NCBI GenBank assembly: GCA_026395685.1 | Contig: JAPLYG010000006.1 | Coordinates: forward strand, 4,943 to 68,942 | Length of the DNA stretch: 64,000 nucleotides | Direction of reading: 5' to 3' | Origin: Candidatus Parcubacteria bacterium | Lineage (GTDB): Bacteria; Patescibacteriota; Patescibacteriia; CAIXNZ01 | Shown: piece by piece, positions 1-64,000 of the stretch | Layout: each line of letters opens with the position of its first letter | How positions within the stretch are numbered: the first letter of the stretch is position 1 | Notes under the pieces: generated by a model | Database searches by the model: none | Told to the model about the DNA's origin: nothing | Seen by the model: only the letters and a program-made list of their open reading frames with translations | Program-made: the position numbers and the translations under genes

Positions 1-41
1 ATGTACTCAACAAACTCTTGGTCAGCGAATTTTGCAGCCAT
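1..41 (-). CDS. 5' end of an unidentified gene that runs off the left edge (MAAKFADQEFVEY...)
   Basis: Minus-strand ATG at 39-41 preceded by an AAGGA Shine-Dalgarno-like motif. Only 13 codons are visible. Confidence 0.25.
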   Translation of the reverse strand, partial: MAAKFADQEFVEY

Positions 42-278
42 AGTTTTAAAATCCTTGAGCCTTTTAATACGGAAATACCGATTAAAAGCATTAATTCTTA
101 AGATCTTCCGCTATTACTAAGCTCTCGCGAGCTTCTAGCAGATACACTAATTATAGCATATCTACGGAAAAAGTCAACCCCGCTTTTTGCGAAAGGCGGG
201 GTCAATCCCTGGTTGCAGATCTATGTATTTATAAACGTGATGGCAGCGCGACGAAAACAGCTCTTTCCCGAAAAGAAA

Positions 279-313
279 AAACCCGCTTGCCAGCCGCGAG
301 CGGATTTTGTGTT
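279..313 (-). terminator. Rho-independent terminator of the 330..902 gene
   Basis: Read on the minus strand there is a hairpin ccgctcgcggctggcaagcgg followed by TTTTTTCTTTT. Confidence 0.6.
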
Positions 314-329
314 AAGTCGTGTTTCGTTT

Positions 330-902
330 TTATTGAGGAGAAAGCTTCAGAAAGCAAAGATTGTGTTTCCGGAGACAAGCTTTAATCTCCTCCATGGACT
401 TGGGGCCGAGGCCGTAAATCTGACGAAGCTCATTTTCATCAGCTATGGCCAGATCAAAGAGGCAAGTAATCCCCCAAAACTTTAGCCTTTTTGCCGTTCG
501 GCTGGACAGATTCAGCTCATCCAGGGGCTTAAAGGGATATTTCACCCGGGGGTACCCTGATCTGCGCAAAAAAATCCTTATACTATCTTCGCGCAGCAAA
601 ACCTGCGCAACTAACTTCTTTCCCCAAGGTGAATCAATTGCTACTCCTTGCCGAATTAACCAACGGCATCGCCTCAAAGCTTTTCTTTTGAGCTGACCAA
701 CATAGTTTCTGGAAATCTGAAGTTTTTCAGCGATTTCCTTGATTGACAAAGACTCGCAATCCAAGCCATAGTACAAGACAATGACTTGGCGCAGCTTGTA
801 GTCTAGCTGGCCCCAGATAACAGTGCGGGCTTCTTTCAAGAAAAGATTGTTAACTTGCAGATCAGCCCAAAAACCATCGAACCCAGTCTTTTTTTTCGTC
901 AT
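330..902 (-). CDS. Small transcription factor: sigma-70 region-4-like HTH fused to an RNA polymerase alpha-subunit C-terminal-domain-like (HhH) domain
   Basis: LSIKEIAEKLQISRNYVGQLKRKALRRCR matches the sigma70 region 4.2 pattern. The C-terminal stretch LDELNLSSRTAKRLK...LGPKSMEEIKACL matches the alpha-CTD pattern (DLELTVRSANCLK...LGKKSLTEIKDVL). The start was moved to the ATG at 902, which follows GGAGG. Confidence 0.55.
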   Translation of the reverse strand: MTKKKTGFDGFWADLQVNNLFLKEARTVIWGQLDYKLRQVIVLYYGLDCESLSIKEIAEKLQISRNYVGQLKRKALRRCRWLIRQGVAIDSPWGKKLVAQVLLREDSIRIFLRRSGYPRVKYPFKPLDELNLSSRTAKRLKFWGITCLFDLAIADENELRQIYGLGPKSMEEIKACLRKHNLCFLKLSPQ

Positions 903-1135
903 GTTAAACACCTCCATTCCCGATTTTATACATTATCTTAATTTGGCACAGATGTCAATGGGATATAGCCGTTAGTTTGTGGCTTATGGCAGCCGGTTTA
1001 GTCTATGGTATTTGGTTATTGGTATATGACTAAAGACCTAAAACTTACAACTAAACTGGCAGCCCAGACCACCAACTATAAACTAACACAAAAAAACAAC
1101 CCCGCGTCGCGAAGTTGTTTTTTATATAAGAAATA

Positions 1136-1480
1136 TTATTCTGCTTTTGGAGCTTCAGCTGCGGGAGCCGGTTCATTCTTTTTTTTCTTATCAGCTATTT
1201 TAGCAGCACGCTTTTTACTAATTAAAGTAACTTTCTTTTTCTTGCCTTCAACCATACCTTTATCTACCAGTATATTCCAAATGGTAGCTGATGGTTCGGC
1301 ACCCTGAGACAACCAATACTTTACTCTGTCCGCATTTAATTTCAGCTCTTTGGATCGGGGATTGTAATTGCCTAAGTTTTCCAAATATTTACCCCAGGGA
1401 TCTTTTTCTTTTTGAGTTACTAAAACCTTAAAATATGCCTGTTTTTTCTTGCCTGTTCGTGATAAAATAATTTTTAACAT
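1136..1480 (-). CDS. rpsP: 30S ribosomal protein S16
   Basis: MLKIILSRTGKKKQAYFKVLV...NPRSKE...RVKYWLSQGAEPS is the typical S16 sequence. It has a basic C-terminal extension. The start is at the ATG at 1478-1480. Confidence 0.9.
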   Translation of the reverse strand: MLKIILSRTGKKKQAYFKVLVTQKEKDPWGKYLENLGNYNPRSKELKLNADRVKYWLSQGAEPSATIWNILVDKGMVEGKKKKVTLISKKRAAKIADKKKKNEPAPAAEAPKAE

Positions 1481-1629
1481 AAATCTTAATTGTTTAAAAA
1501 AATAAGCCCTTAAATGGCTCGCATAGTATAGCACTAGCCCCAAGGGGGCCCCTTAGGGGCTGATTATTTGTTAGTAATTACTATAATACATAAGAAAATC
1601 ATTGGCGTCAAGGGATTTAGGCTAAGATA

Positions 1630-1658
1630 TTGACAAATGACAAATTTTATGCTATAAT
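1630..1658 (+). promoter_or_regulatory. Near-consensus sigma70 promoter (TTGACA, 17-nt spacer, TATAAT)
   Basis: TTGACA at 1630-1635, a 17-nt spacer, and TATAAT at 1653-1658. It lies inside the N-terminus of the tracked ORF, whose TTG start is therefore probably wrong. Confidence 0.6.
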
Positions 1659-1677
1659 CGAAAGAATAATAATATAT

Positions 1678-3738
1678 ATGATTTTTAAGCATAAACTCAT
1701 CCAAAAACTCATACTTAGCCTGACAATATTTACTATTGTTTGTGGTTTTGTTTTACCCGGCCAAACCCTGGCGCAAAGTGATACAGGCTACCCGAAAATT
1801 GCCAACTATTATATTGCCTGGGATGTATCTGATGAGCAGGCCAAAGAACTAGCCAAATGGGACGTTGTAATTTTGGCTCCTCAGGCAGCTGAAAGAAATC
1901 CGGACTTAATTGATATTATACGCAAAAATAATCCTCAGATTAAAATATTAGTCTACTCAATTGCCGTTGATATTAACTATACGGTAATTACAGAGAGCCC
2001 TCTTTACCAGCGAGTTTATCCTAAAATTCAGGAAAATGACTGGTGGCTTTATGATATGAATGGCCAACATTTAAGCAATTGGCCAAATTGCTGGGTAATA
2101 AACCCAGCCCGAAATGCACCTCGCATTAACGGACAAAATTGGTCAGATTATCTGCCACAGCACGTTTATAATGAATTTTTTAAAGACAATAAATATGACG
2201 GCGTATTTTTTGATAATGTCTGGCCGTCAGTTTCTTGGATTTCACAAAACGTTGACCTTGATCGCAATGGCCAGGCAGACAGCGCCAGTGAACGTGATGC
2301 CAGCTGGATGGAAGGTTTAAATTATATTTTAACAGAAACCAGACGCTTAGCGCCGAATAAAATTATCATGGTTAATAATACTGGTAATTATTATAATTCA
2401 AAATTAAACGGCAGAATGCAGGAAATGTTTCCTAATAATAATGAAGGCGGCTGGACAGGGTCTATGAAAAACTATTTAAATGACGGACTGGGATATCAGC
2501 CTGAATATTTTGTTATTAACGGCGGTACTAAAAACACAGGCAACAAATTTAATTTAACAAATTTTCGTTTAAGCTTAACTTCGACATTACTTGGAGACGG
2601 CTTTTATAGCTTTGATTATGGAGACCAGGATCACGGCAGTATCTGGTGGTACGACGAATATGACGTAAACTTAGGTAACCCAATCTCAAGCCCCAAAAAT
2701 GTTTTGGAACAAAGCACTGAAATCAAGCCCAGTGTCTGGCAGCGTGATTTTCAAAACGGCATTGTACTGGTAAATTCTACGGATAATGAACAGAAAGTAA
2801 CCCTGCCAACTGAATATGAAAAAATCAAAGGCACTCAGGATAAAACTGTAAATAACGGAGCGATCGTCAAAAATGTCAAACTTAATCCTGACGACGGACT
2901 AATTTTATTGCGCCGAATTCAGGATATTAAAAACGCGCCATATTATAACGGTTCTTTTGTCCGTGTCTTTAATAAAAGAGGCGAAACTGAAAGAAACGGC
3001 TTTTTCTTATACGACAAACAATATAAAGGCAATTATATGATTGCCAAAAAAGATATTAATAAGGACGGAAAATTTGAAACTATAGTTGCTAATGGCGGAA
3101 AAATTACCATTTATAACGAGGATAATACAAGCCTGACTGCTTTCTATCCTTATGGCGACAAATATAACAAAGGCTTAAACTTTAGCCTTAGCGATTTTGA
3201 AAATGACGGTTATGTTGAAATAATTACCGGCACAGGCAAAGGCTATGCTCCTCTTGTTAAGGTCTTCAATTCTAACGGGGAAGAACAGGGCACCGGCTTT
3301 TATGCCTATGCCAAATCATATCTTGGCGGAGTTAATGTTGCTGTATGTTCCACTCAAGGCAATGGCAATAAAGAAATAGTTACCGGAACCGGTTTTATGG
3401 GAGGATCTCAGGTAAGAATTTTTGATAAAAACGGCAAAGTCTTGTCCGGCGGATTTTTCGCCTACGGCAAAACATTTCGCGGCGGAGTTAATGTCGCCTG
3501 CGGCGATATTGACGGCAACGGCAAGGATGAAATTGTAACCGGAGCCGGCTATGGCGGCAGTTCCCATGTGCGAATTTTTAACAGTAAATTTGAAGCTTTA
3601 AGCCCGGGATTTTTTGCCTTTGGCAAGGACAGTAAAACTGGCGTCAGAGTCTTTTTATCTGATATTGATAATAACGGCATCCAAGAAATTTTAACCGCGA
3701 CTCCGGATGTGTTTATGTCTGCATTCGCTAATAATTAA
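1678..3738 (+). CDS. Secreted protein: N-terminal TIM-barrel glycoside-hydrolase-like domain (GH114/GHL-type) fused to C-terminal FG-GAP/VCBS beta-propeller repeats
   Basis: A signal peptide (MIFKHKLIQKLILSLTIFTIVCGFVLPGQTLAQ). Five repeats of the form D-x-D/N-x-D/N-G-x-x-E-I-V/I-T-G-x-G. The start was moved to the ATG at 1678, downstream of the promoter. Confidence 0.55.
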   Translation: MIFKHKLIQKLILSLTIFTIVCGFVLPGQTLAQSDTGYPKIANYYIAWDVSDEQAKELAKWDVVILAPQAAERNPDLIDIIRKNNPQIKILVYSIAVDINYTVITESPLYQRVYPKIQENDWWLYDMNGQHLSNWPNCWVINPARNAPRINGQNWSDYLPQHVYNEFFKDNKYDGVFFDNVWPSVSWISQNVDLDRNGQADSASERDASWMEGLNYILTETRRLAPNKIIMVNNTGNYYNSKLNGRMQEMFPNNNEGGWTGSMKNYLNDGLGYQPEYFVINGGTKNTGNKFNLTNFRLSLTSTLLGDGFYSFDYGDQDHGSIWWYDEYDVNLGNPISSPKNVLEQSTEIKPSVWQRDFQNGIVLVNSTDNEQKVTLPTEYEKIKGTQDKTVNNGAIVKNVKLNPDDGLILLRRIQDIKNAPYYNGSFVRVFNKRGETERNGFFLYDKQYKGNYMIAKKDINKDGKFETIVANGGKITIYNEDNTSLTAFYPYGDKYNKGLNFSLSDFENDGYVEIITGTGKGYAPLVKVFNSNGEEQGTGFYAYAKSYLGGVNVAVCSTQGNGNKEIVTGTGFMGGSQVRIFDKNGKVLSGGFFAYGKTFRGGVNVACGDIDGNGKDEIVTGAGYGGSSHVRIFNSKFEALSPGFFAFGKDSKTGVRVFLSDIDNNGIQEILTATPDVFMSAFANN

Positions 3739-3764
3739 TAACGTGTTAAAATGAAAGTAACGAT

Positions 3765-5645
3765 ATGTTAACCAACCCAAACGACAAAAAAGATATTATC
3801 AGGGTTCAGCCTAAACCGGTTGAAAATGTAAAAAAAGCCGCTGCTACAAGTGTCGGCGGACTTAAGATTGGCAATGTTCAAACTTTAAACCTGATTGTTG
3901 AGCCTTTGAAAAAAAGATATGAAACTCATTATAAAAAAGACAAGATGCATTTAATTGTGGACCTTGTTTTAGGTGCAATTATTTTAATATTATTGGGCGT
4001 TATGGTAAACCTTTGGATTTTTAGCCGCAGCCGCATCAATTTAATGGATTTTAAAGTTAGCTCCAGCCCTGAAAATCTGGTTAATGGCCAGGAAACTGAA
4101 TTTACCATTGATTATACCAATACCTCCAAAGACGAACTGCACAATGTTACCCTTATTTTTAAAACACCAACTGGTTTAAATAATCCCCAGTACAGCACTC
4201 TGGATTTTGACCTTAAAAACAATACTTTAAAAATAGGAGACCTGGCAGAAAACGCTCATGGCCAATTTAAAGTTAAAGGCTTGCTTTTAGGCAACTACAA
4301 TGACAAGCAGGAATTTATTGCCGCCATTACTTACCAAAATAAATACGGCCAGACCAGCCAGGAATTTTTTAACCAGCAATTTGCTTTAACTGACTCCGTA
4401 ATAAAAACAGAGCTTAAGGTTCCTGAACGTGTTATTAGTAACGGCATTTTTACAGCCAATTTAAATTTAAATAATATTTCCACTTTCAATCTTGAAACCG
4501 TTAAAATAAAAATTGACGGACCTGCTAATTTTAATCTGCGCCAGGTCAAGCTGGATAAAGTCGGCGCCAATACTTATTTAATCGGCAAATTGGCTGCCGG
4601 CCAGAATTTTTCACAGGATTTTTCAGCCAAAATTCTTGGAAGCAAAGAAACCAGCGCCACGGTTTCCACTGAAATCATTGCGACCTATAATAACGAGGAA
4701 TTTGTTTTATATAAAATTGATAATACTATAACTACCAGTATCTCAAATTTAAAATTGGGATTTTTGAATCTGGACGCTAACCGCAATATTGCTCCGGGAG
4801 GCACAACTACTTATACTTTGTATTATAAAAATAATGAGGATTACACCCTGCAAAATGTGGAATTAGGCTTGGCTTTATCTGGTGATTACGCTGATACCAG
4901 TTATTTGGCGAAAAGCTATAAAGCTAGTCAGGGTAATACTGTATTTTTTGGACAAAAAGATTATCCTGAACTGGCCAAGGTTGAACCTGGAAAAGAAGGC
5001 CAAATTCAAATTAAAGTTGCTGCTAAATCAAATATTGTTTTTTTGCAATTCTTAGAAACCGGCTATAAGCTGGAAGCTACGGTTTTAGCGAACTATGATG
5101 ATCCGGAATTAAAAACCAGAGTAACCTTGGAAGGCGAACCTATTTATACCAATGTAGATTCTGATTTAAATTTAAAAACCACAGCAATGTTTTATACCAG
5201 CCAGGGTGACCAAATCGGAGTAGGCAATATACCGCCAATAGTAGGGGAATACACCTCATACTGGGCAATCATTAAAATAAATAATACTAATAATAAAATT
5301 AAAGACTTAAAAGTTACAGCCAAGGTACCGGCTGGCATTGAGTTTACAAATATCTATAATGTCACTGACGGCGAACAAATAAAATATAATGAGGCAACCG
5401 GACAAATTGAATGGAATGTGGCCAATGTCAATGCCTTTGCCGGTATTTTCAGCGCTTCACCTGAAGCCCGCATCCAGCTGGCAATTACTCCGACTGAAAA
5501 TCAAATTGGTAAAAGCCCGTTATTACTAACCGATATTAAAGCTCTGGCAACTGATGCGGTTACTGGCTCATTTTTATCAGCCAGCGGCCAAAATATTAGT
5601 ATCGCGATCTTTGATGATCCAAGCTTAAACAAGGTGACGCCTTAA
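3765..5645 (+). CDS. Membrane-anchored surface protein with repeated beta-sandwich (DUF11/CARDB-like) domains. Hypothetical.
   Basis: A 626-aa ORF with one TM helix near residues 60-85 and a long Thr/Asn-rich extracellular region. The domain call is from pattern only. Confidence 0.45.
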   Translation: MLTNPNDKKDIIRVQPKPVENVKKAAATSVGGLKIGNVQTLNLIVEPLKKRYETHYKKDKMHLIVDLVLGAIILILLGVMVNLWIFSRSRINLMDFKVSSSPENLVNGQETEFTIDYTNTSKDELHNVTLIFKTPTGLNNPQYSTLDFDLKNNTLKIGDLAENAHGQFKVKGLLLGNYNDKQEFIAAITYQNKYGQTSQEFFNQQFALTDSVIKTELKVPERVISNGIFTANLNLNNISTFNLETVKIKIDGPANFNLRQVKLDKVGANTYLIGKLAAGQNFSQDFSAKILGSKETSATVSTEIIATYNNEEFVLYKIDNTITTSISNLKLGFLNLDANRNIAPGGTTTYTLYYKNNEDYTLQNVELGLALSGDYADTSYLAKSYKASQGNTVFFGQKDYPELAKVEPGKEGQIQIKVAAKSNIVFLQFLETGYKLEATVLANYDDPELKTRVTLEGEPIYTNVDSDLNLKTTAMFYTSQGDQIGVGNIPPIVGEYTSYWAIIKINNTNNKIKDLKVTAKVPAGIEFTNIYNVTDGEQIKYNEATGQIEWNVANVNAFAGIFSASPEARIQLAITPTENQIGKSPLLLTDIKALATDAVTGSFLSASGQNISIAIFDDPSLNKVTP

Positions 5646-5663
5646 CAAAGGGAGGACAGCGAA

Positions 5664-5903
5664 ATGAAAGCATCCGAGAAGAGAGTTCCCAAAGACCCCG
5701 ACCTTGATGCTCTAGACTATGGGCTGATTGGCTGGGGTCTAGCCCAACTGGCAACACTTTTAATTATTGCACTTATACAGTTGTACTTTTACATTTCTGG
5801 AAGGACCAATCCCTTAAGCCCAAACGAATACTTCTTGTACGCATTTCTCATCAGCGTAGCTGTCGGCTTCTTCTGCAACTGGAAAGCCGAGTCAACAAAA
5901 TGA
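5664..5903 (+). CDS. Small two-TM membrane protein. Hypothetical. GC-richer than its surroundings.
   Basis: GGGAGG Shine-Dalgarno sequence 7 nt upstream of the ATG. Two hydrophobic helices. Followed by a strong terminator. Confidence 0.5.
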   Translation: MKASEKRVPKDPDLDALDYGLIGWGLAQLATLLIIALIQLYFYISGRTNPLSPNEYFLYAFLISVAVGFFCNWKAESTK

Positions 5904-5909
5904 ACCATT

Positions 5910-5943
5910 CCGCCGAGGTCACCCGACCGCGGCGGCTTTTTTA
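5910..5943 (+). terminator. Rho-independent terminator
   Basis: Hairpin ccgccgaggtcacccgaccgcggcgg followed by TTTTTTATT. Confidence 0.75.
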
Positions 5944-5947
5944 TTGC

Positions 5948-6084
5948 TACTAATATACTAATTAACTACTAATCTACTAATAAAAGAAATTCCCCCGTGA
6001 AATGGTTGACTAATTGGTAATTTAAATGTACTATTCGTATATTCGTAGCAAATTAGTAGATTAGTAACAGTAGATTAGTAACAT
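5948..6084. repeat. Palindromic element with inverted repeats ACTAATCTACTAAT / ATTAGTAGATTAGT flanking a ~65-bp core
   Basis: The arms at 5948-5984 and 6051-6084 are reverse complements. The core carries the promoter-like TTGACT-17-TACTAT. Confidence 0.5.
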
Positions 6085-6202
6085 ATGAGGAATTACGCCC
6101 AAAAAACCAATAAACAAATGACACGATATCGTACTTCGAGTACGTTTAGAGGTAATGTTAAATTTTTGCAAAAGCCGGTGCCGAAGAACTTCTCCCAACA
6201 TC

Positions 6203-6330
6203 CAATCATCAATAATCAATCATCAAACAAATTTTAACCTCCAAAATCAAATTACCCAATATGTTTGGGATTCATTATTTATATATTAGATATTGTTTGA
6301 TTATTGAGATTTGATTATTGATTATTATCC
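6203..6330. repeat. Empty MITE-like palindromic element of the AATCAATAATCAA family
   Basis: Left arm caatcatcaataatcaatcatcaaacaaatttt and right arm gtttgattattgagatttgattattgattattatcc are inverted repeats. The same family brackets the four-helix-bundle gene at 61657. Confidence 0.55.
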
Positions 6331-6380
6331 AAGCAACCTCATATAACCTAATAAAACTTAATATAACGTCATACAACCTT

Positions 6381-7691
6381 ATGCAATACACCTACACTAC
6401 AAAAAAACTCCCCAAATCCCAGCTCGAAATCAATGTTACTGTGCTTCATGACGAACTGGCTCCTTTTTTAAAAAAAGCAGCTGAAGAAATTTCCCAACAG
6501 ACAAAAATCGAAGGGTTTCGTCCCGGCAAAGTACCTTACGAAGTATTAAAGCAAAGAATAGGCGAGGTAAAAATTTACGAAGAGGCGGCAATGATGGCTG
6601 TTGAAAAATCATACATTGAAATCGGGACCAAGGAAAAATTTGAACCCCTGGGCTCACCTAAGATTGATCTGGAAAAATTAGCGCCGGGGAATGATTTGAT
6701 TTATAAGGCAACTGTTGATTTAATTCCTGAAGTAAGGGTAGGAGACTTTAAGGCCATTAAAATTAAAGAGAAATTAATCAATATTACAAAAGAACAAATC
6801 GATAAAGTAGTTGATGAAGTCAGAGAAATGAGAGCAACTGAGGTCTTAGATAAAAAAGCAGTAGAAATGGGAGATAAAGTTGAACTAGATTTTGAAGTCT
6901 TGCGCGACAAAGTTCCGATCGACGGCGGGTCTCAAAAAAAATACCCCCTGGTTATCGGCACCGGTCAATTTATCCCGGGCTTTGAAGAAAATTTAGTCGG
7001 CTTAAAGACAGAGGAAGAAAAAGAATTTGAATTAACTTTTCCGGAAAAATATCATAATAAAAATCTGGCTGGCAAACCTGCAACCTTTAAAGTTAAAATC
7101 CTGGCTGTATATAAAAGAACTTTGCCTGAAGCTAATGATGACTTTGCCAAATCCCTGGGACAAGATACCATGGATAAACTGAAAGCTTCAATTGAACATA
7201 ATCTGGAGCACGAAGAACATCACAAGGAAGAAGAAAGAATCGAAATCGAAATGCTGGAAAAAATAATTGACAAATCAACCTTTGAAGAAATTCCTGATGT
7301 TTTGGTCACGGCTGAAACCAATAAAATGATTCAGGAAATGGAGGCTAACATTCTGCGCGAGGGTATGAAATTTGAAGATTATCTTAAACACCTGGGTAAA
7401 ACTCGCGATCAGCTAAAACTTGATTTTGTGCCTCAGGCGATTAAAAGAGTAAAAAGCGCTTTGCTAATCAGAAGTATTTTTTTAAGTGAAAAAATGGAAA
7501 TACCGGAACATGAAGTTGATGTCGAGCTTGAATCGCTGACTCATGCTTACCAGACTTATCCGGAAATGATAAAAAATATTCAAACGCCTCAATATCGGGA
7601 ATATGTCCGTAATATGGTCGGCAATCACAAAGTCATGAACCTATTAAAGGCAGCCTGCATTGAAAGAACAAACCCGGAACATAAATGTTAA
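6381..7691 (+). CDS. tig: Trigger factor
   Basis: EINVTV...KIEGFRPGKVPYEVLKQRIG is the trigger-factor N-domain signature, followed by a PPIase-like middle domain. Start taken at MQYTYTT, ATG at 6381. The tracked start at 6318 lies inside the palindromic repeat. Confidence 0.85.
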   Translation: MQYTYTTKKLPKSQLEINVTVLHDELAPFLKKAAEEISQQTKIEGFRPGKVPYEVLKQRIGEVKIYEEAAMMAVEKSYIEIGTKEKFEPLGSPKIDLEKLAPGNDLIYKATVDLIPEVRVGDFKAIKIKEKLINITKEQIDKVVDEVREMRATEVLDKKAVEMGDKVELDFEVLRDKVPIDGGSQKKYPLVIGTGQFIPGFEENLVGLKTEEEKEFELTFPEKYHNKNLAGKPATFKVKILAVYKRTLPEANDDFAKSLGQDTMDKLKASIEHNLEHEEHHKEEERIEIEMLEKIIDKSTFEEIPDVLVTAETNKMIQEMEANILREGMKFEDYLKHLGKTRDQLKLDFVPQAIKRVKSALLIRSIFLSEKMEIPEHEVDVELESLTHAYQTYPEMIKNIQTPQYREYVRNMVGNHKVMNLLKAACIERTNPEHKC

Positions 7692-7702
7692 AAAGAAAAG
7701 GG

Positions 7703-7730
7703 GACGCTAATTTACTGGCGTCTCTTTTTT
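7703..7730 (+). terminator. Rho-independent terminator of tig
   Basis: Hairpin gacgctaatttactggcgtc followed by TCTTTTTT. Confidence 0.7.
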
Positions 7731-7737
7731 GTCGGTG

Positions 7738-7850
7738 AACAGTGAATTGGTTAAGAGGCTGGTAGGTGATTGGGGTAAGTGTAAGGTGTTTCAGGGACTC
7801 AACACCTAACCATTACACTTACTAGCATCCAAACCCAAACACTTTGCACT
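7738..7850. repeat. ~100-nt imperfect-hairpin intergenic element (family H: GGTGAAyaGTGAA...GCTGGTAGGTG...CACTTACyAGCATCC)
   Basis: Shares start and end motifs with the copies at 8636, 8744, 11650, 36930 and 39556. Its arms are reverse complements of each other. Confidence 0.55.
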
Positions 7851-8014
7851 CTGGCTAATATTAGCCTCAACCTTGACAAAATACCATAATTGTGATACTA
7901 TAAGATGATTGCTCTTTAATAACTACAACATTTGATATCGCGGGAATTAGGCGGGCATTTAGCCCAGAGTCCGAAACTTTTGGTCGATTAACCGAAAAAA
8001 GAAGGAGACTGAAG

Positions 8015-8584
8015 ATGAAGAAAGGGATTTTGCTCTCATTGGTTCTGTTGGCTCTGACCATGTCCGCCGCAACCTGCGACGAAACGACAAACGGAAATAC
8101 TCAGTCCGGTCATCGCCCTGATCAGATCATTGTGCGGCTGGACAACGACACCATCACCGACCTCGTTATTGGCGACATGATTCCTCTGGTGAAATTCCAC
8201 GTCAGACCGACGACAGGCGGAATTCAAATCCTGTCTTTCAAGTTCGCTACTGTGGATTTCCCTCATCCCTACGAAGTCGGCTCCTGCGAATTGCAGGATG
8301 TTGACGGCAACAAACTTAACTACGGATCTACCGGTGGTTATTCTATCGAAGACCCCGATATCTGGCAATATACCGTCTACTTTGAAGAGAACCCCGAAGA
8401 CTACGGGGACATGTTCAACCCTGTTTACGTAGACGCTGTCGGACAATCTTTCATCCTGTCTTGCGATATCCTGTCGGAAAGGCCGATCGATATCGACTTA
8501 CTGGAAATTGATTACGACTCGAACGGCATCGAATACAAAATCGACCCGAACACCTCCCCGATTTTCGAAGTACACCTGGAGTAG
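8015..8584 (+). CDS. Lipoprotein, family member 1 of 3. GC-rich. Hypothetical.
   Basis: Signal peptide with a lipobox (LTMSAATC). AAGGAG Shine-Dalgarno sequence. GC is roughly 55% against a ~33% background. Shares the motif FKF...G....C.L.D..GNKLN with the 10144 gene. Confidence 0.6.
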   Translation: MKKGILLSLVLLALTMSAATCDETTNGNTQSGHRPDQIIVRLDNDTITDLVIGDMIPLVKFHVRPTTGGIQILSFKFATVDFPHPYEVGSCELQDVDGNKLNYGSTGGYSIEDPDIWQYTVYFEENPEDYGDMFNPVYVDAVGQSFILSCDILSERPIDIDLLEIDYDSNGIEYKIDPNTSPIFEVHLE

Positions 8585-8598
8585 TGTCTTTCTTCTCC

Positions 8599-8630
8599 CG
8601 GGCGCGAAAACAACATCGCGCCCTTTTTTT
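8599..8630 (+). terminator. Rho-independent terminator. Its hairpin is shared with two other genes.
   Basis: gggcgcgaaaacaacatcgcgccc followed by T8. The hairpin recurs at 9855 and 11626. Confidence 0.8.
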
Positions 8631-8635
8631 ATTAG

Positions 8636-8742
8636 TGCATGGTGTGAGGGTAAAGAGGCTAGTAGGGAATTAGGTTAAGTATTTTAACACTCTCACACAA
8701 AACCCTTCACTTACCAGCATCCTAACCATAACCACTTTTATT
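8636..8742. repeat. Family H hairpin element, copy 2
   Basis: ...taaagaggctagtaggg...ttaggttaagtattttaacactctcacac...cacttaccagcatcc. Confidence 0.5.
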
Positions 8743-8743
8743 A

Positions 8744-8862
8744 GTGAATGGTGGGGGTAAAGAGGCTGGTAGGTGTTAATTGTTTAGGTTAAGTATTTTA
8801 ACACTCTCTCACAACACCCTTCACTTACCAGCATCCCAACCATAACCATAACCCTAACCTTA
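8744..8862. repeat. Family H hairpin element, copy 3, tandem to copy 2
   Basis: ...taaagaggctggtaggtg...ttaggttaagtattttaacactctctcac...cacttaccagcatcc. About 85% identical to copy 2. Confidence 0.5.
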
Positions 8863-9019
8863 TAGCTAATATTAGCCCCTCTCTTGACATTTTATCCAAA
8901 ACGTGCTATACTTTTATATTGCTGAACCTTAACAATAATGGTTAATAACCTTTGAAAATACGTCTTTTTGAGGCAAAAATCAACCAAAAAACGAAACACC
9001 TAAACAAAAGGAGTTCTAG

Positions 9020-9841
9020 ATGAAGAAAGCCATGATCGCTGTGTTCTGCCTGATGTTCGCCCTGTTCGCCAACGCCTGCATGTATGCCGGCGATGAAGGC
9101 GACAACAACAACAACATCACCATCAACGACGGCGATACCGTCGTCTACGAGACCGGCGCCCTGTACCACTTCACGGCCTACGCGGCCTATGGACAGGATG
9201 CCTGGCTCCAGATCCAGAACCTCGAAACCGACGAGTGGAACAGCGAGCTCATCACCGTAACGACCGAGACCATGTACCGATTCCTGGAACCGGGCGAGTA
9301 CCGGATCTGGATTTCGGGCGTCAATGGCGCTTTCGACTGGTACGGCCACATTTCCGTCCAGGAAAACGTGGTCACCGACGTCTACGCTGAGTTTCACGAG
9401 TACACCATGGTCAACATCTGGATGGCCAGCAACGCCAGCACGCCGAGCGGTATGAGTCCGATCGGCAACTATACCCAGGTGTTGAAGTTCGACCTGGCTC
9501 ACGACTACCCGGAAGCCATCTCGATTAACGACCTAGGATTTACCCTTTGGGCAAGTCCCACAGTCGTCATCGAAAGCGCAACCCTCTGGGTCGTCCGCGA
9601 AAACGGCTGGGAAGAGGTTGCGACCTCCGTGAATCTGGGAGATAACTTCTTCTACCTGGATCTCGGAAGGTTTGTCCCTCTTTATCCCGGCGTGACGCAG
9701 TTCATGCTCACCGCCGAGATCACCGGGGCTTATAACGGCGATGTTCTGCAGGCCGAAATGACGATGGCCGGCTACACCCCCGACATCTTCACCAGAGGCA
9801 ACTTCCAGTCCTTCGCCATCGGCAACATTCTCACCTTCTAA
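9020..9841 (+). CDS. Lipoprotein, family member 2. GC-rich. Hypothetical.
   Basis: Lipobox LFANAC. AAAGGAG Shine-Dalgarno sequence. GC is roughly 58%. Ends at the shared terminator. Confidence 0.6.
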   Translation: MKKAMIAVFCLMFALFANACMYAGDEGDNNNNITINDGDTVVYETGALYHFTAYAAYGQDAWLQIQNLETDEWNSELITVTTETMYRFLEPGEYRIWISGVNGAFDWYGHISVQENVVTDVYAEFHEYTMVNIWMASNASTPSGMSPIGNYTQVLKFDLAHDYPEAISINDLGFTLWASPTVVIESATLWVVRENGWEEVATSVNLGDNFFYLDLGRFVPLYPGVTQFMLTAEITGAYNGDVLQAEMTMAGYTPDIFTRGNFQSFAIGNILTF

Positions 9842-9854
9842 ACAAACCCGCACA

Positions 9855-9887
9855 GGGCGCGAATACAACATCGCGCCCTTTTTTTTA
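9855..9887 (+). terminator. Rho-independent terminator, shared hairpin
   Basis: gggcgcgaatacaacatcgcgccc followed by T9. Confidence 0.8.
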
Positions 9888-10143
9888 TTCGTTAAACGAT
9901 ATTTGGTACCTGCCTGTCGGCAGGTCGAAGTTCGTTACGTTTTTAGTCAATCGTTTTTTTGTCACTTTTAACGTTAACCTATTAACGTAACGGAAAACGA
10001 ATCTAATCTTAGCCATTGACTTATCCTTCTAAATATTCTATATTTATATATAACTGTTTTTTGAAAAAATTAGCCTTGGGCTATAAAGATAGATGGAACA
10101 AAGCAATGAATAAAAACCCTCAGATGAAAACAAGGAGCTTCAG

Positions 10144-11601
10144 ATGAAGAAACTAATTTTGACGGTTCTTATCACGATTACGTTTTTTGCGGCTTCGTGT
10201 ACCTACAACTATAATGATAACAATTCCTACCTAAAGGACAGCAAGATCAACATTACTCTGTCCAACGATTCACCGACTGATGAAATTCCGCTTGGGGATC
10301 AGGTTCTGGCAGTTTTTCTGGTTAACACTAAAAACGCTGCTCAAATCCATGGATTGGAGCTGGATATCACAGACAACTACGACGACCCGCTGGATTTACA
10401 GTTCGTGAATTCCCTCTGGATTGAAGATGGCAATGGCAATCTCATCTATGAAGCCCAGAATATCAGTGACGGTTTTGACTTCTGGGGAGTATATAATATC
10501 CCTATCGGCGAGTCTGCCATCATAGTCAAGGGGCATATTACCTTTGGCGAGGACTATAACTCTCAGTGGAGTCCTCGGCCAGAATTCCAGGTGCTGGTCA
10601 ACGGCATCTATGGATCCGAAAAGATCTTACCCCTGTTTGGTCTGGCTAGTAATGCGATGATCCCCAAATTTCAGGGAATAACTTCGGTGTTTTCAGAATT
10701 AACTTCAGATTCCCCAATAGGTGATCTGGCACCGGGACAGGAAATTACTCTCTTTAAATTTAAACTTTGGACTGAAAATGGGAGCTACCTCTTCTGGGAT
10801 CCATTCTTTACTTTTACCAATTTCAATGGCCAATTGACTAATTGTTTTCTTCTGGACGAACAGGGTAACAAACTGAATGATACTTTTAGCATTGATTCGG
10901 TAACTAACCATATAAAATTGGGAAGAAATGATTCGGAAACACCCTGGGCATTAATTACCGCTTCAGGACAAACTTTTGCCCTCAGTTGCGACGTTTCGAC
11001 AAATAGCCCCAGCGAATACCTCAATTTTGGCCTTGCTGGAGCTAAATGGGAATCTGCCGATATTAACAACTGGCTATCAATACCGACGGAATATGCACAA
11101 GGTAACACCTTACACGTCGTGCAAGATCGAAAAATTTTTTTCAATCTTGCTGCTGATACCCCTCAACAAATTTTACCCGGCAATACTGTAACTATAATGA
11201 AGTTCTCAGTATATACCGGGTTCGGCGATATAAAGTTGTACTTGCTCGAATTTGCCTATAGTAATTACCAGGCTGGCAGTTTTTCTAACTGTAGGGTCCA
11301 AGACGAAAACGGCCAAAAAATAAACAAATTCGTCAATGGTTTTCGCCCACCCGGGACTAATATAATATACGAGGCTTATTTTTTTGGTCCTTCAACTGGC
11401 GTTTACCCTGGAGACAGTTATCCATTTACGATGATAACACCACAAGCAAAAACTTTCTTTTTATCGTGCAATATGGGCAACTTACCAGGGTATTCAACTA
11501 ACGTTGACCTTTCATTTATAAACTATTACTTCAGGACGGATTTGAATTATGAAATTTTCCCTCCAACTAATCCGATTCTGACAACCACAGTCCACCAGTG
11601 A
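10144..11601 (+). CDS. Lipoprotein, family member 3. It contains an internally duplicated domain. Hypothetical.
   Basis: Lipobox FAASC. Internal repeats FKFKLWTENGSYLFW...NCFLLDEQGNKLND and MKFSVYTGFGDIKLY...NCRVQDENGQKINK. Ends at the shared terminator. Confidence 0.6.
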   Translation: MKKLILTVLITITFFAASCTYNYNDNNSYLKDSKINITLSNDSPTDEIPLGDQVLAVFLVNTKNAAQIHGLELDITDNYDDPLDLQFVNSLWIEDGNGNLIYEAQNISDGFDFWGVYNIPIGESAIIVKGHITFGEDYNSQWSPRPEFQVLVNGIYGSEKILPLFGLASNAMIPKFQGITSVFSELTSDSPIGDLAPGQEITLFKFKLWTENGSYLFWDPFFTFTNFNGQLTNCFLLDEQGNKLNDTFSIDSVTNHIKLGRNDSETPWALITASGQTFALSCDVSTNSPSEYLNFGLAGAKWESADINNWLSIPTEYAQGNTLHVVQDRKIFFNLAADTPQQILPGNTVTIMKFSVYTGFGDIKLYLLEFAYSNYQAGSFSNCRVQDENGQKINKFVNGFRPPGTNIIYEAYFFGPSTGVYPGDSYPFTMITPQAKTFFLSCNMGNLPGYSTNVDLSFINYYFRTDLNYEIFPPTNPILTTTVHQ

Positions 11602-11625
11602 TCGAGGACAATCCCACAACCGCAT

Positions 11626-11655
11626 GGGCGCGAATACAACATCGCGCCCTTTTTT
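11626..11655 (+). terminator. Rho-independent terminator, shared hairpin
   Basis: gggcgcgaatacaacatcgcgccc followed by T6. Confidence 0.8.
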
Positions 11656-11762
11656 ATTTGGTGAACAGTGAAAAGGTAAAGATGCTGGTAGGTGGGAGGA
11701 GTAAGGGTAATGTCAATAAAGACCCGATACCTTACCATGTCACTTACTAGCATCCTAACCAA
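11650..11762. repeat. Family H hairpin element, copy 4
   Basis: ggtgaacagtgaaaaggtaaagatgctggtaggtg...cacttactagcatcctaacc. Confidence 0.5.
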
Positions 11763-11808
11763 AACACTTTACCTTTTGATTTACCGAAATAACTGCTAAA
11801 ATATAATC

Positions 11809-12312
11809 ATGAAAATGGCCATCGTCTCCGACTCCCACGATAACCTGCCTAATATTAAAAAGGCAATCAATTATATTAATAAACAAAAAATCTCCGTAAT
11901 GATCCATTGCGGTGATGTTTGCGCTCCGGTTATTTTGGGCGAATTTGCCAAGCTTTTCAAGGGCAAAGAAATTCATGTAGCTAAGGGAAATGTTGACGGC
12001 GATATTGAAGGCTTTAAAGCAATGGCAAGAAAATATCCCAAAATAATTTATCACGGCAATACGGGAAAAGTGGACATTGACAAGCTCTCAATTACTTTTT
12101 GCCACGAACCGTTTTTAGCCAAGAAAATGGCAGAATCTCAAAAATATGATTTTGTTTTTCACGGGCATACGCATAAGCCCTGGCAGGAAAAAGTCGGCAA
12201 AACGACAATTTTAAATCCCGGGACATTGGCAGGGCTTTTTAATAAAGCGACTTTTGCCATATTTGATACTGAGACAAAAAAAGCCCAACTTATTCTTTTG
12301 GAACAAATCTAA
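11809..12312 (+). CDS. Metallophosphoesterase of the YfcE/MJ0936 family
   Basis: The motifs DSHDN, HCGD, GNVDG and GHTHKP are in the order expected for the calcineurin-like phosphoesterase fold. Confidence 0.75.
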   Translation: MKMAIVSDSHDNLPNIKKAINYINKQKISVMIHCGDVCAPVILGEFAKLFKGKEIHVAKGNVDGDIEGFKAMARKYPKIIYHGNTGKVDIDKLSITFCHEPFLAKKMAESQKYDFVFHGHTHKPWQEKVGKTTILNPGTLAGLFNKATFAIFDTETKKAQLILLEQI

Positions 12313-12382
12313 AACACTATTCAATTTTATATAAAATAAAGAGGGCTCTCTTGAGTCCTCTTTTTGTTATAAGGTAGAAAAA

Positions 12383-12622
12383 TTATCCTGAAATTTCAAG
12401 ATCGCAGCTTTCTACCAATGCGCGACAATTAAACAAAAGCTTGCACTTGGGACAAAATACGCTGTAAATATCCTTCCTTTTCAACTCCTTCTTACAGCAA
12501 GGACAGGGAATCAGTACCGCCTTTTCCTGATAGGCGGCGAGCTCCGAAGTAAGCGCCTGTAAATCTTTTAACCTTTGTGTCGGGCACTGGGGTTCTCTAC
12601 CAGAGCTATTTTTTTTTGTCAT
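12383..12622 (-). CDS. Small zinc-ribbon-like protein. Hypothetical.
   Basis: Cys pairs CP...CPCC...CPKC. AGGAGGG Shine-Dalgarno sequence ahead of the ATG at 12620-12622. Confidence 0.4.
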   Translation of the reverse strand: MTKKNSSGREPQCPTQRLKDLQALTSELAAYQEKAVLIPCPCCKKELKRKDIYSVFCPKCKLLFNCRALVESCDLEISG

Positions 12623-12711
12623 TATTGGCCCTCCTTGACCTTTAAAGTTTTTTTTAAACACCCTGATTTGCTATAATAAAGAATATACATAATTCAATAA
12701 TTTTACAACTT

Positions 12712-13164
12712 ATGGAAAATATCCTAATAATCACCGGACAGCTTATATTAGCCGTTATTTTGGGCGGAATCATCGGGATTGAAAGAGAACGCATTGGCAA
12801 ACCAGCCGGCTCTCGCACTTATGCCTTGATCGCGATGGGCTCTACTTTATTAACAATCCTATCAATTCAGGGTTTCAGTAGTTATGCCAATTTTACACCC
12901 ACGGCATTAATTTCTCCCATTATTACCGGCTTAGGCTTTTTAGGCGCCGGGGTAATTATTTTCCACAAAGAGAAACTAGAGGGACTCACAACTGCCGCTG
13001 CCCTTTGGGCCATAGCCTCAGTTGGCATTGCCATTGGAATAGGGTGGTATTTAATTGCTGTTATTGCGGCAGCTTTAATTTTCCTTATCCTTTATATTGT
13101 CAGAAAAATCGAATTCAACGCTAAAAAGAAAAATACTCTCTGGGATTTATTTGACCGCAAATAA
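12712..13164 (+). CDS. MgtC/SapB family membrane protein
   Basis: ILAVILGGIIGIERE...R.YAL is the MgtC N-terminal signature. Four to five TM helices. Confidence 0.75.
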   Translation: MENILIITGQLILAVILGGIIGIERERIGKPAGSRTYALIAMGSTLLTILSIQGFSSYANFTPTALISPIITGLGFLGAGVIIFHKEKLEGLTTAAALWAIASVGIAIGIGWYLIAVIAAALIFLILYIVRKIEFNAKKKNTLWDLFDRK

Positions 13165-13184
13165 AAGCAGCCTGCTCTTAGCTT

Positions 13185-13787
13185 ATGATTATTAATCTTA
13201 ATCAACAAAACCCGGAACCGAAAAAAATTGAACAAATTGTTACTGTCCTGAAAAACGGCGGTATTGTTGTATATCCGACTGATACCATTTATGGTTTAGG
13301 CTGCGATATTTTCAATAAACCTGCCATAGAAAAAATTTATCGCTTTAAAAAACGGGAGGGGAAAAAGCCGCTGAGCATCATGTGCGCTGATATAAAGGAT
13401 ATCAGTAAATATGCCCTTATCCCTGATTATGCTTTTGTCCTATTAAAAAGATATTTGCCCGGACCTTACACTTTTATATTAAAAGCTAAAAATTCTATGC
13501 CGGGGAGTTTTTTATCAAAAAATAAAACTGTTGGCGTGCGTATTCCTGCCAATACTATATGCTTAGAAATAATTAAAGCCTTGGGCTCGCCAATTATTAC
13601 CACCAGCCTGAACCTTTCAGGAGAGCCGGTGCTAAGCTCGCCCTCACAGCTAAATAAAGAGGTGAAAAATCAAATTGATCTGATTATTGACCAGGGGAGT
13701 TTGCCGCAAATTGCCTCCACCATAGTTGATTTAACAGCTGACCCGCCGAAAATTTTACGTCAAGGCAGCGGCGAATTTGCCCTTTAA
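13185..13787 (+). CDS. tsaC: L-threonylcarbamoyladenylate synthase (TsaC/YrdC/Sua5 family)
   Basis: The motifs VVYPTDTIYGLGCD and KKPLSIMC are the YrdC-fold signature. Confidence 0.8.
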   Translation: MIINLNQQNPEPKKIEQIVTVLKNGGIVVYPTDTIYGLGCDIFNKPAIEKIYRFKKREGKKPLSIMCADIKDISKYALIPDYAFVLLKRYLPGPYTFILKAKNSMPGSFLSKNKTVGVRIPANTICLEIIKALGSPIITTSLNLSGEPVLSSPSQLNKEVKNQIDLIIDQGSLPQIASTIVDLTADPPKILRQGSGEFAL

Positions 13788-13824
13788 CTCTAAATTTAGA
13801 TTTTTAAACTTTAATATAATTTAC

Positions 13825-14097
13825 ATGAAAAAAACTATTCTAATTTTACTCCTCCTAATTTTATTAGTTATTTTTATTGCCTTCGCCGTCTCTACTATCT
13901 TTTTCCCGGAGAAAAAAATGCGCTACAATGACTGTGTTTTAATGCAAAACAAAAAAACGCTGGCTGTTGACTGCTTCGGCTGCGCCAATAATGTCTGCAA
14001 AGATGCTTCTCTTGACTGGGAGATCTATGCCGCGCCTGAAATCGGCATCCCCTATGCCTGTGAACAAACCCAAGCCGGCTGTAAATTGGTGCAATAA
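13825..14097 (+). CDS. Small secreted Cys-rich protein. Hypothetical.
   Basis: Signal peptide MKKTILILLLLILLVIFIAFA and six Cys. Start taken at the ATG at 13825. Confidence 0.45.
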   Translation: MKKTILILLLLILLVIFIAFAVSTIFFPEKKMRYNDCVLMQNKKTLAVDCFGCANNVCKDASLDWEIYAAPEIGIPYACEQTQAGCKLVQ

Positions 14098-14116
14098 AGT
14101 TAATTCTGTTACTTAT

Positions 14117-14341
14117 ATGCCCATCTTAAAAATAAGAGTTATTCCTAATTCTAAGATTAATAAAATAGTAAAACAGGAAGATAACTATCTAAAGATAAAG
14201 CTGTCCGCGCCTGCTCATGAAGGTAAGGCAAATAAAGCTTTAATTAAATTTTTAAGCCAGTATTTTAAAGTAGCAAAAAATAAAATAACCCTAATTTCTG
14301 GTGAAAAATCTCACGAAAAGATTGTCAGGATCGAGGATTGA
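14117..14341 (+). CDS. DUF167/YggU (UPF0235) family protein
   Basis: ILKIRVIPNSK...IKLSAPAHEGKANKALIKFLS is the YggU signature. It was trimmed to the ATG at 14117 so that it does not overlap the upstream gene. Confidence 0.7.
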   Translation: MPILKIRVIPNSKINKIVKQEDNYLKIKLSAPAHEGKANKALIKFLSQYFKVAKNKITLISGEKSHEKIVRIED

Positions 14342-14426
14342 CAAATTCCTAAAATTGATCTATGCTTTAATATTGCAGTATAGGATATCAAGACTAGGCA
14401 AACGAAAAACAAGGGAGGGAAAAAAC

Positions 14427-14906
14427 GTGAAAAGGACAGGCTTTTTGGTGTTGCTGCTTTGCTTGGTTGCCTCAATCAGCCAAAGCGAGACAAAACCCCA
14501 GCCTAAGCTGAAATCTTACCAGAGCCAAAAATTCGGCTTTATCGTCTCTGTTCCCGAAACCTGGAAAATTGATCCTGATGAAGCCAATGCTTATTATGCT
14601 CTTTATTCTCCTGAGGCCTTTACAGGCGCACATAATCGGTTAGATCTGACTTCAGGCATTAAAATAGAGATTCTTCCCCACAGTAATGAAGAACTGGAAA
14701 ATTTTTTTAGCCGCAATGATCTGCAACCGATACCCAATACGCCCAACCAGTACTATTTCCGGGATGCTGACTACTACTACCTTTTCACGGTTATTAAGGG
14801 ATCTCCCTGGAATTTTGTTATAATCGGGTACTTCCCTGAGAAGAAAAAAGAGGCCGAATACTTGCCTCTCTACCAACAGGTGATTAAGTCCTTTACTCTT
14901 ATTTAG
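14427..14906 (+). CDS. Secreted protein. Hypothetical.
   Basis: GTG start at 14427 preceded by GGGAGGG. Signal peptide VKRTGFLVLLLCLVASISQS. Confidence 0.45.
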   Translation: MKRTGFLVLLLCLVASISQSETKPQPKLKSYQSQKFGFIVSVPETWKIDPDEANAYYALYSPEAFTGAHNRLDLTSGIKIEILPHSNEELENFFSRNDLQPIPNTPNQYYFRDADYYYLFTVIKGSPWNFVIIGYFPEKKKEAEYLPLYQQVIKSFTLI

Positions 14907-14944
14907 CCCCATCAATCACGTCGCAACCTTGCGCCGTGATTTTT

Positions 14945-15211
14945 TTATAGCAAAGGATCATGACCGCCCTTAGACAAGGGATTGCAGCGAATCACTCTTT
15001 TTAAACCTAGCCAGCAACCTTTAAAAATGCCATATTTATCAACGGCCTCATAAGTATATTGGCTGCAGCTGGGATAAAAACAACAGCCTAAAAAGGGAAA
15101 AATCCTGGCTAAAGGGCCGTGATCAAAAGAAAAAGTCTTTTGATAGCCGATGATTGCCAATAAGACTATATTCTTGAGGTTTGTTTTAATAAACACTAAA
15201 AAATTTTTCAT
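14945..15211 (-). CDS. yidD: Membrane protein insertion efficiency factor YidD
   Basis: The motif CRFYPSCSQY appears here as CCFYPSCSQYTYEA, a hallmark of YidD. Confidence 0.85.
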   Translation of the reverse strand: MKNFLVFIKTNLKNIVLLAIIGYQKTFSFDHGPLARIFPFLGCCFYPSCSQYTYEAVDKYGIFKGCWLGLKRVIRCNPLSKGGHDPLL

Positions 15212-15558
15212 AAAATTTTAGCTTTTTGCAGCAAGCGAGAAACAGATTCTTGTACTTCCTTATATGAGGCGGCCTGATCGTTTCTTATTAATTTAGGAGA
15301 AGCAAAAATAAGAAAATCAAAACCAGGCTTAAGCTGCGGCCAGATCAGGCGCACCACTTCTCTAATGCGACGCTTTAAAATATTTCGGCGTACGGCACTT
15401 TTACTTACTTTATTGGAGACAACGACAGAAAACCGGGAATGATCCTGGTTGTTTTCTTTGCACTTTAAAAGAAAGAGGGGGGAATAAAAAACCGACCCTT
15501 GCCTATTTACAGCACTAATATCTTTTTCTTTATTGAGGCGATATTGTTTTTTAAGCAT
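15208..15558 (-). CDS. rnpA: Ribonuclease P protein component
   Basis: A basic protein (RLNKEKD...RNILKRRIRE) in the conserved position next to rpmH. Confidence 0.85.
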   Translation of the reverse strand: MLKKQYRLNKEKDISAVNRQGSVFYSPLFLLKCKENNQDHSRFSVVVSNKVSKSAVRRNILKRRIREVVRLIWPQLKPGFDFLIFASPKLIRNDQAASYKEVQESVSRLLQKAKIL

Positions 15559-15602
15559 ATGCTAAAAAAATTCAGCGCTAACTTTGAAAGCAGCGCTGAA
15601 TT

Positions 15603-15765
15603 TCTATTTTTTACCTATTCCTTCTTTAGAAACCGTTAATTTACGACGTCCTTTAAATCTTCGTCTTTTTAAAACTAAGCGCCCTTTAGCACTTTTCATT
15701 CTGCGTCTAAACCCATGGGTCTTTGCGCGCTTTCTTTTCTTAGGCTGATAAGTTCGTTTAGGCAT
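15603..15765 (-). CDS. rpmH: 50S ribosomal protein L34
   Basis: [36 protein letters not shown]. It is under 60 aa, so it is absent from the ORF track. Coordinates are accurate to about 1 nt. Confidence 0.85.
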
Positions 15766-16052
15766 AATCAAATAGCTTAAAGATAATAAATTTGAGATTT
15801 AAGTTATCTTAGAGAAAATTTTCAAAGTTAGATCATAAATCCCTGAGCTTAAATCTGTTGAAATAATAGCACCTGCGGAAAAATTTGTCAAAACCAAAAA
15901 AGTGTATTAAGCTGTATCCACAGATTATTAACAGTCTATTCACTTTTGGCTCAATGCCTACATTCTTTATCCGCAGTTTATATGTTAAAATTTTGATATA
16001 CTAATTCTCTTTCCCTTTACCTTCGGGGGTAAATCAAAATAAAAAGGGTCTT
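15766..16052. other. rpmH-dnaA intergenic region with DnaA-box-like 9-mers (candidate oriC part)
   Basis: TGTATCCACA at 15913 and TTATCCGCA at 15967, each one mismatch from TTATCCACA. Confidence 0.35.
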
Positions 16053-17453
16053 ATGAATACTCTACAAATCTGGGAAGCTGTCTTAGGCGACCTGGAGCTC
16101 TCTCTCAGTAAAGCAAACTTTACAACCTGGTTTAAGGGAACTTTTATATTGGAAATGGATGACAAAAGCGTGACTATCGGCGTGCCTAATGCCTTTACTA
16201 AAAGCTGGCTGGAAAAGAAATACTCAGCTGACCTTTTAAAGGCTTTACGCAATATTACCGAAGTAACTTTACGCGAAATAAATTTCAAGGTAGCGTCCCT
16301 CAAAAAAGATTTCAACCAAAAAGAATATCCTGCTGATTCGGCAAAACAAACAACCGCGGGAGAAAAAGAGAAAAAGCAGGCCGAGCGCATTAATATTTCC
16401 CCGGCGCCGGCGCAGGCAATGGCTAATTCTTTTGGGCTAAACCCAAAATATACCTTTACTACTTTTGTGGTTGGCAAAAACAATGAGCTTGCCAGAGCTG
16501 CTTCTTTGGCCGTAGCGGCAAATCCGGGAGTAACTTATAATCCTCTTTTTCTTTATGGCGGAGCCGGCTTAGGAAAGACTCACCTTATTCAGGCAATAGG
16601 CAATGAAATTTTAAAAATAGAAGCCGATAAAAAAATTCTCTATATTACCTGCGAAAAATTCACCAATGACTTTATTAATTCTATAACTAATGGCAAAGCC
16701 TCCAATTTTAAAGATATTTACCGATCAGTGGATGTCTTGTTAATTGATGACATCCAATTTTTAGCGGGCAAAGAAGGTACTCAGGAGGAATTTTTCCATA
16801 CTTTTAATGCCCTCCATCAAAATAACAAACAGGTTGTCTTAACCTCTGACCGCCCGCCCAAATCAATTCCCGCCCTAGAAAACAGGCTTTTATCCCGTTT
16901 TGAATGGGGAATGATCGCAGACGTCTCCTTGCCCGATATGGAAACCAGGCTGGCTATTTTAGAAACCAAAGCTATTGAAAAAAACTATCAGATAGCAAAG
17001 GAAATCTTACATTATCTGGCTGTTAATATTGCCAGCAACATTCGGGAATTGGAAGGGGCTTTAAACAGAATTATTGCCTATCATCAACTAAATGCGATTG
17101 TGCCTACCTTGGAAAGCGTAAAAAAACTTTTGGCCGGTCTGACAACCAACTTACAAAAAAAGTCAGTTACTCCCAAAGATATTATTTATACTGTCTCCAA
17201 TTATTATGACGTGCAATTAGAGGATCTTTTAGGGGCTTCCCGCGAAAAAAAGCTGGTTACACCGAGACAAATCATTATGTTTTTAATGCGAGAAGAGATA
17301 AAGAGCTCTTTCCCCATGATTGGGCAGGAACTGGGAGGACGCGACCACACCACTGCCATGCATGCTGTTGAAAAAATAAGAAATGATTATGATAATGACG
17401 AAAAAACAAGAAGAGAAATTGAACAGCTCAGGCAAAGATTATACAATATTTAG
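16053..17453 (+). CDS. dnaA: Chromosomal replication initiator protein DnaA
   Basis: Walker A GGAGLGKTHL. Also LLIDDIQFL, the sensor and box VII region, and a C-terminal DNA-binding domain. Confidence 0.95.
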   Translation: MNTLQIWEAVLGDLELSLSKANFTTWFKGTFILEMDDKSVTIGVPNAFTKSWLEKKYSADLLKALRNITEVTLREINFKVASLKKDFNQKEYPADSAKQTTAGEKEKKQAERINISPAPAQAMANSFGLNPKYTFTTFVVGKNNELARAASLAVAANPGVTYNPLFLYGGAGLGKTHLIQAIGNEILKIEADKKILYITCEKFTNDFINSITNGKASNFKDIYRSVDVLLIDDIQFLAGKEGTQEEFFHTFNALHQNNKQVVLTSDRPPKSIPALENRLLSRFEWGMIADVSLPDMETRLAILETKAIEKNYQIAKEILHYLAVNIASNIRELEGALNRIIAYHQLNAIVPTLESVKKLLAGLTTNLQKKSVTPKDIIYTVSNYYDVQLEDLLGASREKKLVTPRQIIMFLMREEIKSSFPMIGQELGGRDHTTAMHAVEKIRNDYDNDEKTRREIEQLRQRLYNI

Positions 17454-17717
17454 GTGTGCACTGTTTGTTAATAAAAATGTTTATAAATTATAAACAGCCT
17501 GTGTAAAAAGTCAGCCCCTTAAAGCAACTAGTCTTTCGCAATTTATTTATACACCCTTTGTTAACATTTTTTTTCATTCTTTATTCCTAGTTTATCAACA
17601 GTAAGAATCTTAAAATTCATCGATAAATAAAAGGCTCGTACTCTTTTCCTTTCACTTATCCACTTCCTTATTACTATTATTATAAAATATATTATTTAAT
17701 AATTAATATAATACGAT
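17454..17717. other. dnaA-dnaN intergenic region: candidate oriC with an AT-rich unwinding element
   Basis: TTATCAACA at 17592 and TTATCCACT at 17656. A near-pure AT tract runs from 17670 to 17717. Confidence 0.4.
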
Positions 17718-18878
17718 ATGAAAATATCCTGTACTCAAGAAAATTTAAATCAGGGTTTAAATATAGTCTCCCATATAGCCAGTAAAAACACCTCCCTCCC
17801 GATTTTAAATAATGTTTTAATTAGAGCGGAAAAGGGTATTTTAAGTTTAATTACCACGAATCTTGAAATGGGGATCCAGTGTCAGGTTAGGGGTAAAATA
17901 GAAAAGGATGGCAGTTATACGGCAAACTCCAAACTGCTAAATGATTATATTAATTTATTGGGTAACCAAAAAGTTGAAATAGAATTAAAGGATGATAATT
18001 TGGAAATTACTTCTGAACAGCAAACCACTAAAATAAAGGGTAATAGTCCTGAAGAATTTCCACTTATTCCCAAAATTGAGAAAAAGAGCGCCTATAAATG
18101 CAAAGTCAATAAATTAATTGAGGCCTTTTCCCAGGTATTATTTGCCGTTTCCGTGTCTGAGACAAGACCTGAAATCTCGGGCGTATATTTAAGCTTTATT
18201 GATGATGTTTTAACTCTGGCGGCAACAGACAGCTATCGCTTAGCTGAAAAGCAGATCAAGCTGATAGAAAAAGTAACAGCAGAAAAAGATGTTATTATTC
18301 CCGCCAAGACCGCCCAGGAGCTGATGAGAATTTTATCCACTCTTTCCGTGGTTGAGGCGGAAGACGGTAAGGATGCAAGTGATTTGGTGGAAATATATTT
18401 TGAGGACAATCAGGTATTATTTGTTTTTGACAATGTAGAATTAGTGTCAAGAATAATTGAAGGCCAGTATCCCAATTACAAACAAATTATTCCGGCGAAC
18501 TTCAAGACAAAAGGAGTTGTTAATATTTCGGATTTTACCAAGGCAGTCAAAACAGCCTCCTTATTTTCCAGAACCGGAATTTTTGACATTAATTTGGAAT
18601 TCAAGGCAGGTAAGGTTATTATTTCTTCCACCAATAACCAGCTGGGGGAAAACAAGTCAAAATTAAACATTGCCGCGCAGGGGGATGATAATAAAGTTGT
18701 TATTAACTACCGTTATTTACTCGACGGCCTGCAAAACATCAACTCAACAGATGTTATTTATGAAATGATTGATGCCAATAATCCGTGCATTTTAAGGCCG
18801 GCTGAAAGTTTGAAGGATAACAAAGAGGCAATTGCTGCTCAGGATTATTTGTATATTATCATGCCGATTAAGCAGTAG
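17718..18878 (+). CDS. dnaN: DNA polymerase III beta sliding clamp
   Basis: 386 aa in the position immediately after dnaA. It has the three-domain pattern (LNQGLNIVSHIAS...). Confidence 0.9.
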   Translation: MKISCTQENLNQGLNIVSHIASKNTSLPILNNVLIRAEKGILSLITTNLEMGIQCQVRGKIEKDGSYTANSKLLNDYINLLGNQKVEIELKDDNLEITSEQQTTKIKGNSPEEFPLIPKIEKKSAYKCKVNKLIEAFSQVLFAVSVSETRPEISGVYLSFIDDVLTLAATDSYRLAEKQIKLIEKVTAEKDVIIPAKTAQELMRILSTLSVVEAEDGKDASDLVEIYFEDNQVLFVFDNVELVSRIIEGQYPNYKQIIPANFKTKGVVNISDFTKAVKTASLFSRTGIFDINLEFKAGKVIISSTNNQLGENKSKLNIAAQGDDNKVVINYRYLLDGLQNINSTDVIYEMIDANNPCILRPAESLKDNKEAIAAQDYLYIIMPIKQ

Positions 18879-18897
18879 AAGTTTGTTACAAAACAAT

Positions 18898-19242
18898 ATG
18901 GACTCCACAAAAAAGAGATACCAGGAATGGTGCGCAAGAATTGCCGAGGACACAGAGATGGCTCAACTCATCTCTCATTTTAGGGAACATGTCGGTGCGC
19001 ATTATTCTCGCGAGAACAATCGGGGCACAGAAAAAAGCTTTAAAAATTGGATAGCCGGGGTATTTAATTTTTTGGCAATTTTGGAGAGAAAGTATCCTCA
19101 AGTTACCACTGAAGATAAACTATATAAGCTTTGCAAATATTATAGAAAGCATAAGGATTTTTATAAAGACAACAAAGAAGGCCCTGAAGCTGCTTTTGAT
19201 GTAGATAAGTATATGAAAGAGTATCGCGGGGATATGGAATAA
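18898..19242 (+). CDS. Hypothetical protein
   Basis: ORF trimmed to the ATG at 18898. No recognisable motif. Confidence 0.35.
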   Translation: MDSTKKRYQEWCARIAEDTEMAQLISHFREHVGAHYSRENNRGTEKSFKNWIAGVFNFLAILERKYPQVTTEDKLYKLCKYYRKHKDFYKDNKEGPEAAFDVDKYMKEYRGDME

Positions 19243-19401
19243 TTTGGATGGTAGCAGATATCAGAAAGGGAGTGCGAAAGCCTCTCTTTTGTGTTAAAAT
19301 TATAGTAAAGCTGAGAGACTAATCTTGACTTGCTTCACAAAGCAGGCCGAGGTCGAGCGGCTAGTTGAAATTATGATTATTAATAATTAATTTATAACAT
19401 C

Positions 19402-20178
19402 ATGAAAAAGATTTTGCTTATAATAGGTATGGCAGTAGCTGTTATTATTTGGTGGGCAGGTCTAACAAAGGCTGGATATATCCCAAATATTCTTAAAATA
19501 AAGTCGTTAAATTCTAGAGAGAGTAATATTCAAATGCCTTTAAATAATAAAAAAGTGGAATCGAATAAAAACGCGGAATCGAATAAAGCAGAATTTGAAA
19601 TAAATGATTTGGGGAGTTTTGCAGAGCCTATTATTTATTTCTACCCCTCAAAAGAACAAGAGGTAATTGTTGAATTATCTTACGGGGGAAAGATTATTGC
19701 AGATTATCCCCGCTATGATGAAAAGATTCAGGGGTGGGATTTTATAGCATATCCAGATGGCCACCTGATAAATAAGAAAGATAATAAGGAATATAGTTAT
19801 ATTTTTTGGGAAGGAATTCCCAGCGTTCCAGTGAACTGGGATATTAAAGAAGGTTTTATTGTTAAAGGAGAGGATGCTCGGGAGTTTTTACAGGAAATTT
19901 TGCCAAAAATCGGATTAACCCCAAAAGAATTCAATGAATTTATTGTATATTGGTATCCAAGAATGAAAGATAATTCCTATAATTTAATTTATTTTGCAGA
20001 TAAACAATATACAGACGTAGCTTCTCTTGATATTTCTCCTAAGCCCGATTCAATCTTGAAGGTCTTTATGGTTGTTAAACCTTTGCAGGAGAAGATTAGC
20101 ATTCAGCCCCAAATAATAAAACCCTTTGAAAGAAAAGGATTTTCCGTTATAGAGTGGGGGGGAACTGAAATCAAATAA
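19402..20178 (+). CDS. Membrane-anchored or secreted hypothetical protein
   Basis: N-terminal hydrophobic helix. 258 aa. Confidence 0.45.
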   Translation: MKKILLIIGMAVAVIIWWAGLTKAGYIPNILKIKSLNSRESNIQMPLNNKKVESNKNAESNKAEFEINDLGSFAEPIIYFYPSKEQEVIVELSYGGKIIADYPRYDEKIQGWDFIAYPDGHLINKKDNKEYSYIFWEGIPSVPVNWDIKEGFIVKGEDAREFLQEILPKIGLTPKEFNEFIVYWYPRMKDNSYNLIYFADKQYTDVASLDISPKPDSILKVFMVVKPLQEKISIQPQIIKPFERKGFSVIEWGGTEIK

Positions 20179-20190
20179 AAATAATATTCT

Positions 20191-20907
20191 ATGAATCCAA
20201 AATTAATTTTTGATATCGAGACAATTGGTGAAAACTGGGATGATTTGGACAAGACGACCCAGCATGCCCTAACCCGCTGGATAAAAAAAGATTCTTTTTC
20301 CGAGGAGCAATATAAAAGTGCGATGGAAGAAGCAAAAAATGGCCTAGGATTTTCACCCTATACCGGCCAAATTGTGGCTATCGGCGTAATGGAGGTTGAA
20401 ACCGGCCGGGGCGCGGTTTATTTCCAGTCTCCGGATAAAAAGACAGAAGATTTTGAAGAAAAGAATATTAAGTTTAAGGTTTTGAACGAAAAGGAGATGC
20501 TGCAGAGTTTTTGGCAGGGCGCTATTGAATATTCTGAATTTATTAGTTTTAACGGACGAGGTTTTGATGTGCCTTTTTTAATGATTCGCTCAGCGATTAA
20601 TGGCATTAAACCGACTAAAAATCTGATGTCCAACCGTTATGTAAACAGTCAAACATTTAATGCCCAGCATATTGACCTAATGGATCAATTAACGTTTTAT
20701 AGCGCTGTCAGGCGCAGTCCCAGCCTACATCTGGCTTGCCGTGCTTTTGGCATTAAGAGCCCCAAGGAAGATGGGGTAGACGGCGATGCTGTAAGGCCGT
20801 TATTTGAAGCCAAGGAATATTTAAAGATCGCCAAATATAATCTGGAGGATCTGAAAGCAACCAGGGAACTATACTTGAAATGGAATGAATTCATTAATAT
20901 TAAATAG
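20191..20907 (+). CDS. RNase-H-like 3'-5' exonuclease domain protein (YprB / PolB-exonuclease-like). Putative.
   Basis: An N-terminal FDIET motif (Exo I-like). Later acidic motifs NGRGFDVPFL and IDLMD. Confidence 0.5.
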   Translation: MNPKLIFDIETIGENWDDLDKTTQHALTRWIKKDSFSEEQYKSAMEEAKNGLGFSPYTGQIVAIGVMEVETGRGAVYFQSPDKKTEDFEEKNIKFKVLNEKEMLQSFWQGAIEYSEFISFNGRGFDVPFLMIRSAINGIKPTKNLMSNRYVNSQTFNAQHIDLMDQLTFYSAVRRSPSLHLACRAFGIKSPKEDGVDGDAVRPLFEAKEYLKIAKYNLEDLKATRELYLKWNEFINIK

Positions 20908-20972
20908 GCATTAGGGATATTGTTTGAGAGTATATTTATTAAATGAAGCTAGAATAAAATAAAAAGTTTTAA

Positions 20973-21103
20973 TTACCAATTATCAATAATCAATATTCAA
21001 ACAGCACCTAAACTTTAAAAGCAAATAACTAAAAAATTTGGAAATTTGGAGTTAGGTAATTTAAATTTGTTTGATGATTGATTCTTGTTTATTGATTATT
21101 TTT
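20973..21103. repeat. Empty MITE-like element, AATCAATAATCAA family
   Basis: Inverted arms ttaccaattatcaataatcaatattcaaacag and gtttgatgattgattcttgtttattgattatttt. Confidence 0.5.
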
Positions 21104-21114
21104 AAAAAAAATAC

Positions 21115-22023
21115 ATGTGGCTAGTTTTGGCAGTTATCGCCTACCTGCTTTTTGCCCTGGCAAATATTGGGGACAAGCTGGTAGTAAGTAAATATAAAAC
21201 AGAACCCATTGTCTATGCTTTTTACGTAGGCATTTTGGGTATTGTTTCAGTTTGGCTGATTCCTTTTGGAGTTTATTGGTTACCTGGCTTTCTATTTGTC
21301 TTGGCACTTTTGGCCGGGGTTGCTTTTGTAGCAGCTTTATTTTTCATGTACAAAGCATTAAGCCTGGGAGAAACTTCAAAGGCAATTACCATCATGGGCA
21401 GTTCAAGCCCGATTTTTACTTTTACTTTGGCAAATATTTTTCTGCATGAACAGTTAAAGCTTAATGAAATTATCGCCTTTATTATTCTGGTTGCAGCCAT
21501 AATATTAATTGTTTGGCAAAAACAGAATAAATCACGCAAAAAATATCATGACTCCATAATGTTTTGGTCTGTTTTGGCCGGGTTTGGCTTTGCAGCCAAC
21601 TATATTTTGACTAAATACTTATTCAGCGCTGATAGTTTTGTTAATATTTTTTTCTGGACCAGGATCGGCGGCTTTATAACTGCTCTCGTCATCCTTTTAT
21701 TTGCGCAGGCAAGAAAATTAATTAAAGCTGACTGGAAGCGGCCGAAAAAGCAAAAGGGGCTATTGGTTCTGGGTATTCAGCTGGCAGGCGGTTTAGGCGT
21801 TATCCTGCAAAGCTATGCTTTAAGCCTGGCCAGCGCAACTTTAATTAATGCGTTGCAGGCTGTACAGTATGCCCTGGTCTTTATTTTTGCCAGTATCTTG
21901 GGCAGAAAAAACAGCCACTTAGCTGAAAATATTAATAGGCAGGAATTGATCCGTAAAATTTCAGCCTTGCTTTTAATCGCTATTGGGTTGTCTTTATTAG
22001 CTTTATCAGGCTCTTATGTCTAA
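21115..22023 (+). CDS. EamA/DMT-family transporter
   Basis: Ten TM helices in two 5-TM halves. Confidence 0.6.
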   Translation: MWLVLAVIAYLLFALANIGDKLVVSKYKTEPIVYAFYVGILGIVSVWLIPFGVYWLPGFLFVLALLAGVAFVAALFFMYKALSLGETSKAITIMGSSSPIFTFTLANIFLHEQLKLNEIIAFIILVAAIILIVWQKQNKSRKKYHDSIMFWSVLAGFGFAANYILTKYLFSADSFVNIFFWTRIGGFITALVILLFAQARKLIKADWKRPKKQKGLLVLGIQLAGGLGVILQSYALSLASATLINALQAVQYALVFIFASILGRKNSHLAENINRQELIRKISALLLIAIGLSLLALSGSYV

Positions 22024-23017
22024 ATTTAAAATAAAAAAAATTATGTATTATATTTTAATCGCCATTGTTTTATTTTTGGGTGTGTTTTTAGTTTTAGCCC
22101 AACTTACTTATCAGCCGCAAAAGCCGATTAAATATGGGGTTACTTTTTCTAAAGAGTTTGCCAGCTATCTTGGGCTTGATTGGCAAAAGGCGTATTCAGA
22201 CATGCTGGATGAGTTGCAAGTAAAATATTTACGACTGCCAGTATATTGGGATCAGCTTGAACCGCAAAAAGATCAGTATGATTTTTCCGCGGCCGACTGG
22301 CAAATTGGGGAAGCTGCCAAAAGAAATGTAAAAATTATACTCGTAGTCGGCCGCCGTCAACCGCGCTGGCCTGAATGCCATGATCCAGCCTGGGTTAATT
22401 CTGTTTCAAGTAAGGAGGCCAGGGAAAAGTTATTGAAAAATATTGAATTGGTCGTTAATCGCTATAAAAACAATTCGGCAATTGAAATTTGGCAGGTGGA
22501 AAATGAGCCTTTTCTTAATTTTTTTGGCAAATGCCCGAAAATGAGTAAACAAGAATTACAGGAGGAAATTGATTTGGTCAGAAAACTGGATAACCGTAAA
22601 ATATTATTGACTGATTCCGGAGAATTAAGTACCTGGTATCCCTTAAGTAAAATGGGTGATTATTTCGGCACCACTTTATACCGCACAACTTACAATAAAT
22701 ATTTTGGCTACTGGAATTACTTTTTTGTACCGGCTTCATTTTACCGCCTTAAGGCTTTAGCCCTGGGCAATTCTTTGGACAATACCATGATCGCGGAACT
22801 GCAGGCTGAGCCGTGGTTTTCGGACGGGGTAACAGCTACGCCCTTAGAAAAGCAATTAAAAGGCATGAATGCTGATAAGCTTAAAGCCAATGCCGAGTAT
22901 GCCAGAAAGACTAATTTTTCCCGCGCTTATTTTTGGGGAGTGGAATGGTGGTACTGGCTGAAAGTTAATCATAATAATCCCTCGGTCTGGGATGCGGCCA
23001 AGGAATACTTTAAATAA
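22016..23017 (+). CDS. Membrane-anchored glycoside hydrolase, clan GH-A (GH5-like)
   Basis: IWQVENEP carries the GH-A catalytic acid/base NEP motif. The region has a TIM-barrel-like pattern. N-terminal TM anchor. Confidence 0.5.
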   Translation: MSKFKIKKIMYYILIAIVLFLGVFLVLAQLTYQPQKPIKYGVTFSKEFASYLGLDWQKAYSDMLDELQVKYLRLPVYWDQLEPQKDQYDFSAADWQIGEAAKRNVKIILVVGRRQPRWPECHDPAWVNSVSSKEAREKLLKNIELVVNRYKNNSAIEIWQVENEPFLNFFGKCPKMSKQELQEEIDLVRKLDNRKILLTDSGELSTWYPLSKMGDYFGTTLYRTTYNKYFGYWNYFFVPASFYRLKALALGNSLDNTMIAELQAEPWFSDGVTATPLEKQLKGMNADKLKANAEYARKTNFSRAYFWGVEWWYWLKVNHNNPSVWDAAKEYFK

Positions 23018-23029
23018 TAAAATAAATTC

Positions 23030-23518
23030 ATGGAAAAATTAAAAAGTTTTTTATTAGTTGGTGTTTTAGTAGGTATTATTTTATTGATTCCTTACGAGAC
23101 TTATGCGTTAAATGAAGAAAGCCCGAAGATGAGTCAGGAAAGCTTGACTTGTCAAAATGATAAAGATTGCATTCTGGTAGAAAATCAGTGTGGTTTTACA
23201 GATGCAATAAATAGAAACTATTTAAAAACTTGGGAATATGCAGTAAGTATAACCCCAAAGGATATGTTGTGTGGTTGGATAACTAAAGCATGGCTCACTA
23301 CTGAGCATGAAGTTGCCAGGTGTAGAAATAATAGTTGCACTGTCGTAACAGAGTTAGAGTGGTGGGCAAAAAATTCAATAACAAGAAATGCCGTATTTTT
23401 TTATCATCATCTCAAACAGGGCAAAGTAGATTATTCTGCTTTAATATTCCCGGCAATGTTAATAGTACTGCTGATTTTGATAGGAATACTTATATTTAAA
23501 AAAAGAAAAAAAGTATAA
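23030..23518 (+). CDS. Bitopic Cys-motif protein, paralog 1. Hypothetical.
   Basis: N-terminal signal anchor. CQNDKDCILVENQCGF motif. A C-terminal TM helix followed by the tail KKRKKV. Confidence 0.5.
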   Translation: MEKLKSFLLVGVLVGIILLIPYETYALNEESPKMSQESLTCQNDKDCILVENQCGFTDAINRNYLKTWEYAVSITPKDMLCGWITKAWLTTEHEVARCRNNSCTVVTELEWWAKNSITRNAVFFYHHLKQGKVDYSALIFPAMLIVLLILIGILIFKKRKKV

Positions 23519-23637
23519 ACGTCATGTGGAAACGCCCTTTTTGGGGAGTGGAGTGGTGGTACTGGCTGAAAGTTAAGAATAATAATTCATCTGTCTGGGA
23601 CGCGGCCAAGGAATATTTTAAATAATAAAATAAATTT
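23519..23637 (+). repeat. Direct duplicate (~90% identical) of 22928-23046, the 3' end of the glycoside hydrolase gene plus the start of the next gene
   Basis: ttttggggagtggartggtggtactggctgaaagttaa...gggaygcggccaaggaatayttaaataataaaataaattyatggaaaaattaaaaa occurs twice. Confidence 0.7.
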
Positions 23638-24120
23638 ATGGAAAAATTAAAAATAAGCAGTATATTGATTATTATAGGAGTATTAGGTTTGATGTGCTTT
23701 GCATTGTTTAATATTTGGTTATTTAAGCAACAAACAAATTATGAAAATGAGGCTAAAAGACTTCCGTTGCCGAAGACTTATGATGAAAGAATTGCCTGTA
23801 ATAACGATAATGATTGCGTTTTATTTAGGGATAGATGCGGCGAGTTAATTCCCACAAATAAAAAATTTTTATACGCAATGGAAAAGCAGAAGCAGGCACA
23901 GATGGCAAGCGTTGATGGAGAATTTAGTCTATGCTTATTTAGCAGCCCAACATTATTATCAGGCGAAGAATTTGTTGCAAAGTGTAAAAATAATCAATGT
24001 GTCTTGGCAAGAGAAAAGGTAAACACTAAAATAAAAATATTTGCAGGAGTGATAATATTGATTGTGGGAATTGCGGTTATTTTTGTGATAAAGAAGAAAA
24101 GGCACTTGAAGATAAGTTAA
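23638..24120 (+). CDS. Bitopic Cys-motif protein, paralog 2. Hypothetical.
   Basis: Same architecture as paralog 1, with the motif CNNDNDCVLFRDRCGE. It begins with the same MEKLK. Confidence 0.5.
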   Translation: MEKLKISSILIIIGVLGLMCFALFNIWLFKQQTNYENEAKRLPLPKTYDERIACNNDNDCVLFRDRCGELIPTNKKFLYAMEKQKQAQMASVDGEFSLCLFSSPTLLSGEEFVAKCKNNQCVLAREKVNTKIKIFAGVIILIVGIAVIFVIKKKRHLKIS

Positions 24121-24130
24121 GGATACAAAG

Positions 24131-24214
24131 AAAAAATCGGCCAATTTTATAAAATGTACCCAGCCCTTCGCGAAGGGCTGGGTACATTGTTTTTTTAACA
24201 AGGCCGATTTTTTA
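24131..24214. terminator. Nested long hairpin (16-bp perfect inner stem) with a T-run. Probably a bidirectional terminator.
   Basis: aatgtacccagcccttcgcgaagggctgggtacatt at 24153-24188, then GTTTTTTT. The outer stem is aaaatcggcc/ggccgatttt. Confidence 0.6.
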
Positions 24215-24220
24215 TCTTTA

Positions 24221-24248
24221 GTAGGCGACACAAGCTTGTGTCGCCTAC
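24221..24248. other. Perfect 12-bp palindrome gtaggcgacacaagcttgtgtcgcctac
   Basis: Reverse-complement symmetric around the AGCT at its centre. It is GC-rich in an AT-rich spacer. Confidence 0.4.
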
Positions 24249-24298
24249 GTACGTTCATATTACTTTTTCCTATTAATTATTGGGCTATTGTGGTATCA

Positions 24299-24327
24299 TT
24301 GACAAAAATGTATAAATATGATATTAT
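24299..24327 (+). promoter_or_regulatory. Consensus-like sigma70 promoter for the 24411 gene
   Basis: TTGACA, a 17-nt spacer, TATTAT. An ~80-nt leader follows, with an 8-bp hairpin cctagttg...caactagg before the GGAGG Shine-Dalgarno sequence. Confidence 0.55.
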
Positions 24328-24410
24328 ATGGGGTAAGTATTGAAATGTTCCTAGTTGTGCAAATCTTAGGCAACTAGGTTTTATTGGCCCAATAGCAAGG
24401 AGGAACATAG

Positions 24411-24731
24411 ATGGCTCTGAAGCAGTATCTGATTCGTTTGGCGATCATGTTCGCGGTTATCGTCGGTCTAGGCGCCGTGGTGATGGCCTTGCCGAACCAG
24501 GACAAGGCTGTCCACAAGCACATCATGAAACCGCTCCTCGTGGTGGATTCGCCCAAGCCGATTGGCCAGGGCCTCTACGTGGTGGTGGTTAAGCAGGGAA
24601 ACCTCAAAGTCCCGATGCTGACCATGAACCGCAACCTGACCGCTGGAAAGGTCGCCCAGATCGTGCGTTACGACCTCGACGGCAGCCACCCGGCCATCGA
24701 TCTGATGAACTTCACGTTCATGGCCGAGTAG
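24411..24731 (+). CDS. GC-rich small N-terminally anchored protein. Hypothetical.
   Basis: GC is roughly 58%. GGAGGAAC Shine-Dalgarno sequence. A TM helix LIRLAIMFAVIVGLGAVVMAL. Its own terminator at 24747-24776. Confidence 0.5.
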   Translation: MALKQYLIRLAIMFAVIVGLGAVVMALPNQDKAVHKHIMKPLLVVDSPKPIGQGLYVVVVKQGNLKVPMLTMNRNLTAGKVAQIVRYDLDGSHPAIDLMNFTFMAE

Positions 24732-24746
24732 TGCCACACGCCCAAC

Positions 24747-24776
24747 CCCCGGGAATCATTCCTGGGGATTTTTTTA
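24747..24776 (+). terminator. Rho-independent terminator
   Basis: ccccgggaatcattcctgggg followed by ATTTTTTTATTT. Confidence 0.7.
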
Positions 24777-24858
24777 TTTAAAAATTTGGGCGCAGTCAGT
24801 CGATTTTTTCATTAAGATATTATTCGATAATAGATGTTATTTTTGGTATAATTAGAGC

Positions 24859-26007
24859 ATGAAGAAAAAACTAAAAATCGGATTTTTTACCGATACATAT
24901 TTACCTCAGGTAAATGGCGTGGTAACCTCAATTGAGCTTTTTCGTCAAGAATTAGAACGCCAGGGTCATCAGGTTTATATTTTTTGTCCGAGAGTCGCAG
25001 GCGAAAAAGACAGCGCTAGAGTGATTAGGTTTAAATCATTTCGTTTTTTGTTTCAGCCGGAATATCATGTTTCCATTCCTTTTTCTCGCCATATTTTGCG
25101 GGATTTTTGGTCCAAAGAATTGGATATTGTTCATGCGCATACTCCGTTTAGCATCGGCTTGTTAGGCTATTATTATGCCTATATTAAAAAAGTGCCTTTT
25201 ATCCATACTTACCATACCTTATATCCAGAGTACATTAAATCATATTTATTTAAAGGCAAGGTTATTACTCCGGGTATGGCTGCGAAATTCAGTTCGGTTT
25301 TTTCCAATCGTTGCGACCTGACAATTGCGCCTTCAATTAAAATTAAGAGGCTTCTGGAAGAGTATGGCGTAAAAACGCCTATTGATGTTTTAGCAACCGG
25401 CGTTAATGTTCAAGATTATGCAAGAAAAGTTAAGGCTAATAATTTTCGAAAACAATATGGCTTAAAGGCGACTGATAAGCTGTTAATTTTTGTCGGGCGG
25501 TTGGGCAAAGAGAAGAATGTTGATTTCCTGATTTCAGCTTTGCCCTTGATCCAAATGACAATCAAAAATGCCAAGCTGATTATTATCGGAGATGGACCGC
25601 ATCGCGCTAATCTGCAAAAACAGGCAATTAAATTGAAAATTAGGGATTCAGTTATTTTTACCGGTTATTTTAAAAAGCCGGAAGTGGTTAAGGCTTATCA
25701 GGCGAGTGATCTTTTTGTTTTTGCGTCTTTAACTGACACTCAGGGCATGGTGGTGGTTGAAGCTGCTGCAGCGGGCTTGCCAATCGTGGCAGTTAAGGAT
25801 GACGCCTTTGGTGAATTTTTACGAAACGGTCAAAACGGCTTTAATACTCAGCAAAATAAAAAAGACTTTAGCGATAAAGTCGTGCAAATCTTAAGTAAGA
25901 AGTCTCTTTATAATAAAATGTCTAAAAAGTCTCAGGAAATTGCCAGGGAGTTTACGATTGAGAAACAGACGAAAAAACTGGCGAGCATTTATCGAAAATT
26001 AATGTAA
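24859..26007 (+). CDS. Glycosyltransferase family 4 (GT-B, group 1)
   Basis: N-terminal GFFTDTYLPQVNGV. A C-terminal EAAAAGLPIV-type motif. Confidence 0.75.
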   Translation: MKKKLKIGFFTDTYLPQVNGVVTSIELFRQELERQGHQVYIFCPRVAGEKDSARVIRFKSFRFLFQPEYHVSIPFSRHILRDFWSKELDIVHAHTPFSIGLLGYYYAYIKKVPFIHTYHTLYPEYIKSYLFKGKVITPGMAAKFSSVFSNRCDLTIAPSIKIKRLLEEYGVKTPIDVLATGVNVQDYARKVKANNFRKQYGLKATDKLLIFVGRLGKEKNVDFLISALPLIQMTIKNAKLIIIGDGPHRANLQKQAIKLKIRDSVIFTGYFKKPEVVKAYQASDLFVFASLTDTQGMVVVEAAAAGLPIVAVKDDAFGEFLRNGQNGFNTQQNKKDFSDKVVQILSKKSLYNKMSKKSQEIAREFTIEKQTKKLASIYRKLM

Positions 26008-26028
26008 ATAATAAATATAGTGACAAAC

Positions 26029-26105
26029 CCCCCACTGTTATTCAGAGCGAAGCGAAGGATCCCAACGTCCAAAGAGATCCCTCACTCTGTTCAGGATGAC
26101 AATGG
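26029..26105. repeat. Hairpin repeat, left flank of the GIY-YIG gene
   Basis: Contains ttcagagcgaagcgaaggatc, which recurs at 26456. Confidence 0.5.
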
Positions 26106-26143
26106 AGAAATGCAGTGAGGGTTTTGTGTCCATTTACTAACAT

Positions 26144-26440
26144 ATGGAAGACAATTCATACGCAGTTTATATCTTGATGAATAAAATGAGAACCGTAAAT
26201 TATACAGGGGTAACTAATGATTTAATTCGGCGAAGTTGGGAACACAAGAACAAGGTAAATGACGGATTTACCAAAAGGTATAAAGTTGATAAGCTTGTCT
26301 ATTATGAATTTTTTGAAGATATTAATAATGCTATTGCCAGAGAAAAACAACTAAAAGGTTGGTCAAAGGCAAAGAAGATGAAACTAATAGAATCTTTAAA
26401 CCCATATTACAAGGATTTATGGGAAGATCTTTGTAAATAA
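26144..26440 (+). CDS. GIY-YIG nuclease superfamily protein (small, stand-alone)
   Basis: YAVYILMN...YTGVTNDLIRRSWEH...Y.E.F....AIAREKQLKGWSKAKK is the GIY-YIG/URI pattern. Confidence 0.7.
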   Translation: MEDNSYAVYILMNKMRTVNYTGVTNDLIRRSWEHKNKVNDGFTKRYKVDKLVYYEFFEDINNAIAREKQLKGWSKAKKMKLIESLNPYYKDLWEDLCK

Positions 26441-26445
26441 AAATA

Positions 26446-26540
26446 CCCTCTGTCATCCAGAGCGAAGCGAAGGATCTCTTTGGTCGTCGATATCCAAGGA
26501 GATTCCTCATTTCATTCGGAATGACAGAGGGTGTTTTTTT
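26446..26540. repeat. Hairpin repeat, right flank of the GIY-YIG gene (~85-nt stem-loop followed by a T-run)
   Basis: ccctctgtcatccagagcgaagcgaaggatctc ... gagattcctcatttcattcggaatgacagaggg followed by T9. Confidence 0.55.
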
Positions 26541-26569
26541 GTTTTAAATCCAGAATATTTACTTGCAAT

Positions 26570-27291
26570 TCATTTAATCGAATTCCAGCACAGATTAAAG
26601 ATCAGGCGCATAGTCTCGGCAATTGGCTGTGATTCTATAATTACTCCGATTTTTTCTTCATAAGAGGTTAAATTGACAAAATTGTCGTAAATATCGATTT
26701 CAATATTGAAGGGATACATTTTGCTGGAAATTAACTTGGTTTGGCGCAATTCTTTTTTATCAGCTTTTACCCAGGGAAGCATATCAGGCGTATTTGGTGA
26801 AATCAGCTTTACTGAAATATTTTTTTTGATTCTTTTGGCAATATATTCCGGTTCAGCTTCAATTAAAGAATTAAACTGAGTATTATTGGCAAAGCTGAGT
26901 ATTTCCCTCTTGGCATTTAGGGAGTTTTTAATAACCCTGACAATACCATCTACTCCTTCATAAAATCTGATTTTTGGCTTTTTTACTGAAAGATTATTCA
27001 AAGCGTTCAAATCCGGCAAAACCGACAACAGCATTTCTTCCTTGCTTTTGATCAAGCCCATCAATTCAGAAGGCTCGGCCGCAACATATAATACCTTTTT
27101 TTCTTGGTGGTCTGGGAAATCAGCTGTTTTTGCTTGAGCTCTTCAATAATATAGTAAATCGTGCCCCTGTTTACTCCTGACTTTTTGGCAATTTCCAGGA
27201 TAGAGGAGGTACCCAGCTCCAGACAAGCCAGGTAAACCTTGGATTCCTTATCATTAAGACCCAGATTGGTCAAAACTTGTGGTAATAGCAT
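26570..27291 (-). pseudogene. TrmB-family transcriptional regulator interrupted by a frameshift at an A7 homopolymer
   Basis: 27061-27291 encodes the N-terminal TrmB winged HTH (VYLACLELGTSSILEIAKKSGVNRGTIYYIIEEL). 26570-27064 encodes the rest in another frame. An A8 in place of the A7 at about 27105-27111 would restore a single ORF. Confidence 0.55.
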
Positions 27292-27406
27292 ATAGGAATA
27301 TGGTTAGCTTTGGTTATATGTTGAAAAAATTGACAACATTACTTATATAAGCAGTATAGCAAATATAAGGAATATTGTCAATAGGTACTATTTTATGTTG
27401 AAGTAC

Positions 27407-27435
27407 TTGACAGGTTTGTAAAAATATGCTATACT
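27407..27435 (+). promoter_or_regulatory. Consensus sigma70 promoter driving the cassette array
   Basis: TTGACA, a 17-nt spacer, TATACT. The leader after it carries the hairpin gtcctgcagtgcgggac immediately before AAAAGGAG. Confidence 0.6.
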
Positions 27436-27564
27436 GCAATATCAGGATGAGAAAGGGACAAGTCCCTGGCTCACACCCGAACCACATATAGTAAGTTCAG
27501 AGTTCTTTAAAGATAAATACCCCACCCTCAACAGTCCTGCAGTGCGGGACAAAAGGAGTTTACG

Positions 27565-27942
27565 ATGGAAAATCAGATCAATTTTGCCGAAGTCCAGAAG
27601 CAGCTCGAAAGGTTTTTGGAACGGCTATATGGTGTACATCAGCCAATGTATCTAGATGGGCATGAGGATATTTGCGTGTGTCGTTTTGACTGCTATAAGC
27701 GCAGCTACCTTGACAAGTATGGTTCTTATGTCGTGCTTGCCCGGCAGAATGGTGACAAGACGAGTGTAGAGTTTTTAATGTCGATTATTGGTCCTTATGA
27801 TTTTACCATCATGAAAGTTTCTGAGTGCGAAAATGTCCTGACCTTAAAAGTTAAGTGGTTCAGTGGTTCGAAAGCTGGCCAAATTGAGGATCTTAATTTT
27901 GATTTTTCTAATCCGGTTGGTCTACTTGCTTTTGAGGTCTAG
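27565..27942 (+). CDS. Cassette ORF 1. Hypothetical cytoplasmic protein.
   Basis: 125 aa. Shine-Dalgarno AAAAGGAG. Sits in the conserved flank. Confidence 0.5.
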   Translation: MENQINFAEVQKQLERFLERLYGVHQPMYLDGHEDICVCRFDCYKRSYLDKYGSYVVLARQNGDKTSVEFLMSIIGPYDFTIMKVSECENVLTLKVKWFSGSKAGQIEDLNFDFSNPVGLLAFEV

Positions 27943-27969
27943 TCTGGAAGGGAAGCAGAAAACAGCATC

Positions 27970-28050
27970 TGCTCCCCGCCTAAATTGAGTCTTTTTCAAA
28001 GGGAAGAAGATTCAAAAGTAGGTTAAGTTCTTTAAATATCTATAACGTTT
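27970..28050 (+). repeat. Cassette junction core, copy 1
   Basis: ctccccgcctaaattgagtctttttcaaagggaagaagattcaaaagtaggttaagttctttaaa. Confidence 0.6.
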
Positions 28051-28071
28051 TCAACCCAAAGGAGAAATAAG

Positions 28072-28746
28072 ATGAAGAAGATGATGATGGCGGCCATAGT
28101 TGTTTGCCTGTTGGCTACTTCGGCTAAGGCTGGCCAGCTTCGTCTGGCTGGTTACTACGATGTCAGCAGGGAACAGAGAACCATCACGGTTGACGGTTTC
28201 TCGCAGCTGTCCACAAAGTGGAGCACCTGGGGGTTCGTGGACTTTTACACGACCCAGGGCAACCAGAAGGATGCGGCTGACAATGCTGATGTCCAGACAT
28301 TCTGCGGCAAAGGCACTCTGAGCTTTGTTCTCTGGCAGATCGATCAGCACAACTCTGTCAAACTGACTGGCGAGCTGATTGACTCCAGCTGGGCTAGCTC
28401 TGAGTTTCGTCCTGGCCTGCAGTGGGTGGTTGGCGGCGACTGGGGATTTGCGAACTTCAAAGTTCTGCCAGTGACTTTTGAACTGGTGGCGCCGGAAGAT
28501 CCGCTTCCTCAGGTTGGTGCCATTGGTGGAGCCTGGTATGTTAATGCCAGTGACAAGATGTTCTGGGAGGGCTTCTGGGAAATGACCTATACCTATGAGG
28601 ATCAGACTCGGTATTATCCGGTTATCGGAGAGACCCAGCTGGGATATCGTCTGACTGAAAAGCTCAATATCCTCGTAGAGTATCGGTACAACAACTTCGT
28701 GGAAGATGATCACGGCCTCGGACTCGGGGCTGAGATCGTCTTCTGA
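28072..28746 (+). CDS. Cassette ORF 2. Secreted beta-barrel outer-membrane-protein-like protein (OmpW/OmpA-barrel-like).
   Basis: Signal peptide MKKMMMAAIVVCLLATSAKA. Alternating hydrophobic strands. C-terminal ...GAEIVF ending in Phe. GC is roughly 55%. Confidence 0.5.
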   Translation: MKKMMMAAIVVCLLATSAKAGQLRLAGYYDVSREQRTITVDGFSQLSTKWSTWGFVDFYTTQGNQKDAADNADVQTFCGKGTLSFVLWQIDQHNSVKLTGELIDSSWASSEFRPGLQWVVGGDWGFANFKVLPVTFELVAPEDPLPQVGAIGGAWYVNASDKMFWEGFWEMTYTYEDQTRYYPVIGETQLGYRLTEKLNILVEYRYNNFVEDDHGLGLGAEIVF

Positions 28747-28773
28747 CATCAGGGGAGCGGACTAAGGATAGTC

Positions 28774-28894
28774 TGCTCCCCACCTAAATTGAGTTTTTTT
28801 CCAAGAGAAGAAGATTCAAAAGTAGGTTATGTTCTTTAAAGATAAATACCCCCCTCTAACAGTCCTGCAATGCGGGACAAAAGGAGCCAGAATA
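28774..28894 (+). repeat. Cassette junction core plus leader, copy 2
   Basis: ctccccacctaaattgagtttttttccaagagaagaagattcaaaagtaggttatgttctttaaagataaatacccccctctaacagtcctgcaatgcgggacaaaaggag. Confidence 0.6.
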
Positions 28895-29296
28895 ATGATG
28901 AACCCCGAGAATTTCCTGGTTGAAAGCAATGGCCGTTTGTCCGTCAACCCCGAGTTTAAGGCCGAGTTTGCCAGTATAGAAGAGGCAGTCGGTTACCTGT
29001 GCAGCGTCCTGGTTTATTTCCATGAAGAACTCTTCTGTGGGAATAACATCTACGACGGGAATGCTAAGCATTCCAGGAAAACTCCTCATCCGAAAAAAGA
29101 CTGGGAGTTTTGTCACAATGAAATTTCGAAGGGTAGCTTGCTGACCGGGGTTGCGCTTGATGCGATTTTTCAAGATTTCGGCGGATATCAGTCTTTTCGT
29201 AAGTTGCCTTTTGTTAAGACCCTGTTTGGGTTGAGGGGATCGAGATATATCAGCGTGAAGTATTCGGAGATGAAAGAATTCTCCGGAAAAAAATAA
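28895..29296 (+). CDS. Cassette ORF 3. Hypothetical protein.
   Basis: Start at the ATG at 28895, after the conserved leader and Shine-Dalgarno sequence. The 5' part of the tracked ORF (28829-28894) is the leader. Confidence 0.5.
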   Translation: MMNPENFLVESNGRLSVNPEFKAEFASIEEAVGYLCSVLVYFHEELFCGNNIYDGNAKHSRKTPHPKKDWEFCHNEISKGSLLTGVALDAIFQDFGGYQSFRKLPFVKTLFGLRGSRYISVKYSEMKEFSGKK

Positions 29297-29322
29297 TAAA
29301 AAGGGGAGAGATTGCTAAAAGC

Positions 29323-29385
29323 AACCTCCCCGCCTAAATTGAGTCTTTTTCCAAGGGAAGAAGCTTCAAAAGTAGGTTAAGTTCA
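29323..29385 (+). repeat. Cassette junction core, copy 3 (terminal)
   Basis: ctccccgcctaaattgagtctttttccaagggaagaagcttcaaaagtaggttaagttc. Confidence 0.6.
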
Positions 29386-29427
29386 TAAAATTAAACAATC
29401 TTAATTACATTATTAATTATAAATAAT

Positions 29428-30123
29428 ATGTATAAAATTTATAACCATACTTCAGCAAAAATGAAAGAGATTGGCCAGCAGTCGGTTGACTTGATTTTTA
29501 CTTCGCCTCCATATAACATCAGCACCAGCTACGGCAAATATCGGGATAATTTGAGTCTCAAAGCGTACCAAAAATTTCTGCAGTCAGTTATCGGCGAATG
29601 CGCCAGAGTAATTAAAAAAGACGGTAAATTAATTATTGAAGTCGCTGACAGTGTTTTGATTGGCTCAAAATATCTGCAGCTTGCAGCGCTGATTGCCAAA
29701 TATTGCCTGGCTAAAGATTTTGTTTTGGTTACCAGATACATTAACTTTATTAAAACCAGCAATAAAGTGGAATTGGCTGATCATAATATGACGCCTGACT
29801 TTATTAATAAAGGCGATACGCATTCCAACTGTCATCAGCTTTTGATTTTTGTCAAAAAGCCTAAACAGCATGAATTTAAAGATGAAGTTTTATACATTAA
29901 TTATCTGGATTCCAAAGAGCACCCTTGCCCGACGCCGAAAGCCATGCTGACTTTTATTTTAAACAGATATTTTAAGAAAGGCTATAAAGTTTTAGACCCT
30001 TTTAGCGGTACGGCTAATCTTGGCGCGGAAGTCTTGAAACGGGGTGGGGATTTCTATGGTTATGAAATAAATAGCGGTTTCTGTAAAATTGCTGAGCAAA
30101 AGTTAAAATCATTTAAATATTAA
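29428..30123 (+). CDS. DNA methyltransferase of the N4/N6 type, beta class, circularly permuted. Orphan.
   Basis: SPPY (motif IV) near the N-terminus. DPFSGTANLG (motif I, F.G.G) near the C-terminus. No restriction endonuclease gene is adjacent. Confidence 0.7.
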   Translation: MYKIYNHTSAKMKEIGQQSVDLIFTSPPYNISTSYGKYRDNLSLKAYQKFLQSVIGECARVIKKDGKLIIEVADSVLIGSKYLQLAALIAKYCLAKDFVLVTRYINFIKTSNKVELADHNMTPDFINKGDTHSNCHQLLIFVKKPKQHEFKDEVLYINYLDSKEHPCPTPKAMLTFILNRYFKKGYKVLDPFSGTANLGAEVLKRGGDFYGYEINSGFCKIAEQKLKSFKY

Positions 30124-30268
30124 AAAAGCCTCTGTTAACACGGGGCTTTTTTGAATAATATATAAATATTAAAAATCGAAGCGTCCTCCTCTTGTCACCC
30201 TAAGCATAGCCGAAGGGCGATGCTGTTGATTATGGTTCGACAAAGCTCACCAAAGTAACACCCTGGAT

Positions 30269-31456
30269 TTAATTATTTAGTAAGTCTTTCCCTCTTTGCG
30301 CCCAGTCTGTGAATCCGCGGTCTTCCATTTCAATTATATAGTCGGCTAAGACCTGGTCTTTGGATTTAGCATCATTAATAAGCGGCAAATAAAAGTTTAA
30401 TAAGTCAAAATGCGCCTGTTCTCGCTGGGTCTCGTCTTCCAGTTGCAGCCAGGCATAATTTTGGTAAGCCCAAATTACAAATTCCGGATTTTTCAGCCCG
30501 TTATTAATGTTGTCCAATATTTTTTGCTGAACCTGTTCCTGGCTTTGGCCCGAATAAGCTCCTTCCGGGATTACTTTGGCAATAGGCTTAATTAACCTAT
30601 CAACATATTCATTTATTTTTTCCGGGTCATAAGCAATATCCTGAACAGCATAAGCCGGACGCATCAGCAGCTGAATTCGTTCCGGATGATTGGGAGTATC
30701 CATTTTTTTTACTTCTTCAGCCAAAAGCTGAGCCTGTTTAAAGGTAATATCGGTTCGAACCAATTTGTACATTAAATATTTAACCGGCATTGAAAATCCA
30801 GAATCAATCTGCGGCGTAAATTTAATTATCATCTGTTTGATAAAAGTAGAATGATTTCTGGCGCGCTGAGGTTCTCCAATGGCATAGCCCTGCCGCAGTC
30901 TCAGCCACTGCATTGTTTCAGTCGTTGGTAATTTTAACTGGCGGAAAATGCCTATGGCTTCGGAAAATCCCACAAAGACGACATAGTCAGGCTTTTGTCC
31001 CAGAATTTTTTCAATTTGTTTTACCCCATAATCTATGCCGCCGATTTCGCAGGCTTTGGAAACATAATAATCAGTTGATAAGTGGCCAGTGCCTGGCAAT
31101 GGAGAATAAGTGCCGCGGGGGACTGCAGTAATAGTGATTTTTTGGGTCAAACGATTTATTTCAATCAGCTGAATGGCATCACAATGGCCATTAGTCTGGC
31201 CAATGCGGTTATCTAAACCGATAAACAATATTTTAACCAGATTGTCTTTGCCAAAAGGATCACTTTCTTCTCCGCTTTGACTTTGCTGGCGGCGGGCGCT
31301 GATTAATTGTTCAATTTGGCTTTCTTGTACTTTATTATTTAAAGAAGTAGAGCTTTTGAGAAAAGAATAAACAAAAAATATGCCCAAAATGATCAGCAGT
31401 AAGATAATAATAAAAATTATTTTTTTTCGTTTAGTCATAAACAAGCCAAACCGCAC
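30269..31456 (-). CDS. LytR-CpsA-Psr (LCP) family protein
   Basis: N-terminal TM helix. ILFIGLDNR...GHCDAIQLIEIN is the LCP-domain signature. The start may be at MTKRKK (31438). Confidence 0.65.
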   Translation of the reverse strand: MRFGLFMTKRKKIIFIIILLLIILGIFFVYSFLKSSTSLNNKVQESQIEQLISARRQQSQSGEESDPFGKDNLVKILFIGLDNRIGQTNGHCDAIQLIEINRLTQKITITAVPRGTYSPLPGTGHLSTDYYVSKACEIGGIDYGVKQIEKILGQKPDYVVFVGFSEAIGIFRQLKLPTTETMQWLRLRQGYAIGEPQRARNHSTFIKQMIIKFTPQIDSGFSMPVKYLMYKLVRTDITFKQAQLLAEEVKKMDTPNHPERIQLLMRPAYAVQDIAYDPEKINEYVDRLIKPIAKVIPEGAYSGQSQEQVQQKILDNINNGLKNPEFVIWAYQNYAWLQLEDETQREQAHFDLLNFYLPLINDAKSKDQVLADYIIEMEDRGFTDWAQRGKDLLNN

Positions 31457-31487
31457 TCGTGACAGAGGGCGGTTTTATTAATCGCGT

Positions 31488-34403
31488 TTAATCCAGTATA
31501 TTGATGATCAGTTTATTGGATTGGCTTTTAGCGCCTGATTCTTCTTCAAATTCGCCAAAGATTTCATAAGTGCCGCTGGTTTGTACTCCCTGCCAGACAA
31601 CTGTCATTTCTTCGGCTTTAAGGTCGTATATATCAGCGAGCTTTGTCGTTTGGCTGGAACCGAATTGAGAATAATATAAAGTAAGCTTTTTAATACCCGT
31701 TATCTTTGTCAGGTTGAAATTAATATTCAGAGGAAAAGATGATTTATAATAAGTTACATTGTCTCGGCCAGACAGCCAGGTTATTTGCGGGGCTGCATAA
31801 GGCAATTTAAGGTTTACTTCAATTTCAACTGAGGCAGAATTATCAATATCATCATAAGCCGTGGCTTTCAATTTGTGATAACCATTAACCGCATCAATTC
31901 CGTTCAAATCCAGGCCAAAAGGATAAGTGGCGGACATGCCGACGATCTGACCGTCAATTTCATAAATAACCTTACTCAGGCCGCGGGGAGCATTGGCCAT
32001 AACATTGAATTTGATGGGATACGATTCCAGGGTCTGATTATTTTGAGGCGATAAGATTGATATGGTCGGAAAATTTTCAGGCACATGAAGATCATCATAT
32101 TCCGTCGGTACTGTTTCCGAACTTAATTCAATATTTTGTTCTTTGGCAATTTTTTCTGCCCAGGCTTTGACTCCTTCTTCCCAGGGAATAAACATCGGAT
32201 CAGCTTGGGGATTTTCCGGTGCAGACCCGCGCGGATCGTCTTTATTTACATAATAAATAATATCATGATGTTGATTGAATTTTTTCTTAATGCGGTAAGA
32301 GGAGGGAGTATAGGGGGTGGCTAATTTGCCTGATGCTTTATCAATTTCTACTTCCATATCAGCGGGAATAACACCGCGTAAAATTGGCTTCAGATCAGGA
32401 CTCAATTCTTCCGGCGCTTTGAAATATTCAACCGGCGTATCAGCTAACGTACGGCGCATATATTCATTCATAATTGGCGCAGCCACGTTAACGCCATCGG
32501 CACGGCCGGTCATATCATCTCCGTTGCTGTTACCGACCCAAACACCGGTGACATATGAAGGCGTATAGCCGATTGTCCAGGCATCATTATTATCATTAGT
32601 TGTGCCGGTCTTGCCGGCTAAGGGACGATCTTTCAAGGTCAGGGGAGAGCCGGCGCCAAAGATATAGGCCCTGGCCGCATCATCGGTTAAAATGCTGTTT
32701 ATTTGGCGGGCGGTATTTTCACTCCAGACTTTATGTTTTATTTCTTTAAATTCATCCAGCACTTTGCCGTCTTTGTCTTCTATTTTTAAAATGGCTGCAA
32801 GTTCTGCCCGTTCGCCGTCTCGCGCAAAAGCTGTAAAAGCGCCGACATGGTCAATTAGTTTTACTTCACAGCCGCCCAAAACTAAAGCTAAGCCGCATTG
32901 GCTCTTATCAGTAATAGTTGAATAGCCCAGATCCTGCATTATTTTTTTGACATTTTCATAGCCGGCTAAGTATAGTGTTTTAACGGCAGGAATATTTAAA
33001 GATCCGGCTAAGGCACGGCGCATAGTTATCGGGCCTCTTTCTTTTTTATCATAATCTCTCGGTTCATAAGGTTTGGGACTTGAAGGGAAGGTAGTATTTA
33101 CATCATATAATACAGTTTCGGTGGTGAATCCTTTTTCAAATGCAGCCGCATAAACGATTGGTTTAATTGAGGAACCTGGTTGGCGGGGCTGGATAGTAAC
33201 ATTTACCTGTCCGTCAATTTCTTCATTGGTAAAATCTTGCGAGCCCACCATGGCCAGGATTTCACCGGTTTTGGCATCAACTGATACCATGGCGGCATTA
33301 GTTGCTTTATAGGTTAGATTTTTTTCATTGGCATTTGTGACTGCTTCCTCGGCAATTTTTTGTTTATCTAAATCCAAAGTAGTAATCACTTTTATTCCCC
33401 CTTGTTCCAGGGCTTTTTCTCCCAATTTTTCCGCCAAGAGCTCTTTGACATAGAAAACAAAATGAGGAGCTGTTATGCCTGATAAGGATTCTTTTTGAAA
33501 TTCTACTTTTTCCGCCTTAGCAGTCTCAGCTTCTTCTTTGGTAATTGCACCGGTTTCAACCATGGAATCCAAGATCCAGCGTTGGCGGGCATATAGCTGA
33601 TCAATATTTGAGCCATAAGGAGAAAGTCTGGTGGGAGCCTGAGGCAAGGCTGATAAAATAGCAGCTTCCGCTAAAGTTACATCTTTGGCATGTTTGCCGA
33701 AAAAGTAGTTGGCGGCAGATTCCACACCATAATTTACCGAGCCATAAGGTATTTCATTGAAATACATTTTTAAAATCTGGTCTTTGCTGAATTTTTTTTC
33801 AATTTGGTAGGATAAAACCCATTCTTTCATCTTGCGGGAAATACTACGCTCGTCAGTTAAAATCGCTTTTTTGACTAATTGCTGGGTAATTGTTGAGCCG
33901 CCGCGAAAGCCCCGGCCGAGTAAGGGGTCAATAACCACGCCTTCAATGATGGAAAAAAAGTTTATGCCATGATGTTCATAAAAGTGGCGGTCTTCGGCAG
34001 CTATAGTCGCTTTAACAATATAGGGAGAAATCTGATCCAGTTCAATTACAGTTCTTTTTTCATTGCCATGAATTTCATATAGCAATGTTTCACCCTTGCG
34101 GTCATAGATTTTAGTTGACTGGGCAATCACGCGGTCAATGACCTTGTTTGGATCGGGCAAGTCATGAGAATACCAAGCTAAAGCTGCCATGAAAACAATG
34201 CCGCCCAAAAGAACGCAGACTACTCCTACGGAGAACAGAGTAACAACAATTTTTTTACCCAAGCCTTGTTTTTTATTCTTCCAAAGCCTGATAAAAAGCG
34301 AAAATAAGGCTAAAAAATTAGTCTTTAAAAAGCCGTCTCTTTTTAGCTGTTTTTTGTATTTTTCCCAGTTTTTTGGGGACTGGGTTAATTGGGGAATAGG
34401 CAT
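31488..34403 (-). CDS. Penicillin-binding protein 1A (bifunctional transglycosylase/transpeptidase) with a C-terminal extension
   Basis: GT51 motifs EDRHFYEHHGIN and GGSTITQQLVK. Transpeptidase SxxK and KTGT. About 250 extra C-terminal residues. Confidence 0.85.
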   Translation of the reverse strand: MPIPQLTQSPKNWEKYKKQLKRDGFLKTNFLALFSLFIRLWKNKKQGLGKKIVVTLFSVGVVCVLLGGIVFMAALAWYSHDLPDPNKVIDRVIAQSTKIYDRKGETLLYEIHGNEKRTVIELDQISPYIVKATIAAEDRHFYEHHGINFFSIIEGVVIDPLLGRGFRGGSTITQQLVKKAILTDERSISRKMKEWVLSYQIEKKFSKDQILKMYFNEIPYGSVNYGVESAANYFFGKHAKDVTLAEAAILSALPQAPTRLSPYGSNIDQLYARQRWILDSMVETGAITKEEAETAKAEKVEFQKESLSGITAPHFVFYVKELLAEKLGEKALEQGGIKVITTLDLDKQKIAEEAVTNANEKNLTYKATNAAMVSVDAKTGEILAMVGSQDFTNEEIDGQVNVTIQPRQPGSSIKPIVYAAAFEKGFTTETVLYDVNTTFPSSPKPYEPRDYDKKERGPITMRRALAGSLNIPAVKTLYLAGYENVKKIMQDLGYSTITDKSQCGLALVLGGCEVKLIDHVGAFTAFARDGERAELAAILKIEDKDGKVLDEFKEIKHKVWSENTARQINSILTDDAARAYIFGAGSPLTLKDRPLAGKTGTTNDNNDAWTIGYTPSYVTGVWVGNSNGDDMTGRADGVNVAAPIMNEYMRRTLADTPVEYFKAPEELSPDLKPILRGVIPADMEVEIDKASGKLATPYTPSSYRIKKKFNQHHDIIYYVNKDDPRGSAPENPQADPMFIPWEEGVKAWAEKIAKEQNIELSSETVPTEYDDLHVPENFPTISILSPQNNQTLESYPIKFNVMANAPRGLSKVIYEIDGQIVGMSATYPFGLDLNGIDAVNGYHKLKATAYDDIDNSASVEIEVNLKLPYAAPQITWLSGRDNVTYYKSSFPLNINFNLTKITGIKKLTLYYSQFGSSQTTKLADIYDLKAEEMTVVWQGVQTSGTYEIFGEFEEESGAKSQSNKLIINILD

Positions 34404-34430
34404 TTTTTTAAATTAAAATGTAGATATATT

Positions 34431-35000
34431 TAAGTCTAAAGTATAAAGGCTAAAGTCTAAGTTTTAGGAAGTTTTTTTGTTAAGTCTAAAGTATAAAGGC
34501 TAAAGTCTAAGTTTTAGGAAGTTTTTTTGTTAAGTCTAAAGTATAAAGGCTAAAGTCTAAGTTTTGGAAGTTTTTATTAAATTTAGGCTTTAGTCTTTTC
34601 TTTGTTTTCTATGGTTAAAATTGATTTTGAAAATATCAATGTTAGTTCATGAGCTTCTTGCCATAATTTTTGGCAATCATTTTTAAGTTCGGGAATTGCT
34701 TTAGAAATTAAATCCAGCCAATATTTAGATTCCTTTGCTTCCTTTTTACAAATATATAATTTATTTTTAAAATCACGCTTTGAACATGCGCCATTTGCTT
34801 CGCAGTAATTAGCTCCAACGCTGGTTACAGCTCGCACCAATTGGCTGATGAGAGGAAGAGTAATTACTGTTTTGGGGATTATACTTGCAAAAATGATAAT
34901 TTCTTCGCTGAATTTTTTTGTTCTTTCTTCTAGGTTATTAGGCATTTTAATATAAATTCATTAATTTAGCCTTTAGAACTTAGCCTTTAGACTTTGAATT
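34431..35000. mobile_element. MITE-like element carrying a four-helix-bundle gene (GTCTAAAG/CTTTAGAC inverted-repeat family). The left end has 3 x 50-bp tandem repeats.
   Basis: Three tandem copies of taagtctaaagtataaaggctaaagtctaagttttaggaagtttttttgt at 34431-34580. The inverted arm ...tagcctttagaacttagcctttagactt is at 34964-35000. Confidence 0.55.
34583..34945 (-). CDS. Four-helix-bundle protein (23S rRNA intervening-sequence protein family, TIGR02436-like)
   Basis: The motif YCEANGACSKRDFKNKLYICKKEAKESKYWLDL is characteristic of the family. The protein is about 85% identical to the ORF at 49751. Confidence 0.7.
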   Translation of the reverse strand: MPNNLEERTKKFSEEIIIFASIIPKTVITLPLISQLVRAVTSVGANYCEANGACSKRDFKNKLYICKKEAKESKYWLDLISKAIPELKNDCQKLWQEAHELTLIFSKSILTIENKEKTKA

Positions 35001-35079
35001 AATTGAATTATAGTATAATTAGGGAAAATTTTCAAGGTTTGGATTTTGACTTGACTAGGACAAATAAAAGGCATACCTT

Positions 35080-35412
35080 ATGTCTAAGGGGGGAACAAAA
35101 ATGTCAAAAATCATTTTCTGGTTCTTGGTATCTATCTTTGGAGTTTCAATCTGCACGATCTTTTGCGGTTTAGCCTACTTTGGAGGGTATGGGGTGCAGT
35201 TTTTCTGCACTGAATGGCTGGTCAACCATTATGGCCCCTATGCCTTAATAGGGATGGCAGTTTTCAGGGGCAGCATCCTGTTTATTTCTGCCATGGCAGC
35301 GCTGACCGTAAGTTATTTTATTCTGCGCAAGCAGATAACAGACCCAAATAGCGACTTCCGCGAGGTTAGCCTGTATTTCCACGCTGATCAAGCGGATATT
35401 GATTCCCATTAA
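35080..35412 (+). CDS. Small membrane protein. Hypothetical.
   Basis: Three TM helices. Terminator hairpin gcagggaaggttccctgc followed by T6 after it. Confidence 0.45.
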   Translation: MSKGGTKMSKIIFWFLVSIFGVSICTIFCGLAYFGGYGVQFFCTEWLVNHYGPYALIGMAVFRGSILFISAMAALTVSYFILRKQITDPNSDFREVSLYFHADQADIDSH

Positions 35413-35502
35413 CAGGCAAGCAAGCAGGGAAGGTTCCCTGCTTTTTTCTTTTATTTAAAACTCAAAAGAGCTCTGAAGTACGGAGCTCTTTTATAATAAT
35501 AC

Positions 35503-36015
35503 TTATTTGGTTTTATCCAGGAAGCTTTTGGCCTGTAAATAGGTGAGAGCAATGGCCAGGGCATCAGCCGCGTCATCGGGTTTGGGAATGGATTTTAATT
35601 TGAGTAAGATTTTGACCATGTTTTGCACCTGGCATTTGTCAGCCTGACCATAACCGCAGACAGCCTGCTTAACCTGCAGAGGCGTGAATTCAAAAAGCGG
35701 AAGCTTATTTAAAATAGCTGTTAGCAAAATTACTCCGCGGGCTTGGCCGACATTAAGGGCGGTTTTGACGTTTTTGGCAAAGTATAATTGTTCCACGCAA
35801 ATGGCGTCAGGCTTGTATTTTTTTATCAGTTTAGTTAAGGCCTGATGTATGTATTTTAGCCGTTCGGGAAACTGTTCTTTGCTGGAAGTTTCAATCACTC
35901 CGTAATCAATGACTTTCTGCACCTTGTTGCTTTCTGAAATAAAAGCAAAACCCGTCGTGGCAAAGCCGGGATCGACCCCGAGAATGGTGAATTTAGAAAA
36001 TGTTATCGACTTCAT
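35503..36015 (-). CDS. ruvC: Holliday junction resolvase RuvC
   Basis: ILGVDPGFATTGFAF and ...AAD-type catalytic motifs. 170 aa. Confidence 0.9.
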   Translation of the reverse strand: MKSITFSKFTILGVDPGFATTGFAFISESNKVQKVIDYGVIETSSKEQFPERLKYIHQALTKLIKKYKPDAICVEQLYFAKNVKTALNVGQARGVILLTAILNKLPLFEFTPLQVKQAVCGYGQADKCQVQNMVKILLKLKSIPKPDDAADALAIALTYLQAKSFLDKTK

Positions 36016-36192
36016 ATTATGTAGTAATTTTAGCAGAAAAGAGGTTTAATGACAAAACGAAGAAGCGATTTGCAAATCGCTTCTTCGTTATACGATAACT
36101 TAAATTCGGCAAAATTAAAAATCGGTTTGAAAAAACGGAGGAAACGGTCGCGAACATTCTTTACGGATACGGTTTATTATGCCGATTTTTAT

Positions 36193-36918
36193 TCACTCTA
36201 AGTTCGTATAATAATCCTCCACATCTTCATTTTCATCCAAAGCTTCAAGGAAGGCTGAAATTTTTTGGCCTGTTTCGTCGTCAACTTTAACTTTTTCTTT
36301 GGCCACATATTCCATGGCCGCATCTTCGAGATTAAAATTCAGATCTTCAAGCCCCTTTCTAACCTTTTGTAAATCAGAAACTCCGCAATAAACAGTAACC
36401 CCTTCATCGCCCTTTATAATATCTTGCGCACCCAGATCAATTAATTGAAGTTCCAGCTCATCCCAGTTTCTTCCGGTTAATTGTTCGTTATTTAGCCGAA
36501 TTACCCCTTTATGCTCAAATTGCCAGGCCACGGCGCCCGGACCAGCCAAGGATCCGCCATATTCAGAAAAAAGATGCTTTAATTCCGAGGAAGCTCGGTT
36601 TTTATTGTCAGTTAAACATTTAAGAATTATTGCCACCCCGCTTGGCCCAAAGCCTTCATAAACCATTTCTTCAATAATTGCACCATCACCGTCGCCAGTA
36701 CCGCGTTTAATTGCCCGGTCAATGTTGTCTTTGGGCATATTGGCGGCCTTGGCCTTGTCCATGGCTAAACGCAAAGAAAAATTAATGGCAGGATCTCCGC
36801 CCTTATCTCTGGCTGCCACGGTAATTAATTTTGCCAGCTTAGTAAACAAAATAGCGCGTCTGGCATCTGTTGCGCCCTTGGCTCTTTTAGTTGTCGCCCA
36901 CTTGGAGTGACCGGACAT
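36193..36918 (-). CDS. yebC: YebC/PmpR-family transcriptional regulator
   Basis: MSGHSKWATTKRAKGATDARRAILFTKL is the YebC N-terminal signature. The start is at the ATG at 36916-36918. Confidence 0.9.
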   Translation of the reverse strand: MSGHSKWATTKRAKGATDARRAILFTKLAKLITVAARDKGGDPAINFSLRLAMDKAKAANMPKDNIDRAIKRGTGDGDGAIIEEMVYEGFGPSGVAIILKCLTDNKNRASSELKHLFSEYGGSLAGPGAVAWQFEHKGVIRLNNEQLTGRNWDELELQLIDLGAQDIIKGDEGVTVYCGVSDLQKVRKGLEDLNFNLEDAAMEYVAKEKVKVDDETGQKISAFLEALDENEDVEDYYTNLE

Positions 36919-36929
36919 AATTTTATAGG

Positions 36930-37045
36930 TGAATAGTGAATGGGGAATGATGCTGGTAAGTGCAAAGTATTTTGGTATGGTGCATCTAATCACTTAACCA
37001 AAACACCAGATACCTTCTAGCCTCCTAACCATTACCCATTTTACC
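36930..37045. repeat. Family H hairpin element, copy 5 (degenerate)
   Basis: ggtgaatagtgaatggggaatgatgctggtaagtg ... cacttaaccaaaacacc...cctaacc. Confidence 0.4.
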
Positions 37046-37236
37046 TCGTTTAATAATAGAATCTTACCAAACCAGCAGTATAAAATCAAGATATAAAATC
37101 AATCGGCAAAGAAGTTAAGTTTATCCACAAAACCTATTGCTATTATTAAAGTAATTGTTATACTTATTAACAAGAAAGATCTTTAAGCGAGTTTTTAAAT
37201 TATATCTAAACAGCCCTGGGCAGTTATTTTGCTTCC

Positions 37237-37899
37237 ATGCCTGGTAAAATAACACCAGGGTTTTATATTATGTTTTATCTTTTGGGGATCATTTTGATTT
37301 TAACTGTTATCCTATTGGTGCTTTATTATTCGGGTTTGTATGCAATAACTTTTTATTTTGCCTGGCTGGTGATTATCTGCACATATATTGTGCTTTTTTT
37401 TCTGATTATTCATTTATACCGAGTTTTTTTCAAAGGTTATGCTCCCTATATCCGCACTTCAGGGGAGCTAATAAAAAGAGTTATCGGGGAAATAGACTTT
37501 AAAGAAGGGGCCTCTGTTTATGAGCTTGGCTGCGGGGACGGACGTTTTTTACGCGCCTTAGCAAAACAAAAGAATATTAGGGCAGTCGGCTTTGAAAATT
37601 TTTTACCCCCATATTTACTCGCCCAGCTTTTTAATTTATTCAGCGCAAAAAAAATTAAGATTGTATTCAGTGATTTTTTTAAAAAGGATTTAAGCCAGGC
37701 TGATTATATTTTTTGTTATTTATTGCCCAGGAGCATGGATGTTTTGGAACAAAAGCTGCAGCGCGAATTAAAGCCTGGCGTTCTGGTTATTTCCAATACA
37801 TTTAAATTTAAGAATTGGCCGCTGGAAAAGGAGATTCTTTTATCCGGCAGTAAATACAGCAAATTAAGCAGTAAAATATATTTATATCGTAAAATTTAA
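37237..37899 (+). CDS. Membrane-anchored class I SAM-dependent methyltransferase
   Basis: Two N-terminal TM helices. Motif I VYELGCGDGRF. Confidence 0.6.
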   Translation: MPGKITPGFYIMFYLLGIILILTVILLVLYYSGLYAITFYFAWLVIICTYIVLFFLIIHLYRVFFKGYAPYIRTSGELIKRVIGEIDFKEGASVYELGCGDGRFLRALAKQKNIRAVGFENFLPPYLLAQLFNLFSAKKIKIVFSDFFKKDLSQADYIFCYLLPRSMDVLEQKLQRELKPGVLVISNTFKFKNWPLEKEILLSGSKYSKLSSKIYLYRKI

Positions 37900-37939
37900 G
37901 TTAATGTCCAAGCTCCGTGCTTTTTGATATAATTAAGCT

Positions 37940-39553
37940 ATGGGAAAATGGCAAACATTAGCATTACGAGTCAAAAGACTGATTAGCCATAATCAGTTTA
38001 TTTTATATTTGGGAGTTTTTATCTTTTCTTTTTTGCTCTATCTTATGATTCAGTCCAGCCCGACATTTTTGGATCCGGATTCATTTTACCATTTAAAAAT
38101 GATTAAGCTGATTTCTGAGCAGGGGCCGATTATAAATTTCCCCTGGCTGCAATTTACCGTGCTGAAGGATTTTTACATTGATCATCATTTTTTATACCAT
38201 GTGTTGGGTGTGCCGTTTATTTGGCTTTTGGGCGATTTTAGCGGCTATAAATTTTACACCATTTTGCTTAACAGCCTTTTTGTGGTGCTCTGTTATGCGC
38301 TCTTAAAAAAAGAAGGCATTAAGTATCCGTCAATTTATGCTTTTTTAATTCTAACAACCAGTGGTTTGTTGTTTCGCATCTCACTTGCTAAAGCAATTTC
38401 CAGCTCTCTGATTTTAAGCTTTTTAACAATATATTGTCTTTTTAGCCGTAAAAAGTGGCTGCTTTATTTCATCTCCTGGCTTTATGTCTGGACATACGGC
38501 GGCTTTTTACTGGCCTGGGTTATCACCGGATTTTATTGTTTAAGCCAGGGATTTTATTCTGCCTGGATAGAGCCAGGTAGTCAGGAAAATAAGCACGATC
38601 ACAAGCTTGCCCGCTTTTTAGTTGCAACTTTTAGCAAGGATAATTTGCAGCTGATGATCGCCACAATTAGCGGTGTTATTACCGGGATTATTGTCAATCC
38701 TTATTTTCCGCGCAATATTAAGTTTGTCTGGCAGCAATTGGTGCAAATAGGCATTATTAATTACCGGGGCGCTGTTAATGTGGGCGGTGAATGGTATCCG
38801 ATAAAAGCTACGGAGTTAATTACTTCCTTAGGCGGTACTTTTATTCTGGCAATTTTTGCTTTGGCAGTATTTTTTGCCTTTATAAAAAAACAGGAAAAGC
38901 ATACAATATTTTTCTTTTTTAGCAGTTTGTTTTTTTTCGCTTTGACCTTGAAATCCAGGCGCTATGTGGAATACTTTGTCCCATATTTAATATTCTTTAT
39001 AGCTTATAGCCTTAATTACCTTTTATCCGCCTTTAACTGGAAAAAAATAATCAGGGAACTAAAAGAAGCCAGCCGGATTATCCCGATACTATTTTATCTT
39101 ACTGCTATTTTGGTGCTTGTCTTTGTGCCGGCCATCAATATCAAAGATGTATATCATAATTATGTGTCGTTTAAAAGAGGCTATCAGTTTGATACTTATG
39201 CCGGCGTTTCCCAATATTTAAAGGAAAATTCTCAGCCAGGTGAAATAATAATGCATACTGATTGGGATGATTTTCCCCATCTTTTTTATCACAATTCCCA
39301 GAATTATTATATTGTGGGGCTTGATCCGACTTTTATGTATAATTATGACCGCAAGCTTTATCAGCTTTACGCGGATATTACTATGGCGAAAATAAGCGAT
39401 AATTTATCCGAGCTTATTAAGGATAATTTTAAGGCCAAATATTTTATCGTGCAAAAGGGCCGGGAAGCCCTGCGCCAAAATTTGCAAAAGGACTCGAATT
39501 TTATTAAGGTATATGAAGATAAGGATGCTTGGTTGTATATGATTAAATATTGA
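37940..39553 (+). CDS. GT-C-fold integral-membrane glycosyltransferase, possibly oligosaccharyltransferase/STT3-AglB-like
   Basis: About 13 TM helices. DPDSFYH sits in the first extracytoplasmic loop, in the position of the acidic catalytic motif of GT-C enzymes. Confidence 0.45.
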   Translation: MGKWQTLALRVKRLISHNQFILYLGVFIFSFLLYLMIQSSPTFLDPDSFYHLKMIKLISEQGPIINFPWLQFTVLKDFYIDHHFLYHVLGVPFIWLLGDFSGYKFYTILLNSLFVVLCYALLKKEGIKYPSIYAFLILTTSGLLFRISLAKAISSSLILSFLTIYCLFSRKKWLLYFISWLYVWTYGGFLLAWVITGFYCLSQGFYSAWIEPGSQENKHDHKLARFLVATFSKDNLQLMIATISGVITGIIVNPYFPRNIKFVWQQLVQIGIINYRGAVNVGGEWYPIKATELITSLGGTFILAIFALAVFFAFIKKQEKHTIFFFFSSLFFFALTLKSRRYVEYFVPYLIFFIAYSLNYLLSAFNWKKIIRELKEASRIIPILFYLTAILVLVFVPAINIKDVYHNYVSFKRGYQFDTYAGVSQYLKENSQPGEIIMHTDWDDFPHLFYHNSQNYYIVGLDPTFMYNYDRKLYQLYADITMAKISDNLSELIKDNFKAKYFIVQKGREALRQNLQKDSNFIKVYEDKDAWLYMIKY

Positions 39554-39555
39554 AT

Positions 39556-39745
39556 GGGTTATGGTAAGGATACTGGTAAGTAAATGGCGTTAATTACTTA
39601 ACCTAAGCACATAACACATACTAGCATCATTACCAACTCACTTTTCACTAGTAAATGAGGTTATGGTAAGGATGCTGGTAAGTGATATGGTAAAGTGTTG
39701 GGTGTTTACATTTTCTACTTACCATAGCTCTAGAATCTACCAGCT
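39556..39745. repeat. Family H hairpin elements, two tandem degenerate copies
   Basis: ggttatggtaaggatactggtaagta...ctagcatcattacc and gttatggtaaggatgctggtaagtg...cttaccatagc. Confidence 0.4.
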
Positions 39746-39776
39746 TTTTTACCAAATCACATAATACTTTTTGTCT

Positions 39777-40499
39777 ATGAAGGTACTAATTGTTTTGCCA
39801 GCATATAATGAGGCTAAGATAATCCGCGAAAACACGGAGAAGCTTTTGGATTTTGTGCAGAAAAATTTATTGGACGACCAGATCCAGATTGTGATTGCTG
39901 ATAATAATTCAAAAGATCAGACCAGCGCAATCGGCAAAGAGCTGGCAGCCAAGTCTGATCAGATAGCTTATGAATTTGTGGCTGAGCAGGGCAAGGGCCA
40001 TGCAGTTTTATCGCCCTGGCTGAAGATGGAGGAGTTTTTTGATATATTTATCTTTATGGATGCTGACCTGGCAACTGATTTGCAGGATTTGCCTTATTTA
40101 ATTTTTGGCATAAAGCAAGGCTTTGATCTGGTGATCGGATCGCGCCGTCTTTCCGAATCTAAAGTTAATAAATCCATTAGCCGGCATATTTTTTCCTCGT
40201 GTTACCATTGGGTATTAAAAATATTATTAGGTACAAAAATAAATGATTTGCCCTGCGGTTTCAAGTCAATCAATCGCCGCGCGCTTAAAGACTTGGTTCC
40301 TTTGATAAAGGATCGTTCCTGGTTTTTTGACAGCGAACTTGTTTATCTGGCGGAAAAAAAAGGCTATAAAATAAAAGAGATTCCTGTAAAATGGCAGGAA
40401 CCTCGGCAAGGAGATGACAAAAGCCGGGTTAATCTCTGGAAAGTATCCTGGCTATATTTAAAGCGGGCTGTCCAGCTAAAGTTCAGAAAAATCAGTTAA
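39777..40499 (+). CDS. GT2 polyprenol-phosphate glycosyltransferase (Dpm1/GtrB-like)
   Basis: VLPAYNEA...IVIADNNSKD..., a DAD motif (FMDADLA), then later SR...F. Confidence 0.7.
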   Translation: MKVLIVLPAYNEAKIIRENTEKLLDFVQKNLLDDQIQIVIADNNSKDQTSAIGKELAAKSDQIAYEFVAEQGKGHAVLSPWLKMEEFFDIFIFMDADLATDLQDLPYLIFGIKQGFDLVIGSRRLSESKVNKSISRHIFSSCYHWVLKILLGTKINDLPCGFKSINRRALKDLVPLIKDRSWFFDSELVYLAEKKGYKIKEIPVKWQEPRQGDDKSRVNLWKVSWLYLKRAVQLKFRKIS

Positions 40500-42369
40500 T
40501 GGTCGCCTCACCAATAATGGTAATTTGATCAAAATTATTTTCCAGATTGTTAAGCTGGTTAAAAGTTGCGCCAGCACTTCCGGTAATGGTAAATTTTTTA
40601 AAATCATCAAATCCGAAGAAATTTATTTTTATCAATTGTCCCGGCTGCCAGGCGCTGGTCGGTAAAATTTCATAACCCAAAGGCAAATAAGTATCATTGA
40701 TTTTGATCAGATAATTCTGAGTGATCGGCTGCAGCCCCTTAAAATACAGGGAAACAAAACCATTGTTTTTTTCAGCGCCCAAAAATTCAATCATGCCGCC
40801 TAAGTCTTGTTTTTCAACTTTTAGTGACTCAGGTAACAAGGCTGGCGTCTCATATAATTTGTAAAGGCTTTCGCCTTTATTTTTTTGCCATAGTACTAGA
40901 GTTTTATCGACCTTAACCAGGGTATAATTTGCCAAAAGGTCTCTTAAGCGGTCATCCCCTAAATAAAAATCTTCTTTAAATGTCTTGCCATTGGCATAGG
41001 CATGTTCATAATAAATAAAAGTATCATAATTAAAAAAGATGTAAGGTAAATCATCAGGCAAAGGATAATCTCCCATTTTATATTGGCGTTTATTTAAAAA
41101 GCCGTATAAGGCATAATATAGGCCGGGCCTGCTGGAAAGCGGTGTCAAAAATTCATTGGTGGTCATAACATTTTCTCCGGCTGCTATTTTTTTGAGAAAT
41201 TCTGTTTTGCGGTGAACTTCCTGATAGTCAGTAGCATAGAGCGATTTGATAAAGGGTAAAAGCGGAGATTGAAAAATAAAATTGTAGCTAAGGGCAACGG
41301 TTAATAAAATATAGGGCAATTGGAAAAATTCGCGGCATAAATCAATAAATTTTCGGGAAGAAGATAATTTTTTTAAGCCAAAGATTGCGGCAATAAAAAA
41401 AGCAGGTAAAAGCAGAGAATTATAATGCGCGCGTATAAAAACCGTTCCGGTATTTGGTCCTAAGACAAATTCTAAGGCAGGGCCAAGGCAGAGCAGTAAA
41501 TATTTGGGACGAAAAAGGGGCAGTAGTAAAAAGAAAACTATTAAACAAAAAGCCGCCTCATAATGAGTGCAGTTTGAAAATATGTGTTTGAGCACGTCGG
41601 GAAATCTGAGAAAAAAATTTGCCAGTATTTCCTGTAAAGAATTGCCCAGCCAGGAGTAATAGACTAAAAATTTATAATTTTCAGCATTGGCAAAATAAGA
41701 GGAGATTTTAAGCGCGCTAAAAAAATATGCAGTTGAGGCAATAAGCGGGGTTAAAATCCAATAAATCTTTTTTTTATCAAGAATGGCCAGGACGCCGAAC
41801 ATAAAGATTATAAAACTCACGTCTTCCCGCACCAGAAGCGCAAGCGCGCAAAAAATTATAAAGGGTTTAAGCTTATTTTGATCATAAAAATAAAAAGCAA
41901 AAAGCACAAAAAAGGTTAACAGCGGTAAAATATGGAATTCAAAGATCGACTGATAAAGAATCAGGGGATTGAAAAGATAAAGACAGATTATAAAAAAAGT
42001 ATTTTTGGGTGAAAGATGCTTTTGGCAAATCAGAAAAAGGGGTATCACTGTTAGCGCCATAAAACAGGCTTGCATAAATACTAATGTCAAAGGATGCGGA
42101 ATCAGAGAATAAAAAGGAACAAGAAAAAAGATAATTATTTCAAAATGGTCGCCCAAATAAGAAGCGCCATGAAAAGAAAATTCAAACCAGCGGCCGTGCA
42201 TAGAATTAAAAAAGACTTGGTTATAAATAGCCAAATCCAGGCAAATGTATTTGTAGGTAAAATACTTAAACAGGCAAATGGCAAAAATGAAAATTACAAA
42301 AAACAGCATTAGAATCCAGGTGATTTTTGTCAATTTTGGCCAGGTTAAGTTGTCTAAATATGAAAACAT
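40492..42369 (-). CDS. DUF2079-like polytopic membrane protein, putative GT-C glycosyltransferase
   Basis: CLDLAIYNQVFFN and GASYLGDHF motifs. About 12 TM helices plus a ~250-aa C-terminal extracytoplasmic domain. Confidence 0.45.
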   Translation of the reverse strand: MFSYLDNLTWPKLTKITWILMLFFVIFIFAICLFKYFTYKYICLDLAIYNQVFFNSMHGRWFEFSFHGASYLGDHFEIIIFFLVPFYSLIPHPLTLVFMQACFMALTVIPLFLICQKHLSPKNTFFIICLYLFNPLILYQSIFEFHILPLLTFFVLFAFYFYDQNKLKPFIIFCALALLVREDVSFIIFMFGVLAILDKKKIYWILTPLIASTAYFFSALKISSYFANAENYKFLVYYSWLGNSLQEILANFFLRFPDVLKHIFSNCTHYEAAFCLIVFFLLLPLFRPKYLLLCLGPALEFVLGPNTGTVFIRAHYNSLLLPAFFIAAIFGLKKLSSSRKFIDLCREFFQLPYILLTVALSYNFIFQSPLLPFIKSLYATDYQEVHRKTEFLKKIAAGENVMTTNEFLTPLSSRPGLYYALYGFLNKRQYKMGDYPLPDDLPYIFFNYDTFIYYEHAYANGKTFKEDFYLGDDRLRDLLANYTLVKVDKTLVLWQKNKGESLYKLYETPALLPESLKVEKQDLGGMIEFLGAEKNNGFVSLYFKGLQPITQNYLIKINDTYLPLGYEILPTSAWQPGQLIKINFFGFDDFKKFTITGSAGATFNQLNNLENNFDQITIIGEATIN

Positions 42370-42547
42370 CGCTAATTTTAGGTAAATTATATGTTAATTC
42401 TAGCATATATTATAAGAAAATAAAACAACAGATATTGACATTTGTCTCCAAATGTGCTATTATAATAAGTACTTAAAGATAAAGAACGTTTTTTCCTATA
42501 ATCACATTAACCCAAAACAATCTGCCAAGGGCAGAGGAGGAAAAATC

Positions 42548-43126
42548 ATGAACAAGAAGATCATCGTTCTGTTGGCCTGCTTCGCAATCATCCTGTCCCA
42601 GGCCTGCGCCACCACCGTGGTGCGTCCGAATAACGGCGGCGTGGTCGTTGATACGATGGATCCGAAAGTCGCTCGCGACGCGGCCTCGCCCAACTCCAAC
42701 TACGCGACTCCGCTCGAGAATGCCTGCGCCGAACTCGTTCGGCAGGGCAAGGCCTCGTACATCCAGACTCCGGAGGGCACCAGGTGCATCGTGCACAATG
42801 GCAAGCCCGCTCCCGGCGAAACCCCTTCGCCGTTGGGAAAGACACAGAAGGGCGCCTTTGAAAACATCGGCAGCCATACCATCATGATCGAGGTCTACGA
42901 TGAAATCGGGATCAAGATCTCCAGCTTCACGCTCTTTCCCAAGGGCAACAAGGATGGCAAGGATGTGCGCGTCATGGACTTGGTGCCGGGCAAGTATCAC
43001 TACACTGCCCGGTATACCAGCAGCAACAAGTCCGCGGGCTTTGACTTGCCCATCGACACCCAGCCGTGTCCTGACTGCCATGTCTCGAACGGCACGACGG
43101 TGGAGTGGCGGGAAGTCGTCCGCTAA
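42548..43126 (+). CDS. GC-rich lipoprotein. Hypothetical.
   Basis: Lipobox ILSQAC. GC is roughly 60%. Upstream is TTGACA-17-TATTAT and a leader hairpin ctgccaagggcag before AGGAGG. A terminator follows at 43152-43180. Confidence 0.55.
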   Translation: MNKKIIVLLACFAIILSQACATTVVRPNNGGVVVDTMDPKVARDAASPNSNYATPLENACAELVRQGKASYIQTPEGTRCIVHNGKPAPGETPSPLGKTQKGAFENIGSHTIMIEVYDEIGIKISSFTLFPKGNKDGKDVRVMDLVPGKYHYTARYTSSNKSAGFDLPIDTQPCPDCHVSNGTTVEWREVVR

Positions 43127-43184
43127 AAAAAGCGGCAAAAATAAGAGGGTCTCACCCGGGACCCTCTTTTTCTTTTTGTTTAAA

Positions 43185-43619
43185 TTATTCAGAAATGACT
43201 TGTTGTGGAGTGCCTCCGTCGCCTTGCGATGCATAATAAAGAGCATTTAAGACATAGCTGGAAATAGCATAAGCTGAGATTATGATTACCAGGCCGATAA
43301 CCGCCTGGGTAATTACGGCCTTGGCTTTTTTAATTTTTTCTTCAGTGCCCATGGCAGTCATCCAGGTATAGCCGCCATAGATCATCAGGATAACAAAGAC
43401 AATTCCCAAAATTCCAAGCGCGGCGTTTATAACTTTGGCAATTAAGCTAAAAATATTAGTCGGTTGCTCTGACCCAAAAGCTGCCGATCCGAATTTTTGA
43501 ACTCCGCTGCTTATGGGCGTTGAGTCTGTCGGAGGAGTTGTTGCCTGAGCTAAAAGAGGCAATATTAAGCTGACTGCCAAAATAAGGATAATAAGAAATT
43601 TCACATTTAAAATTTTCAT
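43185..43619 (-). CDS. TrbC/VirB2-type (T4SS-like) pilin, paralog 1
   Basis: A signal peptide, a variable region, then TM1 ending in YGGYTWMTAMGTEEK...KAK..I..AVIGLVIIISAY, which is TM2. Confidence 0.65.
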   Translation of the reverse strand: MKILNVKFLIILILAVSLILPLLAQATTPPTDSTPISSGVQKFGSAAFGSEQPTNIFSLIAKVINAALGILGIVFVILMIYGGYTWMTAMGTEEKIKKAKAVITQAVIGLVIIISAYAISSYVLNALYYASQGDGGTPQQVISE

Positions 43620-43652
43620 AAATATTTTGTTAGGAAAAAATGATAGATTAGA

Positions 43653-44018
43653 TTATTTAGCGGCAAGCTCCAGGGCAGTGGTGATAAAATAAGCCAGACT
43701 ATAGGAAACAATAATAATTACAATACCGATTACAGCATATTTAATTATATTTTTCGCCTGCTCTATTTTTTTTGCATCACCCCTTGCGAGCATATAAGTG
43801 GTACCGCCATAAAGCAATAAAACAATAAAGACTATGCCCAAGACACCCAAGACACCCTGAACAATATTGCCGGCGATAATGTTTACATCTCTTTCTCCGC
43901 TATAACCCGTGTCCTCTATTGTTTTATTGAGTGATTCGGTAAATCTTGAAGCAAGGGCCAAATTAGCAGAAAAAATAAGAGTAATCAGGGCTAGGCAAAT
44001 TATAATTTTTTTAAGCAT
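43653..44018 (-). CDS. TrbC/VirB2-type pilin, paralog 2
   Basis: LLYGGTTYMLARGDAKKIEQAKNIIKYAVIGIVIIIVSYS. The start is ambiguous (M at 44018 or at 44033, or the tracked 44063). Confidence 0.6.
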   Translation of the reverse strand: MLKKIIICLALITLIFSANLALASRFTESLNKTIEDTGYSGERDVNIIAGNIVQGVLGVLGIVFIVLLLYGGTTYMLARGDAKKIEQAKNIIKYAVIGIVIIIVSYSLAYFITTALELAAK

Positions 44019-44022
44019 AAAT

Positions 44023-44412
44023 TTAAGAGGCATTTTCCAAAAGAGTCGTGATAAAATAAGCAATTGAATAAGATGCGATGATAATAATCAGGCCGATGAC
44101 AGCGCTAATAATAATTTTGCGCGCCTTGGCGGCCTTTTCTTCCGAGCCGGATGCGGTCATATATTGGAATCCGCCATAAATTATTAAAATCACAAAAACC
44201 AGGCCGAGAAGAGAAAAAAGAACCTGGACTGCCGTGCCTATAAATACGGCCAGATCGGTTTCACCTTTGACGCCTGCCTGAGAAGCGGTGGCATCAAGAT
44301 TAGGATTAATATTTTTCAGGCCTTGTGCCTGGCTATAATGCAGCGGGCAGGCTAGGGTAATAAATAAAAAAAACGCAAGAATAAGACAAGAAAGTAAGGA
44401 TTTAAATTTCAT
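44023..44412 (-). CDS. TrbC/VirB2-type pilin, paralog 3
   Basis: IIYGGFQYMTASGSEEKAAKARKIIISAVIGLIIIIASYS. Confidence 0.65.
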   Translation of the reverse strand: MKFKSLLSCLILAFFLFITLACPLHYSQAQGLKNINPNLDATASQAGVKGETDLAVFIGTAVQVLFSLLGLVFVILIIYGGFQYMTASGSEEKAAKARKIIISAVIGLIIIIASYSIAYFITTLLENAS

Positions 44413-44423
44413 AGATTTAAAAA

Positions 44424-44822
44424 TTATTGAATCGGTGTGCTTTCTGTTTGGGCGCTTTTCTCAAGGGAATTGGCAATGAAAGCTGTTGTGGCATAGGCGG
44501 AAATAATTATCACAATGCCGATTACTGCTGTTTTAAAGACTTTTTTGGCTTTATCGATTTTATTTTTATCAGCGCCAGACTCTGAAGTCATCCAGAGAAA
44601 TCCGCCATAAAGCATAAGCACGGCAAAAAGTACGCCAACCAGGCTTAATACGGCTTTAATCATTCCGGCAATAAATAAAGAATAGTCGGTTCCCGTCTCA
44701 TAGCCGATTGCCTGGCCGGAAGACTCGAAGTTTTTCTGAGCATCAGAAAAACCCTGAGCTAGGCAAATGCAGGGCAAAAGGATAGAAAGGCAAATAAGGG
44801 TAATTAATAAATATTTTTTCAT
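44424..44822 (-). CDS. TrbC/VirB2-type pilin, paralog 4
   Basis: MLYGGFLWMTSESGADKNKIDKAKKVFKTAVIGIVIIISAYA. Confidence 0.65.
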   Translation of the reverse strand: MKKYLLITLICLSILLPCICLAQGFSDAQKNFESSGQAIGYETGTDYSLFIAGMIKAVLSLVGVLFAVLMLYGGFLWMTSESGADKNKIDKAKKVFKTAVIGIVIIISAYATTAFIANSLEKSAQTESTPIQ

Positions 44823-44828
44823 AATATA

Positions 44829-45191
44829 TTAGGCTGTAAGAACACTGAAGATAAAGGCGGTAATGGAATAGGAGGCGGCAATAATAGTAACTCCGATTAT
44901 TGCCCAATAGAGGATTTTTTTTCCTTTAGTAAGACGCTCTTCATTGCCGGCGGCTGTCATTATGATTATTCCGCCATAGATGATAAAAAACAGAAAAATA
45001 GAACCTGTCAGGGACAGAGCGGCTCCGATTATTTGTCCGAAATACGTCGGCAAATCACCTTGAGGCAAAACAGTTTGATTTACTGTCTGGTTGAGATTGT
45101 CTAAGGGCGTTTGGGCTAAACAAAAGATACCAGGTATTAAAAAAAGATTAAGCAAAAGCAGTGTCAAAATTATCAAAGCTGTTCGGGGCAT
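44829..45191 (-). CDS. TrbC/VirB2-type pilin, paralog 5
   Basis: IIYGGIIIMTAAGNEERLTKGKKILYWAIIGVTIIAASYS. Confidence 0.65.
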   Translation of the reverse strand: MPRTALIILTLLLLNLFLIPGIFCLAQTPLDNLNQTVNQTVLPQGDLPTYFGQIIGAALSLTGSIFLFFIIYGGIIIMTAAGNEERLTKGKKILYWAIIGVTIIAASYSITAFIFSVLTA

Positions 45192-45197
45192 AGTTTT

Positions 45198-45581
45198 TTA
45201 TTGGCTCAGGGCTCCGAAAATAAAGGAAGTTATGGCATATGAAGCCGCTAAAATAGCAGCGCCAATTACAGCCCAGGTAATTACTTTTTTCCCTTTTTCC
45301 ACCCGGTCGCTTCCGGCAGAGGTCATTATCATGACTCCGCCATAAATTATTAAAAATAAAAAGATGGAGCCTGATAAGGCCAGCCCTGCGCCGACTACCG
45401 AGCCCAAAAACTCAGGAACAGAGACATCTTTTTTTAAGCCGCTTTGCGTGCCAGTCTCTTCCAGCCCATAGCCTCCTGTATCAGCGGGCGCATCAGTTGT
45501 TGCCTGCGCCAGATTGATAAAGGGAAGTGTCAGGGCTCCGAAAAGCAGGAGAGAAAGTAATAATAAAGAAAATTTGCGCAT
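45198..45581 (-). CDS. TrbC/VirB2-type pilin, paralog 6 (closest to paralog 5)
   Basis: IIYGGVMIMTSAGSDRVEKGKKVITWAVIGAAILAASYA. Confidence 0.65.
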   Translation of the reverse strand: MRKFSLLLLSLLLFGALTLPFINLAQATTDAPADTGGYGLEETGTQSGLKKDVSVPEFLGSVVGAGLALSGSIFLFLIIYGGVMIMTSAGSDRVEKGKKVITWAVIGAAILAASYAITSFIFGALSQ

Positions 45582-45728
45582 AAAAGTAGATTAAACATTT
45601 GGCCATTATGTCCGGCCAATGTCGTGATTAGAAATTGGAATTTATTGCTCTAAGGCAAGATGTTCCAAGCTCCAATCTGCAAAAAAGGGGAGCAGAAAAC
45701 TTTCCACTCCCCGCAAATATTCTAACTT

Positions 45729-46109
45729 TTAGGTAGTAGCAGAATAAAGTGCATTCAAGACAAACTGAGCGATTGCATAGGCACAAACGATAATTACCAA
45801 GCCGATAACACCCTGAATAATTAAGGTTTTTGCTTTTTTTACTGCTTCATCATTGCCCAAAGCAGTCATCCATTTAAAGCCGCCGATCAGGATAATGACC
45901 ACAGCAACTACGCCCAATAAAGCCATGGCGCTATTAATGATTCTGGCTGCAGTTGCGCGAATGTCAGCTGTTGCTAAGCTTGTTGACGCGGCAAATGATC
46001 CCAGGTTATTAAGCTGAAATTCTGGGTCAGCTGCATTAATAACTGCAGGAGCGACTAAGATGCCAAACAAGGCAATGAAAACTGCTAGACTTAATAAGAT
46101 TTTTTTCAT
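45729..46109 (-). CDS. TrbC/VirB2-type pilin, paralog 7
   Basis: ILIGGFKWMTALGNDEAVKKAKTLIIQGVIGLVIIVCAYA. Confidence 0.65.
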   Translation of the reverse strand: MKKILLSLAVFIALFGILVAPAVINAADPEFQLNNLGSFAASTSLATADIRATAARIINSAMALLGVVAVVIILIGGFKWMTALGNDEAVKKAKTLIIQGVIGLVIIVCAYAIAQFVLNALYSATT

Positions 46110-46272
46110 GTTTTTTAGTCCTTTTTAGTAATGCCCGGCTCGTTTTATATTCCGAACATTAAAATTAATTAGTAAATATTTAATTTTTAACTTTCAAAGA
46201 AACTATTCTCTTATCTTATTATAGCAAAAATGCTGTAAAACAAGCAATTATTTATTAACAGCCAAGGGTAAG

Positions 46273-46728
46273 CTATTCAGCTTCAAGCAGCGGCTTATTG
46301 CTTTCATCTTTCGGGGTTTGCGACCCTTGCTGTGATAAGGCGCCGATGATATATGAAACCATAACATAAGACCCAAAGATTACGACCAGGCCGATTGAAG
46401 CCCAAATCAGGGCGTTTTTGCCCTTAGTGATTTTGGTGGCATCACCCTGGGAAATGAGCATTAAAAATCCGCCATAAACGAAAATGATTAAGGCAATGGA
46501 TCCGACAATGCCTAAAGCGACCTGGATAATCAAACCAACGATTTGAGGAATAGTCAGATCAGGATTAACCGGACTGATAGTGCTCAAGTCAACTACAGTT
46601 GACGAAGATGACTGGTCATTGGAAGTTTCAGCCGGAGGCGTGCTGTCGGCAAAAGCAATGCCAACGGGAGCAAGAAGCAAAGTCATAAGCACAAGCGAGA
46701 AGAAAAGGAGGGATAATAGTTTTTTCAT
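46273..46728 (-). CDS. TrbC/VirB2-type pilin, paralog 8 (Ser/Thr-rich N-terminal variable region, acidic C-terminal tail)
   Basis: FVYGGFLMLISQGDATKITKGKNALIWASIGLVVIFGSYV. Confidence 0.65.
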   Translation of the reverse strand: MKKLLSLLFFSLVLMTLLLAPVGIAFADSTPPAETSNDQSSSSTVVDLSTISPVNPDLTIPQIVGLIIQVALGIVGSIALIIFVYGGFLMLISQGDATKITKGKNALIWASIGLVVIFGSYVMVSYIIGALSQQGSQTPKDESNKPLLEAE

Positions 46729-46839
46729 AAAGTAAAATAATAATTATTTAGGAAATAGTCTTTGTTTCGAATTCAGAAGGGGCTCTGAGAAAATTTGCCG
46801 GCTATTCCCGGTAACGAAGCTATATTGCTTCAGGCATTT

Positions 46840-48228
46840 TTACCGGGTCTGAATAGGTTTAGGTGCCGGGGGAACAAATCCAGCAGGCACACAGGTATAA
46901 AGCCACATACTTTTAGAAATGCATTCATCACTGCTACCTGCGCCTTCGCCGATTTTGCCCTGTCCGCACATATTTAAATTATTAGTCAGGCACTTTAGTC
47001 CGCCTTGGCAGTCGTCATTATTATTACATTTTGTGGCAATTGTTCCTGGCTGGCAGCGATTAGCTATAGGGGAAAAATCATCAAAAGCGCATTTCGGCGC
47101 TGAAACTCCTGCATAGCTGACTCCTACGCAATCGGCATCACTGTCACAATCACACCAACCACCCACCTTCATTTGCTCAAAATTTTCCGGTACGCAAGTT
47201 TTTGATGTTCCAGAGGAAAGGTTAACAGAACCAGTTGCGTGTGTGCAATGATTTGTTGCCCAGCATGCATCTTCATTATTCTCGCAGTAACGTTGCTGAT
47301 ACTCTCCTAAGCATTTATAGCCTGTAGGGCATTCTGCATCATCATTGCATGGAGAAAAAGGCTTGCCATCAGGCACGCAGTTATTGCCCCAATCAGTCTG
47401 GCAATGGAAGCCCACGGCGCAATCAGTGTCATCCCCTCCGCAGGGTGTGCCTAAATAGCCATAAGAACAGTGATTAAGCCAATTTCTTTGGCAGAATAAG
47501 GGGGATTGGCAGTCTGTATTGTTATCACAAGGGGCGCCTAACCCGCCTTTAAGTTGTAGATTTTTTATACATTTTCCTCCGGAGCATAAGCCATCACAGC
47601 ATTCTCTGTGATCCGTACAAACAGCATTTTCCGGCTTACAGCTGCCACAGTCCCAGAGCGAAGTAAGGGCATCATAAGTGCAGACTGTTCCGGTTACGGT
47701 ACATAACTTGCCGATACATTGATTACCGTCACCATCAGTATAAGGATCTCCGCAGTTTTTTGTTTGATCTTCCAAGCATTTATTTTGATTTTCCTGCCTT
47801 GCCGAATCATCTTCTGCTATTACCAATTCCGGTAAGCCGGGCATGGGCGCGCATTTTAGAGTAATGTTCCAGTCAAAACGATCTTTTTCAGTCAGGCTAT
47901 TAACCACAAAAGCGACAATGATATAGGCTAAAAAGGTGATCAGCAGTCCGATTATAGAATTAATCAGAATTTTTTTGCCCGTGTCTATTTTTCCGCTTTC
48001 ACCACCGGAAGTCAGCAAAATAAAACCGCCATAAACAAACATCAGCATAACTAAACTGCCGACAATGCCCATGAGGATGGTGCCGATCTTTAAAAAAGTA
48101 TTGACTATATCGCACAGGCTGCAGATGCCGGAAGAAGCGCAGGCCGGCAGAATAGATTCAACTGCGCTGGCCGGTAGAGCAACTGCAAGGGCGCATAAAA
48201 TAATCAAGCCCAATAAGATTTTTTTCAT
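46840..48228 (-). CDS. Pilin-domain protein fused to a ~330-aa Cys-rich extracellular domain (putative pilus-associated adhesin)
   Basis: An N-terminal 110 aa of pilin type (FVYGGFILLTSGGESGKIDTGKKILINSIIGLLITFLAYI). Then more than 50 Cys in repeated C..D.DC and G..C motifs. Confidence 0.6.
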   Translation of the reverse strand: MKKILLGLIILCALAVALPASAVESILPACASSGICSLCDIVNTFLKIGTILMGIVGSLVMLMFVYGGFILLTSGGESGKIDTGKKILINSIIGLLITFLAYIIVAFVVNSLTEKDRFDWNITLKCAPMPGLPELVIAEDDSARQENQNKCLEDQTKNCGDPYTDGDGNQCIGKLCTVTGTVCTYDALTSLWDCGSCKPENAVCTDHRECCDGLCSGGKCIKNLQLKGGLGAPCDNNTDCQSPLFCQRNWLNHCSYGYLGTPCGGDDTDCAVGFHCQTDWGNNCVPDGKPFSPCNDDAECPTGYKCLGEYQQRYCENNEDACWATNHCTHATGSVNLSSGTSKTCVPENFEQMKVGGWCDCDSDADCVGVSYAGVSAPKCAFDDFSPIANRCQPGTIATKCNNNDDCQGGLKCLTNNLNMCGQGKIGEGAGSSDECISKSMWLYTCVPAGFVPPAPKPIQTR

Positions 48229-48288
48229 ATAGTATATGGCTAAGTATTTTCCGCTTATGCGGATTTTTATTTTTAGGTAAGTAATTTG

Positions 48289-49677
48289 TTATTCAGCCAA
48301 AGAACCGTTGATCTGGCTGGTTGCATCAGCCAGCAGCTCTTTTGTTTCTTTAGTGCCGGCCAGATTATTTTTTATCAGATTTTTCAGGGCTTGTTCCGCT
48401 ATTTCAGGATGAGCTCCCTTATACCAGCTTTTGGCAGTTAAAGTTTGCTTGCCAAACGCGGAGAAGTATAAGTCATCTTCAAAAACATTTAACAGCGATC
48501 TTAAAGCTGCCGGCTTTTTGGCGTCAGCTGTTGTCAGATATTTTTTATTGGCTTCTTCATTGGTAGCCATGAATAATATAATATCCCAGGCAACATCTTT
48601 GTATTTTGATTTTTTAGATACCCCCTCAGCCCAATAATTAGCAAAATTTACCGGCCGGTCTGTCAGCTGAGGCACCGGCGCAATGTCAAATTTTAAACCC
48701 TGATATTGGGTTTTTATTAAATTAAATTCATAGGCATAGCCCAGATAAAAGGCGATGGTACCATTGCCAAAGGCTTCGAGCGCATTGGGCATATCCGCAT
48801 CCCAGATAAAGTTTTCATTGCTGGGCGAGGCAAAACTATTATAAAAATTAAGGGCATTGGCCGCAATCAGTTCTTTGCCGGTTACAGTCGAGGGATTAGC
48901 ATTCAGATATGTGCGGCCGTTAGTATAAGCGATGGGATGGCCGGACTGGTAAAAAAGTAAAGATAAAATGTCAGTTGCTCGGCTGATATTATTGCTTGTT
49001 CCCAGGGCTCCGCCGGATTGGACAATTTCTCCCTTGTCATTTTGCTTGGTCATGCTGATAGCGTCTTGCTTAAAAGTCTCCCAGTCTGCAGGCGGTGTCT
49101 GTATGCCGGCATTATTCAGTAAATCACGGTTATAATATAAAACCAGGGTGTCGATGCTCAAAGGCAAACCGTAAATTTTATTATTTATTACCTGATTATC
49201 AGTGACAACATCGGGGAAAAGAGTTTTTAAATCATTGAGCGAAAGTGTATTCTTGATATTTGCTTTAGTATAGATTTGTTTTTTAAAAGTGCCTGACTCG
49301 AAGGCAGATTGCGTGGTAATTTGTTCCGGCAACGGAGAAAGGTAATCAATAAATTGTTTCATGGCTGTGGTATGGACTGAAAAAATATCAGGGCCGTTGT
49401 CTTTGGCAAAACTGGTGATCAGCGCCTGATTGTATTGCGCTGCGGTTTCCTGGCGATATTTTATCTGCACATGGGGATTTTTTTTGCTGTATTCTTGCAG
49501 CAGAACTTTGGTGGCAGAATTATCATTCCAGGATACAGACCAGTAATTAATAGTAATCGGATCCGGTGATCCTTCCTTAATTGCTCCATTGGGCAAGCCT
49601 CCGCACTTGGCGCCGCTGGTAATTAAAAAAGCAAAGAGTAAGAGAACGATAGTAATTTTTTTGTTTGGGTTTTTCAT
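48289..49677 (-). CDS. ABC transporter substrate-binding lipoprotein (family 1, sugar or oligosaccharide type)
   Basis: Lipobox ITSGAKC. SBP_bac_1-like N-lobe (ITINYWSVSW...QETAAQYNQALITSFA). Confidence 0.7.
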   Translation of the reverse strand: MKNPNKKITIVLLLFAFLITSGAKCGGLPNGAIKEGSPDPITINYWSVSWNDNSATKVLLQEYSKKNPHVQIKYRQETAAQYNQALITSFAKDNGPDIFSVHTTAMKQFIDYLSPLPEQITTQSAFESGTFKKQIYTKANIKNTLSLNDLKTLFPDVVTDNQVINNKIYGLPLSIDTLVLYYNRDLLNNAGIQTPPADWETFKQDAISMTKQNDKGEIVQSGGALGTSNNISRATDILSLLFYQSGHPIAYTNGRTYLNANPSTVTGKELIAANALNFYNSFASPSNENFIWDADMPNALEAFGNGTIAFYLGYAYEFNLIKTQYQGLKFDIAPVPQLTDRPVNFANYWAEGVSKKSKYKDVAWDIILFMATNEEANKKYLTTADAKKPAALRSLLNVFEDDLYFSAFGKQTLTAKSWYKGAHPEIAEQALKNLIKNNLAGTKETKELLADATSQINGSLAE

Positions 49678-49687
49678 AGTTTTACAA

Positions 49688-50185
49688 TAAGTCTAAAGTT
49701 TAAAGTCTAAAGACTAAATCAAGTCTAAAGTATTAAGTCTAAAATTTTTATTATTTAGACTTTTCTTTGTTCTCGATTGTTAATATAGATTTAGAAAATA
49801 TTAAAGTTAATTCGTGAGCTTCTTGCCGGAGCTTTTGGCAATCCTCTTTGATCTCCGGATTTGCTTTTGAAATCAAGTCTAACCAATATTTTGATTCTTT
49901 CGCCTCCTTTTTGCAAATATAAAGTTTATTTTTAAAATCTCGCCGTGAACAAGCTCCATTTGCCTCGCAATAATTGGCACCTATACTCGTAACAGCCCTA
50001 ATTAGCTGGCTTATTAGAGGTAAATTTATTATCGTTTTAGGAATTTTTTTAGCGAATACTATTATATCATCACTGAATTTTTTAGTTCTTTCTTCTAGGT
50101 TGTTAGTTGCCATTTATTTAAATTAATCTTCCAAAATTTAGCCTTTAGCTCTTAGCCTTTAGACTTTAGGATTTAGCTCTAAATT
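49688..50185. mobile_element. MITE-like element carrying a four-helix-bundle gene (GTCTAAAG family), second copy
   Basis: Left side agtctaaagtttaaagtctaaagactaaatcaagtctaaagtattaagtctaaa. Right side tagcctttagctcttagcctttagactttaggatttagctctaaa. Confidence 0.55.
49751..50113 (-). CDS. Four-helix-bundle protein (23S rRNA IVS protein family), paralog of 34583
   Basis: YCEANGACSRRDFKNKLYICKKEAKESKYWLDL. Confidence 0.7.
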   Translation of the reverse strand: MATNNLEERTKKFSDDIIVFAKKIPKTIINLPLISQLIRAVTSIGANYCEANGACSRRDFKNKLYICKKEAKESKYWLDLISKANPEIKEDCQKLRQEAHELTLIFSKSILTIENKEKSK

Positions 50186-51045
50186 TTTGTATTAAGGTAG
50201 GCCTTGAAGTCTTTACCTAAATCCGCACGTTCTAAGGCGAAGTCAACATTGGCCTTGAGCCAGCCAAGTTTAGAGCCTGTATCATAGTATTTGCCTTCAA
50301 CTAAGCAGGCGTAGATCGGACGTTTTTTTGACAGATTAAAAATGGCATCCACCAGCCAGAGTTCATTGCCTTGGCCGATTTTTGTTTTTTCCAGGATTTC
50401 AAAAATATCAGGAGTCAGCACATAAGCGCCGATTGTGCCGATCAGGCTGGGCGCTTTTTCCGGGCCGGGCTTTTCCATTATTTTTTTTATTTGGTAAACT
50501 TTGGGATCAACCTTAATGCCGTCAATTACCCCGTATTTTTTAGTGCCTTCTTTATCAATGCTAATTGCCGATAAAATAGGATCCTGATATTTATTATAAA
50601 TATCAATCAGTTGCTTTAGGCGCGGTTTGCCCTTATTAACAAAAAGATCATCGCCCCAGATAACGGCAAATGGTTCGTCCCCGATTATTTTTTTGGCATT
50701 TAAAACAGGAGTGCCGTTGCCATAAGGTCCTTTTTGGCGGATATAAATAAAGTTCGCCATATCCGCAATATTTTTTATTTCTTCTCTGAGCTCATCTTTG
50801 CCCTGTTTTTTTAGCCAGGTCTGCAGTTCGTAATTATAATCAAAGTGATCTTCAATCGCTCTCTTGGATGCGCCGGTAACTAAAATAATATCTTCAATGC
50901 CTGAGGCGACTGCTTCTTCCACAATATATTGAATCACTGGTTTATCAATAATCGGCAGCATTTCTTTGGGCATGGCTTTGGTAGCGGGTAAGAAACGCGT
51001 GCCAAAACCGGCAACAGGAATAATGCATTTTTTGATGGTGGACAT
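50179..51045 (-). CDS. galU: UTP--glucose-1-phosphate uridylyltransferase
   Basis: KCIIPVAGFGTRFLPATKAMPKEMLPIIDKPVIQYIVEE is the GalU N-terminal signature. The start is at the ATG at 51043-51045. Confidence 0.85.
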   Translation of the reverse strand: MSTIKKCIIPVAGFGTRFLPATKAMPKEMLPIIDKPVIQYIVEEAVASGIEDIILVTGASKRAIEDHFDYNYELQTWLKKQGKDELREEIKNIADMANFIYIRQKGPYGNGTPVLNAKKIIGDEPFAVIWGDDLFVNKGKPRLKQLIDIYNKYQDPILSAISIDKEGTKKYGVIDGIKVDPKVYQIKKIMEKPGPEKAPSLIGTIGAYVLTPDIFEILEKTKIGQGNELWLVDAIFNLSKKRPIYACLVEGKYYDTGSKLGWLKANVDFALERADLGKDFKAYLNTKI

Positions 51046-51301
51046 AGGTAGCACGAATTAACACGAATTTTTACTAATTCATGTCTAAAATTACATTTAA
51101 ATTATACCACAGAACTGCTTTAAATTGAACAAAATGAGAGGGGGATAAAAATGTTCTTTTGTCTGTTCATTGTCATCCCGGGGGTTTAAGGATCTGTAAG
51201 GTTCTTTTCTCAAGATACAGCTATGACGATAAAAATAGTTATTCTCTTAATTTCAAATAAAAAAATGCCCGCTCAGTGTTGAACGGGCAAGGATCGCGGG
51301 A

Positions 51302-52072
51302 TCAGTCGGCTTTAACCGGGATTTTTTTCAGGTCAGCCGAGAGCATCCTGGCCAAAAGCTGCATGTCAGCCAGGGAAAGCTCATTATTGTGGATTCTCCG
51401 AAAAATGAAGGCGTCCAGTTTTCGGTAGTGATGGTAAGTGCCGTCGGGCTTGTAGTCGATGAATTTCCATGTCTCAGTGCAGCGACCTTCGCTATCCCGA
51501 TCGGGGATCAGGCCGCAAGAATCAGAGGGCGTGGCCTTGAGTCGCTGGTAATAGGCCAGTTCTTTTTTGTAGTCATAATGCCGGAGCAGATCAACTGCAT
51601 AGTCAACGATTTCCCTCCAGACCAGCTGCTCTTCTTTAGGCAAGGCCAGGAAAGCCTTATTGAAATAGGCACTTGCCCAGGGATAGGCGATCTGGCGGTA
51701 TTTTGCCGTATGAATTGTCTCGAAAACGGCTTTTTTCAGCTTGGGATTCGGGCAGTTTTCGAGGCTGGTCCGCGGAGAACAACATAAGTCTTCGGGCACA
51801 CCCTCCCAGAGATTGCCGGAATAGAGTAGTCCCATAACCAGGACTGCCTTTTTCCTATCGTTCACTTGGGAATAGAAATGGTAGCCCTCCTTGGACTTCG
51901 AGTAGAAAGAGTCCAGCGCCAGTTTGAGGACCTTTTCCCAGTTGCCGTCTCCAATGGACGGAATTCCTTTGGGCACCGGGGAAATGTTCCAGTCGGGCGC
52001 TGCTTGCGTCAGGCCCATCAGCAGGATGAAGCAGGCGAAGGCGAACACGGCAGTCAGGACTTTCTTTCTCAT
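51302..52072 (-). CDS. GC-rich secreted protein. Hypothetical.
   Basis: Start at MRKKVL, which follows AGGAGAAAGCTG. A signal peptide. GC is roughly 55%. Terminator tgcccgttcaacactgagcgggca followed by T7. Confidence 0.5.
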   Translation of the reverse strand: MRKKVLTAVFAFACFILLMGLTQAAPDWNISPVPKGIPSIGDGNWEKVLKLALDSFYSKSKEGYHFYSQVNDRKKAVLVMGLLYSGNLWEGVPEDLCCSPRTSLENCPNPKLKKAVFETIHTAKYRQIAYPWASAYFNKAFLALPKEEQLVWREIVDYAVDLLRHYDYKKELAYYQRLKATPSDSCGLIPDRDSEGRCTETWKFIDYKPDGTYHHYRKLDAFIFRRIHNNELSLADMQLLARMLSADLKKIPVKAD

Positions 52073-52234
52073 CAGCTTTCTCCTCTTGGTTGAAGGTGGT
52101 GTTGTTAGCCTAAATTTTCGCGATTTGTAATACGCCAATACACTTACCTACTAATATATTAAGTTAGTATAAAAATTTAAATTTGTCAAGTAATAAAAAA
52201 GCCCCGTGGTGCGGGGCGTGGCAGGATCCTATTT

Positions 52235-52420
52235 TTAGGTAATTGTGTAACCAATCTTCCTCAGATTGTTAATAATTACTTCTTCATCATGGAGCACGAA
52301 GGTTAACTTGCCCCCAATTTTTATCCAGCTGCCGAAAGGTGAATTTCGGGCATTTTGGCGATTTTTACCTGTTTGCCTTTTTTTTAGAGCACCAGGCCCA
52401 TTAGCAGGTTTTTTGGCCAT
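52235..52420 (-). CDS. Small basic protein. Hypothetical.
   Basis: AAGGAG Shine-Dalgarno sequence 7 nt upstream of the ATG at 52418-52420. 61 aa. Confidence 0.4.
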   Translation of the reverse strand: MAKKPANGPGALKKRQTGKNRQNARNSPFGSWIKIGGKLTFVLHDEEVIINNLRKIGYTIT

Positions 52421-52451
52421 GTTTTTCTCCTTGGTTTAACCCTAGGTTTGG

Positions 52452-53882
52452 TTACTCGGATTTACCTCTTAACCTCAAAATTTCAACTATGAGCATCTTA
52501 TCAATTCCCTTGAAAAAGTAAAGGGCAATCAAGTAAACGGCTGAAGCCAGAATTAATTGGAGAATCACATTTTGTCCTGATAATAAATAGAGCAAACCGG
52601 ACATAACCAAACAGGCGCCAAGTATTTTGAGAGTAATTTTAAAAGACGGCACGAATTTTATTACTTTGGTTGAGATGACAAAATTAGAGATCAAAATAAT
52701 AAATTCGGAAATAACAGTAAAGATAGCGGCGCCAAAAAAGCCGTAAGCAGGGATGGTGAGCAAATAGCCGATAACAGCAAAAATTGCCACAAAAAGATAA
52801 ACCGGGATCATTTTCTTTTGCTTATCAATAAAGATGATAGTATAGCCGTAGATTGTATTTATAAAAATAATGGCTGTGGCGACAATTAAAATCTGCAAAA
52901 TAATGCCGGAAGCGCTAAAATCAGCGCCGGCAATTAAAATCATCAGGGGTTTAGCTATAAACATAGTGCCCACAACCATGGGAATGGTAATAATTAGGAG
53001 CACGTCAAAGATTTTTTGGAATATTTCCTGAAACTTGGCGTAATTTTTTTGCACCCAGTATAAAGTCAGAATCGGATTAACAATGCCCAGGAAGACAAAA
53101 ATAAAATTAACAAGAATTTCCAAGATGCGGTAAGGTGCGCTGTATAATCCGACTTCAGCCTGGGAGCGGGTTAAAGAAAGTATCAAAGTATCAGCTTTGA
53201 AATAGACGAGATTAAAAGCAATGGATAAAGCAATGGGCCAGGTGATGCCGATAATTTTTTTCCAAATCGGCCAATCAAAAGCCGGGGAAATTTTAATATA
53301 TTTGAAAGCCGAGAAATAGCAGATGAGAAAGTTTATCAGGCTGCCGATAACAACTGCGACGACAATTGCCAGCAAGCCGTAATTTAAATAGGCAAATAAA
53401 GCAACTAAGCAAAAAAGCACCATACGGCCGGCGATTTCGCCGATAGTGACAGTCAGCATATTAAGTTCTTTTTGGTAGAGTCCGATTAAAACTTGAGTTA
53501 AGGCGGAAAAGAAAAATGACAGGGTGGCGACAGCAATACCGATTTTGACCAGATTGTCATAGGGAAAGAAAATAACAATTAGAGGAGCCAGGCCTAAAAA
53601 GATCAGGGAAGTGACAATCCTTAAAGTAAACAGATTATTAAAAACAGTTGGCTGGTCATTGCCAGGATCAGCAATTAGCCTAACCACTGTGATGGATAAG
53701 CCCAGATCAACCAGAATGGCAAAAAGTTGTAAATAAGCGGTAATGGTGGAGTATTGACCAAAGCCGACTTGTCCCAAATAGCGAGTCATAATCGCCACAG
53801 TCAGCACGCCAAACAAGGTCCCCAGGACTTTGCCTACGAATTGGATCATGGTGTTATGGGCGATTTTACGGGTAAGGGACAT
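52452..53882 (-). CDS. Polysaccharide/oligosaccharide flippase (Wzx-like, MOP superfamily)
   Basis: About 14 TM helices. N-terminal RKIAHNTMIQFVGKVLG pattern. Start taken at MSLTRK. Confidence 0.65.
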   Translation of the reverse strand: MSLTRKIAHNTMIQFVGKVLGTLFGVLTVAIMTRYLGQVGFGQYSTITAYLQLFAILVDLGLSITVVRLIADPGNDQPTVFNNLFTLRIVTSLIFLGLAPLIVIFFPYDNLVKIGIAVATLSFFFSALTQVLIGLYQKELNMLTVTIGEIAGRMVLFCLVALFAYLNYGLLAIVVAVVIGSLINFLICYFSAFKYIKISPAFDWPIWKKIIGITWPIALSIAFNLVYFKADTLILSLTRSQAEVGLYSAPYRILEILVNFIFVFLGIVNPILTLYWVQKNYAKFQEIFQKIFDVLLIITIPMVVGTMFIAKPLMILIAGADFSASGIILQILIVATAIIFINTIYGYTIIFIDKQKKMIPVYLFVAIFAVIGYLLTIPAYGFFGAAIFTVISEFIILISNFVISTKVIKFVPSFKITLKILGACLVMSGLLYLLSGQNVILQLILASAVYLIALYFFKGIDKMLIVEILRLRGKSE

Positions 53883-54134
53883 AGAATAGATAAACCACGA
53901 AATAATTTCACGAAAGTTCACGAAAAATATAGCCGGCATTTCGTGTTTTTTAGTGGTTATGTTTTCGTAGTTTAGATTACCAATTTATTATACCAAGGTT
54001 TATCTATTTTTAACATTTTTAGTCCCATTTAGTCCCATAGATAAATTATCTTAGTTTTAGCATGAATTATTCAAAACACCTTAAAATACGTCATTTTTGT
54101 TGAGTACAAAATTTGAACAAAACCCCCAAAATCA

Positions 54135-54163
54135 TTGACGAAAAGCAAAAAAAGTGATATAAT
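54135..54163 (+). promoter_or_regulatory. Sigma70-like promoter for the SpoIID-domain gene
   Basis: TTGACG, a 17-nt spacer, TATAAT. Confidence 0.5.
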
Positions 54164-54216
54164 GGTATATAGCAAGATCAAAAAGGTTTTGGCAAAAAAT
54201 AAAAACAAAAACAAAT

Positions 54217-56058
54217 ATGAACTATTCACAAAATCTTTCCTTAGGCTGGAAAGACGGACATATTAAGAATCAGGCTATGATTAAAAGGCGGTCCTTTGGG
54301 GATTTATGCTTGAGTATTATCATAGCTTTTTTTGTTATCTTTATAGTGGGCCAGCTTTTATGCCAGATTGATTATTTAGTCCGCCTGCCATTAATTAAGA
54401 ACAAAGTATCTGTCATTAATCCTTTTCATATAAATAGTGCTTCGGCTGCTTCAAATGAAGCCCAGAAAATGATTCAGTCTCAGGCAAATATAGAAGTGGT
54501 AAAAAACTCAAAAAATGTTATTACCATCGGCTTTAAAAATTTAGGTTCCAAGACTTGGAATAAAACCGGCAGGGATAAGGTTGAAATCAAATTATTGCGC
54601 GGTTCATCTTTTATACAGCGCGGTATTTTAACAGCAAATAAAAATGCTAAAGGCCAAATCGGTTATTTTGACCTGTCAATTAATGCGGCGGATACTAAAG
54701 GAACATATACATATAATTATGCGCTGGTGCGCAATGATAAAGAAATTATCAGCGGCGGCAAATTTCAACTGAAAGTAAAGGTGGTTGATCAAACAGCTAT
54801 CGTTAAAAAAGCGCCTGCGACTAATAATACGGTTGTGCCTGCAAAGGTGGTAGCTGCAGAAGTTTCAAGTGCTCCCAAGGTTGAGACAGCCGATCAAAAT
54901 ATTAAAGTTACAGACCAGATGGCGATTGGGCGCCAGTGTCTTGATTATTCAGTTAAGCGATTTTTGTTAGATGCACAAACCCAAAAAATAATTGATCAGT
55001 GCAAGAAGATTGGGGTTGATCTGACTTCCAATATTTGGGTTGAACCAAATACAGTAGTTGTCCCTTCTACTCCGGCGCCAACACCGGAAACAATAATCCA
55101 GCCAAGTTCTACTCCGGCGCCTATACCTACCCCAACCTCTCCGCCAAGCCCGGTAGCTCAAACCAGCACAGCTTTTGACAGCACTTATGGTCCGCAAATC
55201 AGGGTAGGTTTATTTTCAACCGCAGACCCGGTATTAATAACTGCCAATGGGAATTATAAAATAATTGACCAGAATAAAAATGTTTTAGCTGCTGTTACCA
55301 GCGGCATAACGACAACTGTGACCTTTAATTTTTCCACTCGTACCTATACTTTTAGCGCCAATGGTCAGAATTTGGCCACCAGTTCTTATTTACGCCTGGA
55401 ACCGGAAACATTGGGAACCGTATTTGAGATTGCTTCTTTAAGTCAGATTCCTGACTGGAACAAAACTTTGAATTTTAATAAGTTCTTAGGAATCCTGGAA
55501 GTTCGTTACAGTCCGGCCACCAACAAGTTGTGGGTAATCAATGAATTACAATTAGAATATTATTTGAAAGGCCTGGCTGAAACATCTAATGGTTCGCCTA
55601 TTGAATATCAGAAAACTATGGTTACTGCAGCCCGTACTTATGCCATGTATCATTACAATCGTGGAACCAAACATGCGGCTGAATATTATACTATTGATGC
55701 GACTTATGATCAGGTTTATCGCGGTTATGGCTCGCAATTGAAACAAACCCAGGTTGGCGAAGCAGTGGAAGCGACCAAAGGACAAGTTGTAACCTATAAT
55801 GGTGAAGTGGTTGTTACTCCCTATTTTTCATATTCAGACGGCCGCACCCGCACCTGGACAGAAGTCTGGGGCGGTCCTGCCAAACCCTGGTGCGTGTCTG
55901 TTAAAGAGCCTGATAATTACGATAAGACCACGATGTGGGGTCATGGCGTCGGCTTATCAGCTCATGGCGCGTTGCACCTGGCGTATTACTACAATTATAC
56001 TTTTGACCAAATTTTGAAATATTACTATACTGGGATTGAGGTGAAGAAGATTTACTAA
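54217..56058 (+). CDS. SpoIID/LytB-domain protein (peptidoglycan hydrolase / amidase-enhancer type) with an N-terminal TM helix and a Pro/Thr-rich linker
   Basis: C-terminal YLKGLAE...MVTAARTYAMY...TYNGEVVVTPYFSYSDGRTR...WGHGVGLSAHGA is the SpoIID signature. Confidence 0.75.
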   Translation: MNYSQNLSLGWKDGHIKNQAMIKRRSFGDLCLSIIIAFFVIFIVGQLLCQIDYLVRLPLIKNKVSVINPFHINSASAASNEAQKMIQSQANIEVVKNSKNVITIGFKNLGSKTWNKTGRDKVEIKLLRGSSFIQRGILTANKNAKGQIGYFDLSINAADTKGTYTYNYALVRNDKEIISGGKFQLKVKVVDQTAIVKKAPATNNTVVPAKVVAAEVSSAPKVETADQNIKVTDQMAIGRQCLDYSVKRFLLDAQTQKIIDQCKKIGVDLTSNIWVEPNTVVVPSTPAPTPETIIQPSSTPAPIPTPTSPPSPVAQTSTAFDSTYGPQIRVGLFSTADPVLITANGNYKIIDQNKNVLAAVTSGITTTVTFNFSTRTYTFSANGQNLATSSYLRLEPETLGTVFEIASLSQIPDWNKTLNFNKFLGILEVRYSPATNKLWVINELQLEYYLKGLAETSNGSPIEYQKTMVTAARTYAMYHYNRGTKHAAEYYTIDATYDQVYRGYGSQLKQTQVGEAVEATKGQVVTYNGEVVVTPYFSYSDGRTRTWTEVWGGPAKPWCVSVKEPDNYDKTTMWGHGVGLSAHGALHLAYYYNYTFDQILKYYYTGIEVKKIY

Positions 56059-56091
56059 TATATAAATAAATTAACAAATAAATTTAAATCT

Positions 56092-56493
56092 ATGGAACGA
56101 GGACCAAAAATGGGAGGAGAACTACCTGAAAATAGCTCCGAGTTAGAGACTCTCGAGATAAAAGAATTGCAAAAGAAAGCTGATTCTCTGATGGAGGAAT
56201 TGCCGAATCTCGACTTTACTGATTCAAAGGTAGTGTTGGATTGGCTTAATGAATTTCAAGCTCCAAGCAACAATCGCAGGATAAAAAAAGATATAAAAAC
56301 AGTGCTCAGTATTTTTAAGGAACATAATTATAAGCTAGGAACCTATACCAATCAGGTAGATAATCATGAAGATCGCGATAATGTCGCTAGGTTTCTCATT
56401 GGTCAGGCGCTTCTGATGTTAAAAGATGAAGGATATATACCATCTGTAATACATAGAGAAACAAAAAACTGGGAAAGAAAATTTAAGACTTAA
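56092..56493 (+). CDS. Hypothetical protein
   Basis: 133-aa ORF. Terminator agcctctaaattgcagaggct followed by T-rich sequence after it. Confidence 0.4.
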   Translation: MERGPKMGGELPENSSELETLEIKELQKKADSLMEELPNLDFTDSKVVLDWLNEFQAPSNNRRIKKDIKTVLSIFKEHNYKLGTYTNQVDNHEDRDNVARFLIGQALLMLKDEGYIPSVIHRETKNWERKFKT

Positions 56494-56677
56494 TTATCTA
56501 ATTTTTAATAATATAAAAAAATAGCCTCTAAATTGCAGAGGCTCTTTTTGTTTATTATAGGGATTATTTGGCTTTATATTATTTTTTATCCGTGTAATTC
56601 GTGACTAAGATCCGCCTGCCCGCCGAAGCCCCCTGAAGCTTTAGCGGAGGATGGGCGTAGGCGGGTAGTTCAGTTAC

Positions 56678-57301
56678 CTATTCTGCTTCCGTTTTATTAT
56701 CTTTAATGGTTTCAAATAGCCTGTTATCAAATTCAGCTTCATGTTTATGAATCAAATTATTCAATACCCTGACAACTTCGAAAGGATTATCGATTTGGCG
56801 AAAAATAAATCTCTGAATTTCACCGGCTGTCTGGACATGGACATCGCCATAGGAAAAAAATGTCTGGAAAATTCCTTTTTGCAGGGCGGAAACATCCTGG
56901 ACTCGTTCCAACGTGTGTTCTGCGATTTCGCGATTAAAAAGTCCTCGCTGTTCTATATTGATAATGCGCCTATCGGTCACAATCCAGACATCAAGGTAAT
57001 AATCAATAAAAGCGTTAAGAAAAAATAAGGCAATGAAGAGATAAAGACTGCAGGCTAATAAGAGTAAAACCGGGTAGCCTAACGGATGAGTTAAAACATC
57101 AGGATAATTAATACTGATGAAATAGTAAAAAAACGGAGGAATTAGGCCTAAAAATAAATAAACTGCCCAGCGGCTGAAAATAATAATCGGATGGCGCCTT
57201 AAAAATAAAACCAAGTTTTCATCTTTTTGCCTGTTAGGTATTTGTTTTTCGATTAGCATAAATAAAAAATTAAGGGAGAGTAATAATTTGCATCCAATCA
57301 A
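56678..57301 (-). CDS. Membrane protein with a bacterial PH domain (YdbS/YdbT-like, bPH_2)
   Basis: Two TM helices, then GLFNREIAEHTLERVQDV...QTFFSYGDVHVQTAG. Confidence 0.6.
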   Translation of the reverse strand: MIGCKLLLSLNFLFMLIEKQIPNRQKDENLVLFLRRHPIIIFSRWAVYLFLGLIPPFFYYFISINYPDVLTHPLGYPVLLLLACSLYLFIALFFLNAFIDYYLDVWIVTDRRIINIEQRGLFNREIAEHTLERVQDVSALQKGIFQTFFSYGDVHVQTAGEIQRFIFRQIDNPFEVVRVLNNLIHKHEAEFDNRLFETIKDNKTEAE

Positions 57302-57497
57302 GGGGTGCAGCCAGCTTATAAGTAATAAAGAGAATTAAAACAGTAAGTCCCAAAAATAAAAAGGTGACTAAAAAGCTATAAAAACTTAGAAATCCGAAGC
57401 CGAATAAATGGTAAAGATTAAAAAAAACAAAGACTATAAAAAGGATGACTACAAGAGCAAAGGGGATTAAAATTATATAAAGGGGAAATTCGATCAT
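57270..57497 (-). CDS. Small membrane protein. Hypothetical.
   Basis: 75 aa, three hydrophobic helices. Overlaps the next gene by 32 nt. Confidence 0.35.
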   Translation of the reverse strand: MIEFPLYIILIPFALVVILFIVFVFFNLYHLFGFGFLSFYSFLVTFLFLGLTVLILFITYKLAAPLDWMQIITLP

Positions 57498-57617
57498 AGG
57501 GTTATAGGAATGAAAGGTAGAATAGGAAGAATATGATTATAGGATTAGAGGACAAAAGGATTCTTATTATCCTATCCTCCTTTATTCCTTTGCTACCTAT
57601 TCTTCGTATAATTCCTT

Positions 57618-58649
57618 TTAAATTAATGAATTTTGTGGGTCAATTGCGGGTTTAATTCCCAAGTGTTCATATCCCAGCTTAGTGACAGTACGACCGCGGG
57701 GTGTTCGTGACAGGAAACCCAACTGCATTAAAAATGGTTCATAAATATCTTCAATCGTCTCCATTTCTTCGCCGATGGCGGCTGCCAGAGTGCTTAAGCC
57801 GACTGGGCCCCCGGAAAATTTTTCAATAATCAGCTGCAATATTTTCCGGTCAATTTCATCCAAGCCAAGCTGATCAATATCCAATTTTGTCAAAGCATCA
57901 TTCGCCAGCTCTAAATTAATTTTACCATTTCCTTTGACTTGCGCAAAGTCGCGTACGCGTTTAAGCAAACGGTTAGCCACGCGCGGTGTCTTTCTGGCGC
58001 GCTTGGCAATCTGTCCTGAAGCTTGATCATCAATTTCAATATCCAAGATTTTGGCATTACGCTTAATAATTTTTTCAATATCCTCATCATTATAAAAATC
58101 CAAGCGGAAATTTACGCCAAAGCGGTCGCGCAAGGGGGCGGAAATCAAACTTACGCGTGTAGTTGCGCCAATCAGTGTAAATTTCGGAAGATCCAATCGT
58201 AATGTTCGGGCGCTGGGCCCTTTACCAATCACGATGTCCAAAGCAAAATCTTCCATGGCCGGATAAAGCACTTCTTCAATGATTTTATTTAAGCGGTGGA
58301 TTTCATCAATGAATAAAATGTCGCCGTTAGCCAGATTGGTTAAAATCGCGGCCAAGTCACCGGTTTTTTCTATGGCCGGCCCAGAGGTGATTTTAATGTT
58401 AGAACCCATTTCATTGGCAATGATATGAGCGAGGGTTGTTTTACCCAAGCCGGGACAGCCGTGAAGCAATACATGTTCAATCGGCTCATTGCGTTTTTTG
58501 GCGGCAGCCATAAAAATCATCAAATTATCTTTGACTTTGTTTTGTCCGATATAATCCGCCAGTTTCTTGGGTCGCAATGATTTTTCAAAATCAACTTCGT
58601 CGGCCGATTCTTTGGCGGAGATAATGCGGTTTTTGTCGTCTTGGGGCAT
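57618..58649 (-). CDS. ruvB: Holliday junction branch-migration helicase RuvB
   Basis: [12 protein letters not shown]...[16 protein letters not shown], then sensor motifs. Confidence 0.95.
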
Positions 58650-58819
58650 AAGCTTAAGGTTATTTTAGCTATTATTGCTAAATAAAACAAGCCCTTGATT
58701 TTTTTCAGGACTTACTGTAAAATGGATATAAATAAAGGAAAAGATAGTTCTTTTCCTTTTAAGTTCAAAAAATTTTATTTAATTGATGATTGGTTATTGT
58801 TGATTGATAATTATTACAA

Positions 58820-58894
58820 GCGGGTGTAGTTCAGTTGGCTAGAACGTTTCCTTGCCAAGGAAAAGGTCGCCGGTTCGAATCCGGTCACCCGCTC
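58820..58894 (+). tRNA. tRNA-Gly (anticodon GCC)
   Basis: Cloverleaf with acceptor gcgggtg/cacccgc. Anticodon loop ttGCCaa. T-arm gccgg-ttcgaat-ccggt. CCA is not encoded. Confidence 0.8.
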
Positions 58895-58946
58895 ATTTTC
58901 AATCTCGTGAACGATTAGGCCGTGGCCCGTCGCTCGCGAGCGACGG

Positions 58947-59033
58947 GCCGGGGTGGTGAAATTGGTATACACGAAGGACTTAAAATCCTTTGATAGCAAT
59001 GTCGTGCGGGTTCGAGTCCCGCCCTCGGCACCA
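58947..59033 (+). tRNA. tRNA-Leu (anticodon UAA), class II, long variable arm, encoded CCA
   Basis: Acceptor gccgggg/cctcggc. Anticodon loop ctTAAaa. T-arm gcggg-ttcgagt-cccgc. Ends ACCA. Confidence 0.75.
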
Positions 59034-59087
59034 TTTCTCGTTTTTGAGGAAGAAGCTGTTCCTTTACTTATATAAAGCAAGAAAGCT

Positions 59088-59112
59088 TCCCGCATCGCGG
59101 GGGGCTTTTTTG
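59088..59112 (+). terminator. Terminator after the tRNA pair
   Basis: cccgcatcgcgggggg followed by CTTTTTTG. Confidence 0.55.
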
Positions 59113-59192
59113 TTTGTTTATCAATAATTTTTGCCAAAGTTACTTTTATTGATTATAATAGCTACACAGTTAAATATTTAAAAATTCTACTT

Positions 59193-59939
59193 ATGATTGC
59201 CCTACTGTACGCCTTAATTTCAGCATTTATCGTCAGCCTGATCGGCCTGGCAGTTTTTTTCGCCTTATATTTGCAGGATAAATTTCTGAAAAAAACCTTG
59301 ATATACCTGGTCAGTTTTTCAGCCGGTGGTTTGATGGGGGGCGCTTTTTTCCATTTATTGCCGGAAAGCCTAGAACAGGTCCCTAATCCCCTGGTAGTTT
59401 TTATTTTTTTGCTGGTAGGCTTTTGTGCTTTTTTTATTTTGGAAAAATTTTTACGCTGGCATCACTGCCATAATAAGGAATGTCATAGCCATGCTCATTT
59501 GGGTTATTTAAATTTAATCGGAGATTCGGTCCACAATCTAATTGACGGCATTATTATTGCTTCAACTTATGTAGTGAGCATCCCCTTGGGAATTGTTACG
59601 ACTATTTCTATTATATCTCATGAAATACCTCAGGAGCTGGGAGATTTTGGAGTTTTGCTTTATTCCGGCATGACCAAGAAAAAAGCCATGTTATATAATT
59701 TTATGGTGGCTTTACTTGCCGTGGTCGGAGTTTTTATCGGTTATTTTTTAACAATTTATATCCACGGCATTACCGGATTTTTAATACCTGCCGCAGCCGG
59801 CGGGTTTATCTATATTGCCGCCACTGATTTGATTCCTGAATTACAGGAAGAAATTAATGCCAAAAGTTCAGTTAAACATTTCGGCGTCTTTATTTTGGCC
59901 TTAGTTTTTATGTATTTTGTAAAAATATTAGGCGAATAG
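59193..59939 (+). CDS. ZIP-family metal transporter (ZupT-like)
   Basis: HEIPQELGDFGVL motif. A His-rich loop HHCHNKECHSHAH. Eight TM helices. Confidence 0.8.
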   Translation: MIALLYALISAFIVSLIGLAVFFALYLQDKFLKKTLIYLVSFSAGGLMGGAFFHLLPESLEQVPNPLVVFIFLLVGFCAFFILEKFLRWHHCHNKECHSHAHLGYLNLIGDSVHNLIDGIIIASTYVVSIPLGIVTTISIISHEIPQELGDFGVLLYSGMTKKKAMLYNFMVALLAVVGVFIGYFLTIYIHGITGFLIPAAAGGFIYIAATDLIPELQEEINAKSSVKHFGVFILALVFMYFVKILGE

Positions 59940-60016
59940 CTTGACAGTATTTCATAAGTCTGCTAAAATGTTTTTGTTGTTTAGCAGAGTTAACTTTTCA
60001 CATTTAGGGGGAAACA

Positions 60017-60244
60017 ATGTCTCAGTGCCAGTACAATATTGATCCGGATCAACTTTTGGCAGTTATGGAGGAGGTAGAAACACAAATTCGTCAAAGTGAC
60101 ATCAGCCAAACGGATAAAGTCAGTCTTTATCTCCAGCTAAGTTTACTTTATGGATTAATGGGGGATAAAGATCAGCAAGAATCTGCCCGGTTACAGGCAC
60201 AAAAGCTATCTTCAGGAATTCAAGTTCTTGAAGACAGGGCATAA
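60017..60244 (+). CDS. Hypothetical small protein
   Basis: 75 aa. GGGGGAAACA Shine-Dalgarno-like sequence. A bidirectional terminator follows at 60285-60335. Confidence 0.35.
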   Translation: MSQCQYNIDPDQLLAVMEEVETQIRQSDISQTDKVSLYLQLSLLYGLMGDKDQQESARLQAQKLSSGIQVLEDRA

Positions 60245-60357
60245 TGCTTACAAATAGGTAGCTTTTTTTGTTTTCAGCGACCTGCCACGTTTATCGGGTG
60301 GGTCTTTTTTTTTGAAAAAAAAGCCACCCGGGAAAGGGGTGGCTGGTGGAGGTCCGC

Positions 60358-60588
60358 TTATTGTGGCGGCTTCCATCCTTTTGGCACTTTGAAGTACACA
60401 TCTGTTCCGGACCGCATGATCATATCGCCCATCAAGACGCTGACCATGGCGGTTTTGGAGCGGTCGGACAGTGGAAGAATAGAGACTTCTTCGAAGATTA
60501 CCTCGAGGACATCACCGAGCAGGGCAACCATGCCCTTTGTGTTTTGTCCTGCGGATCCTCCCATGTTATTCGTTGGCTGTGTTTGCAT
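60358..60588 (-). CDS. GC-rich hypothetical small protein
   Basis: GGGAGA Shine-Dalgarno sequence ahead of the ATG at 60586-60588. Terminator ccagccacccctttcccgggtggct followed by T8. Confidence 0.45.
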   Translation of the reverse strand: MQTQPTNNMGGSAGQNTKGMVALLGDVLEVIFEEVSILPLSDRSKTAMVSVLMGDMIMRSGTDVYFKVPKGWKPPQ

Positions 60589-60714
60589 GATTGTTCTCCC
60601 TTATTTCAAGAATTTCAGTTTAAATCAGTACATATAAATATAGCATAATTTAATAAGTCTGTCAATAACAAAAACCTTCCGGTGGGAATAGGAAGGTTTT
60701 GTTTTTTTGCATTA

Positions 60715-61101
60715 TTATGCCTGTTTTGCCGGCACATTGGCAGGATTAGTTGCCTTTAACCAGCCACCCAGCATTTTGCCTAAGCTATCAAGACTTTCGT
60801 GAATTTCTCCGTATTTATTATCAGATAACTGTTTTACATCTTTAGCCATATCAGCAAAGACTTTTAGGGTATCAAGTTTGCGCATCGCTTGTTTTAAGGT
60901 GCCAAACTTGTCTGTTTTGCTCTGTCTGGTGGCAATAACTATTAATTCCAATATTTCCAAAACCGTGATTTCAGAGCTTTTTCTTAAGGTATTATCTTCG
61001 CTTTTAGCCATATCTGCGCACTGCTGATATAGATTGTAAGAACGATCTAAAATAGGGAATTTTTCTGAAAAATTGTCTAAAATGTCTTTTGATTTTTGCA
61101 T
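60715..61101 (-). CDS. Hypothetical helical protein
   Basis: 128 aa, predicted all-alpha. Terminator aaaaccttcctattcccaccggaaggtttt downstream. Confidence 0.4.
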   Translation of the reverse strand: MQKSKDILDNFSEKFPILDRSYNLYQQCADMAKSEDNTLRKSSEITVLEILELIVIATRQSKTDKFGTLKQAMRKLDTLKVFADMAKDVKQLSDNKYGEIHESLDSLGKMLGGWLKATNPANVPAKQA

Positions 61102-61289
61102 ATAAGTTTAAGATTATTTATTTAATTTTTGCTTACAATTAGCCAAGATATTAAATTTTCAAGGTGCATATACAAGAGTTTATTGGGCCCTACTCTTGAC
61201 AAAATGTTATATATGTGTTAAACTATGTAATTAGGCAAAAAGGTTAAAATTTCTAACAAAACACTTCTTTGACCAGGAGGTAGATAATC

Positions 61290-61481
61290 ATGTCCAAACA
61301 GAGGGAACGATTTTTCCAGGCTTTCAATTGTCTCCCGAGCATCGTACGCAGTAATGCGTACCCGGACGCGGACTTGCTGGTGGAAAGAGGAATTAACTGC
61401 CTCTCGTCCAACGCCAGCTCGGAGGACTATTTAAAATTCTTCGAGCTCTACGACCAGGCCCCTGCCCAGCTTCGGGCATAA
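61290..61481 (+). CDS. GC-rich hypothetical small protein
   Basis: AGGAGG Shine-Dalgarno sequence. 63 aa. Terminator ccccgactttcaatagccgggg followed by T5. Confidence 0.4.
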   Translation: MSKQRERFFQAFNCLPSIVRSNAYPDADLLVERGINCLSSNASSEDYLKFFELYDQAPAQLRA

Positions 61482-61598
61482 GCCTCAACCCGCCTTTACC
61501 CCCGCCTAATAACAGCGCCAGCTGGGCCCCGACTTTCAATAGCCGGGGTTTTTCTTTTAGTTGAAAGTTCAAAGTTCAAAATTTAAAGTTATTTCCGT

Positions 61599-62101
61599 AA
61601 TAATCAATAATCAAACATCAATCATCAAACAAATTCTAATAATAAATATCTAATAATCAAATTTTTGTAATTTTGTTCTTTTCAATTATGGAAGTAAATA
61701 TTTTTATCAATTGGGTGGACTCATCGATCAAATTATTTTGTTCAGATTCTATACCGCAGACATTGCCGGTTTCAATTAATTTTAACCATAGACGGCTTTC
61801 CTTTACTTCTTTGCGGCAAATTTTAAGTCTGTGTACAAAATCCTTTTTACTTAAAGCTTCATTAGCTTCAATATAATTAGCTGCTGTTGAGCCCGAGGAT
61901 CTTATTAATTGCTTAGCATATTCCCAGTAGGATAAAGTTTTAGGAATTATTTTAGTAAAATTTCTGCATTTAATAGTAAATTGATAAGTTCTATCTTCTA
62001 AATCAAATGGTCTTAGCTCTTTCATGGATGTATTTAGTTGGAAATTAGAATTTTAAGATTAGTTATTGTTTGAATATTGATTATTGATGATTGGTGATTT
62101 T
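61599..62101. mobile_element. MITE-like element carrying a four-helix-bundle gene (AATCAATAATCAA inverted-repeat family)
   Basis: Left arm taataatcaataatcaaacatcaatcatcaaacaaatt. Right arm gtttgaatattgattattgatgattggtgatttt. Empty copies are at 6203 and 20973. Confidence 0.55.
61657..62025 (-). CDS. Four-helix-bundle protein (23S rRNA IVS protein family), divergent third member
   Basis: ANYIEANEALSKKDFVHRLKICRKEVKESRLWLKL. Confidence 0.65.
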   Translation of the reverse strand: MKELRPFDLEDRTYQFTIKCRNFTKIIPKTLSYWEYAKQLIRSSGSTAANYIEANEALSKKDFVHRLKICRKEVKESRLWLKLIETGNVCGIESEQNNLIDESTQLIKIFTSIIEKNKITKI

Positions 62102-62114
62102 ATACTAGTTTATA

Positions 62115-64000
62115 TTAACTCAATTTTCTACTAAGTCCTTCGAGCTTAAGGTTTACTTTATGTCGCCAAATCACTATTAGGCCTATTACGAGAATAAGGG
62201 CGGTCGTTATCAAATATTTCAAAATATTATTCGTTTGCGGTTGCGTTGGTAAATTAGTCGTGGTTTGTTCATTCGGAATAATATTTTTAACCATATCTTC
62301 ATCAACGCGGGGAAGTATCTGAAACACGCCGTTATATTTTCTCAAAATGCCGGTAACCGACAAATTGTCGCCTTCCTGATAATTTGTCTTTTTTATTTTG
62401 GTTAGGGTATTTATATAAATTTCAGCTTCACCTGTTTCGTCCTGGATGTAAAATTTAGAAATATTTTTTTCAATTAGCTGGCCTGTAATTTTTACCAGGT
62501 AATCAATCAACGAATCATTTAGTTCTTCAATTTTAATTTCTTGCGGTTGAGGCGGATCTTTGCTTTCGAGCACTTTTATTTGTCCCGGGTCTGTTAAAGC
62601 AATGCGTTTGTTTCCCTGGCTTTCACTGATTTTGCCTTGTACCTCCACCACGTCGCCGATTTTTAAATTTGGCCATTTGGCTGCGGACATATAGAGCTGA
62701 GCACCTGAGCCAGCTAAATACATAATTGTTTTGCCAAAAGTATTGGGTAGGGCGGCAACTGTTCCTGTTGATTTGATTAATGTTCCGGCTTCATAATTTT
62801 TAAAATCAGACAGCTTGATGTTGGTGATAGTGCTGGTTGATTTGCTTGTAGCTTTTTTGGCAGTAGTTGTTTTTTTGGTTGTAGTACTTTTGGCAATTGT
62901 TATTGGGGGAGTTGCAGTCTCAGCCGTTTTTGGTTCAGTTATTTTAATTTTTACTTTTTGGGTACTGGAAAGTTTTTGGTCGCTTAGAGTCAGCGCAAGT
63001 TCATAGGTGCCACTTTTATTAAATTGATAGGAAGCAATCGGCCCCGTAAAAGTTTGTTTATCAATTTCCCAGGTAAAGGAGAGTGCATCATTTTCCAAAT
63101 CATATGAATCAGATGCATCACAGTTAATCAATTCGTTGAGCAGTGCTGTCTTGGGGCAGTTGATATCAATCTCAGGTGCGTGGTTTAGCAAATTAATTAC
63201 ATTATTTTCATTTGGCGTCAGAGTCGTTGTCCAATACCAGTTAGACTCGCTATCAATTGCATAGCTGCTATTGGTATTTAAGATAGGATCCTCCTGATAT
63301 TTTATTGTGGCAATTGTTTTATCGCCAGAGGAAATCAGCTTAACTGTATCTTTATCATTATCAAGTGCCAGGCCGCTTAGTTTGCGGTTAATGGTAAAAT
63401 ATTGGCCGGGATTAATAATTGTTGAGGGAAAATCTCGGGCTGAAATAATATATACTTTTTTGCCAATATCTTTAATTTTCCAATTAGCCAGATTAATGGG
63501 CAGAAGACCGGTATTTTTTAATTCAATAAATTCAGCTTCCAAATCACTGCCCGATGGGTTAGGAAAAATTTCCGTAATAATAATATCCTTTTCACTGCTT
63601 TTTGGCTCCTCCTCTTGTTCTAATGTTTGAGTAATTATTATTGACGCAACATTTGCAGGTGGTAATGGGGTAATTAGATTTTCAGCGCCTTTAGTCGGCG
63701 TTTGCGTGACTACGAATTGGTTAGTATCTATTTGCCGGGCGGTAGAATTCGGATCATCGGCAGCCGGTGCTTTGGCGACTCCTGCCGGCGCTTGCCAGTC
63801 ACCATAATAGACAAGATCAATTTCTTCGCCCGACGAATTTTGCAGGATAATTATATCCCCGTTATTGTTTAATTTACCTTTGGGATTTTCCAGAACAAAA
63901 TAGGCTGTTGCTTCAATTTCTCCGCTTAAAACAGAGGTGGTATTTGAGCCGTCTAAAATTTTCCAGTCAGTCAGATCAATTTTAAAATTATTTTTATTGT
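62115..64000 (-). CDS. Large surface protein (partial, continues past the window end) with a lamin-tail domain, a PKD-like domain, a Thr-rich linker, a C-terminal OB-fold nuclease-associated-like domain and a C-terminal TM anchor
   Basis: The frame is open upstream of the tracked Met: ...EIFPNPSGSDLEAEFIELKN is the LTD start motif. PKD-like CPKTALLNELINCDASDSYDLENDALSFTWEI. C-terminal helix ILKYLITTALILVIGLIVIW. Confidence 0.55.
   Translation of the reverse strand, partial: NKNNFKIDLTDWKILDGSNTTSVLSGEIEATAYFVLENPKGKLNNNGDIIILQNSSGEEIDLVYYGDWQAPAGVAKAPAADDPNSTARQIDTNQFVVTQTPTKGAENLITPLPPANVASIIITQTLEQEEEPKSSEKDIIITEIFPNPSGSDLEAEFIELKNTGLLPINLANWKIKDIGKKVYIISARDFPSTIINPGQYFTINRKLSGLALDNDKDTVKLISSGDKTIATIKYQEDPILNTNSSYAIDSESNWYWTTTLTPNENNVINLLNHAPEIDINCPKTALLNELINCDASDSYDLENDALSFTWEIDKQTFTGPIASYQFNKSGTYELALTLSDQKLSSTQKVKIKITEPKTAETATPPITIAKSTTTKKTTTAKKATSKSTSTITNIKLSDFKNYEAGTLIKSTGTVAALPNTFGKTIMYLAGSGAQLYMSAAKWPNLKIGDVVEVQGKISESQGNKRIALTDPGQIKVLESKDPPQPQEIKIEELNDSLIDYLVKITGQLIEKNISKFYIQDETGEAEIYINTLTKIKKTNYQEGDNLSVTGILRKYNGVFQILPRVDEDMVKNIIPNEQTTTNLPTQPQTNNILKYLITTALILVIGLIVIWRHKVNLKLEGLSRKLS

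Follow-up and report, generated by a model that had tools for sequence, protein, structure and literature searches.

The analyzed window, a 64,000-nt stretch of DNA of Candidatus Parcubacteria bacterium, carries on its minus strand a gene whose product joins a domain similar to region 4 of sigma-70 factors to a domain similar to the C-terminal domain of the RNA polymerase alpha subunit (alpha-CTD). The coordinates of the gene, of its parts and of its neighbors are presented in Table 1. The fusion protein is strongly basic (net charge +17) and is 100% identical to a protein that NCBI lists for a MAG (P0001, “hypothetical protein NTZ49_01105”, 190 aa, Candidatus Parcubacteria bacterium).

Table 1. 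Features of the sigma-4/alpha-CTD fusion gene and of its surroundings in the 64-kb window.
Feature	Position	Strand	Evidence or remarks
Sigma-4/alpha-CTD fusion gene	330..902	-	190 aa; stop TAA 330-332
Ribosome-binding site GGAGGTG	909-915	-	6 nt (903-908) 5' of ATG 902
N-terminal 20 residues with short conserved aromatic motif GFDGFWADL	843..902	-	Alignments of orthologues and family
Sigma-70 region-4-like four-helix HTH, residues ~21-88	639..842	-	Pfam core 32-80 (190-aa numbering)
Linker, residues 89-123, one long predicted helix	534..638	-	AlphaFold helix 92-114
RNA polymerase alpha-CTD-like helix-hairpin-helix (HhH) domain, residues ~124-185	348..533	-	Pfam, alignment, Foldseek
Promoter-like site TTGACA (958-953), 17-nt spacer, TAATGT (935-930)	930..958	-	Direct sequence reading
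Intrinsic terminator, hairpin and U-run (GGGUUUUUUCUUUU)	271..308	-	RNA fold -17.2 kcal/mol, z -2.1
rpsP (ribosomal protein S16), upstream neighbor	1136..1459	-	Pfam Ribosomal_S16 63.3 bits
Terminator-like site after rpsP	1091-1123	-	Terminator scan
KhpA-type KH-domain protein start (MAAKFADQEFVEY...), downstream neighbor	1..41	-	Translation
khpA promoter, strongly conserved across three loci	150-177	-	Scan match 11/12

The open reading frame extends over positions 330..917, and translation from its first ATG (917) gives 195 aa, while translation from the second ATG (902) gives 190 aa starting with MTKKK. The second start is the likelier one, since the ATG at 917 overlaps the GGAGGTG ribosome-binding site, the NCBI call for NTZ49_01105 uses the 902 start, and the starts of both orthologues (MMKKR and MVKKP) match the 902 position. 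The start at 917 was dropped on these grounds. The core of the ribosome-binding site, GGAGGT (910-915), does not vary among the three orthologous loci, and A occupies the seventh position in L007, the locus of the orthologue with 82% identity. The coordinates 330-902 given in the initial annotation are thus correct; the length of 195 aa reported there is that of the frame read from the first ATG, and the favored product is five residues shorter.

The fusion gene is located between rpsP and khpA, and two related contigs share this placing, their flanking ORFs being partly truncated. In L001, the locus of the orthologue with 46% identity, the order is a truncated upstream ORF, the fusion gene, and a KhpA-type KH protein, which begins with MAEKFQDQEFLEY and carries the KH_KhpA-B domain. 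In L007, truncated flanking ORFs occupy the matching positions, and the downstream ORF begins like khpA. Otherwise, the window consists of core chromosome with genes for trigger factor, DnaA, DnaN, and a class A PBP, and no phage genes were found in the region surrounding the fusion gene (the S16, trigger factor, DnaA, DnaN, and PBP region).

With its own promoter-like site, ribosome-binding site, and terminator, the fusion gene is, as predicted from these signals, an independent transcription unit. The promoter-like site is omitted by the consensus promoter scan because its -10 element matches the consensus at just three of six positions; the hexamer GATAAT (937-932) overlaps this TAATGT element. 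The same site is present in L007 with a difference of one spacer base, and the DNA directly upstream of it does not align between L007 and the window, so that conservation ends at the -35 element. L001 contains TTGACA-N18-TATAAT at the equivalent place. The terminator hairpin, which was also called on the plus strand, is conserved in both L007 and L001. A search of positions 1-1700 for Rfam structured RNAs gave nothing. The spacer of the khpA promoter is the sole conserved non-coding operator candidate nearby; its recurrence in the window does not exceed chance (three matches against 1.9 expected), which counts against the DNA-binding reading given below.

According to the Pfam analysis, the N-terminal domain matches Sigma70_r4 (E 1.3e-11, 44.2 bits against a cut-off of 24.1, residues 37-85 in the 195-aa numbering) and also Sigma70_r4_2 (25.9 bits). 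Other HTH families remained under their Pfam cut-offs, and GerE (PF00196) gave no Pfam match even at E ≤ 10; by these results, the domain is nearer to genuine sigma region 4 than to the HTHs of the LuxR/GerE type. The RpoD and SigK models of NCBIfam match with their C-terminal ends only and with scores far under the cut-offs, and the match of an RpoD-built profile is limited to positions 282-348 of its 358. A PDB sequence search with the fusion protein returns sigma region 4 chains, and the protein can be aligned to region 4 of RpoD, RpoS, and SigA. In the sigma-70 alignment, R70, Q75, and R89 fall on R584, Q589, and R603. The positions of R584, Q589, K593, R596, R599, and R603 are kept, while N, Y, and G stand at those of E585, R586, and R588.

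The C-terminal domain matches the Pfam family RNA_pol_A_CTD (E 7.4e-12, 45.3 bits against a cut-off of 23.8, residues 128-183 in the 195-aa numbering), and generic HhH families remain below their cut-offs (HHH_5, 17.3 bits against 27). Residues 129-187 (195-aa numbering) align without gaps to residues 254-312 of the E. coli alpha subunit, R140, G171, K173, and S174 corresponding to alpha R265, G296, K298, and S299; the alignment strings quoted for this half in the initial annotation agree with this alignment. The positions of alpha R265, K271, G296, K298, S299, and E302 are kept, and four others are changed (N268 to K, C269 to R, N294 to G, E261 to N). A PDB sequence search returns alpha-CTDs (1doq, E 1.8e-5). 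The scores of the RpoA equivalog models of NCBIfam are 35-37 bits, far under the cut-offs of 228-277, and their matches are confined to positions ~237-314; the match of an RpoA-built profile is likewise limited to positions 253-310.

3D modeling using the AlphaFold2 program (34-sequence alignment) gave a mean pLDDT of 85.6 with values above 90 in the cores of both domains and a pTM of 0.53, indicating that each domain is predicted confidently and their mutual arrangement is not. In the Foldseek search, the C-terminal domain was matched by 7vpd_S (target TM 0.92), 1z3e_B (0.90, rmsd 1.1 Å), and 3n97 (0.82), and the N-terminal domain by domain 4 of the Staphylococcus aureus sigma-A (4g6d_A, target TM 0.76). 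The PDB entry 3n97, present among these matches, shows an alpha-CTD next to a sigma region 4 on UP/-35 DNA. The structural model that had been proposed as a check of the initial annotation fits the solved structures of alpha-CTD and sigma-A domain 4 when superposed. Both domain assignments made from the sequence are therefore upheld: the N-terminal half matches sigma region 4 above the Pfam cut-off and in the fold search, and the C-terminal half belongs with the alpha-CTD, in profile score and in fold, and not with another HhH family. The N-terminal aromatic motif was modeled as a helix (residues 7-15) with lower confidence (pLDDT 67-69).

No match to Sigma70_r2 or Sigma70_r3 was found in the fusion protein by Pfam even at E ≤ 10, and there was no Pfam match to the alpha N-terminal domain (RNA_pol_L / RNA_pol_A_bac). 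With these parts missing from its sequence, the fusion protein is classified as neither a sigma factor nor RpoA. With RpoD- and RpoA-derived profiles, the fusion ORF was the sole match within the 64-kb window, and neither rpoA nor rpoD is present there. The idea of a split sigma factor gained no support: a search with the RpoD-derived profile, whose reach is limited, found no region-2-bearing ORF in the window or up to 6 kb away from 17 homologous loci. An alpha N-terminal domain was not found over the same range either. Pfam and NCBIfam showed no match to anti-sigma families (zinc-binding ASD, Rsd/AlgQ, AsiA, FlgM), and according to PHROG and Pfam the fusion protein is not a member of the RinA, ArpU, or LtrC families of phage late-gene activators. 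The PHROG matches are to generic sigma-factor and regulator families, through the sigma-4 part only. PADLOC gave partial, domain-level matches, with no defense-system family matched as a whole. A model spanning the entire sigma-4 and alpha-CTD architecture was found in none of PHROGs, NCBIfam, and PADLOC.

Comparison with the 82%-identical orthologue gave a dN/dS of 0.34 overall, with 0.19 for the sigma-4 part, 0.20 for the alpha-CTD part, and 0.56 for the linker. Both domains are under purifying selection, and the gene is a real, selected one. The linker is the most variable part of the protein, and alignments show that its length and sequence differ across the family. The putative recognition helix of the fusion protein (ISRNYVGQ) differs from that of the 46%-identical orthologue (ISHTSAGQ), which argues against one operator shared by the two.

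A search of 1.84 billion representative proteins gave 318 matches, only two of which are close (82% and 46% identity); several others are proteins of 176-206 aa in which sigma-4 is again followed by alpha-CTD. A single-protein scan of 185,579 species representatives returned no orthologue and only two sigma-4-only matches. Profile search of a 5.8-billion-cluster collection listed approximately 75 clusters with both Pfam domains, about 35 of them short (190-250 aa) and about 40 longer, many with an N-terminal HTH of the Xre/Cro type. This HTH, a classic DNA-binding head of repressors, is added in approximately 30 related clusters.

The genomic contexts of the family are of two kinds, namely, CPR-like chromosomes or islands and phage genomes. 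In CPR-like contexts, P0089 is located between a superoxide dismutase gene and rpmB, P0076 near ftsW, and P0105 among small ORFs, HicA, and an integrase. On a phage contig, P0161 is encoded between a replication/RusA/ThyX module and the terminase, and the interval from replication genes to terminase is the usual seat of phage late regulators. P0194 comes from phage-like contigs. Approximately 11 IMG/VR contigs, including those of 100 kb and 292 kb, carry full-length members. A scan of IMG/VR with the window protein itself gave no match, and tblastn against GenBank phages gave one partial match covering the sigma part only.

The profile-profile comparison in hhalign showed that the Parcubacteria trio (the window protein and its two orthologues) and the phage subfamily are co-linear over sigma-4, linker, and alpha-CTD (probability 99%, E 7.7e-18, residues 27-183). 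The trio forms a divergent branch that is 20-30% identical to the remaining family. Most other members, the phage subfamily included, have a 4.2 helix identical to that of RpoD and a Firmicute-like alpha-CTD. Full-text literature searches found no paper on the sigma-4 and alpha-CTD architecture, and no curated family or solved structure of it was found. The initial annotation had described it as non-standard; it is uncharacterized, yet it recurs in approximately 75 clusters of phages and CPR bacteria, where the same architecture was found on searching other genomes. Judging by the sequences collected, the architecture occurs seldom but repeatedly, and what is new in it is the combination, both modules being well known.

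Across the family, the sole invariant residue is that at the position of alpha R265 (34 of 34 members). The positions of alpha N268, C269, N294, G296, K298, S299, and E302 are kept in 25-33 of the 34 members, and those of sigma Q589, K593, R596, K597, and R599 in 31-33. In E. coli, the residues at these positions contact DNA. Together with the net charge, the relatives bearing an Xre-type head, and the lack of an anchor to the core enzyme, this pattern makes a stand-alone, two-headed DNA-binding regulator the best supported function. We consider it somewhat probable that the fusion protein is a transcription regulator of this kind with a two-part DNA site. DNA binding, the two-part site, and the direction of regulation are what we infer for it. 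Among the three functions suggested at the outset, a transcription factor fits the conservation of DNA contacts best, a factor tethered to RNA polymerase is possible, and nothing was found to support an anti-sigma factor. In RNA polymerase, both parent domains are also surfaces of protein-protein interaction, so the conservation of the domains is in itself no proof of DNA binding.

In the proposed mechanism, the sigma-4-type HTH would occupy the major groove at a specific site, and the alpha-CTD-type HhH would enter the adjacent A/T-rich minor groove through the counterparts of R265, G296, K298, and S299. The two modules would be tied together by a helical linker of approximately 35 residues that is flexible and evolves fast. 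Lacking sigma regions 2 and 3 as well as the alpha N-terminal domain, the protein can neither melt promoters nor become part of the core polymerase, so that it would have to act in trans on DNA. The regulator could block promoters by occupying their upstream half; alternatively, it could help the polymerase to bind alongside. Since three of the five positions that read the -35 element in sigma-70 are changed in the window protein, its target is probably not the canonical TTGACA. Comparison of the helices suggests that the target probably also differs from that of the phage subfamily, whose members plausibly read a -35-like TTGACA together with UP-like DNA, given their RpoD-identical 4.2 helix.

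Several known systems share parts of this design. Sigma-70 family factors have the four-helix region 4 HTH in common with the fusion protein, as seen from the Sigma70_r4 match and the fold. In contrast to them, the fusion protein lacks regions 1.2, 2, and 3 and would therefore be incapable of stable core binding, -10 reading, and melting, and the replacement of E585, R586, and R588 makes canonical -35 recognition unlikely. RpoA shares the HhH domain, the residues R265, G296, K298, and S299, and a target TM of up to 0.92; its N-terminal dimerization and assembly domain is absent from the fusion protein. In the alpha-CTD/sigma-4/UP-(-35) arrangement of strong promoters (PDB 3N97), the same two modules are neighbors on DNA, whereas here they are joined covalently in one small protein independent of RNA polymerase. 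With sigma-4 first, the alpha-CTD second, and the linker emerging from the C-terminal end of region 4.2 close to the R603 position, the alpha-CTD could be placed just upstream of sigma-4, if the analogy with this structure holds.

A sigma-4-like HTH outside a sigma factor is also known from the LuxR/GerE/FixJ effectors and the C-terminal domain of WhiA, in which it serves as an ordinary DNA-binding head. Unlike the LuxR/GerE/FixJ proteins, the window protein has no GerE match, and the partner of its HTH is an alpha-CTD instead of a receiver or ligand-binding domain. Laboratory chimeras of alpha and sigma region 4 (bacterial two-hybrid) show that region 4 on its own, when tethered, is able to bind a -35-like element. 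There, the alpha N-terminal domain carries sigma-4 in place of the alpha-CTD; in the natural protein, sigma-4 is joined with the alpha-CTD and the alpha N-terminal domain is missing. The closest in design are A0A1F6C3M0, P0161, and similar proteins, which have the same co-linear sigma-4, helical linker, and alpha-CTD in lengths of 176-250 aa; the window protein and its two orthologues differ from this group in the changed recognition helix and in the chromosomal location between rpsP and khpA.

Sigma region 4 and the alpha-CTD are the parts of the polymerase that read the upstream half of promoters, and most activators touch them. Selection preserves the fusion, which is found repeatedly in phages and in CPR bacteria, the latter a group with few known regulators. 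If the protein alone binds UP-like and -35-like sites, it would represent a new class of regulators imitating the promoter-reading head of the polymerase, a compact natural reader of two DNA grooves, and a first entry point to the study of how transcription is controlled in Parcubacteria and their phages.

A broader proposal, which we put forward tentatively and hold to be less than probable, is that the sigma-4/alpha-CTD proteins are autonomous copies of the unit by which the polymerase reads the UP and -35 elements, with which phages and CPR bacteria would occupy, mark, or compete for a whole promoter class in trans. If so, control specific to a promoter class would be achieved by mimicry of the DNA-reading head of the polymerase. 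The RpoD-identical recognition helix of the phage members would then point to host sigma-A promoters with UP elements, for example rRNA promoters, as their targets, and the Parcubacteria branch would have re-tuned its specificity.

It is rather unlikely that the protein is instead a factor docking on RNA polymerase, with its sigma-4-like domain on the beta-flap tip, replacing the resident sigma region 4 or standing beside it. Such a factor would be akin to sigma appropriation or to the second half of a split sigma, the fused alpha-CTD giving an extra or alternative upstream DNA anchor, and would constitute a new form of sigma-4 replacement. Docking would suit the closeness of the N-terminal domain to true sigma region 4 rather than to LuxR/GerE HTHs, as well as the retained residue at the position of sigma-70 R603, the alpha-CTD contact point in E. 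coli. The conserved N-terminal motif could be a docking peptide, and split or appropriated sigma systems exist elsewhere (T4 AsiA/MotA and gp55/gp33, Bacillus subtilis SigO-RsoA). However, no region-2-only partner was detected with the limited-reach profile in the window or in the surroundings of the 17 loci specified above, region 4 has only weak affinity for the flap when the remainder of sigma is missing, and the strongest conservation in the family is located at DNA-contact positions.

The gene could also be a passenger of mobile elements, that is, a recently captured regulator of a phage or island, for instance an activator of late genes, that contributes little or nothing to host physiology; we regard this as improbable. 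Given the phage relatives, an origin from mobile elements is in itself plausible. Most members with a readable context are viral or located in islands (P0161, P0194, P0105), the IMG/VR contigs with full-length members add to this, and the window gene, with its promoter and terminator, is a self-contained insert in the otherwise conserved rpsP-khpA cluster. The conserved synteny, purifying selection, and core-chromosome setting nevertheless favor a host function: the rpsP-khpA placing is maintained down to 46% protein identity, the surroundings contain no phage genes, and a close relative was not found in the viral collections (IMG/VR, GenBank phages). The passenger explanation is more about where the gene came from than about how its product works, and it can be reconciled with the regulator reading.

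The possibility that the protein is a decoy or anti-activator, a soluble copy titrating regulators or proteins that target sigma-4 and the alpha-CTD off the polymerase, appears very improbable. Activators contact RNA polymerase mainly at sigma-4 and the alpha-CTD, and phages attack this interface, as does ORF67 of phage G1 on sigma-A domain 4 (PDB 4g6d, the fold match). A mimic should track its host, whereas many surface positions of the window protein depart from the host-like consensus; in addition, the conservation of the family is centered on DNA-contact residues, no anti-sigma family was matched, and the PADLOC matches are partial and domain-level only. Chance similarity or a mis-called or decaying ORF, for which nothing speaks but the small size of the two domains, can practically be dismissed, given the Pfam E-values of ~1e-11, with scores above the cut-offs, for both domains, the confident model, the fold matches, the dN/dS of 0.34, and the conserved ribosome-binding site, promoter, and terminator.

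The aromatic motif GFDGFWADL lies outside the profile-profile alignment of the Parcubacteria trio with the phage subfamily, in which the motif YP[FY]NLA is a possible counterpart of it. As for the names of the relatives in the source databases, they include “hypothetical”, “RNA polymerase alpha subunit”, and “CsgD family regulator” (JGI), and the UniProt entry A0A1F6C3M0 of Candidatus Jorgensenbacteria is named “RNA polymerase sigma-70 domain-containing protein”.

When the fusion gene was compared with its 82%-identical orthologue (locus L007), the DNA identity was about 95% between the -35 hexamer and approximately codon 70, and no synonymous changes were found across the first 25 codons. The alignment breaks down directly upstream of the -35 element, and the differences within the gene cluster in the linker. 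Such uneven divergence could result from recombination or from constraint at the nucleotide level. According to the protein alignments A1 and A3, a short conserved motif precedes the sigma-4 domain, namely, G[FY]xG[FL]xAxL in the CPR members and YP[FY]NLA in the phage subfamily. This N-terminal motif of the fusion family may be considered a candidate docking peptide.

The promoter of the downstream khpA gene (177-150, minus strand) consists of TTGACT and TATAAT separated by 16 nt, with a TG extension. It is conserved, including the spacer, in all three genomes compared, with about 30 of 33 nt retained even in the distant locus L001, which carries the 46%-identical orthologue. The leader of approximately 100 nt located 3' of this promoter is conserved in part. 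An Rfam search found no known RNA in the region of the khpA promoter and leader (42-177). Elsewhere within the 64-kb window, no recurrence of the spacer motif beyond chance was found.

Features considered in this part (window coordinates unless a locus is named)
Feature	Location	Strand	Source
khpA promoter and leader	42-177	minus	conservation in three genomes
Near-identical DNA stretch vs L007	690-958	minus	nucleotide alignment
N-terminal motif of the fusion protein	843-902	minus	alignments A1 and A3
rpsP ORF	1136-1543	minus	ORF list and Pfam
Two adjacent large predicted surface proteins	1630-5645	plus	
Tandem-repeat proteins	locus L097, 5001-7676		P0004-P0012 and others from the protein search
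Proteins with three DNA-binding modules	loci L011, 6001-7050, and L012, 1962-3011		P0182-P0221

As for the single domains, the alpha-CTD domain of the fusion protein also matches the C-terminal part (positions 1316-1372) of one NCBIfam model of the beta' subunit, NF011498; therefore, some beta' subunits seem to carry an alpha-CTD-like module. In addition, approximately 30 clusters consist of proteins of 290-350 aa in which an Xre/Cro HTH is followed by sigma region 4 and then by an alpha-CTD; their contigs are phage-like, with Tad2-like and Lar-like genes present. Many long metagenomic proteins are built of tandem alpha-CTD-like repeats, tandem sigma-region-4 repeats, or a mixture of both. Nine alpha-CTD-like copies were found in each of P0004 (891 aa) and P0005 (1031 aa), and sigma-region-4 repeats in P0006, P0007, and P0010 (1722 aa). 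The 90-kb contig of P0004 is bacterial-looking, and the neighbours of this gene encode a second alpha-CTD protein and Sel1/HEAT proteins.

Among other genes of the window, dnaA adjoins dnaN (16053-18878, plus strand), and the window therefore likely includes or adjoins the chromosomal replication origin. Since the Pfam S16 match begins only at residue 29 of the TTG-initiated rpsP ORF, whose C-terminal tail is rich in Lys/Ala/Pro, translation probably begins at the ATG near 1459 instead. The predicted surface proteins are a GHL15 glycosyl-hydrolase-like protein with FG-GAP repeats (702 aa) and a DUF11-repeat protein (626 aa).

Follow-up and report, generated by a model that had tools for sequence, protein, structure and literature searches.

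A stereotyped class of Shine-Dalgarno-led genes with GC-rich synonymous codons in an AT-rich Candidatus Parcubacteria contig

We analyzed a 64,000-nt stretch (the window) of a Candidatus Parcubacteria metagenome-assembled genome (MAG) contig, in which twelve genes between 5664 and 61481 had been flagged as GC-rich islands. We found that the islands are one gene class of stereotyped build. Across the window and seven related loci, genes led by a strong Shine-Dalgarno (SD) site had raised GC at third codon positions (GC3), and two families, the porin-like family and the 9020 family, were GC3-rich at a conserved syntenic position in distant AT-rich relatives. The same genes are GC-rich in distant relatives, so the islands look more like a maintained design than like a remnant of recently arrived foreign DNA. 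Genes are named by their first coordinate.

Results

GC excess is confined to synonymous sites of coding sequences

Window GC was 0.392. It was 0.379 outside the SD-led genes, so the backbone has ~38% GC and not the ~33% first estimated. Of the twelve genes that the initial annotation called GC-rich, eight showed a clear rise (8015, 9020, 24411, 28072, 42548, 51302, 60358 and 61290; GC 0.49–0.59, GC3 0.58–0.83); in 5664, 10144, 27565 and 28895 it was marginal or absent. In the sliding-window check that had been proposed, all 400-nt windows with GC ≥ 0.49 fell within flagged genes. The eight genes lay 2.5–4.8 sd above 300-nt backbone windows in GC and 3.7–8.1 sd above 52 backbone genes in GC3 (sd 0.056). 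Mean GC3 of backbone genes was about 0.38 (0.377–0.379; 51–52 genes). GC3 was 0.584 in 16 SD-led genes compared to 0.377 in 51 backbone genes (p = 3e-7), with a gradient from 0.34 to 0.83 across the SD-led genes.

The excess was found at third codon positions and did not extend past either end of the reading frame: a 100-nt stretch, 51–150 nt before the start codon, had a GC of 0.24–0.43, compared to 0.49–0.59 in the GC-rich coding sequences (CDSs). Codons shifted to NNC over NNT (TTC 0.78 vs 0.16; AAC 0.75 vs 0.23) and to G over A (CAG 0.84 vs 0.50; CTG 0.45 vs 0.19), and amino-acid composition was nearly unchanged (GARP 0.21 vs 0.20; FYMINK 0.30 vs 0.35). GC3 was well above GC1 and GC2 in the annotated frame, with which the SD sites and signal peptides agree. 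Rfam returned two tRNAs only. Long ORFs occur on both strands in the GC-rich segments.

A comparison with ribosomal genes had also been proposed; the codon dialect of the islands was not shared by S16 (GC3 0.30, no strong SD) or by L34, which has a consensus promoter as in the class, yet no SD and AT-rich codons. S15 in locus L005 (GC3 0.37) and trigger factor (tig; GC3 0.34) were likewise outside the dialect. Because these ribosomal protein genes and trigger factor lack the bias, classical translational selection does not account for it.

Island genes coincide with strong SD sites and mostly carry their own expression signals

The features outside the two groups described below are:

24299–24327 (+): promoter of the 24411 gene, TTGACA-17-TATTAT
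24411–24731 (+): 106-aa protein with N-terminal membrane anchor; SD AAGGAGG; GC 0.58, GC3 0.83; terminator 24746–24776
35101–35412 (+): SD-led 103-aa multi-pass membrane protein; GC3 0.54
42435–42463 (+): promoter of the 42548 gene, TTGACA-17-TATTAT
42548–43126 (+): 192-aa lipoprotein; GC 0.59, GC3 0.81; terminator 43145–43178
51302–52072 (-): 256-aa signal-peptide protein; GC 0.52, GC3 0.65; promoter 52161–52189 (-), terminator 51266–51289 (-)
59941–60244 (+): class member with promoter 59941–59969
60017–60244 (+): its SD-led 75-aa protein; GC3 0.34, equal to backbone composition
60358–60588 (-): 76-aa protein; GC 0.51, GC3 0.58; promoter 60637–60665 (-), terminator 60322–60344 (-)
61196–61558 (+): unit with promoter 61196–61224, SD CAGGAGGT and terminator 61527–61558
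61290–61481 (+): its 63-aa protein; GC 0.53, GC3 0.67

The strong SD sites reported for the flagged genes were present in all twelve (duplex dG −7.5 to −12.2). At −7.5 or stronger, four further genes qualified within 5664–61481; those at 12383, 14427, 35101 and 60017 had been missed by the initial annotation. No strong SD was found in ~50 backbone genes, S16 and L34 included, with all start codons in the first 50 codons tried. The flagged genes coincide almost exactly with the strong-SD genes. Elsewhere in the genome translation starts without an SD; several genes have a −10 box 5–6 nt ahead of the ATG, and part of the SD-less genes are probably leaderless.

The near-consensus promoter was likewise observed: nine of the twelve flagged genes have a TTGACA or TTGACT −35 box that is separated by 17 nt from a TAnnnT −10 box. 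Chance alone would give 0.69 TTGACA-N17-TAnnnT sites in the window; 14 were present, of which 11 drive SD-led genes. Intrinsic terminators were confirmed for 5664, 8015, 9020, 10144, 24411, 42548, 51302, 60358 and 61290 (a T-run behind a stem with dG of roughly −14 to −19). The structured leader hairpin described earlier was weak, with folding z-scores of −2.0 to +0.6 over nine leaders. The units are, as first proposed, insulated and mainly for surface or envelope proteins: lipoproteins (8015, 9020, 10144, 42548), signal-peptide or membrane proteins (24411, 28072, 51302, 5664) and small proteins without a family match. A search over 5.8 billion proteins found no homolog of the 42548 protein. 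The 51302 family is small (48 representatives) and had no match in Pfam. A bAvd-like gene lies between the 60358 and 61290 genes.

The 24411 gene occurs with identical junctions in an independent assembly (L001), which rules out misassembly for this gene. Because an independent assembly shares these junctions, the islands are not an assembly artefact.

Cassette content varies in slots of a conserved backbone

The features from 5664 to 14906, among them those of the slot between tig and a metallophosphoesterase gene, are:

5664–5903 (+): 79-aa small membrane protein; SD AAGGGAGGA; GC 0.45, GC3 0.50 (mild); terminator 5910–5942
7735–7850 (+): intergenic repeat of ~110 nt, a long imperfect hairpin; more copies at 8635–8745, 8742–8860, 11660–11780 and 39570–39700
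7853–7866: palindrome GCTAATATTAGCC, directly upstream of the 8015 promoter
7873–7901 (+): promoter of the 8015 gene, TTGACA-17-TACTAT
8015–8584 (+): 189-aa lipoprotein; GC 0.49, GC3 0.63
8600–8630 (+): terminator GGGCGCGAAAACAACATCGCGCCC, then T7
8864–8877: palindrome GCTAATATTAGCC at the 9020 promoter
8884–8912 (+): promoter of the 9020 gene, TTGACA-17-TATACT, TG-extended
9020–9841 (+): 273-aa lipoprotein; GC 0.56, GC3 0.80
9855–9885 (+): terminator after 9020, the second copy of the shared hairpin
10016–10044 (+): promoter of the 10144 gene, TTGACT-17-TATATT
10144–11601 (+): SD-led 485-aa lipoprotein with three 8015-type repeats; terminator 11626–11656
12383–12622 (-): SD-led 79-aa class member; GC3 0.46; CxxC motifs
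14338–14906 (+): class member with promoter 14338–14366
14427–14906 (+): its SD-led signal-peptide protein; GTG start, GC3 0.48

We found no promoter of its own for 5664, which starts 18 nt past the stop of the 3765–5645 gene and is therefore probably co-transcribed with it. Copies of the ~110-nt hairpin repeat punctuate the slot. The domain present once in the 8015 protein is repeated three times in the 10144 protein (GC 0.41, GC3 0.44 overall; ~0.55 in the first third only). These two proteins are 27% identical, whereas their terminators are 94–97% identical; the 8600–8630 terminator is equally close to the one behind 9020. The 9020 protein may be all-beta with two domains, according to a low-confidence model. 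The CxxC motifs of the 12383 protein suggest a zinc ribbon, and Pfam gave no match for it. This gene is kept at its position in L010 and L011, and the 14427 gene has syntenic orthologs in L010, L011 and L012.

In agreement with part of the first proposal, the genes lie in variable slots of a backbone that is otherwise syntenic, and slot content changes between relatives. The tig-metallophosphoesterase slot was empty in two relatives and held one to three differing SD-led genes in others.

Two families are GC3-rich in distant relatives

The three-gene array comprises:

27407–27435 (+): array promoter TTGACA-17-TATACT, divergent from TrmB
27565–27942 (+): SD-led array gene 1, a 125-aa cytosolic-type protein; GC 0.41, GC3 0.44, not GC-rich
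27944–28045 (+): first of three copies of the inter-cassette 3' unit, made of two hairpins and carrying GTTCTTTAAAnAT at the junction; the other copies at 28749–28850 and 29299–29400
28072–28746 (+): array gene 2, a 224-aa signal-peptide protein, predicted to be porin-like; GC 0.53, GC3 0.63
28895–29296 (+): SD-led array gene 3, a 133-aa protein; GC 0.45, GC3 0.55

The genes at 28072 and 28895, downstream of 27565, had no promoter of their own. The 28072 protein is predicted to form a 12-strand beta-barrel and ends in ...AEIVF. Array promoter and leader were kept in L002, L007 and L008, where the 3' unit also follows the ortholog. An SD lay upstream of 7/7 porin-like orthologs. The porin-like gene adjoined TrmB in L002, L004, L005, L007 and L008 with GC3 of 0.59–0.69 compared to 0.29–0.39 in the flanks; in L006, the most distant locus, the contrast was weaker (0.45 vs 0.35). 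TrmB of the window and of L002 are just 32–47% identical. Cassette content differed between the window and L007 despite TrmB being 85% identical at the DNA level.

One common slot holds the 9020 family in three places: the window, the P0016 contig (64% identity) and L013 (9436–10293; 26% identity, GC3 0.62 vs backbone 0.31). Overall, the GC contrast recurred in eight other loci from other samples. In an automated test of seven related loci, GC3 excess was +0.13 for SD-led genes (n = 24) compared to +0.005 for SD-less genes (n = 89; p = 4.5e-8). SD-led genes of L010 were not GC-rich (GC3 0.30–0.38). PurL and PurM of L002 had the class architecture and were GC-shifted at all three codon positions.

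Equilibrium GC3 estimated from polarised synonymous changes was 0.55–0.56 in the porin-like family compared to 0.35–0.44 in four backbone families, and the W>S rate per site was 0.185 compared to 0.10–0.125. This pattern gave no sign of decay toward backbone composition, in a test that is saturated and pseudo-replicated.

A maintained design is the favored explanation

Our best explanation, held tentatively, is that the islands are flexible, fast-evolving envelope-gene cassettes in conserved slots whose GC-rich synonymous codons are maintained by a gene-specific force. In the stereotyped build, a near-consensus promoter (TTGACA-N17-(TG)nTAnnnT) is followed by an AU-rich leader of 40–120 nt, a strong SD site, a CDS rich in C- and G-ending synonymous codons and a strong terminator. 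The products are mainly fast-evolving envelope proteins (lipoproteins, a porin-like beta-barrel, small membrane proteins) together with a few small cytosolic proteins. The genes occupy a few intergenic slots within the conserved backbone. From one relative to another, the content of these slots turns over as genes are gained, lost or duplicated in tandem, or as one coding part takes the place of another while the flanks stay conserved. The force acting at synonymous sites would most likely be selection at the mRNA level, favoring either stable transcripts or, in a cell that has few ribosomes, efficient SD-dependent translation of envelope proteins presumed to be abundant; residual donor composition is a less likely source of the GC3.

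Such residual foreign composition is the chief rival, which we consider unlikely. In this version of the acquisition first proposed, the genes would come from GC-richer, SD-using donors (non-CPR bacteria or GC-richer CPR), spread among related Parcubacteria by homologous recombination from slot to slot and retain undecayed donor GC3. Slots empty in some relatives and differently filled in others fit this, as do the differing contents of the window and L007, proteins that are mostly orphans or have very few homologs, and a diderm-type beta-barrel that would not be expected in a CPR genome. Gene exchange in Patescibacteria is on record (PMC12455944). The joint rise of C- and G-ending codons resembles ordinary codon usage of high-GC genomes, the shift of PurL and PurM at three codon positions is expected of transferred genes, and the porin-like cassette (promoter and 3' unit) is more conserved than flanking TrmB between the window and L002, which is compatible with later spread between lineages. 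The graded GC3 of SD-led genes is equally compatible with acquisitions of differing age, and some SD-led genes are not GC-rich at all (60017, 0.34; 27565, 0.44; L010). However, the donor search first proposed found no homolog in any GC-rich genome, phage or plasmid, and no integrase homolog; porin-like homologs with readable DNA were all on AT-rich CPR-type contigs. No integrase, transposase or tyrosine recombinase was found in the window. What had been read as foreign composition is a third-position effect that begins at the start codon behind AT-rich leaders, persists in syntenic orthologs of only 26–40% protein identity in deeply diverged AT-rich relatives, and lacks the sign of decay. By the known relation of GC across codon positions, a donor with GC3 of 0.8 would have higher GC1 and GC2 than these genes.

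GC-biased gene conversion is improbable. The cassettes would be hot spots of inter-strain exchange through transformation and conserved flanks, with heteroduplex repair directed to G/C and thereby increasing GC where sites are unconstrained. Conserved flanks around diverged coding parts (as in 8015 and 10144), turnover of cassette content and a W>S rate ~1.5 times higher in the porin-like family would follow, yet the variable, non-identical leaders should then be enriched too and have 24–43% GC, and a modest excess is also seen in conserved, non-variable SD-led genes. The GC3 excess of +0.25 to +0.45 is moreover far above bacterial values, which Lassalle et al. in 2015 reportedly found to be far smaller. 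Integron-like site-specific capture, at least for the 27565–29296 array and the tig-metallophosphoesterase slot, with GC heterogeneity reflecting cassettes of mixed origin, is highly improbable: the single-gene units parted by a repeated structured 3' element with compensatory base changes, the three unrelated ORFs under one promoter and the junction motif GTTCTTTAAAGAT common to the leader and each cassette's 3' side recall it, but the window has no tyrosine recombinase, the 3' unit has no R''/R' core pair by eye, most islands come with a promoter of their own and end in an ordinary terminator, and they are dispersed among housekeeping genes. It also addresses mobility only and leaves the conserved GC3 unexplained. 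An artefact (chimeric assembly, contamination, or non-coding features rich in GC, for example RNA genes or the template repeats of a DGR) could be entertained given the MAG source, the long ORFs on both strands and the bAvd-like gene. It is effectively refuted by the L001 junctions, the like contrast in eight loci of other samples, the frame-specific GC3, the Rfam result and the absence of an adenine-specific repeat pair.

Comparison with known systems

The islands resemble the alien genes or genomic islets of the Lawrence and Ochman amelioration model in being single genes of deviant GC and codon usage, which encode orphan or hypothetical surface proteins and fill variable slots in a syntenic backbone. 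Unlike in those, the deviation here is limited to synonymous sites and CDSs and persists in syntenic orthologs over deep divergence, promoters are stereotyped and native-looking, and neither a donor lineage nor a mobility gene came to light. Sharp and Li, and Ma, Campbell and Karlin in 2002, are said to have related the codon bias of predicted highly expressed genes to strong SD sites. In such genes, too, a strong SD and a consensus promoter occur together with a strong terminator and a codon dialect of their own, in which NNY boxes favor C-ending codons, but here ribosomal protein genes and trigger factor have neither dialect nor SD, G-ending codons rise too and a GC3 shift of up to +0.45 is unusual.

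Integron arrays and the minimal mobile elements of Neisseria share single-gene units parted by repeated structured elements, and one flanked site with differing genes in related genomes. Unlike these, the islands have no integrase or recognisable attC cores, and most units each carry a promoter and a terminator; we infer homologous exchange via conserved flanks. GC-biased gene conversion (Lassalle et al. 2015) also gives higher GC3 in seemingly often-exchanged genes and a raised W>S rate, but the effect here is CDS-bounded and much larger than reported, with AT-rich leaders in the same units.

Full-text literature searches did not find a tie of an SD-led gene minority to GC-rich codons. In SD-poor systems, namely Bacteroidetes-type SD-independent initiation and Parcubacteria without an anti-SD motif (Tsurumaki et al. 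2022, PMC9297842), most genes likewise lack an SD and have A/T-rich upstream regions, and the −10 boxes just before the ATG are a further likeness. Unlike in those systems, a conserved minority of genes here retains a strong SD, and the anti-SD is therefore probably present and used in this organism.

Base composition of the window

The proteins of the window correspond to NCBI entries MCX67398xx (locus tags NTZ49_011xx-013xx). Its backbone genes include rnpA, yidD, dnaA, dnaN, trigger factor, S16, L34, RuvB, RuvC, YebC and a PBP1, and the window also carries numerous envelope-biogenesis genes and a type IV secretion pilin array. The initial annotation had flagged twelve genes, named here by start coordinate, as GC-rich islands on a backbone of about 33% GC. 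We place the backbone at ~38% GC instead, because GC was 0.392 over the whole window and 0.379 outside the genes with a strong Shine-Dalgarno (SD) site (the SD-led class). All 400-nt windows with GC >= 0.49 lay within flagged genes. Eight of the twelve (8015, 9020, 24411, 28072, 42548, 51302, 60358 and 61290) deviated from the host as a horizontally acquired islet would, with GC of 0.49-0.59 (2.5-4.8 s.d. over 300-nt backbone windows) and third-codon-position GC (GC3) of 0.58-0.83 (3.7-8.1 s.d. over backbone genes). The other four (5664, 10144, 27565 and 28895) were not distinct, and the GC rise in 10144 was confined to its first third. The island observation was therefore borne out in part.

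The GC excess was a third-position effect, with GC3 far over GC1 and GC2. It ran from the start codon to the stop codon or terminator; in the stretch between 51 and 150 nt 5' of the start codon, GC was just 0.24-0.43. Codon choice shifted to C- and G-ending codons (TTC 0.78 vs 0.16, AAC 0.75 vs 0.23, ATC 0.71 vs 0.22, CAG 0.84 vs 0.50, CTG 0.45 vs 0.19), and amino-acid composition was nearly unchanged (GARP 0.21 vs 0.20). The GC contents of codon positions 1, 2 and 3 follow a known relation, by which GC1 and GC2 of the class are too low for a donor of GC3 0.8; this argument is weakened because beta-rich secreted proteins have an atypical amino-acid usage.

The flagged genes are the SD-led genes of the window

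We observed that the flagged set was almost exactly the set of strong-SD genes. For all 12 flagged genes the energy of anti-SD pairing was -7.5 to -12.2 kcal/mol, in agreement with the good SD sites claimed for them. No SD was found in ~50 of the 66 genes when all start codons in the first 50 codons were tried, and relatives behaved likewise. By the strong-SD criterion the class also has members that had not been flagged:

12383-12622, minus strand, SD-led gene
14427-14906, SD-led signal-peptide gene
35101-35412, SD-led gene
60017-60244, SD-led gene
330-902, minus strand, further SD-led gene beyond the range of the initial annotation

The 12 flagged proteins had no Pfam or NCBIfam match, and the first four listed here had no Pfam match. 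The gene at 330-902 has a TTGACA-17-TAATGT promoter (930-958, minus strand), the SD GGAGGTG, a terminator and GC3 of about 0.5. Its 190-aa product combines sigma-70 region 4 with an RNA polymerase alpha C-terminal-like domain.

Mean GC3 was 0.584 in SD-led genes compared to 0.377 in the backbone (p=3e-7). The near-consensus promoters ascribed to the flagged genes were also real: TTGACA-N17-TAnnnT occurred 14 times in the window against 0.69 expected by chance, 11 of the 14 drove SD-led genes, and a TG-extended -10 box was frequent at class promoters. Intrinsic terminators were present after most flagged genes, as claimed, so that the strong promoter, SD and terminator sought in a test for highly expressed genes were all found. 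The description of each gene as monocistronic was not quite right, as 5664 begins 18 nt past the preceding stop, and 28072 and 28895 use the promoter of 27565. Structured leader hairpins did not hold up as a general element (fold z-scores -2.0 to +0.6). The genes highest in GC, 24411 and 42548, have leaders (24334-24410 and 42470-42547, respectively) whose SD can pair with an upstream UUCCU or U-rich stretch; possible SD sequestration there could serve translational control.

The SD-less backbone

Neither the ribosomal protein genes nor trigger factor shared the codon bias. GC3 was 0.30 in S16, 0.34 in trigger factor and 0.37 in S15 of L005, a related contig. L34 has a consensus promoter as in the class, yet its SD is absent and its codons are AT-rich (rpmH, 15604-15765, minus strand, ~90-nt leader). 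The codon dialect of the class was thus not that of the ribosomal protein genes (S16, L34, S15 of L005) or of trigger factor. Classical translational selection is not the answer, because these genes lack the bias.

In at least eight SD-less genes the end of a TATAAT-like box lies 5-6 nt 5' of the ATG, a spacing suggestive of leaderless mRNAs. Examples of SD-less backbone genes are:

11809, SD-less gene
17718, SD-less gene
20191, SD-less gene
23030, SD-less gene
23638, SD-less gene
24859, SD-less gene
37940, SD-less gene
40492, minus strand, SD-less gene

No rRNA lies within the window. The SD is kept in seven porin-like orthologs (see below), which argues that an anti-SD is present; the clade would then retain it for a minority of genes. 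An anti-SD motif is detectable in just 48% of Parcubacteria, and the SD-less backbone of the window fits that setting (Tsurumaki et al. 2022, PMC9297842).

GC3 excess persists across relatives

In seven related loci scored by an automated call, the SD-led genes (n=24) had a GC3 excess of +0.13 and the rest (n=89) one of +0.005 (p=4.5e-8). Across the clade the class is distinct: its genes are SD-led, have a stereotyped promoter and a GC3-rich coding sequence, and occupy variable slots. The excess in GC3 stops at the borders of the coding sequence and is kept in orthologs.

The porin-like gene 28072 lies between 27565 and 28895 in an array beside a TrmB gene. The porin-like gene adjoined a divergent TrmB gene in L002/L003, L004, L005, L007 and L008, and all homologs with readable DNA were in AT-rich CPR-type contigs. 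In these loci GC3 was 0.59-0.69 compared to 0.29-0.39 in the neighbours; the most distant homolog (L006) had a smaller excess (0.45 vs 0.35). With that exception, we observed no decay to host composition in orthologs of 26-70% protein identity, which retained GC3 of 0.59-0.69 against flanks of 0.29-0.39. Porin-like proteins were 36% to 76% identical to the window copy, and TrmB was 32-47% identical between the window and L002. Polarised synonymous changes gave an equilibrium GC3 of ~0.55 in the porin-like family and 0.35-0.44 in four backbone families, with a W>S (A/T to G/C) rate per site ~1.5x higher in the former; because the test is saturated and pseudo-replicated, and polarised counts regress toward 0.5, these values serve only as a contrast with the backbone.

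The porin-like family was seen in CPR-type contigs only, always with TrmB adjacent, and a paralog (P0009) lies on another contig of the MAG. CPR cells are thought to be without an outer membrane. The gene at 28072-28746 encodes a predicted porin-like beta-barrel of the diderm type; the protein carries a signal peptide, ends in a C-terminal Phe and is predicted to have 12 strands. The best Foldseek matches of its model were all outer-membrane barrels, with weak scores (E >= 7e-3); as the models of 28072 and 9020 are of low confidence (pLDDT 55 and 56), their matches indicate fold class only. Pfam PF16412 (DUF5020) matched just a distant homolog of the family, P0015.

The three genes of the array are unrelated. 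A common two-hairpin 3' unit, in which six pairs show compensatory changes, stands after each of them and also 3' of the orthologs in L002, L007 and L008:

27944-28045, window, two-hairpin unit after 27565
28749-28850, window, two-hairpin unit after 28072
29299-29400, window, two-hairpin unit after 28895
10688-10790, L002, two-hairpin unit
2538-2650, L007, two-hairpin unit
1116-1225, L008, two-hairpin unit

The unit had no Rfam match and is not a standard terminator, because it lacks a T-run. Its junction motif GTTCTTTAAAGAT is shared with the leader. Compared to the window, L007 had 85% DNA identity in TrmB, a different first cassette and just 73% identity in the porin-like gene. With flanks conserved and cassettes differing, the coding parts turn over between conserved flanks. 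The window copy of the TrmB regulator (26570-27291, minus strand) is broken into an ORF at 27061-27291 and another at 26570-27064, and in L007 the protein is intact at 240 aa; the break reflects either a pseudogene with a frameshift or an error in the assembly.

On the related 245-kb contig L002 (14277-19700), the genes for PurL (GC3 0.60) and PurM (GC3 0.55) are both SD-led and monocistronic, and their terminators are followed by an identical ~30-nt sequence (TTCGnTGATAGTATATCGTATAAAAGG). Both have the look of metabolic genes that were transferred and packaged as cassettes of this kind.

A variable slot between tig and a metallophosphoesterase gene

The window shares the gene order tig, metallophosphoesterase, yidD, rnpA, dnaA, dnaN with five GTDB genomes (L009-L013; tig 64-71% identical). 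The slot between the first two genes was empty in L010 and L011, and elsewhere its content differed, with one SD-led gene in L012, two each in L009 and L013, and three in the window (8015, 9020, 10144), the patchy presence at a conserved syntenic site that is looked for in an islet. A JGI contig had one SD-led gene there, and its protein (P0016) is 64% identical to 9020. Of the two L013 slot genes, one is homologous to 9020 (26% identity, E=1e-15) and has GC3 of 0.62 versus 0.31 in the backbone. Syntenic orthologs of the signal-peptide gene 14427 were present in L010, L011 and L012, and their GC3 excess was +0.03 to +0.16. L013 (CAYNWH010000013.1; GC 0.37) has the Parcubacteria order S16, TrmD, tig, metallophosphoesterase, Sua5, and its GTDB record, titled 'uncultured Gammaproteobacteria', is probably mislabelled or mis-binned.

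In the window, 8015 and 10144 are paralogs (27% identity), and the terminators of 8015, 9020 and 10144 are 94-97% identical. The palindrome GCTAATATTAGCC stands just 5' of the -35 box of these three lipoprotein genes (7853-7866, 8864-8877 and 10002-10014, the third copy degenerate) and may be a shared operator. Long imperfect hairpins of ~110 nt lie between the three genes, directly after the terminators, and elsewhere in the window:

7735-7850, long imperfect hairpin
8635-8745, long imperfect hairpin
8742-8860, long imperfect hairpin
11660-11780, long imperfect hairpin
39570-39700, long imperfect hairpin
~36921-37036, weak copy

The plus strand folds better (dG down to -45.6, z -5.7). We did not find this family in related loci; it may represent a structured RNA or a repeat of the MITE or REP type.

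Search for donors, phages and artefacts

The lipoprotein 42548 had no homolog among 5.8 billion proteins. We found one homolog for 9020, seven for 28072 and 48 representatives for 51302, none of these 48 with a Pfam family. Searches in IMG/VR, phages, plasmids and PHROGs did not reveal a donor lineage of matching composition, and the porin-like family, the sole query against GTDB representative genomes, had no match there. Phage delivery had been suggested; IMG/VR, PHROGs and tblastn of 50,697 GenBank phage records returned just two sub-threshold signal-peptide matches, and we rejected it. Plasmid origin was likewise rejected (tblastn of two proteins against PLSDB, no match).

Pfam scans of the backbone proteins showed no integrase or transposase. 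Rfam (at the gathering threshold) and ARAGORN gave only tRNA-Gly and tRNA-Leu (58820-59033), so the islands are not RNA genes, and no island adjoins the two tRNAs. The marks of an islet border (mobility genes, tRNA targets, direct repeats) were not found.

An assembly chimera, which the initial annotation had named as a possible refutation, was rejected. An independent Logan assembly (L001, ~97% identical) has 24411 with the same AT-rich junctions, and a contrast of the same kind recurs in other samples. A DGR was considered for the bAvd-like gene between 60358 and 61290 (60715-61101, minus strand) and rejected, since there was no TR/VR adenine-specific pair and no RT domain in the scanned proteins.

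What may maintain the GC3 excess

We infer that a gene-specific force at synonymous sites upholds the GC3 excess. The force we favour is selection on the mRNA. Messages for abundant envelope proteins could gain stability and efficient initiation from a GC-rich body preceded by an AU-rich leader with an SD. The main difficulty is that ribosomal protein genes lack the bias.

The main rival is horizontal acquisition, with a foreign composition that is slow to fade or repeatedly renewed. Gene exchange is documented in Patescibacteria (PMC12455944). Acquisition is favoured by the gradation of GC3 among SD-led genes, by the example of PurL and PurM in L002, by a beta-barrel that is out of place in CPR and by a cassette whose conservation exceeds that of its neighbour gene. 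The stream of foreign genes first proposed is only partly supported: slots vary among relatives, but a donor homolog, decay and a mobility gene were not found. GC-biased gene conversion could raise GC in coding sequences, but only if the variable leaders escaped it. An integron-like mechanism would bring in cassettes each followed by an attC site, an imperfect hairpin with R''/R' cores (RYYYAAC ... GTTRRRY). By eye, GTTAAGT stood 3' of hairpin 2 in two copies of the two-hairpin unit and the complementary R'' was absent; the scanned window proteins had no recombinase domain of an IntI tyrosine recombinase, and the composition would be left unexplained.

A wider arrangement is conceivable, which we regard as rather unlikely. 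Here selection would maintain two coupled regimes in a clade of Parcubacteria: AT-rich, SD-less, partly leaderless housekeeping genes, those for ribosomal proteins among them, and a conserved minority, chiefly genes of the changeable surface proteome, with consensus promoters, SD sites and GC-rich codons. If so, envelope-protein synthesis could be switched or prioritised via ribosome state (anti-SD availability) or mRNA stability.

We found no description of SD-GC3 coupling or of leaderless translation in CPR in the full-text literature, and the finding is best placed within known intragenomic codon-usage heterogeneity. Horizontal transfer is the routine call for GC-rich genes in AT-rich genomes, and island-prediction tools and amelioration-based dating assume as much. 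Because the composition travels with the expression architecture and persists in orthologs, composition-based calls would mislabel a native, maintained class in these CPR genomes. If the SD-tied force at synonymous sites is real, it offers a natural system for asking why GC-rich coding sequence is favoured and shows how SD-less and SD-led translation coexist under reduced ribosomes. The combination of SD, consensus promoter and high GC3 would also mark surface investment of ultra-small symbionts; the genes picked by it are likely host-interface proteins, mostly unannotated.

Other features of the window

Four genes encode four-helix-bundle proteins of the '23S rRNA intervening sequence protein'/bAvd-like type (34583-34945, 49751-50113, 60715-61101 and 61657-62025, all minus strand). 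They are very AT-rich (GC3 0.24-0.34) and are flanked by AT-rich tandem 50-nt and palindromic repeats:

6202-6327, AT-rich repeat
20967-21111, AT-rich repeat
34430-34579, AT-rich repeat
49687-49768, AT-rich repeat
61599-61685, AT-rich repeat
62035-62099, AT-rich repeat

The tandem paralogous type IV secretion pilin genes (PF18895; 43185-48228, minus strand), the last of which encodes a 462-aa pilin fusion, are SD-less and of backbone composition. Two tandem paralogs for small secreted Cys-rich proteins (23030-23518 and 23638-24120) are also SD-less, with GC3 of 0.26 and 0.32, and their upstream regions (22930-23045 and 23538-23653) are 92% identical over 116 nt.

Follow-up and report, generated by a model that had tools for sequence, protein, structure and literature searches.

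Why should three neighbouring genes of a Parcubacteria bacterium, each opening with MKK and soon reaching a cysteine, end in almost the same terminator hairpin, and why should two of them be so rich in GC? An earlier note on this DNA had proposed, as one explanation, a modular unit of gene plus terminator, inserted repeatedly or spread by gene conversion, which would make the genes a variable surface-lipoprotein family of non-native base composition. Parcubacteria are thought to live attached to other cells, and to our knowledge almost nothing has been learned about their surface proteins. Our analysis of the window, by which we mean the whole 64-kb stretch of DNA, indicates that the locus is probably a tandem array of three genes, each transcribed on its own, that encode lipid-anchored surface beta-sandwich proteins, all of one small undescribed family. 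It is likewise probable, in our judgement, that the array is modular and that the surface-lipoprotein family it represents is new, evolves fast and occupies a conserved variable slot of one Parcubacteria clade.

The three ORFs, all starting with MKK on the + strand, were recovered as g1 (8015-8584; 189 aa, one domain copy), g2 (9020-9841; 273 aa, an N-terminal beta domain followed by a diverged copy of the family domain) and g3 (10144-11601; 485 aa, three domain copies). The trigger factor gene tig (6318-7691, +) forms the conserved left border of the slot and a YfcE-like metallophosphoesterase gene (11809-12312, +) its conserved right border; the array lies about 4 kb from rnpA-dnaA, dnaA itself being 4.5 kb away. 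Each of the three genes has a predicted promoter of its own. The palindrome GCTAATATTAGCC precedes a sigma-70-like TTGACA-17-TACTAT promoter with TG upstream of g1 (7853-7901, +), where a Shine-Dalgarno sequence, AAGGAG, follows at 8002-8007; the same palindrome precedes a TTGACA-17-TATACT promoter with TG upstream of g2 (8864-8912, +), and a degenerate form, TCTAATCTTAGCC, precedes TTGACT-17-TATATT upstream of g3 (10002-10044, +).

At the other end of each gene, 15-24 nt past the stop codon, stands the sequence GGGCGCGAA(A/T)ACAACATCGCGCCC with a T-run. Copy 1 (8600-8630, +) reads GGGCGCGA-AAACAACA-TCGCGCCC plus T7, and copies 2 (9854-9886, +) and 3 (11626-11655, +) read GGGCGCGA-ATACAACA-TCGCGCCC plus T8 and T6, respectively. 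The near-identity of the terminators described earlier was thus confirmed, as was the one-base a/t variant: copies 2 and 3 are identical and copy 1 differs by a single loop base. The folded terminator hairpin of tig (7700-7725, +) has a different sequence, GGGGACGC...GCGTCTC plus a T-run. The units are separated by a family of imperfect palindromes of about 110 nt, family H, with one copy after tig (7731-7850, +; repeat families D4/D9/D11 and alignment, fold z = -3.1), two tandem, 88% identical copies after g1 (8631-8858, +; H1 8631-8742, H2 8740-8858) and another after g3 (11657-11772, +; repeats and alignment, fold z = -5.9). The earlier claim of such hairpins after two of the genes therefore stands for g1 and g3, with the copy after tig to be added. 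A second, ACG-rich hairpin type takes the place of family H after g2 (9888-9999, +) and also follows the g2-like or last forward gene in the relatives L035, L001 and L066.

The plainest reading would be that nothing special has happened here, a generic genome-wide terminator having come to stand behind three unrelated proteins. The motif GGGCGCGAAWACAACATCGCGCCC occurs exactly three times in the 64-kb window, at 8600, 9855 and 11626, always on the + strand, with zero matches expected in shuffled sequence even when 3 mismatches are allowed. Absent from the window's other 60 kb and from all flanks of 67 further loci, this terminator type is confined to the slot in the 911 kb searched (window plus 67 loci), though copies may yet exist in parts of the source genome beyond these 64 kb. 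Within the slot of relatives it also follows tig and unrelated small genes, a point in favour of the generic reading, so that gene and terminator do not make up one inseparable unit; of the modular unit proposed earlier, the succession of promoter, Shine-Dalgarno sequence, ORF and shared terminator holds, and its inseparability does not.

The three copies ranked as the top three of our terminator scan and fold into 8-9 bp hairpins on the sense strand, each with 7 GC pairs, a loop of 8 nt and a T-run of 6-8. By this signature, together with their location after the stop codon, they are putative intrinsic terminators. Comparison across genomes revealed compensatory double changes at 2 of the 8 stem pairs (5 distinct sequences only), a G.U intermediate in the stem of L066, and pairing in 100% of the stem cells of these 5 distinct sequences, as against 35-70% in slid controls. 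The hairpin, including the loop AAACAACA, is conserved across genomes in which the adjacent coding regions are just 25-40% identical.

What remains of the generic reading depends on whether the proteins are related. BLASTP finds g1 and g3 homologous (E 3e-11), g1 matching all three g3 repeats, and finds no similarity of g2 to either. The g2 copy has diverged beyond the reach of BLASTP, and its relatedness is seen with profiles only: the C-terminal domain of the g2 family matches a 28-domain profile with an hhalign probability of 92.7% (E 4.4e-7). Pairwise and profile-profile comparisons together thus establish paralogy at the domain level, as had been supposed. The family domain, a predicted beta-sandwich of about 150 aa usually with two conserved cysteines, occupies aa 27-185 of g1, aa 21-172, 172-313 and 313-480 of g3 and, in diverged form, aa 130-257 of g2 (nt 9407-9790). 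The F.F....G....C.L.D..GNKLN-type domain noticed earlier in all three proteins is thus shared, although its literal motif (F.F..C.L.D..GNKLN) can be read only in g1 and in two of the g3 repeats (2 and 3), not in g2; the NC.L and F.L.CD motifs lost in g2 are retained by the g2-like proteins of L035 and L066. With g1-g3 homology clear, g2 joined by profile and the terminator locus-specific, the generic reading is largely refuted and we give it almost no credence.

A profile search of 1.84e9 cluster representatives returned 14 proteins at E<1e-10, and Pfam held no family for g1, g2 or g3 at E<=0.1. Full-length members carry an MKK signal, a cysteine and 1-3 domains. MKK followed by a hydrophobic stretch, as called for by a lipoprotein signal with a basic n-region and an h-region of 10-18 residues, is found in g1, g2 and g3 and in all 16 full-length relatives inspected, and the cysteine falls at residue 19-21 in g1-g3 and at residue 16-24 across 19 family members. 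When a PROSITE PS51257-like lipobox rule ([LVI..][ASTVI..][GAS]-C at the end of the h-region) was applied, 11 of the 19 satisfied it. Among the three genes credited earlier with a lipobox, g3 has one by this rule (FAAS-C), and g1 (AATC) and g2 (ANAC) are each one residue off. From their signal sequences, all three are lipoprotein-like and candidate SPase II substrates. The AF2 model of the family domain is all-beta (pLDDT 75), that of g2 poor (pLDDT 57). Foldseek matched the domain model to generic beta-sandwiches with a best E of 2e-4, yet at TM 0.26-0.47 and 10-14% identity, the best PDB matches being cohesins, integrin calf/thigh domains, the diphtheria toxin R domain and pilins. With fold matches this generic, at TM below 0.47, and a g2 model of such low confidence, it is a guess that the lipoproteins serve in binding or adhesion.

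In all nine contexts with visible flanking genes, all in one Parcubacteria clade, the family has tig on one side and the metallophosphoesterase gene on the other; tblastn places tig orthologues of 66-77% identity immediately before the slot in relatives, and on these Pfam recognizes Trigger_N/FKBP_C/Trigger_C. Family members occupy the slot in L001/L066, L035, L057, L060/61, L063, L064, L065 and the JGI contig of P0004; L004 and L034 have an empty slot of 207 bp, and L003 and L005 carry other genes in it. Gene content thus ranges from none to several, and copy number and domain number differ between related genomes, which bears out the view of a variable family. Between genomes the lipoproteins are 25-54% identical, whereas tig is 65-88% and the metallophosphoesterase 72-87% identical.

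The unit thus consists of a sigma-70-like extended -10 promoter, a strong Shine-Dalgarno sequence, the MKK/hydrophobic/Cys signal, 1-3 domains and a terminator whose 8-bp GC-stem hairpin, with its loop and T-run, would end the transcript. We suggest that such units evolve by birth and death: they would duplicate in tandem, be lost, gain or lose domains and at times give way to unrelated genes. The non-coding modules that recur in the array (terminator, hairpin and promoter) could supply homology for unequal crossing-over or conversion, and would for this reason be more alike within than between genomes. Family-H modules do show similarities of 0.69-0.88 within genomes and 0.5-0.75 between genomes, a comparison that involves few module copies and is consistent with homogenization by recombination. 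As two old terminator variants exist in the clade, however, a genome could have three terminators of one type by chance in about 1 case in 4. The coding parts change several times as fast as the housekeeping genes beside them, which is what diversifying selection on exposed proteins would be expected to produce. Of the repeated insertion or conversion proposed earlier, duplication or conversion thus fits the data; insertion from outside finds no phage, plasmid or recombinase signal.

Base composition poses the second question. The GC content of g1, g2 and g3 is 49.3, 56.4 and 41.4%, lower than the 55, 58 and 43% first estimated, in a window of 39%; GC3 is 0.63, 0.80 and 0.44, against about 0.37 in the host. 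Other GC-rich secreted ORFans also occur in the window. Most family members have GC3 of 0.52-0.80 in hosts of 0.26-0.42, and of the homologues that six further AT-rich genomes carry at this locus, most are GC3-rich (0.52-0.71); three members, g3, P0015 and the L066 g2-like gene, are host-like at 0.40-0.44. One could suppose that g1, g2 and the other GC-rich members are foreign cassettes, imported recently and repeatedly from GC-richer donors. The gap in GC3 between g1 or g2 and the host speaks for this, as do the spread of GC3 at orthologous positions (0.40-0.80, wide even between sister genomes) and P0012 (L062), a member on a short 52%-GC contig without the flanking genes, whose GC-rich flanks indicate that a GC-rich pool exists. 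The g3-like tree, moreover, is incongruent with the species tree, which leaves room for allele exchange. Against import, the g2-like tree, ((W,L063),(Pav,L035)), agrees with that of tig, the family was seen, P0012 apart, in this clade at one locus only, and the GC-rich stretch stops exactly at the ORF borders, with promoters, Shine-Dalgarno sequences and terminators native and conserved. Furthermore, no phage or plasmid homologues were found, nor any integrase, transposase or recombinase among the window ORFs scanned. Recent import is not supported, since most relatives share the high GC3 and the g2-like genes branch as the species do, and we consider it unlikely. In this family GC-richness recurs, and the non-native composition first proposed finds no support as a sign of recent import.

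Two further explanations of the composition were weighed. Were the genes very highly expressed, their position near oriC (dnaA at 4.5 kb), their consensus-like promoters and AAGGAG would suit them, and codon and mRNA optimization could favour the C-ending (NNC) codons that dominate the shift (AAC 0.90, TTC 0.84, TAC 0.72, ATC 0.69). G-ending codons (AAG, GAG, CAG, CTG) are also raised, however; ribosomal protein genes of relatives are low in GC3 (S16 and L34 of one lowest at 0.22, L34 of another 0.30); and g3, P0015 and the L066 g2-like gene share the regulatory build yet have host-like GC3. We therefore regard expression as an improbable cause. Alternatively, the slot may be a recombination hot spot in which GC-biased conversion, or cassette exchange via the palindrome or hairpins, homogenizes the modules and raises GC3 to 0.8, an idea we hold to be doubtful, if slightly less so. 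Where the process lapsed, genes would decay to host composition (g3, P0015, the L066 g2-like gene), and the other GC-rich secreted ORFans of the window could be further targets. The general idea of recombination-driven GC evolution in bacteria has been put forward (Lassalle et al. 2015, PMC4450053). If true, the locus would show it with unusual clarity on the scale of single genes, and in an episymbiotic lineage.

Another reading would make the palindrome (8-8-8), the H hairpins or both the crossover sites of integron- or dif-like cassette exchange, the slot being the array. The palindrome is locus-specific with a loop conserved across genomes, unneeded for a plain terminator; there are n+1 hairpin modules for n genes, plus an H-H junction without a gene, and the same modules enclose unrelated genes. 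Yet every copy has the T-run, sense-strand orientation and spacing from the stop codon of an intrinsic terminator, H elements are also found in empty slots and, elsewhere in the window (36.9 and 39.6 kb), between ordinary genes, and each gene has its own promoter. Inspection of the H and terminator elements revealed no attC R''/R' cores (RYYYAAC / GTTRRRY), and no IntI was present among the ORFs scanned and no recombinase in the relatives' loci. Exchange at such sites is thus very unlikely, and the array is better read as separately transcribed genes diversifying by birth and death.

So interpreted, the locus defines a small undescribed lipoprotein family with a fixed chromosomal address, variable gene and domain number and several-fold faster divergence. 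This is behaviour expected of molecules that contact hosts, phages or competitors, and makes the family a candidate for studies of attachment and recognition. It also offers test cases for why individual genes remain rich in GC over long periods when the reduced genome around them is AT-rich, and why one terminator hairpin is conserved, loop included, at one locus. If the ordinary explanation is true, the value would lie chiefly in annotation, as a new family and a recognizable variable locus.

Several known systems resemble parts of this locus. Like integron cassette arrays, it strings together units of one gene each, has an imperfect hairpin behind every unit and varies in content between strains, but each gene has a promoter and the hairpins also occur outside the array. 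As for diversity-generating retroelements, no template/variable repeat pair involves g1-g3 and no reverse transcriptase was found among the ORFs scanned, which included some of the small ones. Family H recalls REP/BIME and Correia-like elements, which are dispersed intergenic palindromic elements, in its length, its several, sometimes tandem copies and their greater similarity within genomes; unlike them, it has no identified terminal inverted repeats with target-site duplication, no transposase partner and no Rfam match. The all-beta sandwich of the domain model resembles cohesin-like and receptor-binding domains, with no relationship at the sequence level; a TM above about 0.5 would mark a significant superposition on a cohesin-like fold, and this model, of pLDDT 75, reaches 0.26-0.47 with a best E of 2e-4. 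The terminator is like known intrinsic terminators in its GC-rich 8-9 bp stem, 8-nt loop, T6-8 tract and compensatory changes, and unlike them in that the exact hairpin, loop included, is conserved across genomes and confined to one locus.

A further parallel is with Mycoplasma Vsp/Vlp/Vsa and Borrelia Vmp/Mlp, multigene families through which bacteria that lack a wall or depend on a host vary their surface lipoproteins. The array differs from these in having no sequence or Pfam relationship to them, in being composed of GC-rich islands, and in extending its conserved frame to the 3' terminator. Nor was a switching device found: no invertible promoter, homopolymer/SSR tract or silent cassettes in or around the genes, and no recombinase among the ORFs scanned. 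It shares with them a cluster of paralogous lipoprotein genes in a bacterium that has a small genome and depends on partners, copy number that varies between strains, and a conserved signal-peptide and regulatory frame around divergent mature parts built of repeated domains. The family is undescribed, yet of a familiar kind.

The three genes under study, g1 (8015-8584), g2 (9020-9841) and g3 (10144-11601), lie on the (+) strand at the positions assigned to them in the earlier note, and encode proteins identical to NTZ49_01130, NTZ49_01135 and NTZ49_01140, all annotated as "hypothetical proteins" in a Candidatus Parcubacteria metagenome-assembled genome. They fill the interval, hereafter the slot, between the trigger factor gene (tig; 6318-7691) on the left and a YfcE-like metallophosphoesterase gene (11809-12312) on the right. 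Beyond the latter follow MgtC, Sua5, rnpA, dnaA and dnaN, which places the array close to the replication origin. Each protein starts with MKK, continues with a hydrophobic segment and has a Cys at residue 19-21; by a PROSITE-like lipobox rule g3 fits, and g1 (AAT-C) and g2 (ANA-C) are one residue off each. Every gene has its own sigma-70-like promoter (7873-7901, 8884-8912 and 10016-10044) and is preceded by an AAGGAG ribosome-binding site. The palindrome GCTAATATTAGCC or a near copy of it is found just upstream of the -35 box of g1 (7853-7866) and g2 (8864-8877), in degenerate form before g3 (10002-10014), and inside the MgtC gene (12740-12753). Matches with no more than two mismatches number 9 against 2.6 expected, and the palindrome may be a shared operator.

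The proposed paralogy of the three genes was confirmed, by BLASTP for g1 and g3 and by profile comparison for g2. In BLASTP, g1 matches each third of g3 (best E 3e-11, 27% identity), so that g1 corresponds to a single copy of a domain of ~150 aa and g3 to three. The same program returned nothing for g2 against either g1 or g3; two Cys-containing motifs of the domain, ..NC.L.. and F.L.CD., are still present in the g2-like proteins of loci L035 and L066 of related genomes, and a g2-family profile aligns in register over 120 columns with a 28-domain g1/g3 profile (hhalign probability 92.7%, E 4.4e-7; E 0.02 with only seven domains in the g1/g3 profile). Taken together, the BLASTP match, the motifs and the profile match show the domain to be common to all three genes, with an additional N-terminal beta domain in g2. 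AlphaFold models the g1 domain as all-beta (pLDDT 75), and the PDB matches of this model, namely cohesins, integrin calf/thigh domains, the diphtheria-toxin receptor-binding domain and pilins (TM only 0.26-0.47), are generic sandwiches. The AF2 model of g2, built from 2 sequences, reached a pLDDT of 57, too poor for structure search. No Pfam family was matched by g1, g2 or g3, and the distant profile matches, large surface proteins with fn3, SLH or peptidoglycan-binding parts, indicate only a "surface beta-sandwich".

Word-indexed homologue searches returned one relative for g3, one for g2 and none for g1; a full HMMER profile search was needed before the family became visible, and yielded 14 proteins at E<1e-10 among 1.84 billion cluster representatives. 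Full-length members carry the MKK-plus-Cys signal and one, two or three domains. Genomic contexts were fetched for members P0002, P0004, P0006, P0007, P0008, P0009, P0012, P0014, P0015 and P0016, two of these contigs being too short for flanks, and additionally for 54 loci around metallophosphoesterase homologues. In every context that shows flanks, the family members were found between tig and the metallophosphoesterase gene. The slot holds a single g2-like gene in the JGI contig of P0004; a g1-like and then a g2-like gene in L063; a two-domain member, a g2-like gene, at least one more gene, a g3-like gene and a reverse-strand trypsin-like lipoprotein in L066 and L001, which belong to one Lac Pavin genome; a Cys-rich lipoprotein, a g2-like gene and a trypsin-like gene in L035; an unrelated 312-aa secreted protein and then a three-domain member in L057; a two-domain member followed by an unrelated 239-aa gene in L060 or by two unrelated small genes in L064; and a single one-domain member in L065. 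It is empty in L004 and L034, where 207 bp contain only a terminator and an H-like hairpin (see below), and is occupied by other genes, an IS200-like transposase among them, in L003 and L005. The order g1-like, g2-like, g3-like recurs, and in Patescibacteria further removed the border genes adjoin each other or have an endonuclease IV gene between them. From these arrangements we conclude that the slot is an old, clade-specific variable locus. The transposase-like ORF of L005 (2216-2665 (-); MRIRHLNHSVYQVSYHLVWGTKYRRK...) is of the IS200/IS605 type as judged by sequence motif alone. The trypsin-like (S1) lipoprotein genes, which are GC-rich, lie on the opposite strand in L001 (1715-2911 (-)) and L035 (8479-9690 (-)); in the former an in-frame stop separates a 74-aa signal part from a 316-aa protease part.

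Between genomes, identity amounts to 65-88% for tig, 72-87% for the metallophosphoesterase and 25-54% for lipoproteins at corresponding positions. The g2-like proteins group as (window, L063) and (Lac Pavin, L035), the same grouping as that given by tig, which points to vertical descent at a very high rate of divergence. The g3-like proteins depart from the species grouping (Lac Pavin and L057 are 54% identical, versus 41% for the window and Lac Pavin); this could reflect accelerated change in the AT-shifted g3 of the window or an exchange of alleles.

The near-identical terminator hairpin said to end each gene was readily recovered. There are exactly three copies of the 24-nt motif GGGCGCGAAWACAACATCGCGCCC in the 64 kb, one per stop codon and on the sense strand (8600, 9855 and 11626), 15-24 nt past the stop and followed by T6-T8; shuffled sequence gave no match even with three mismatches allowed. 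In a terminator scan the three copies were the best terminator-like sites of the first 20 kb, and they fold as predicted. The exact pattern had 0 hits in 185,579 species genomes, a set from which the source genome is absent, and the hairpin family was found at the same locus in six other genomes. The L063 copy, GGGCGCGA-AAACAACA-TCGCGCCC, is letter-identical to the one after g1. Other versions are GGGGCGCGG-ATACAACA-TCGCGCCC in L064; GGACGCGG-AAACAACA-CCGCGTCC, twice, and GGACGCGA-AAACAATA-TCGCGTCC, after tig, in L035; GGGACGCG-AAACAAAA-CGCGTCCC in L001; GGGGACGCGA-ATACAACA-TCGCGTCCC in L066; and GGACGCGG-AAACAGCA-CCGCGTC and GGGGCGCGA-CGACGA-TCGCGCCCC in L057. L066 also holds a hybrid (6300-6330; GGGGCGCGA-AAACAACA-TCGCGTCCC) that joins the 5' arm of one variant to the 3' arm of the other with one G.U pair, the expected intermediate of a compensatory G-C to A-U change between genomes. 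Across eight aligned copies, both sides have changed in 2 of the 8 stem pairs with all cells paired, against 35-70% of cells in slid controls. In L059, L060 (two identical copies), L064 and L065 this role falls to a second type of hairpin, CCGGGAGCGCAC...GTGC.CTCCCGG.

Both types are confined to the slot in the 911 kb searched (the window and 67 loci), and they also stand 3' of unrelated slot genes: tig in L035, the 312-aa gene in L057, a 157-aa gene in L064 and the 239-aa gene in L060. Within the reach of this search, then, the hairpin is not a genome-wide generic motif; it is a property of the locus and is not tied to the lipoprotein family. The alternative named in the earlier note, a generic terminator following proteins with no homology, is largely contradicted on both counts; of its proposal that gene and terminator form one modular unit, the modular build stands, and the fixed pairing is contradicted by the hairpins after unrelated genes. 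Position, strand and T-tract make termination the obvious putative function, and the conservation of the loop exceeds what termination needs.

Imperfect hairpins of ~110 nt (family H) lie 3' of tig, g1 (two tandem copies) and g3, in agreement with their reported presence after two of the three genes; the hairpin after g2 is of another, ACG-rich kind. In a permissive Rfam scan, 7600-11900 had chance-level matches only. Further family-H copies occur between ordinary genes, a single one at 36925-37050, downstream of a YebC-like gene, and a tandem pair at 39555-39760, between genes 37940-39553 and 39771-40499; family H is thus a dispersed element that is not restricted to the lipoprotein locus. 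Strong concerted evolution, suggested by terminator identity within the genome, is a reading that we have softened, since two old variants and the G.U intermediate coexist in single genomes (L063, L057, L066); the likeness of all three terminators in the window therefore speaks only modestly for homogenisation. The loop variant ATACAACA common to the g2 and g3 terminators, and family-H similarities of 0.69-0.88 within genomes and about 0.5-0.75 between them, point the same way.

The GC contents first estimated for the genes were a few points too high, and the contrast with the window (39% GC, background GC3 ~0.34-0.45) is real: 49.3% (GC3 0.63) for g1, 56.4% (0.80) for g2 and 41.4% (0.44) for g3. 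Non-native composition as a sign of insertion from outside is unsupported, because GC-richness is a recurrent family trait in AT-rich hosts, with GC3 values of 0.71 in P0002, 0.70 in the L035 g2-like gene, 0.65 in P0008 and P0016, 0.64 in P0009, 0.62 in P0007, 0.59 in the L063 g2-like gene and in P0006 (genome GC3 ~0.26), and 0.53 in P0014; g3 (0.44), P0015 (0.41) and the L066 g2-like gene (0.40) are host-like. The GC-rich stretch ends at the ORF borders, and the codon shift is mostly to C-ending codons, with G-ending ones also up. An assembly chimera was ruled out, as GC-rich ORFs flanked by AT-rich modules recur in independent assemblies from different projects. Translational selection is disfavoured: in the relatives the lowest GC3 (0.22-0.30) is that of ribosomal protein genes, so high GC3 is not this clade's signature of high expression. 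Nor is it the remnant of a single ancient import, the orthologues being far past synonymous saturation. High GC3 is continually restored by some process, and there are three candidates: selection acting on the mRNAs of these genes, conversion with a GC bias at a recombining locus, an idea put forward in general form by Lassalle et al. 2015 (PMC4450053), and repeated import of alleles from GC-richer relatives; P0012 sits on a 52%-GC contig.

At least five further GC-rich ORFan genes for secreted or membrane proteins (GC3 0.54-0.83) lie in the window, at 24411-24731 (+), 28072-28746 (+), 28829-29296 (+), 42545-43126 (+) and 51302-52138 (-), so that the phenomenon is wider than the tig-metallophosphoesterase locus. 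They are monocistronic, each with its own promoter-like site, a strong terminator different from the slot hairpin, and a predicted signal peptide or TM segment, and none matches Pfam; 42545-43126 has a lipobox (LSQAC), and the C-terminus of 28072-28746 (...AEIVF) resembles that of a beta-barrel protein. A 77-nt intergenic module, in copies 82-90% identical (27968-28044, 28772-28848 and 29322-29398) and each preceded by a GGGGAG...CTCCCC hairpin, brackets the genes at 28.1-29.3 kb, beside a DNA methyltransferase gene (29428-30123), and makes up a second small array of the same build as that of g1-g3. Other repeats include AT-rich intergenic palindromes (CCAATCATCAATAATCAATCATCAAAC ... GTTTGATTATTGA..GATTATTGATTATT) before tig and other genes (6202-6330, 20976-21100, 58779-58812 and 61604-62099), and three paralogous genes for proteins of the 23S-rRNA-intervening-sequence type (34583-34945 (-), with a match to Pfam PF05635, 49751-50113 (-) and 61657-62025 (-)), embedded in ~300-nt repeated regions and adjoined by 50-nt tandem repeats of TTAAGTCTAAAG-like units (34430-34579 and 49687-49768). 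The stretches 43185-46109 (-) and 46273-48228 (-) hold a run of six to eight small paralogues that share signal peptides and, at the C-terminus, a conserved membrane segment. Six small ones lie at intervals of 366-432 nt (repeat family D2), and Pfam T4SS_pilin is matched by the 462-aa gene at 46840-48228. A 195-aa ORF at 330-917 (-), of 45% GC, combines sigma-70 region-4 and RNA polymerase alpha C-terminal-domain matches (Pfam E ~1e-11 each).

Among the 27 larger ORFs of the window a Pfam scan found no integrase, transposase or reverse transcriptase, and tblastn searches of phages and plasmids gave no match. DGR, integron and phase-variation readings were rejected, as the defining parts of all three are missing from the repeats and the ORFs scanned. 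The region is best explained as a tandem array of modular build, whose genes encode an undescribed, fast-evolving family of surface lipoproteins at a variable locus conserved in a Parcubacteria clade, with conserved terminator, hairpin and promoter modules at its borders and between its genes. From the anchoring signal, fold class and evolutionary behaviour an adhesin or recognition function is predicted. Two features single the array out: GC-richness that persists at the scale of single genes, and a terminator that is specific to the locus and conserved in its loop.
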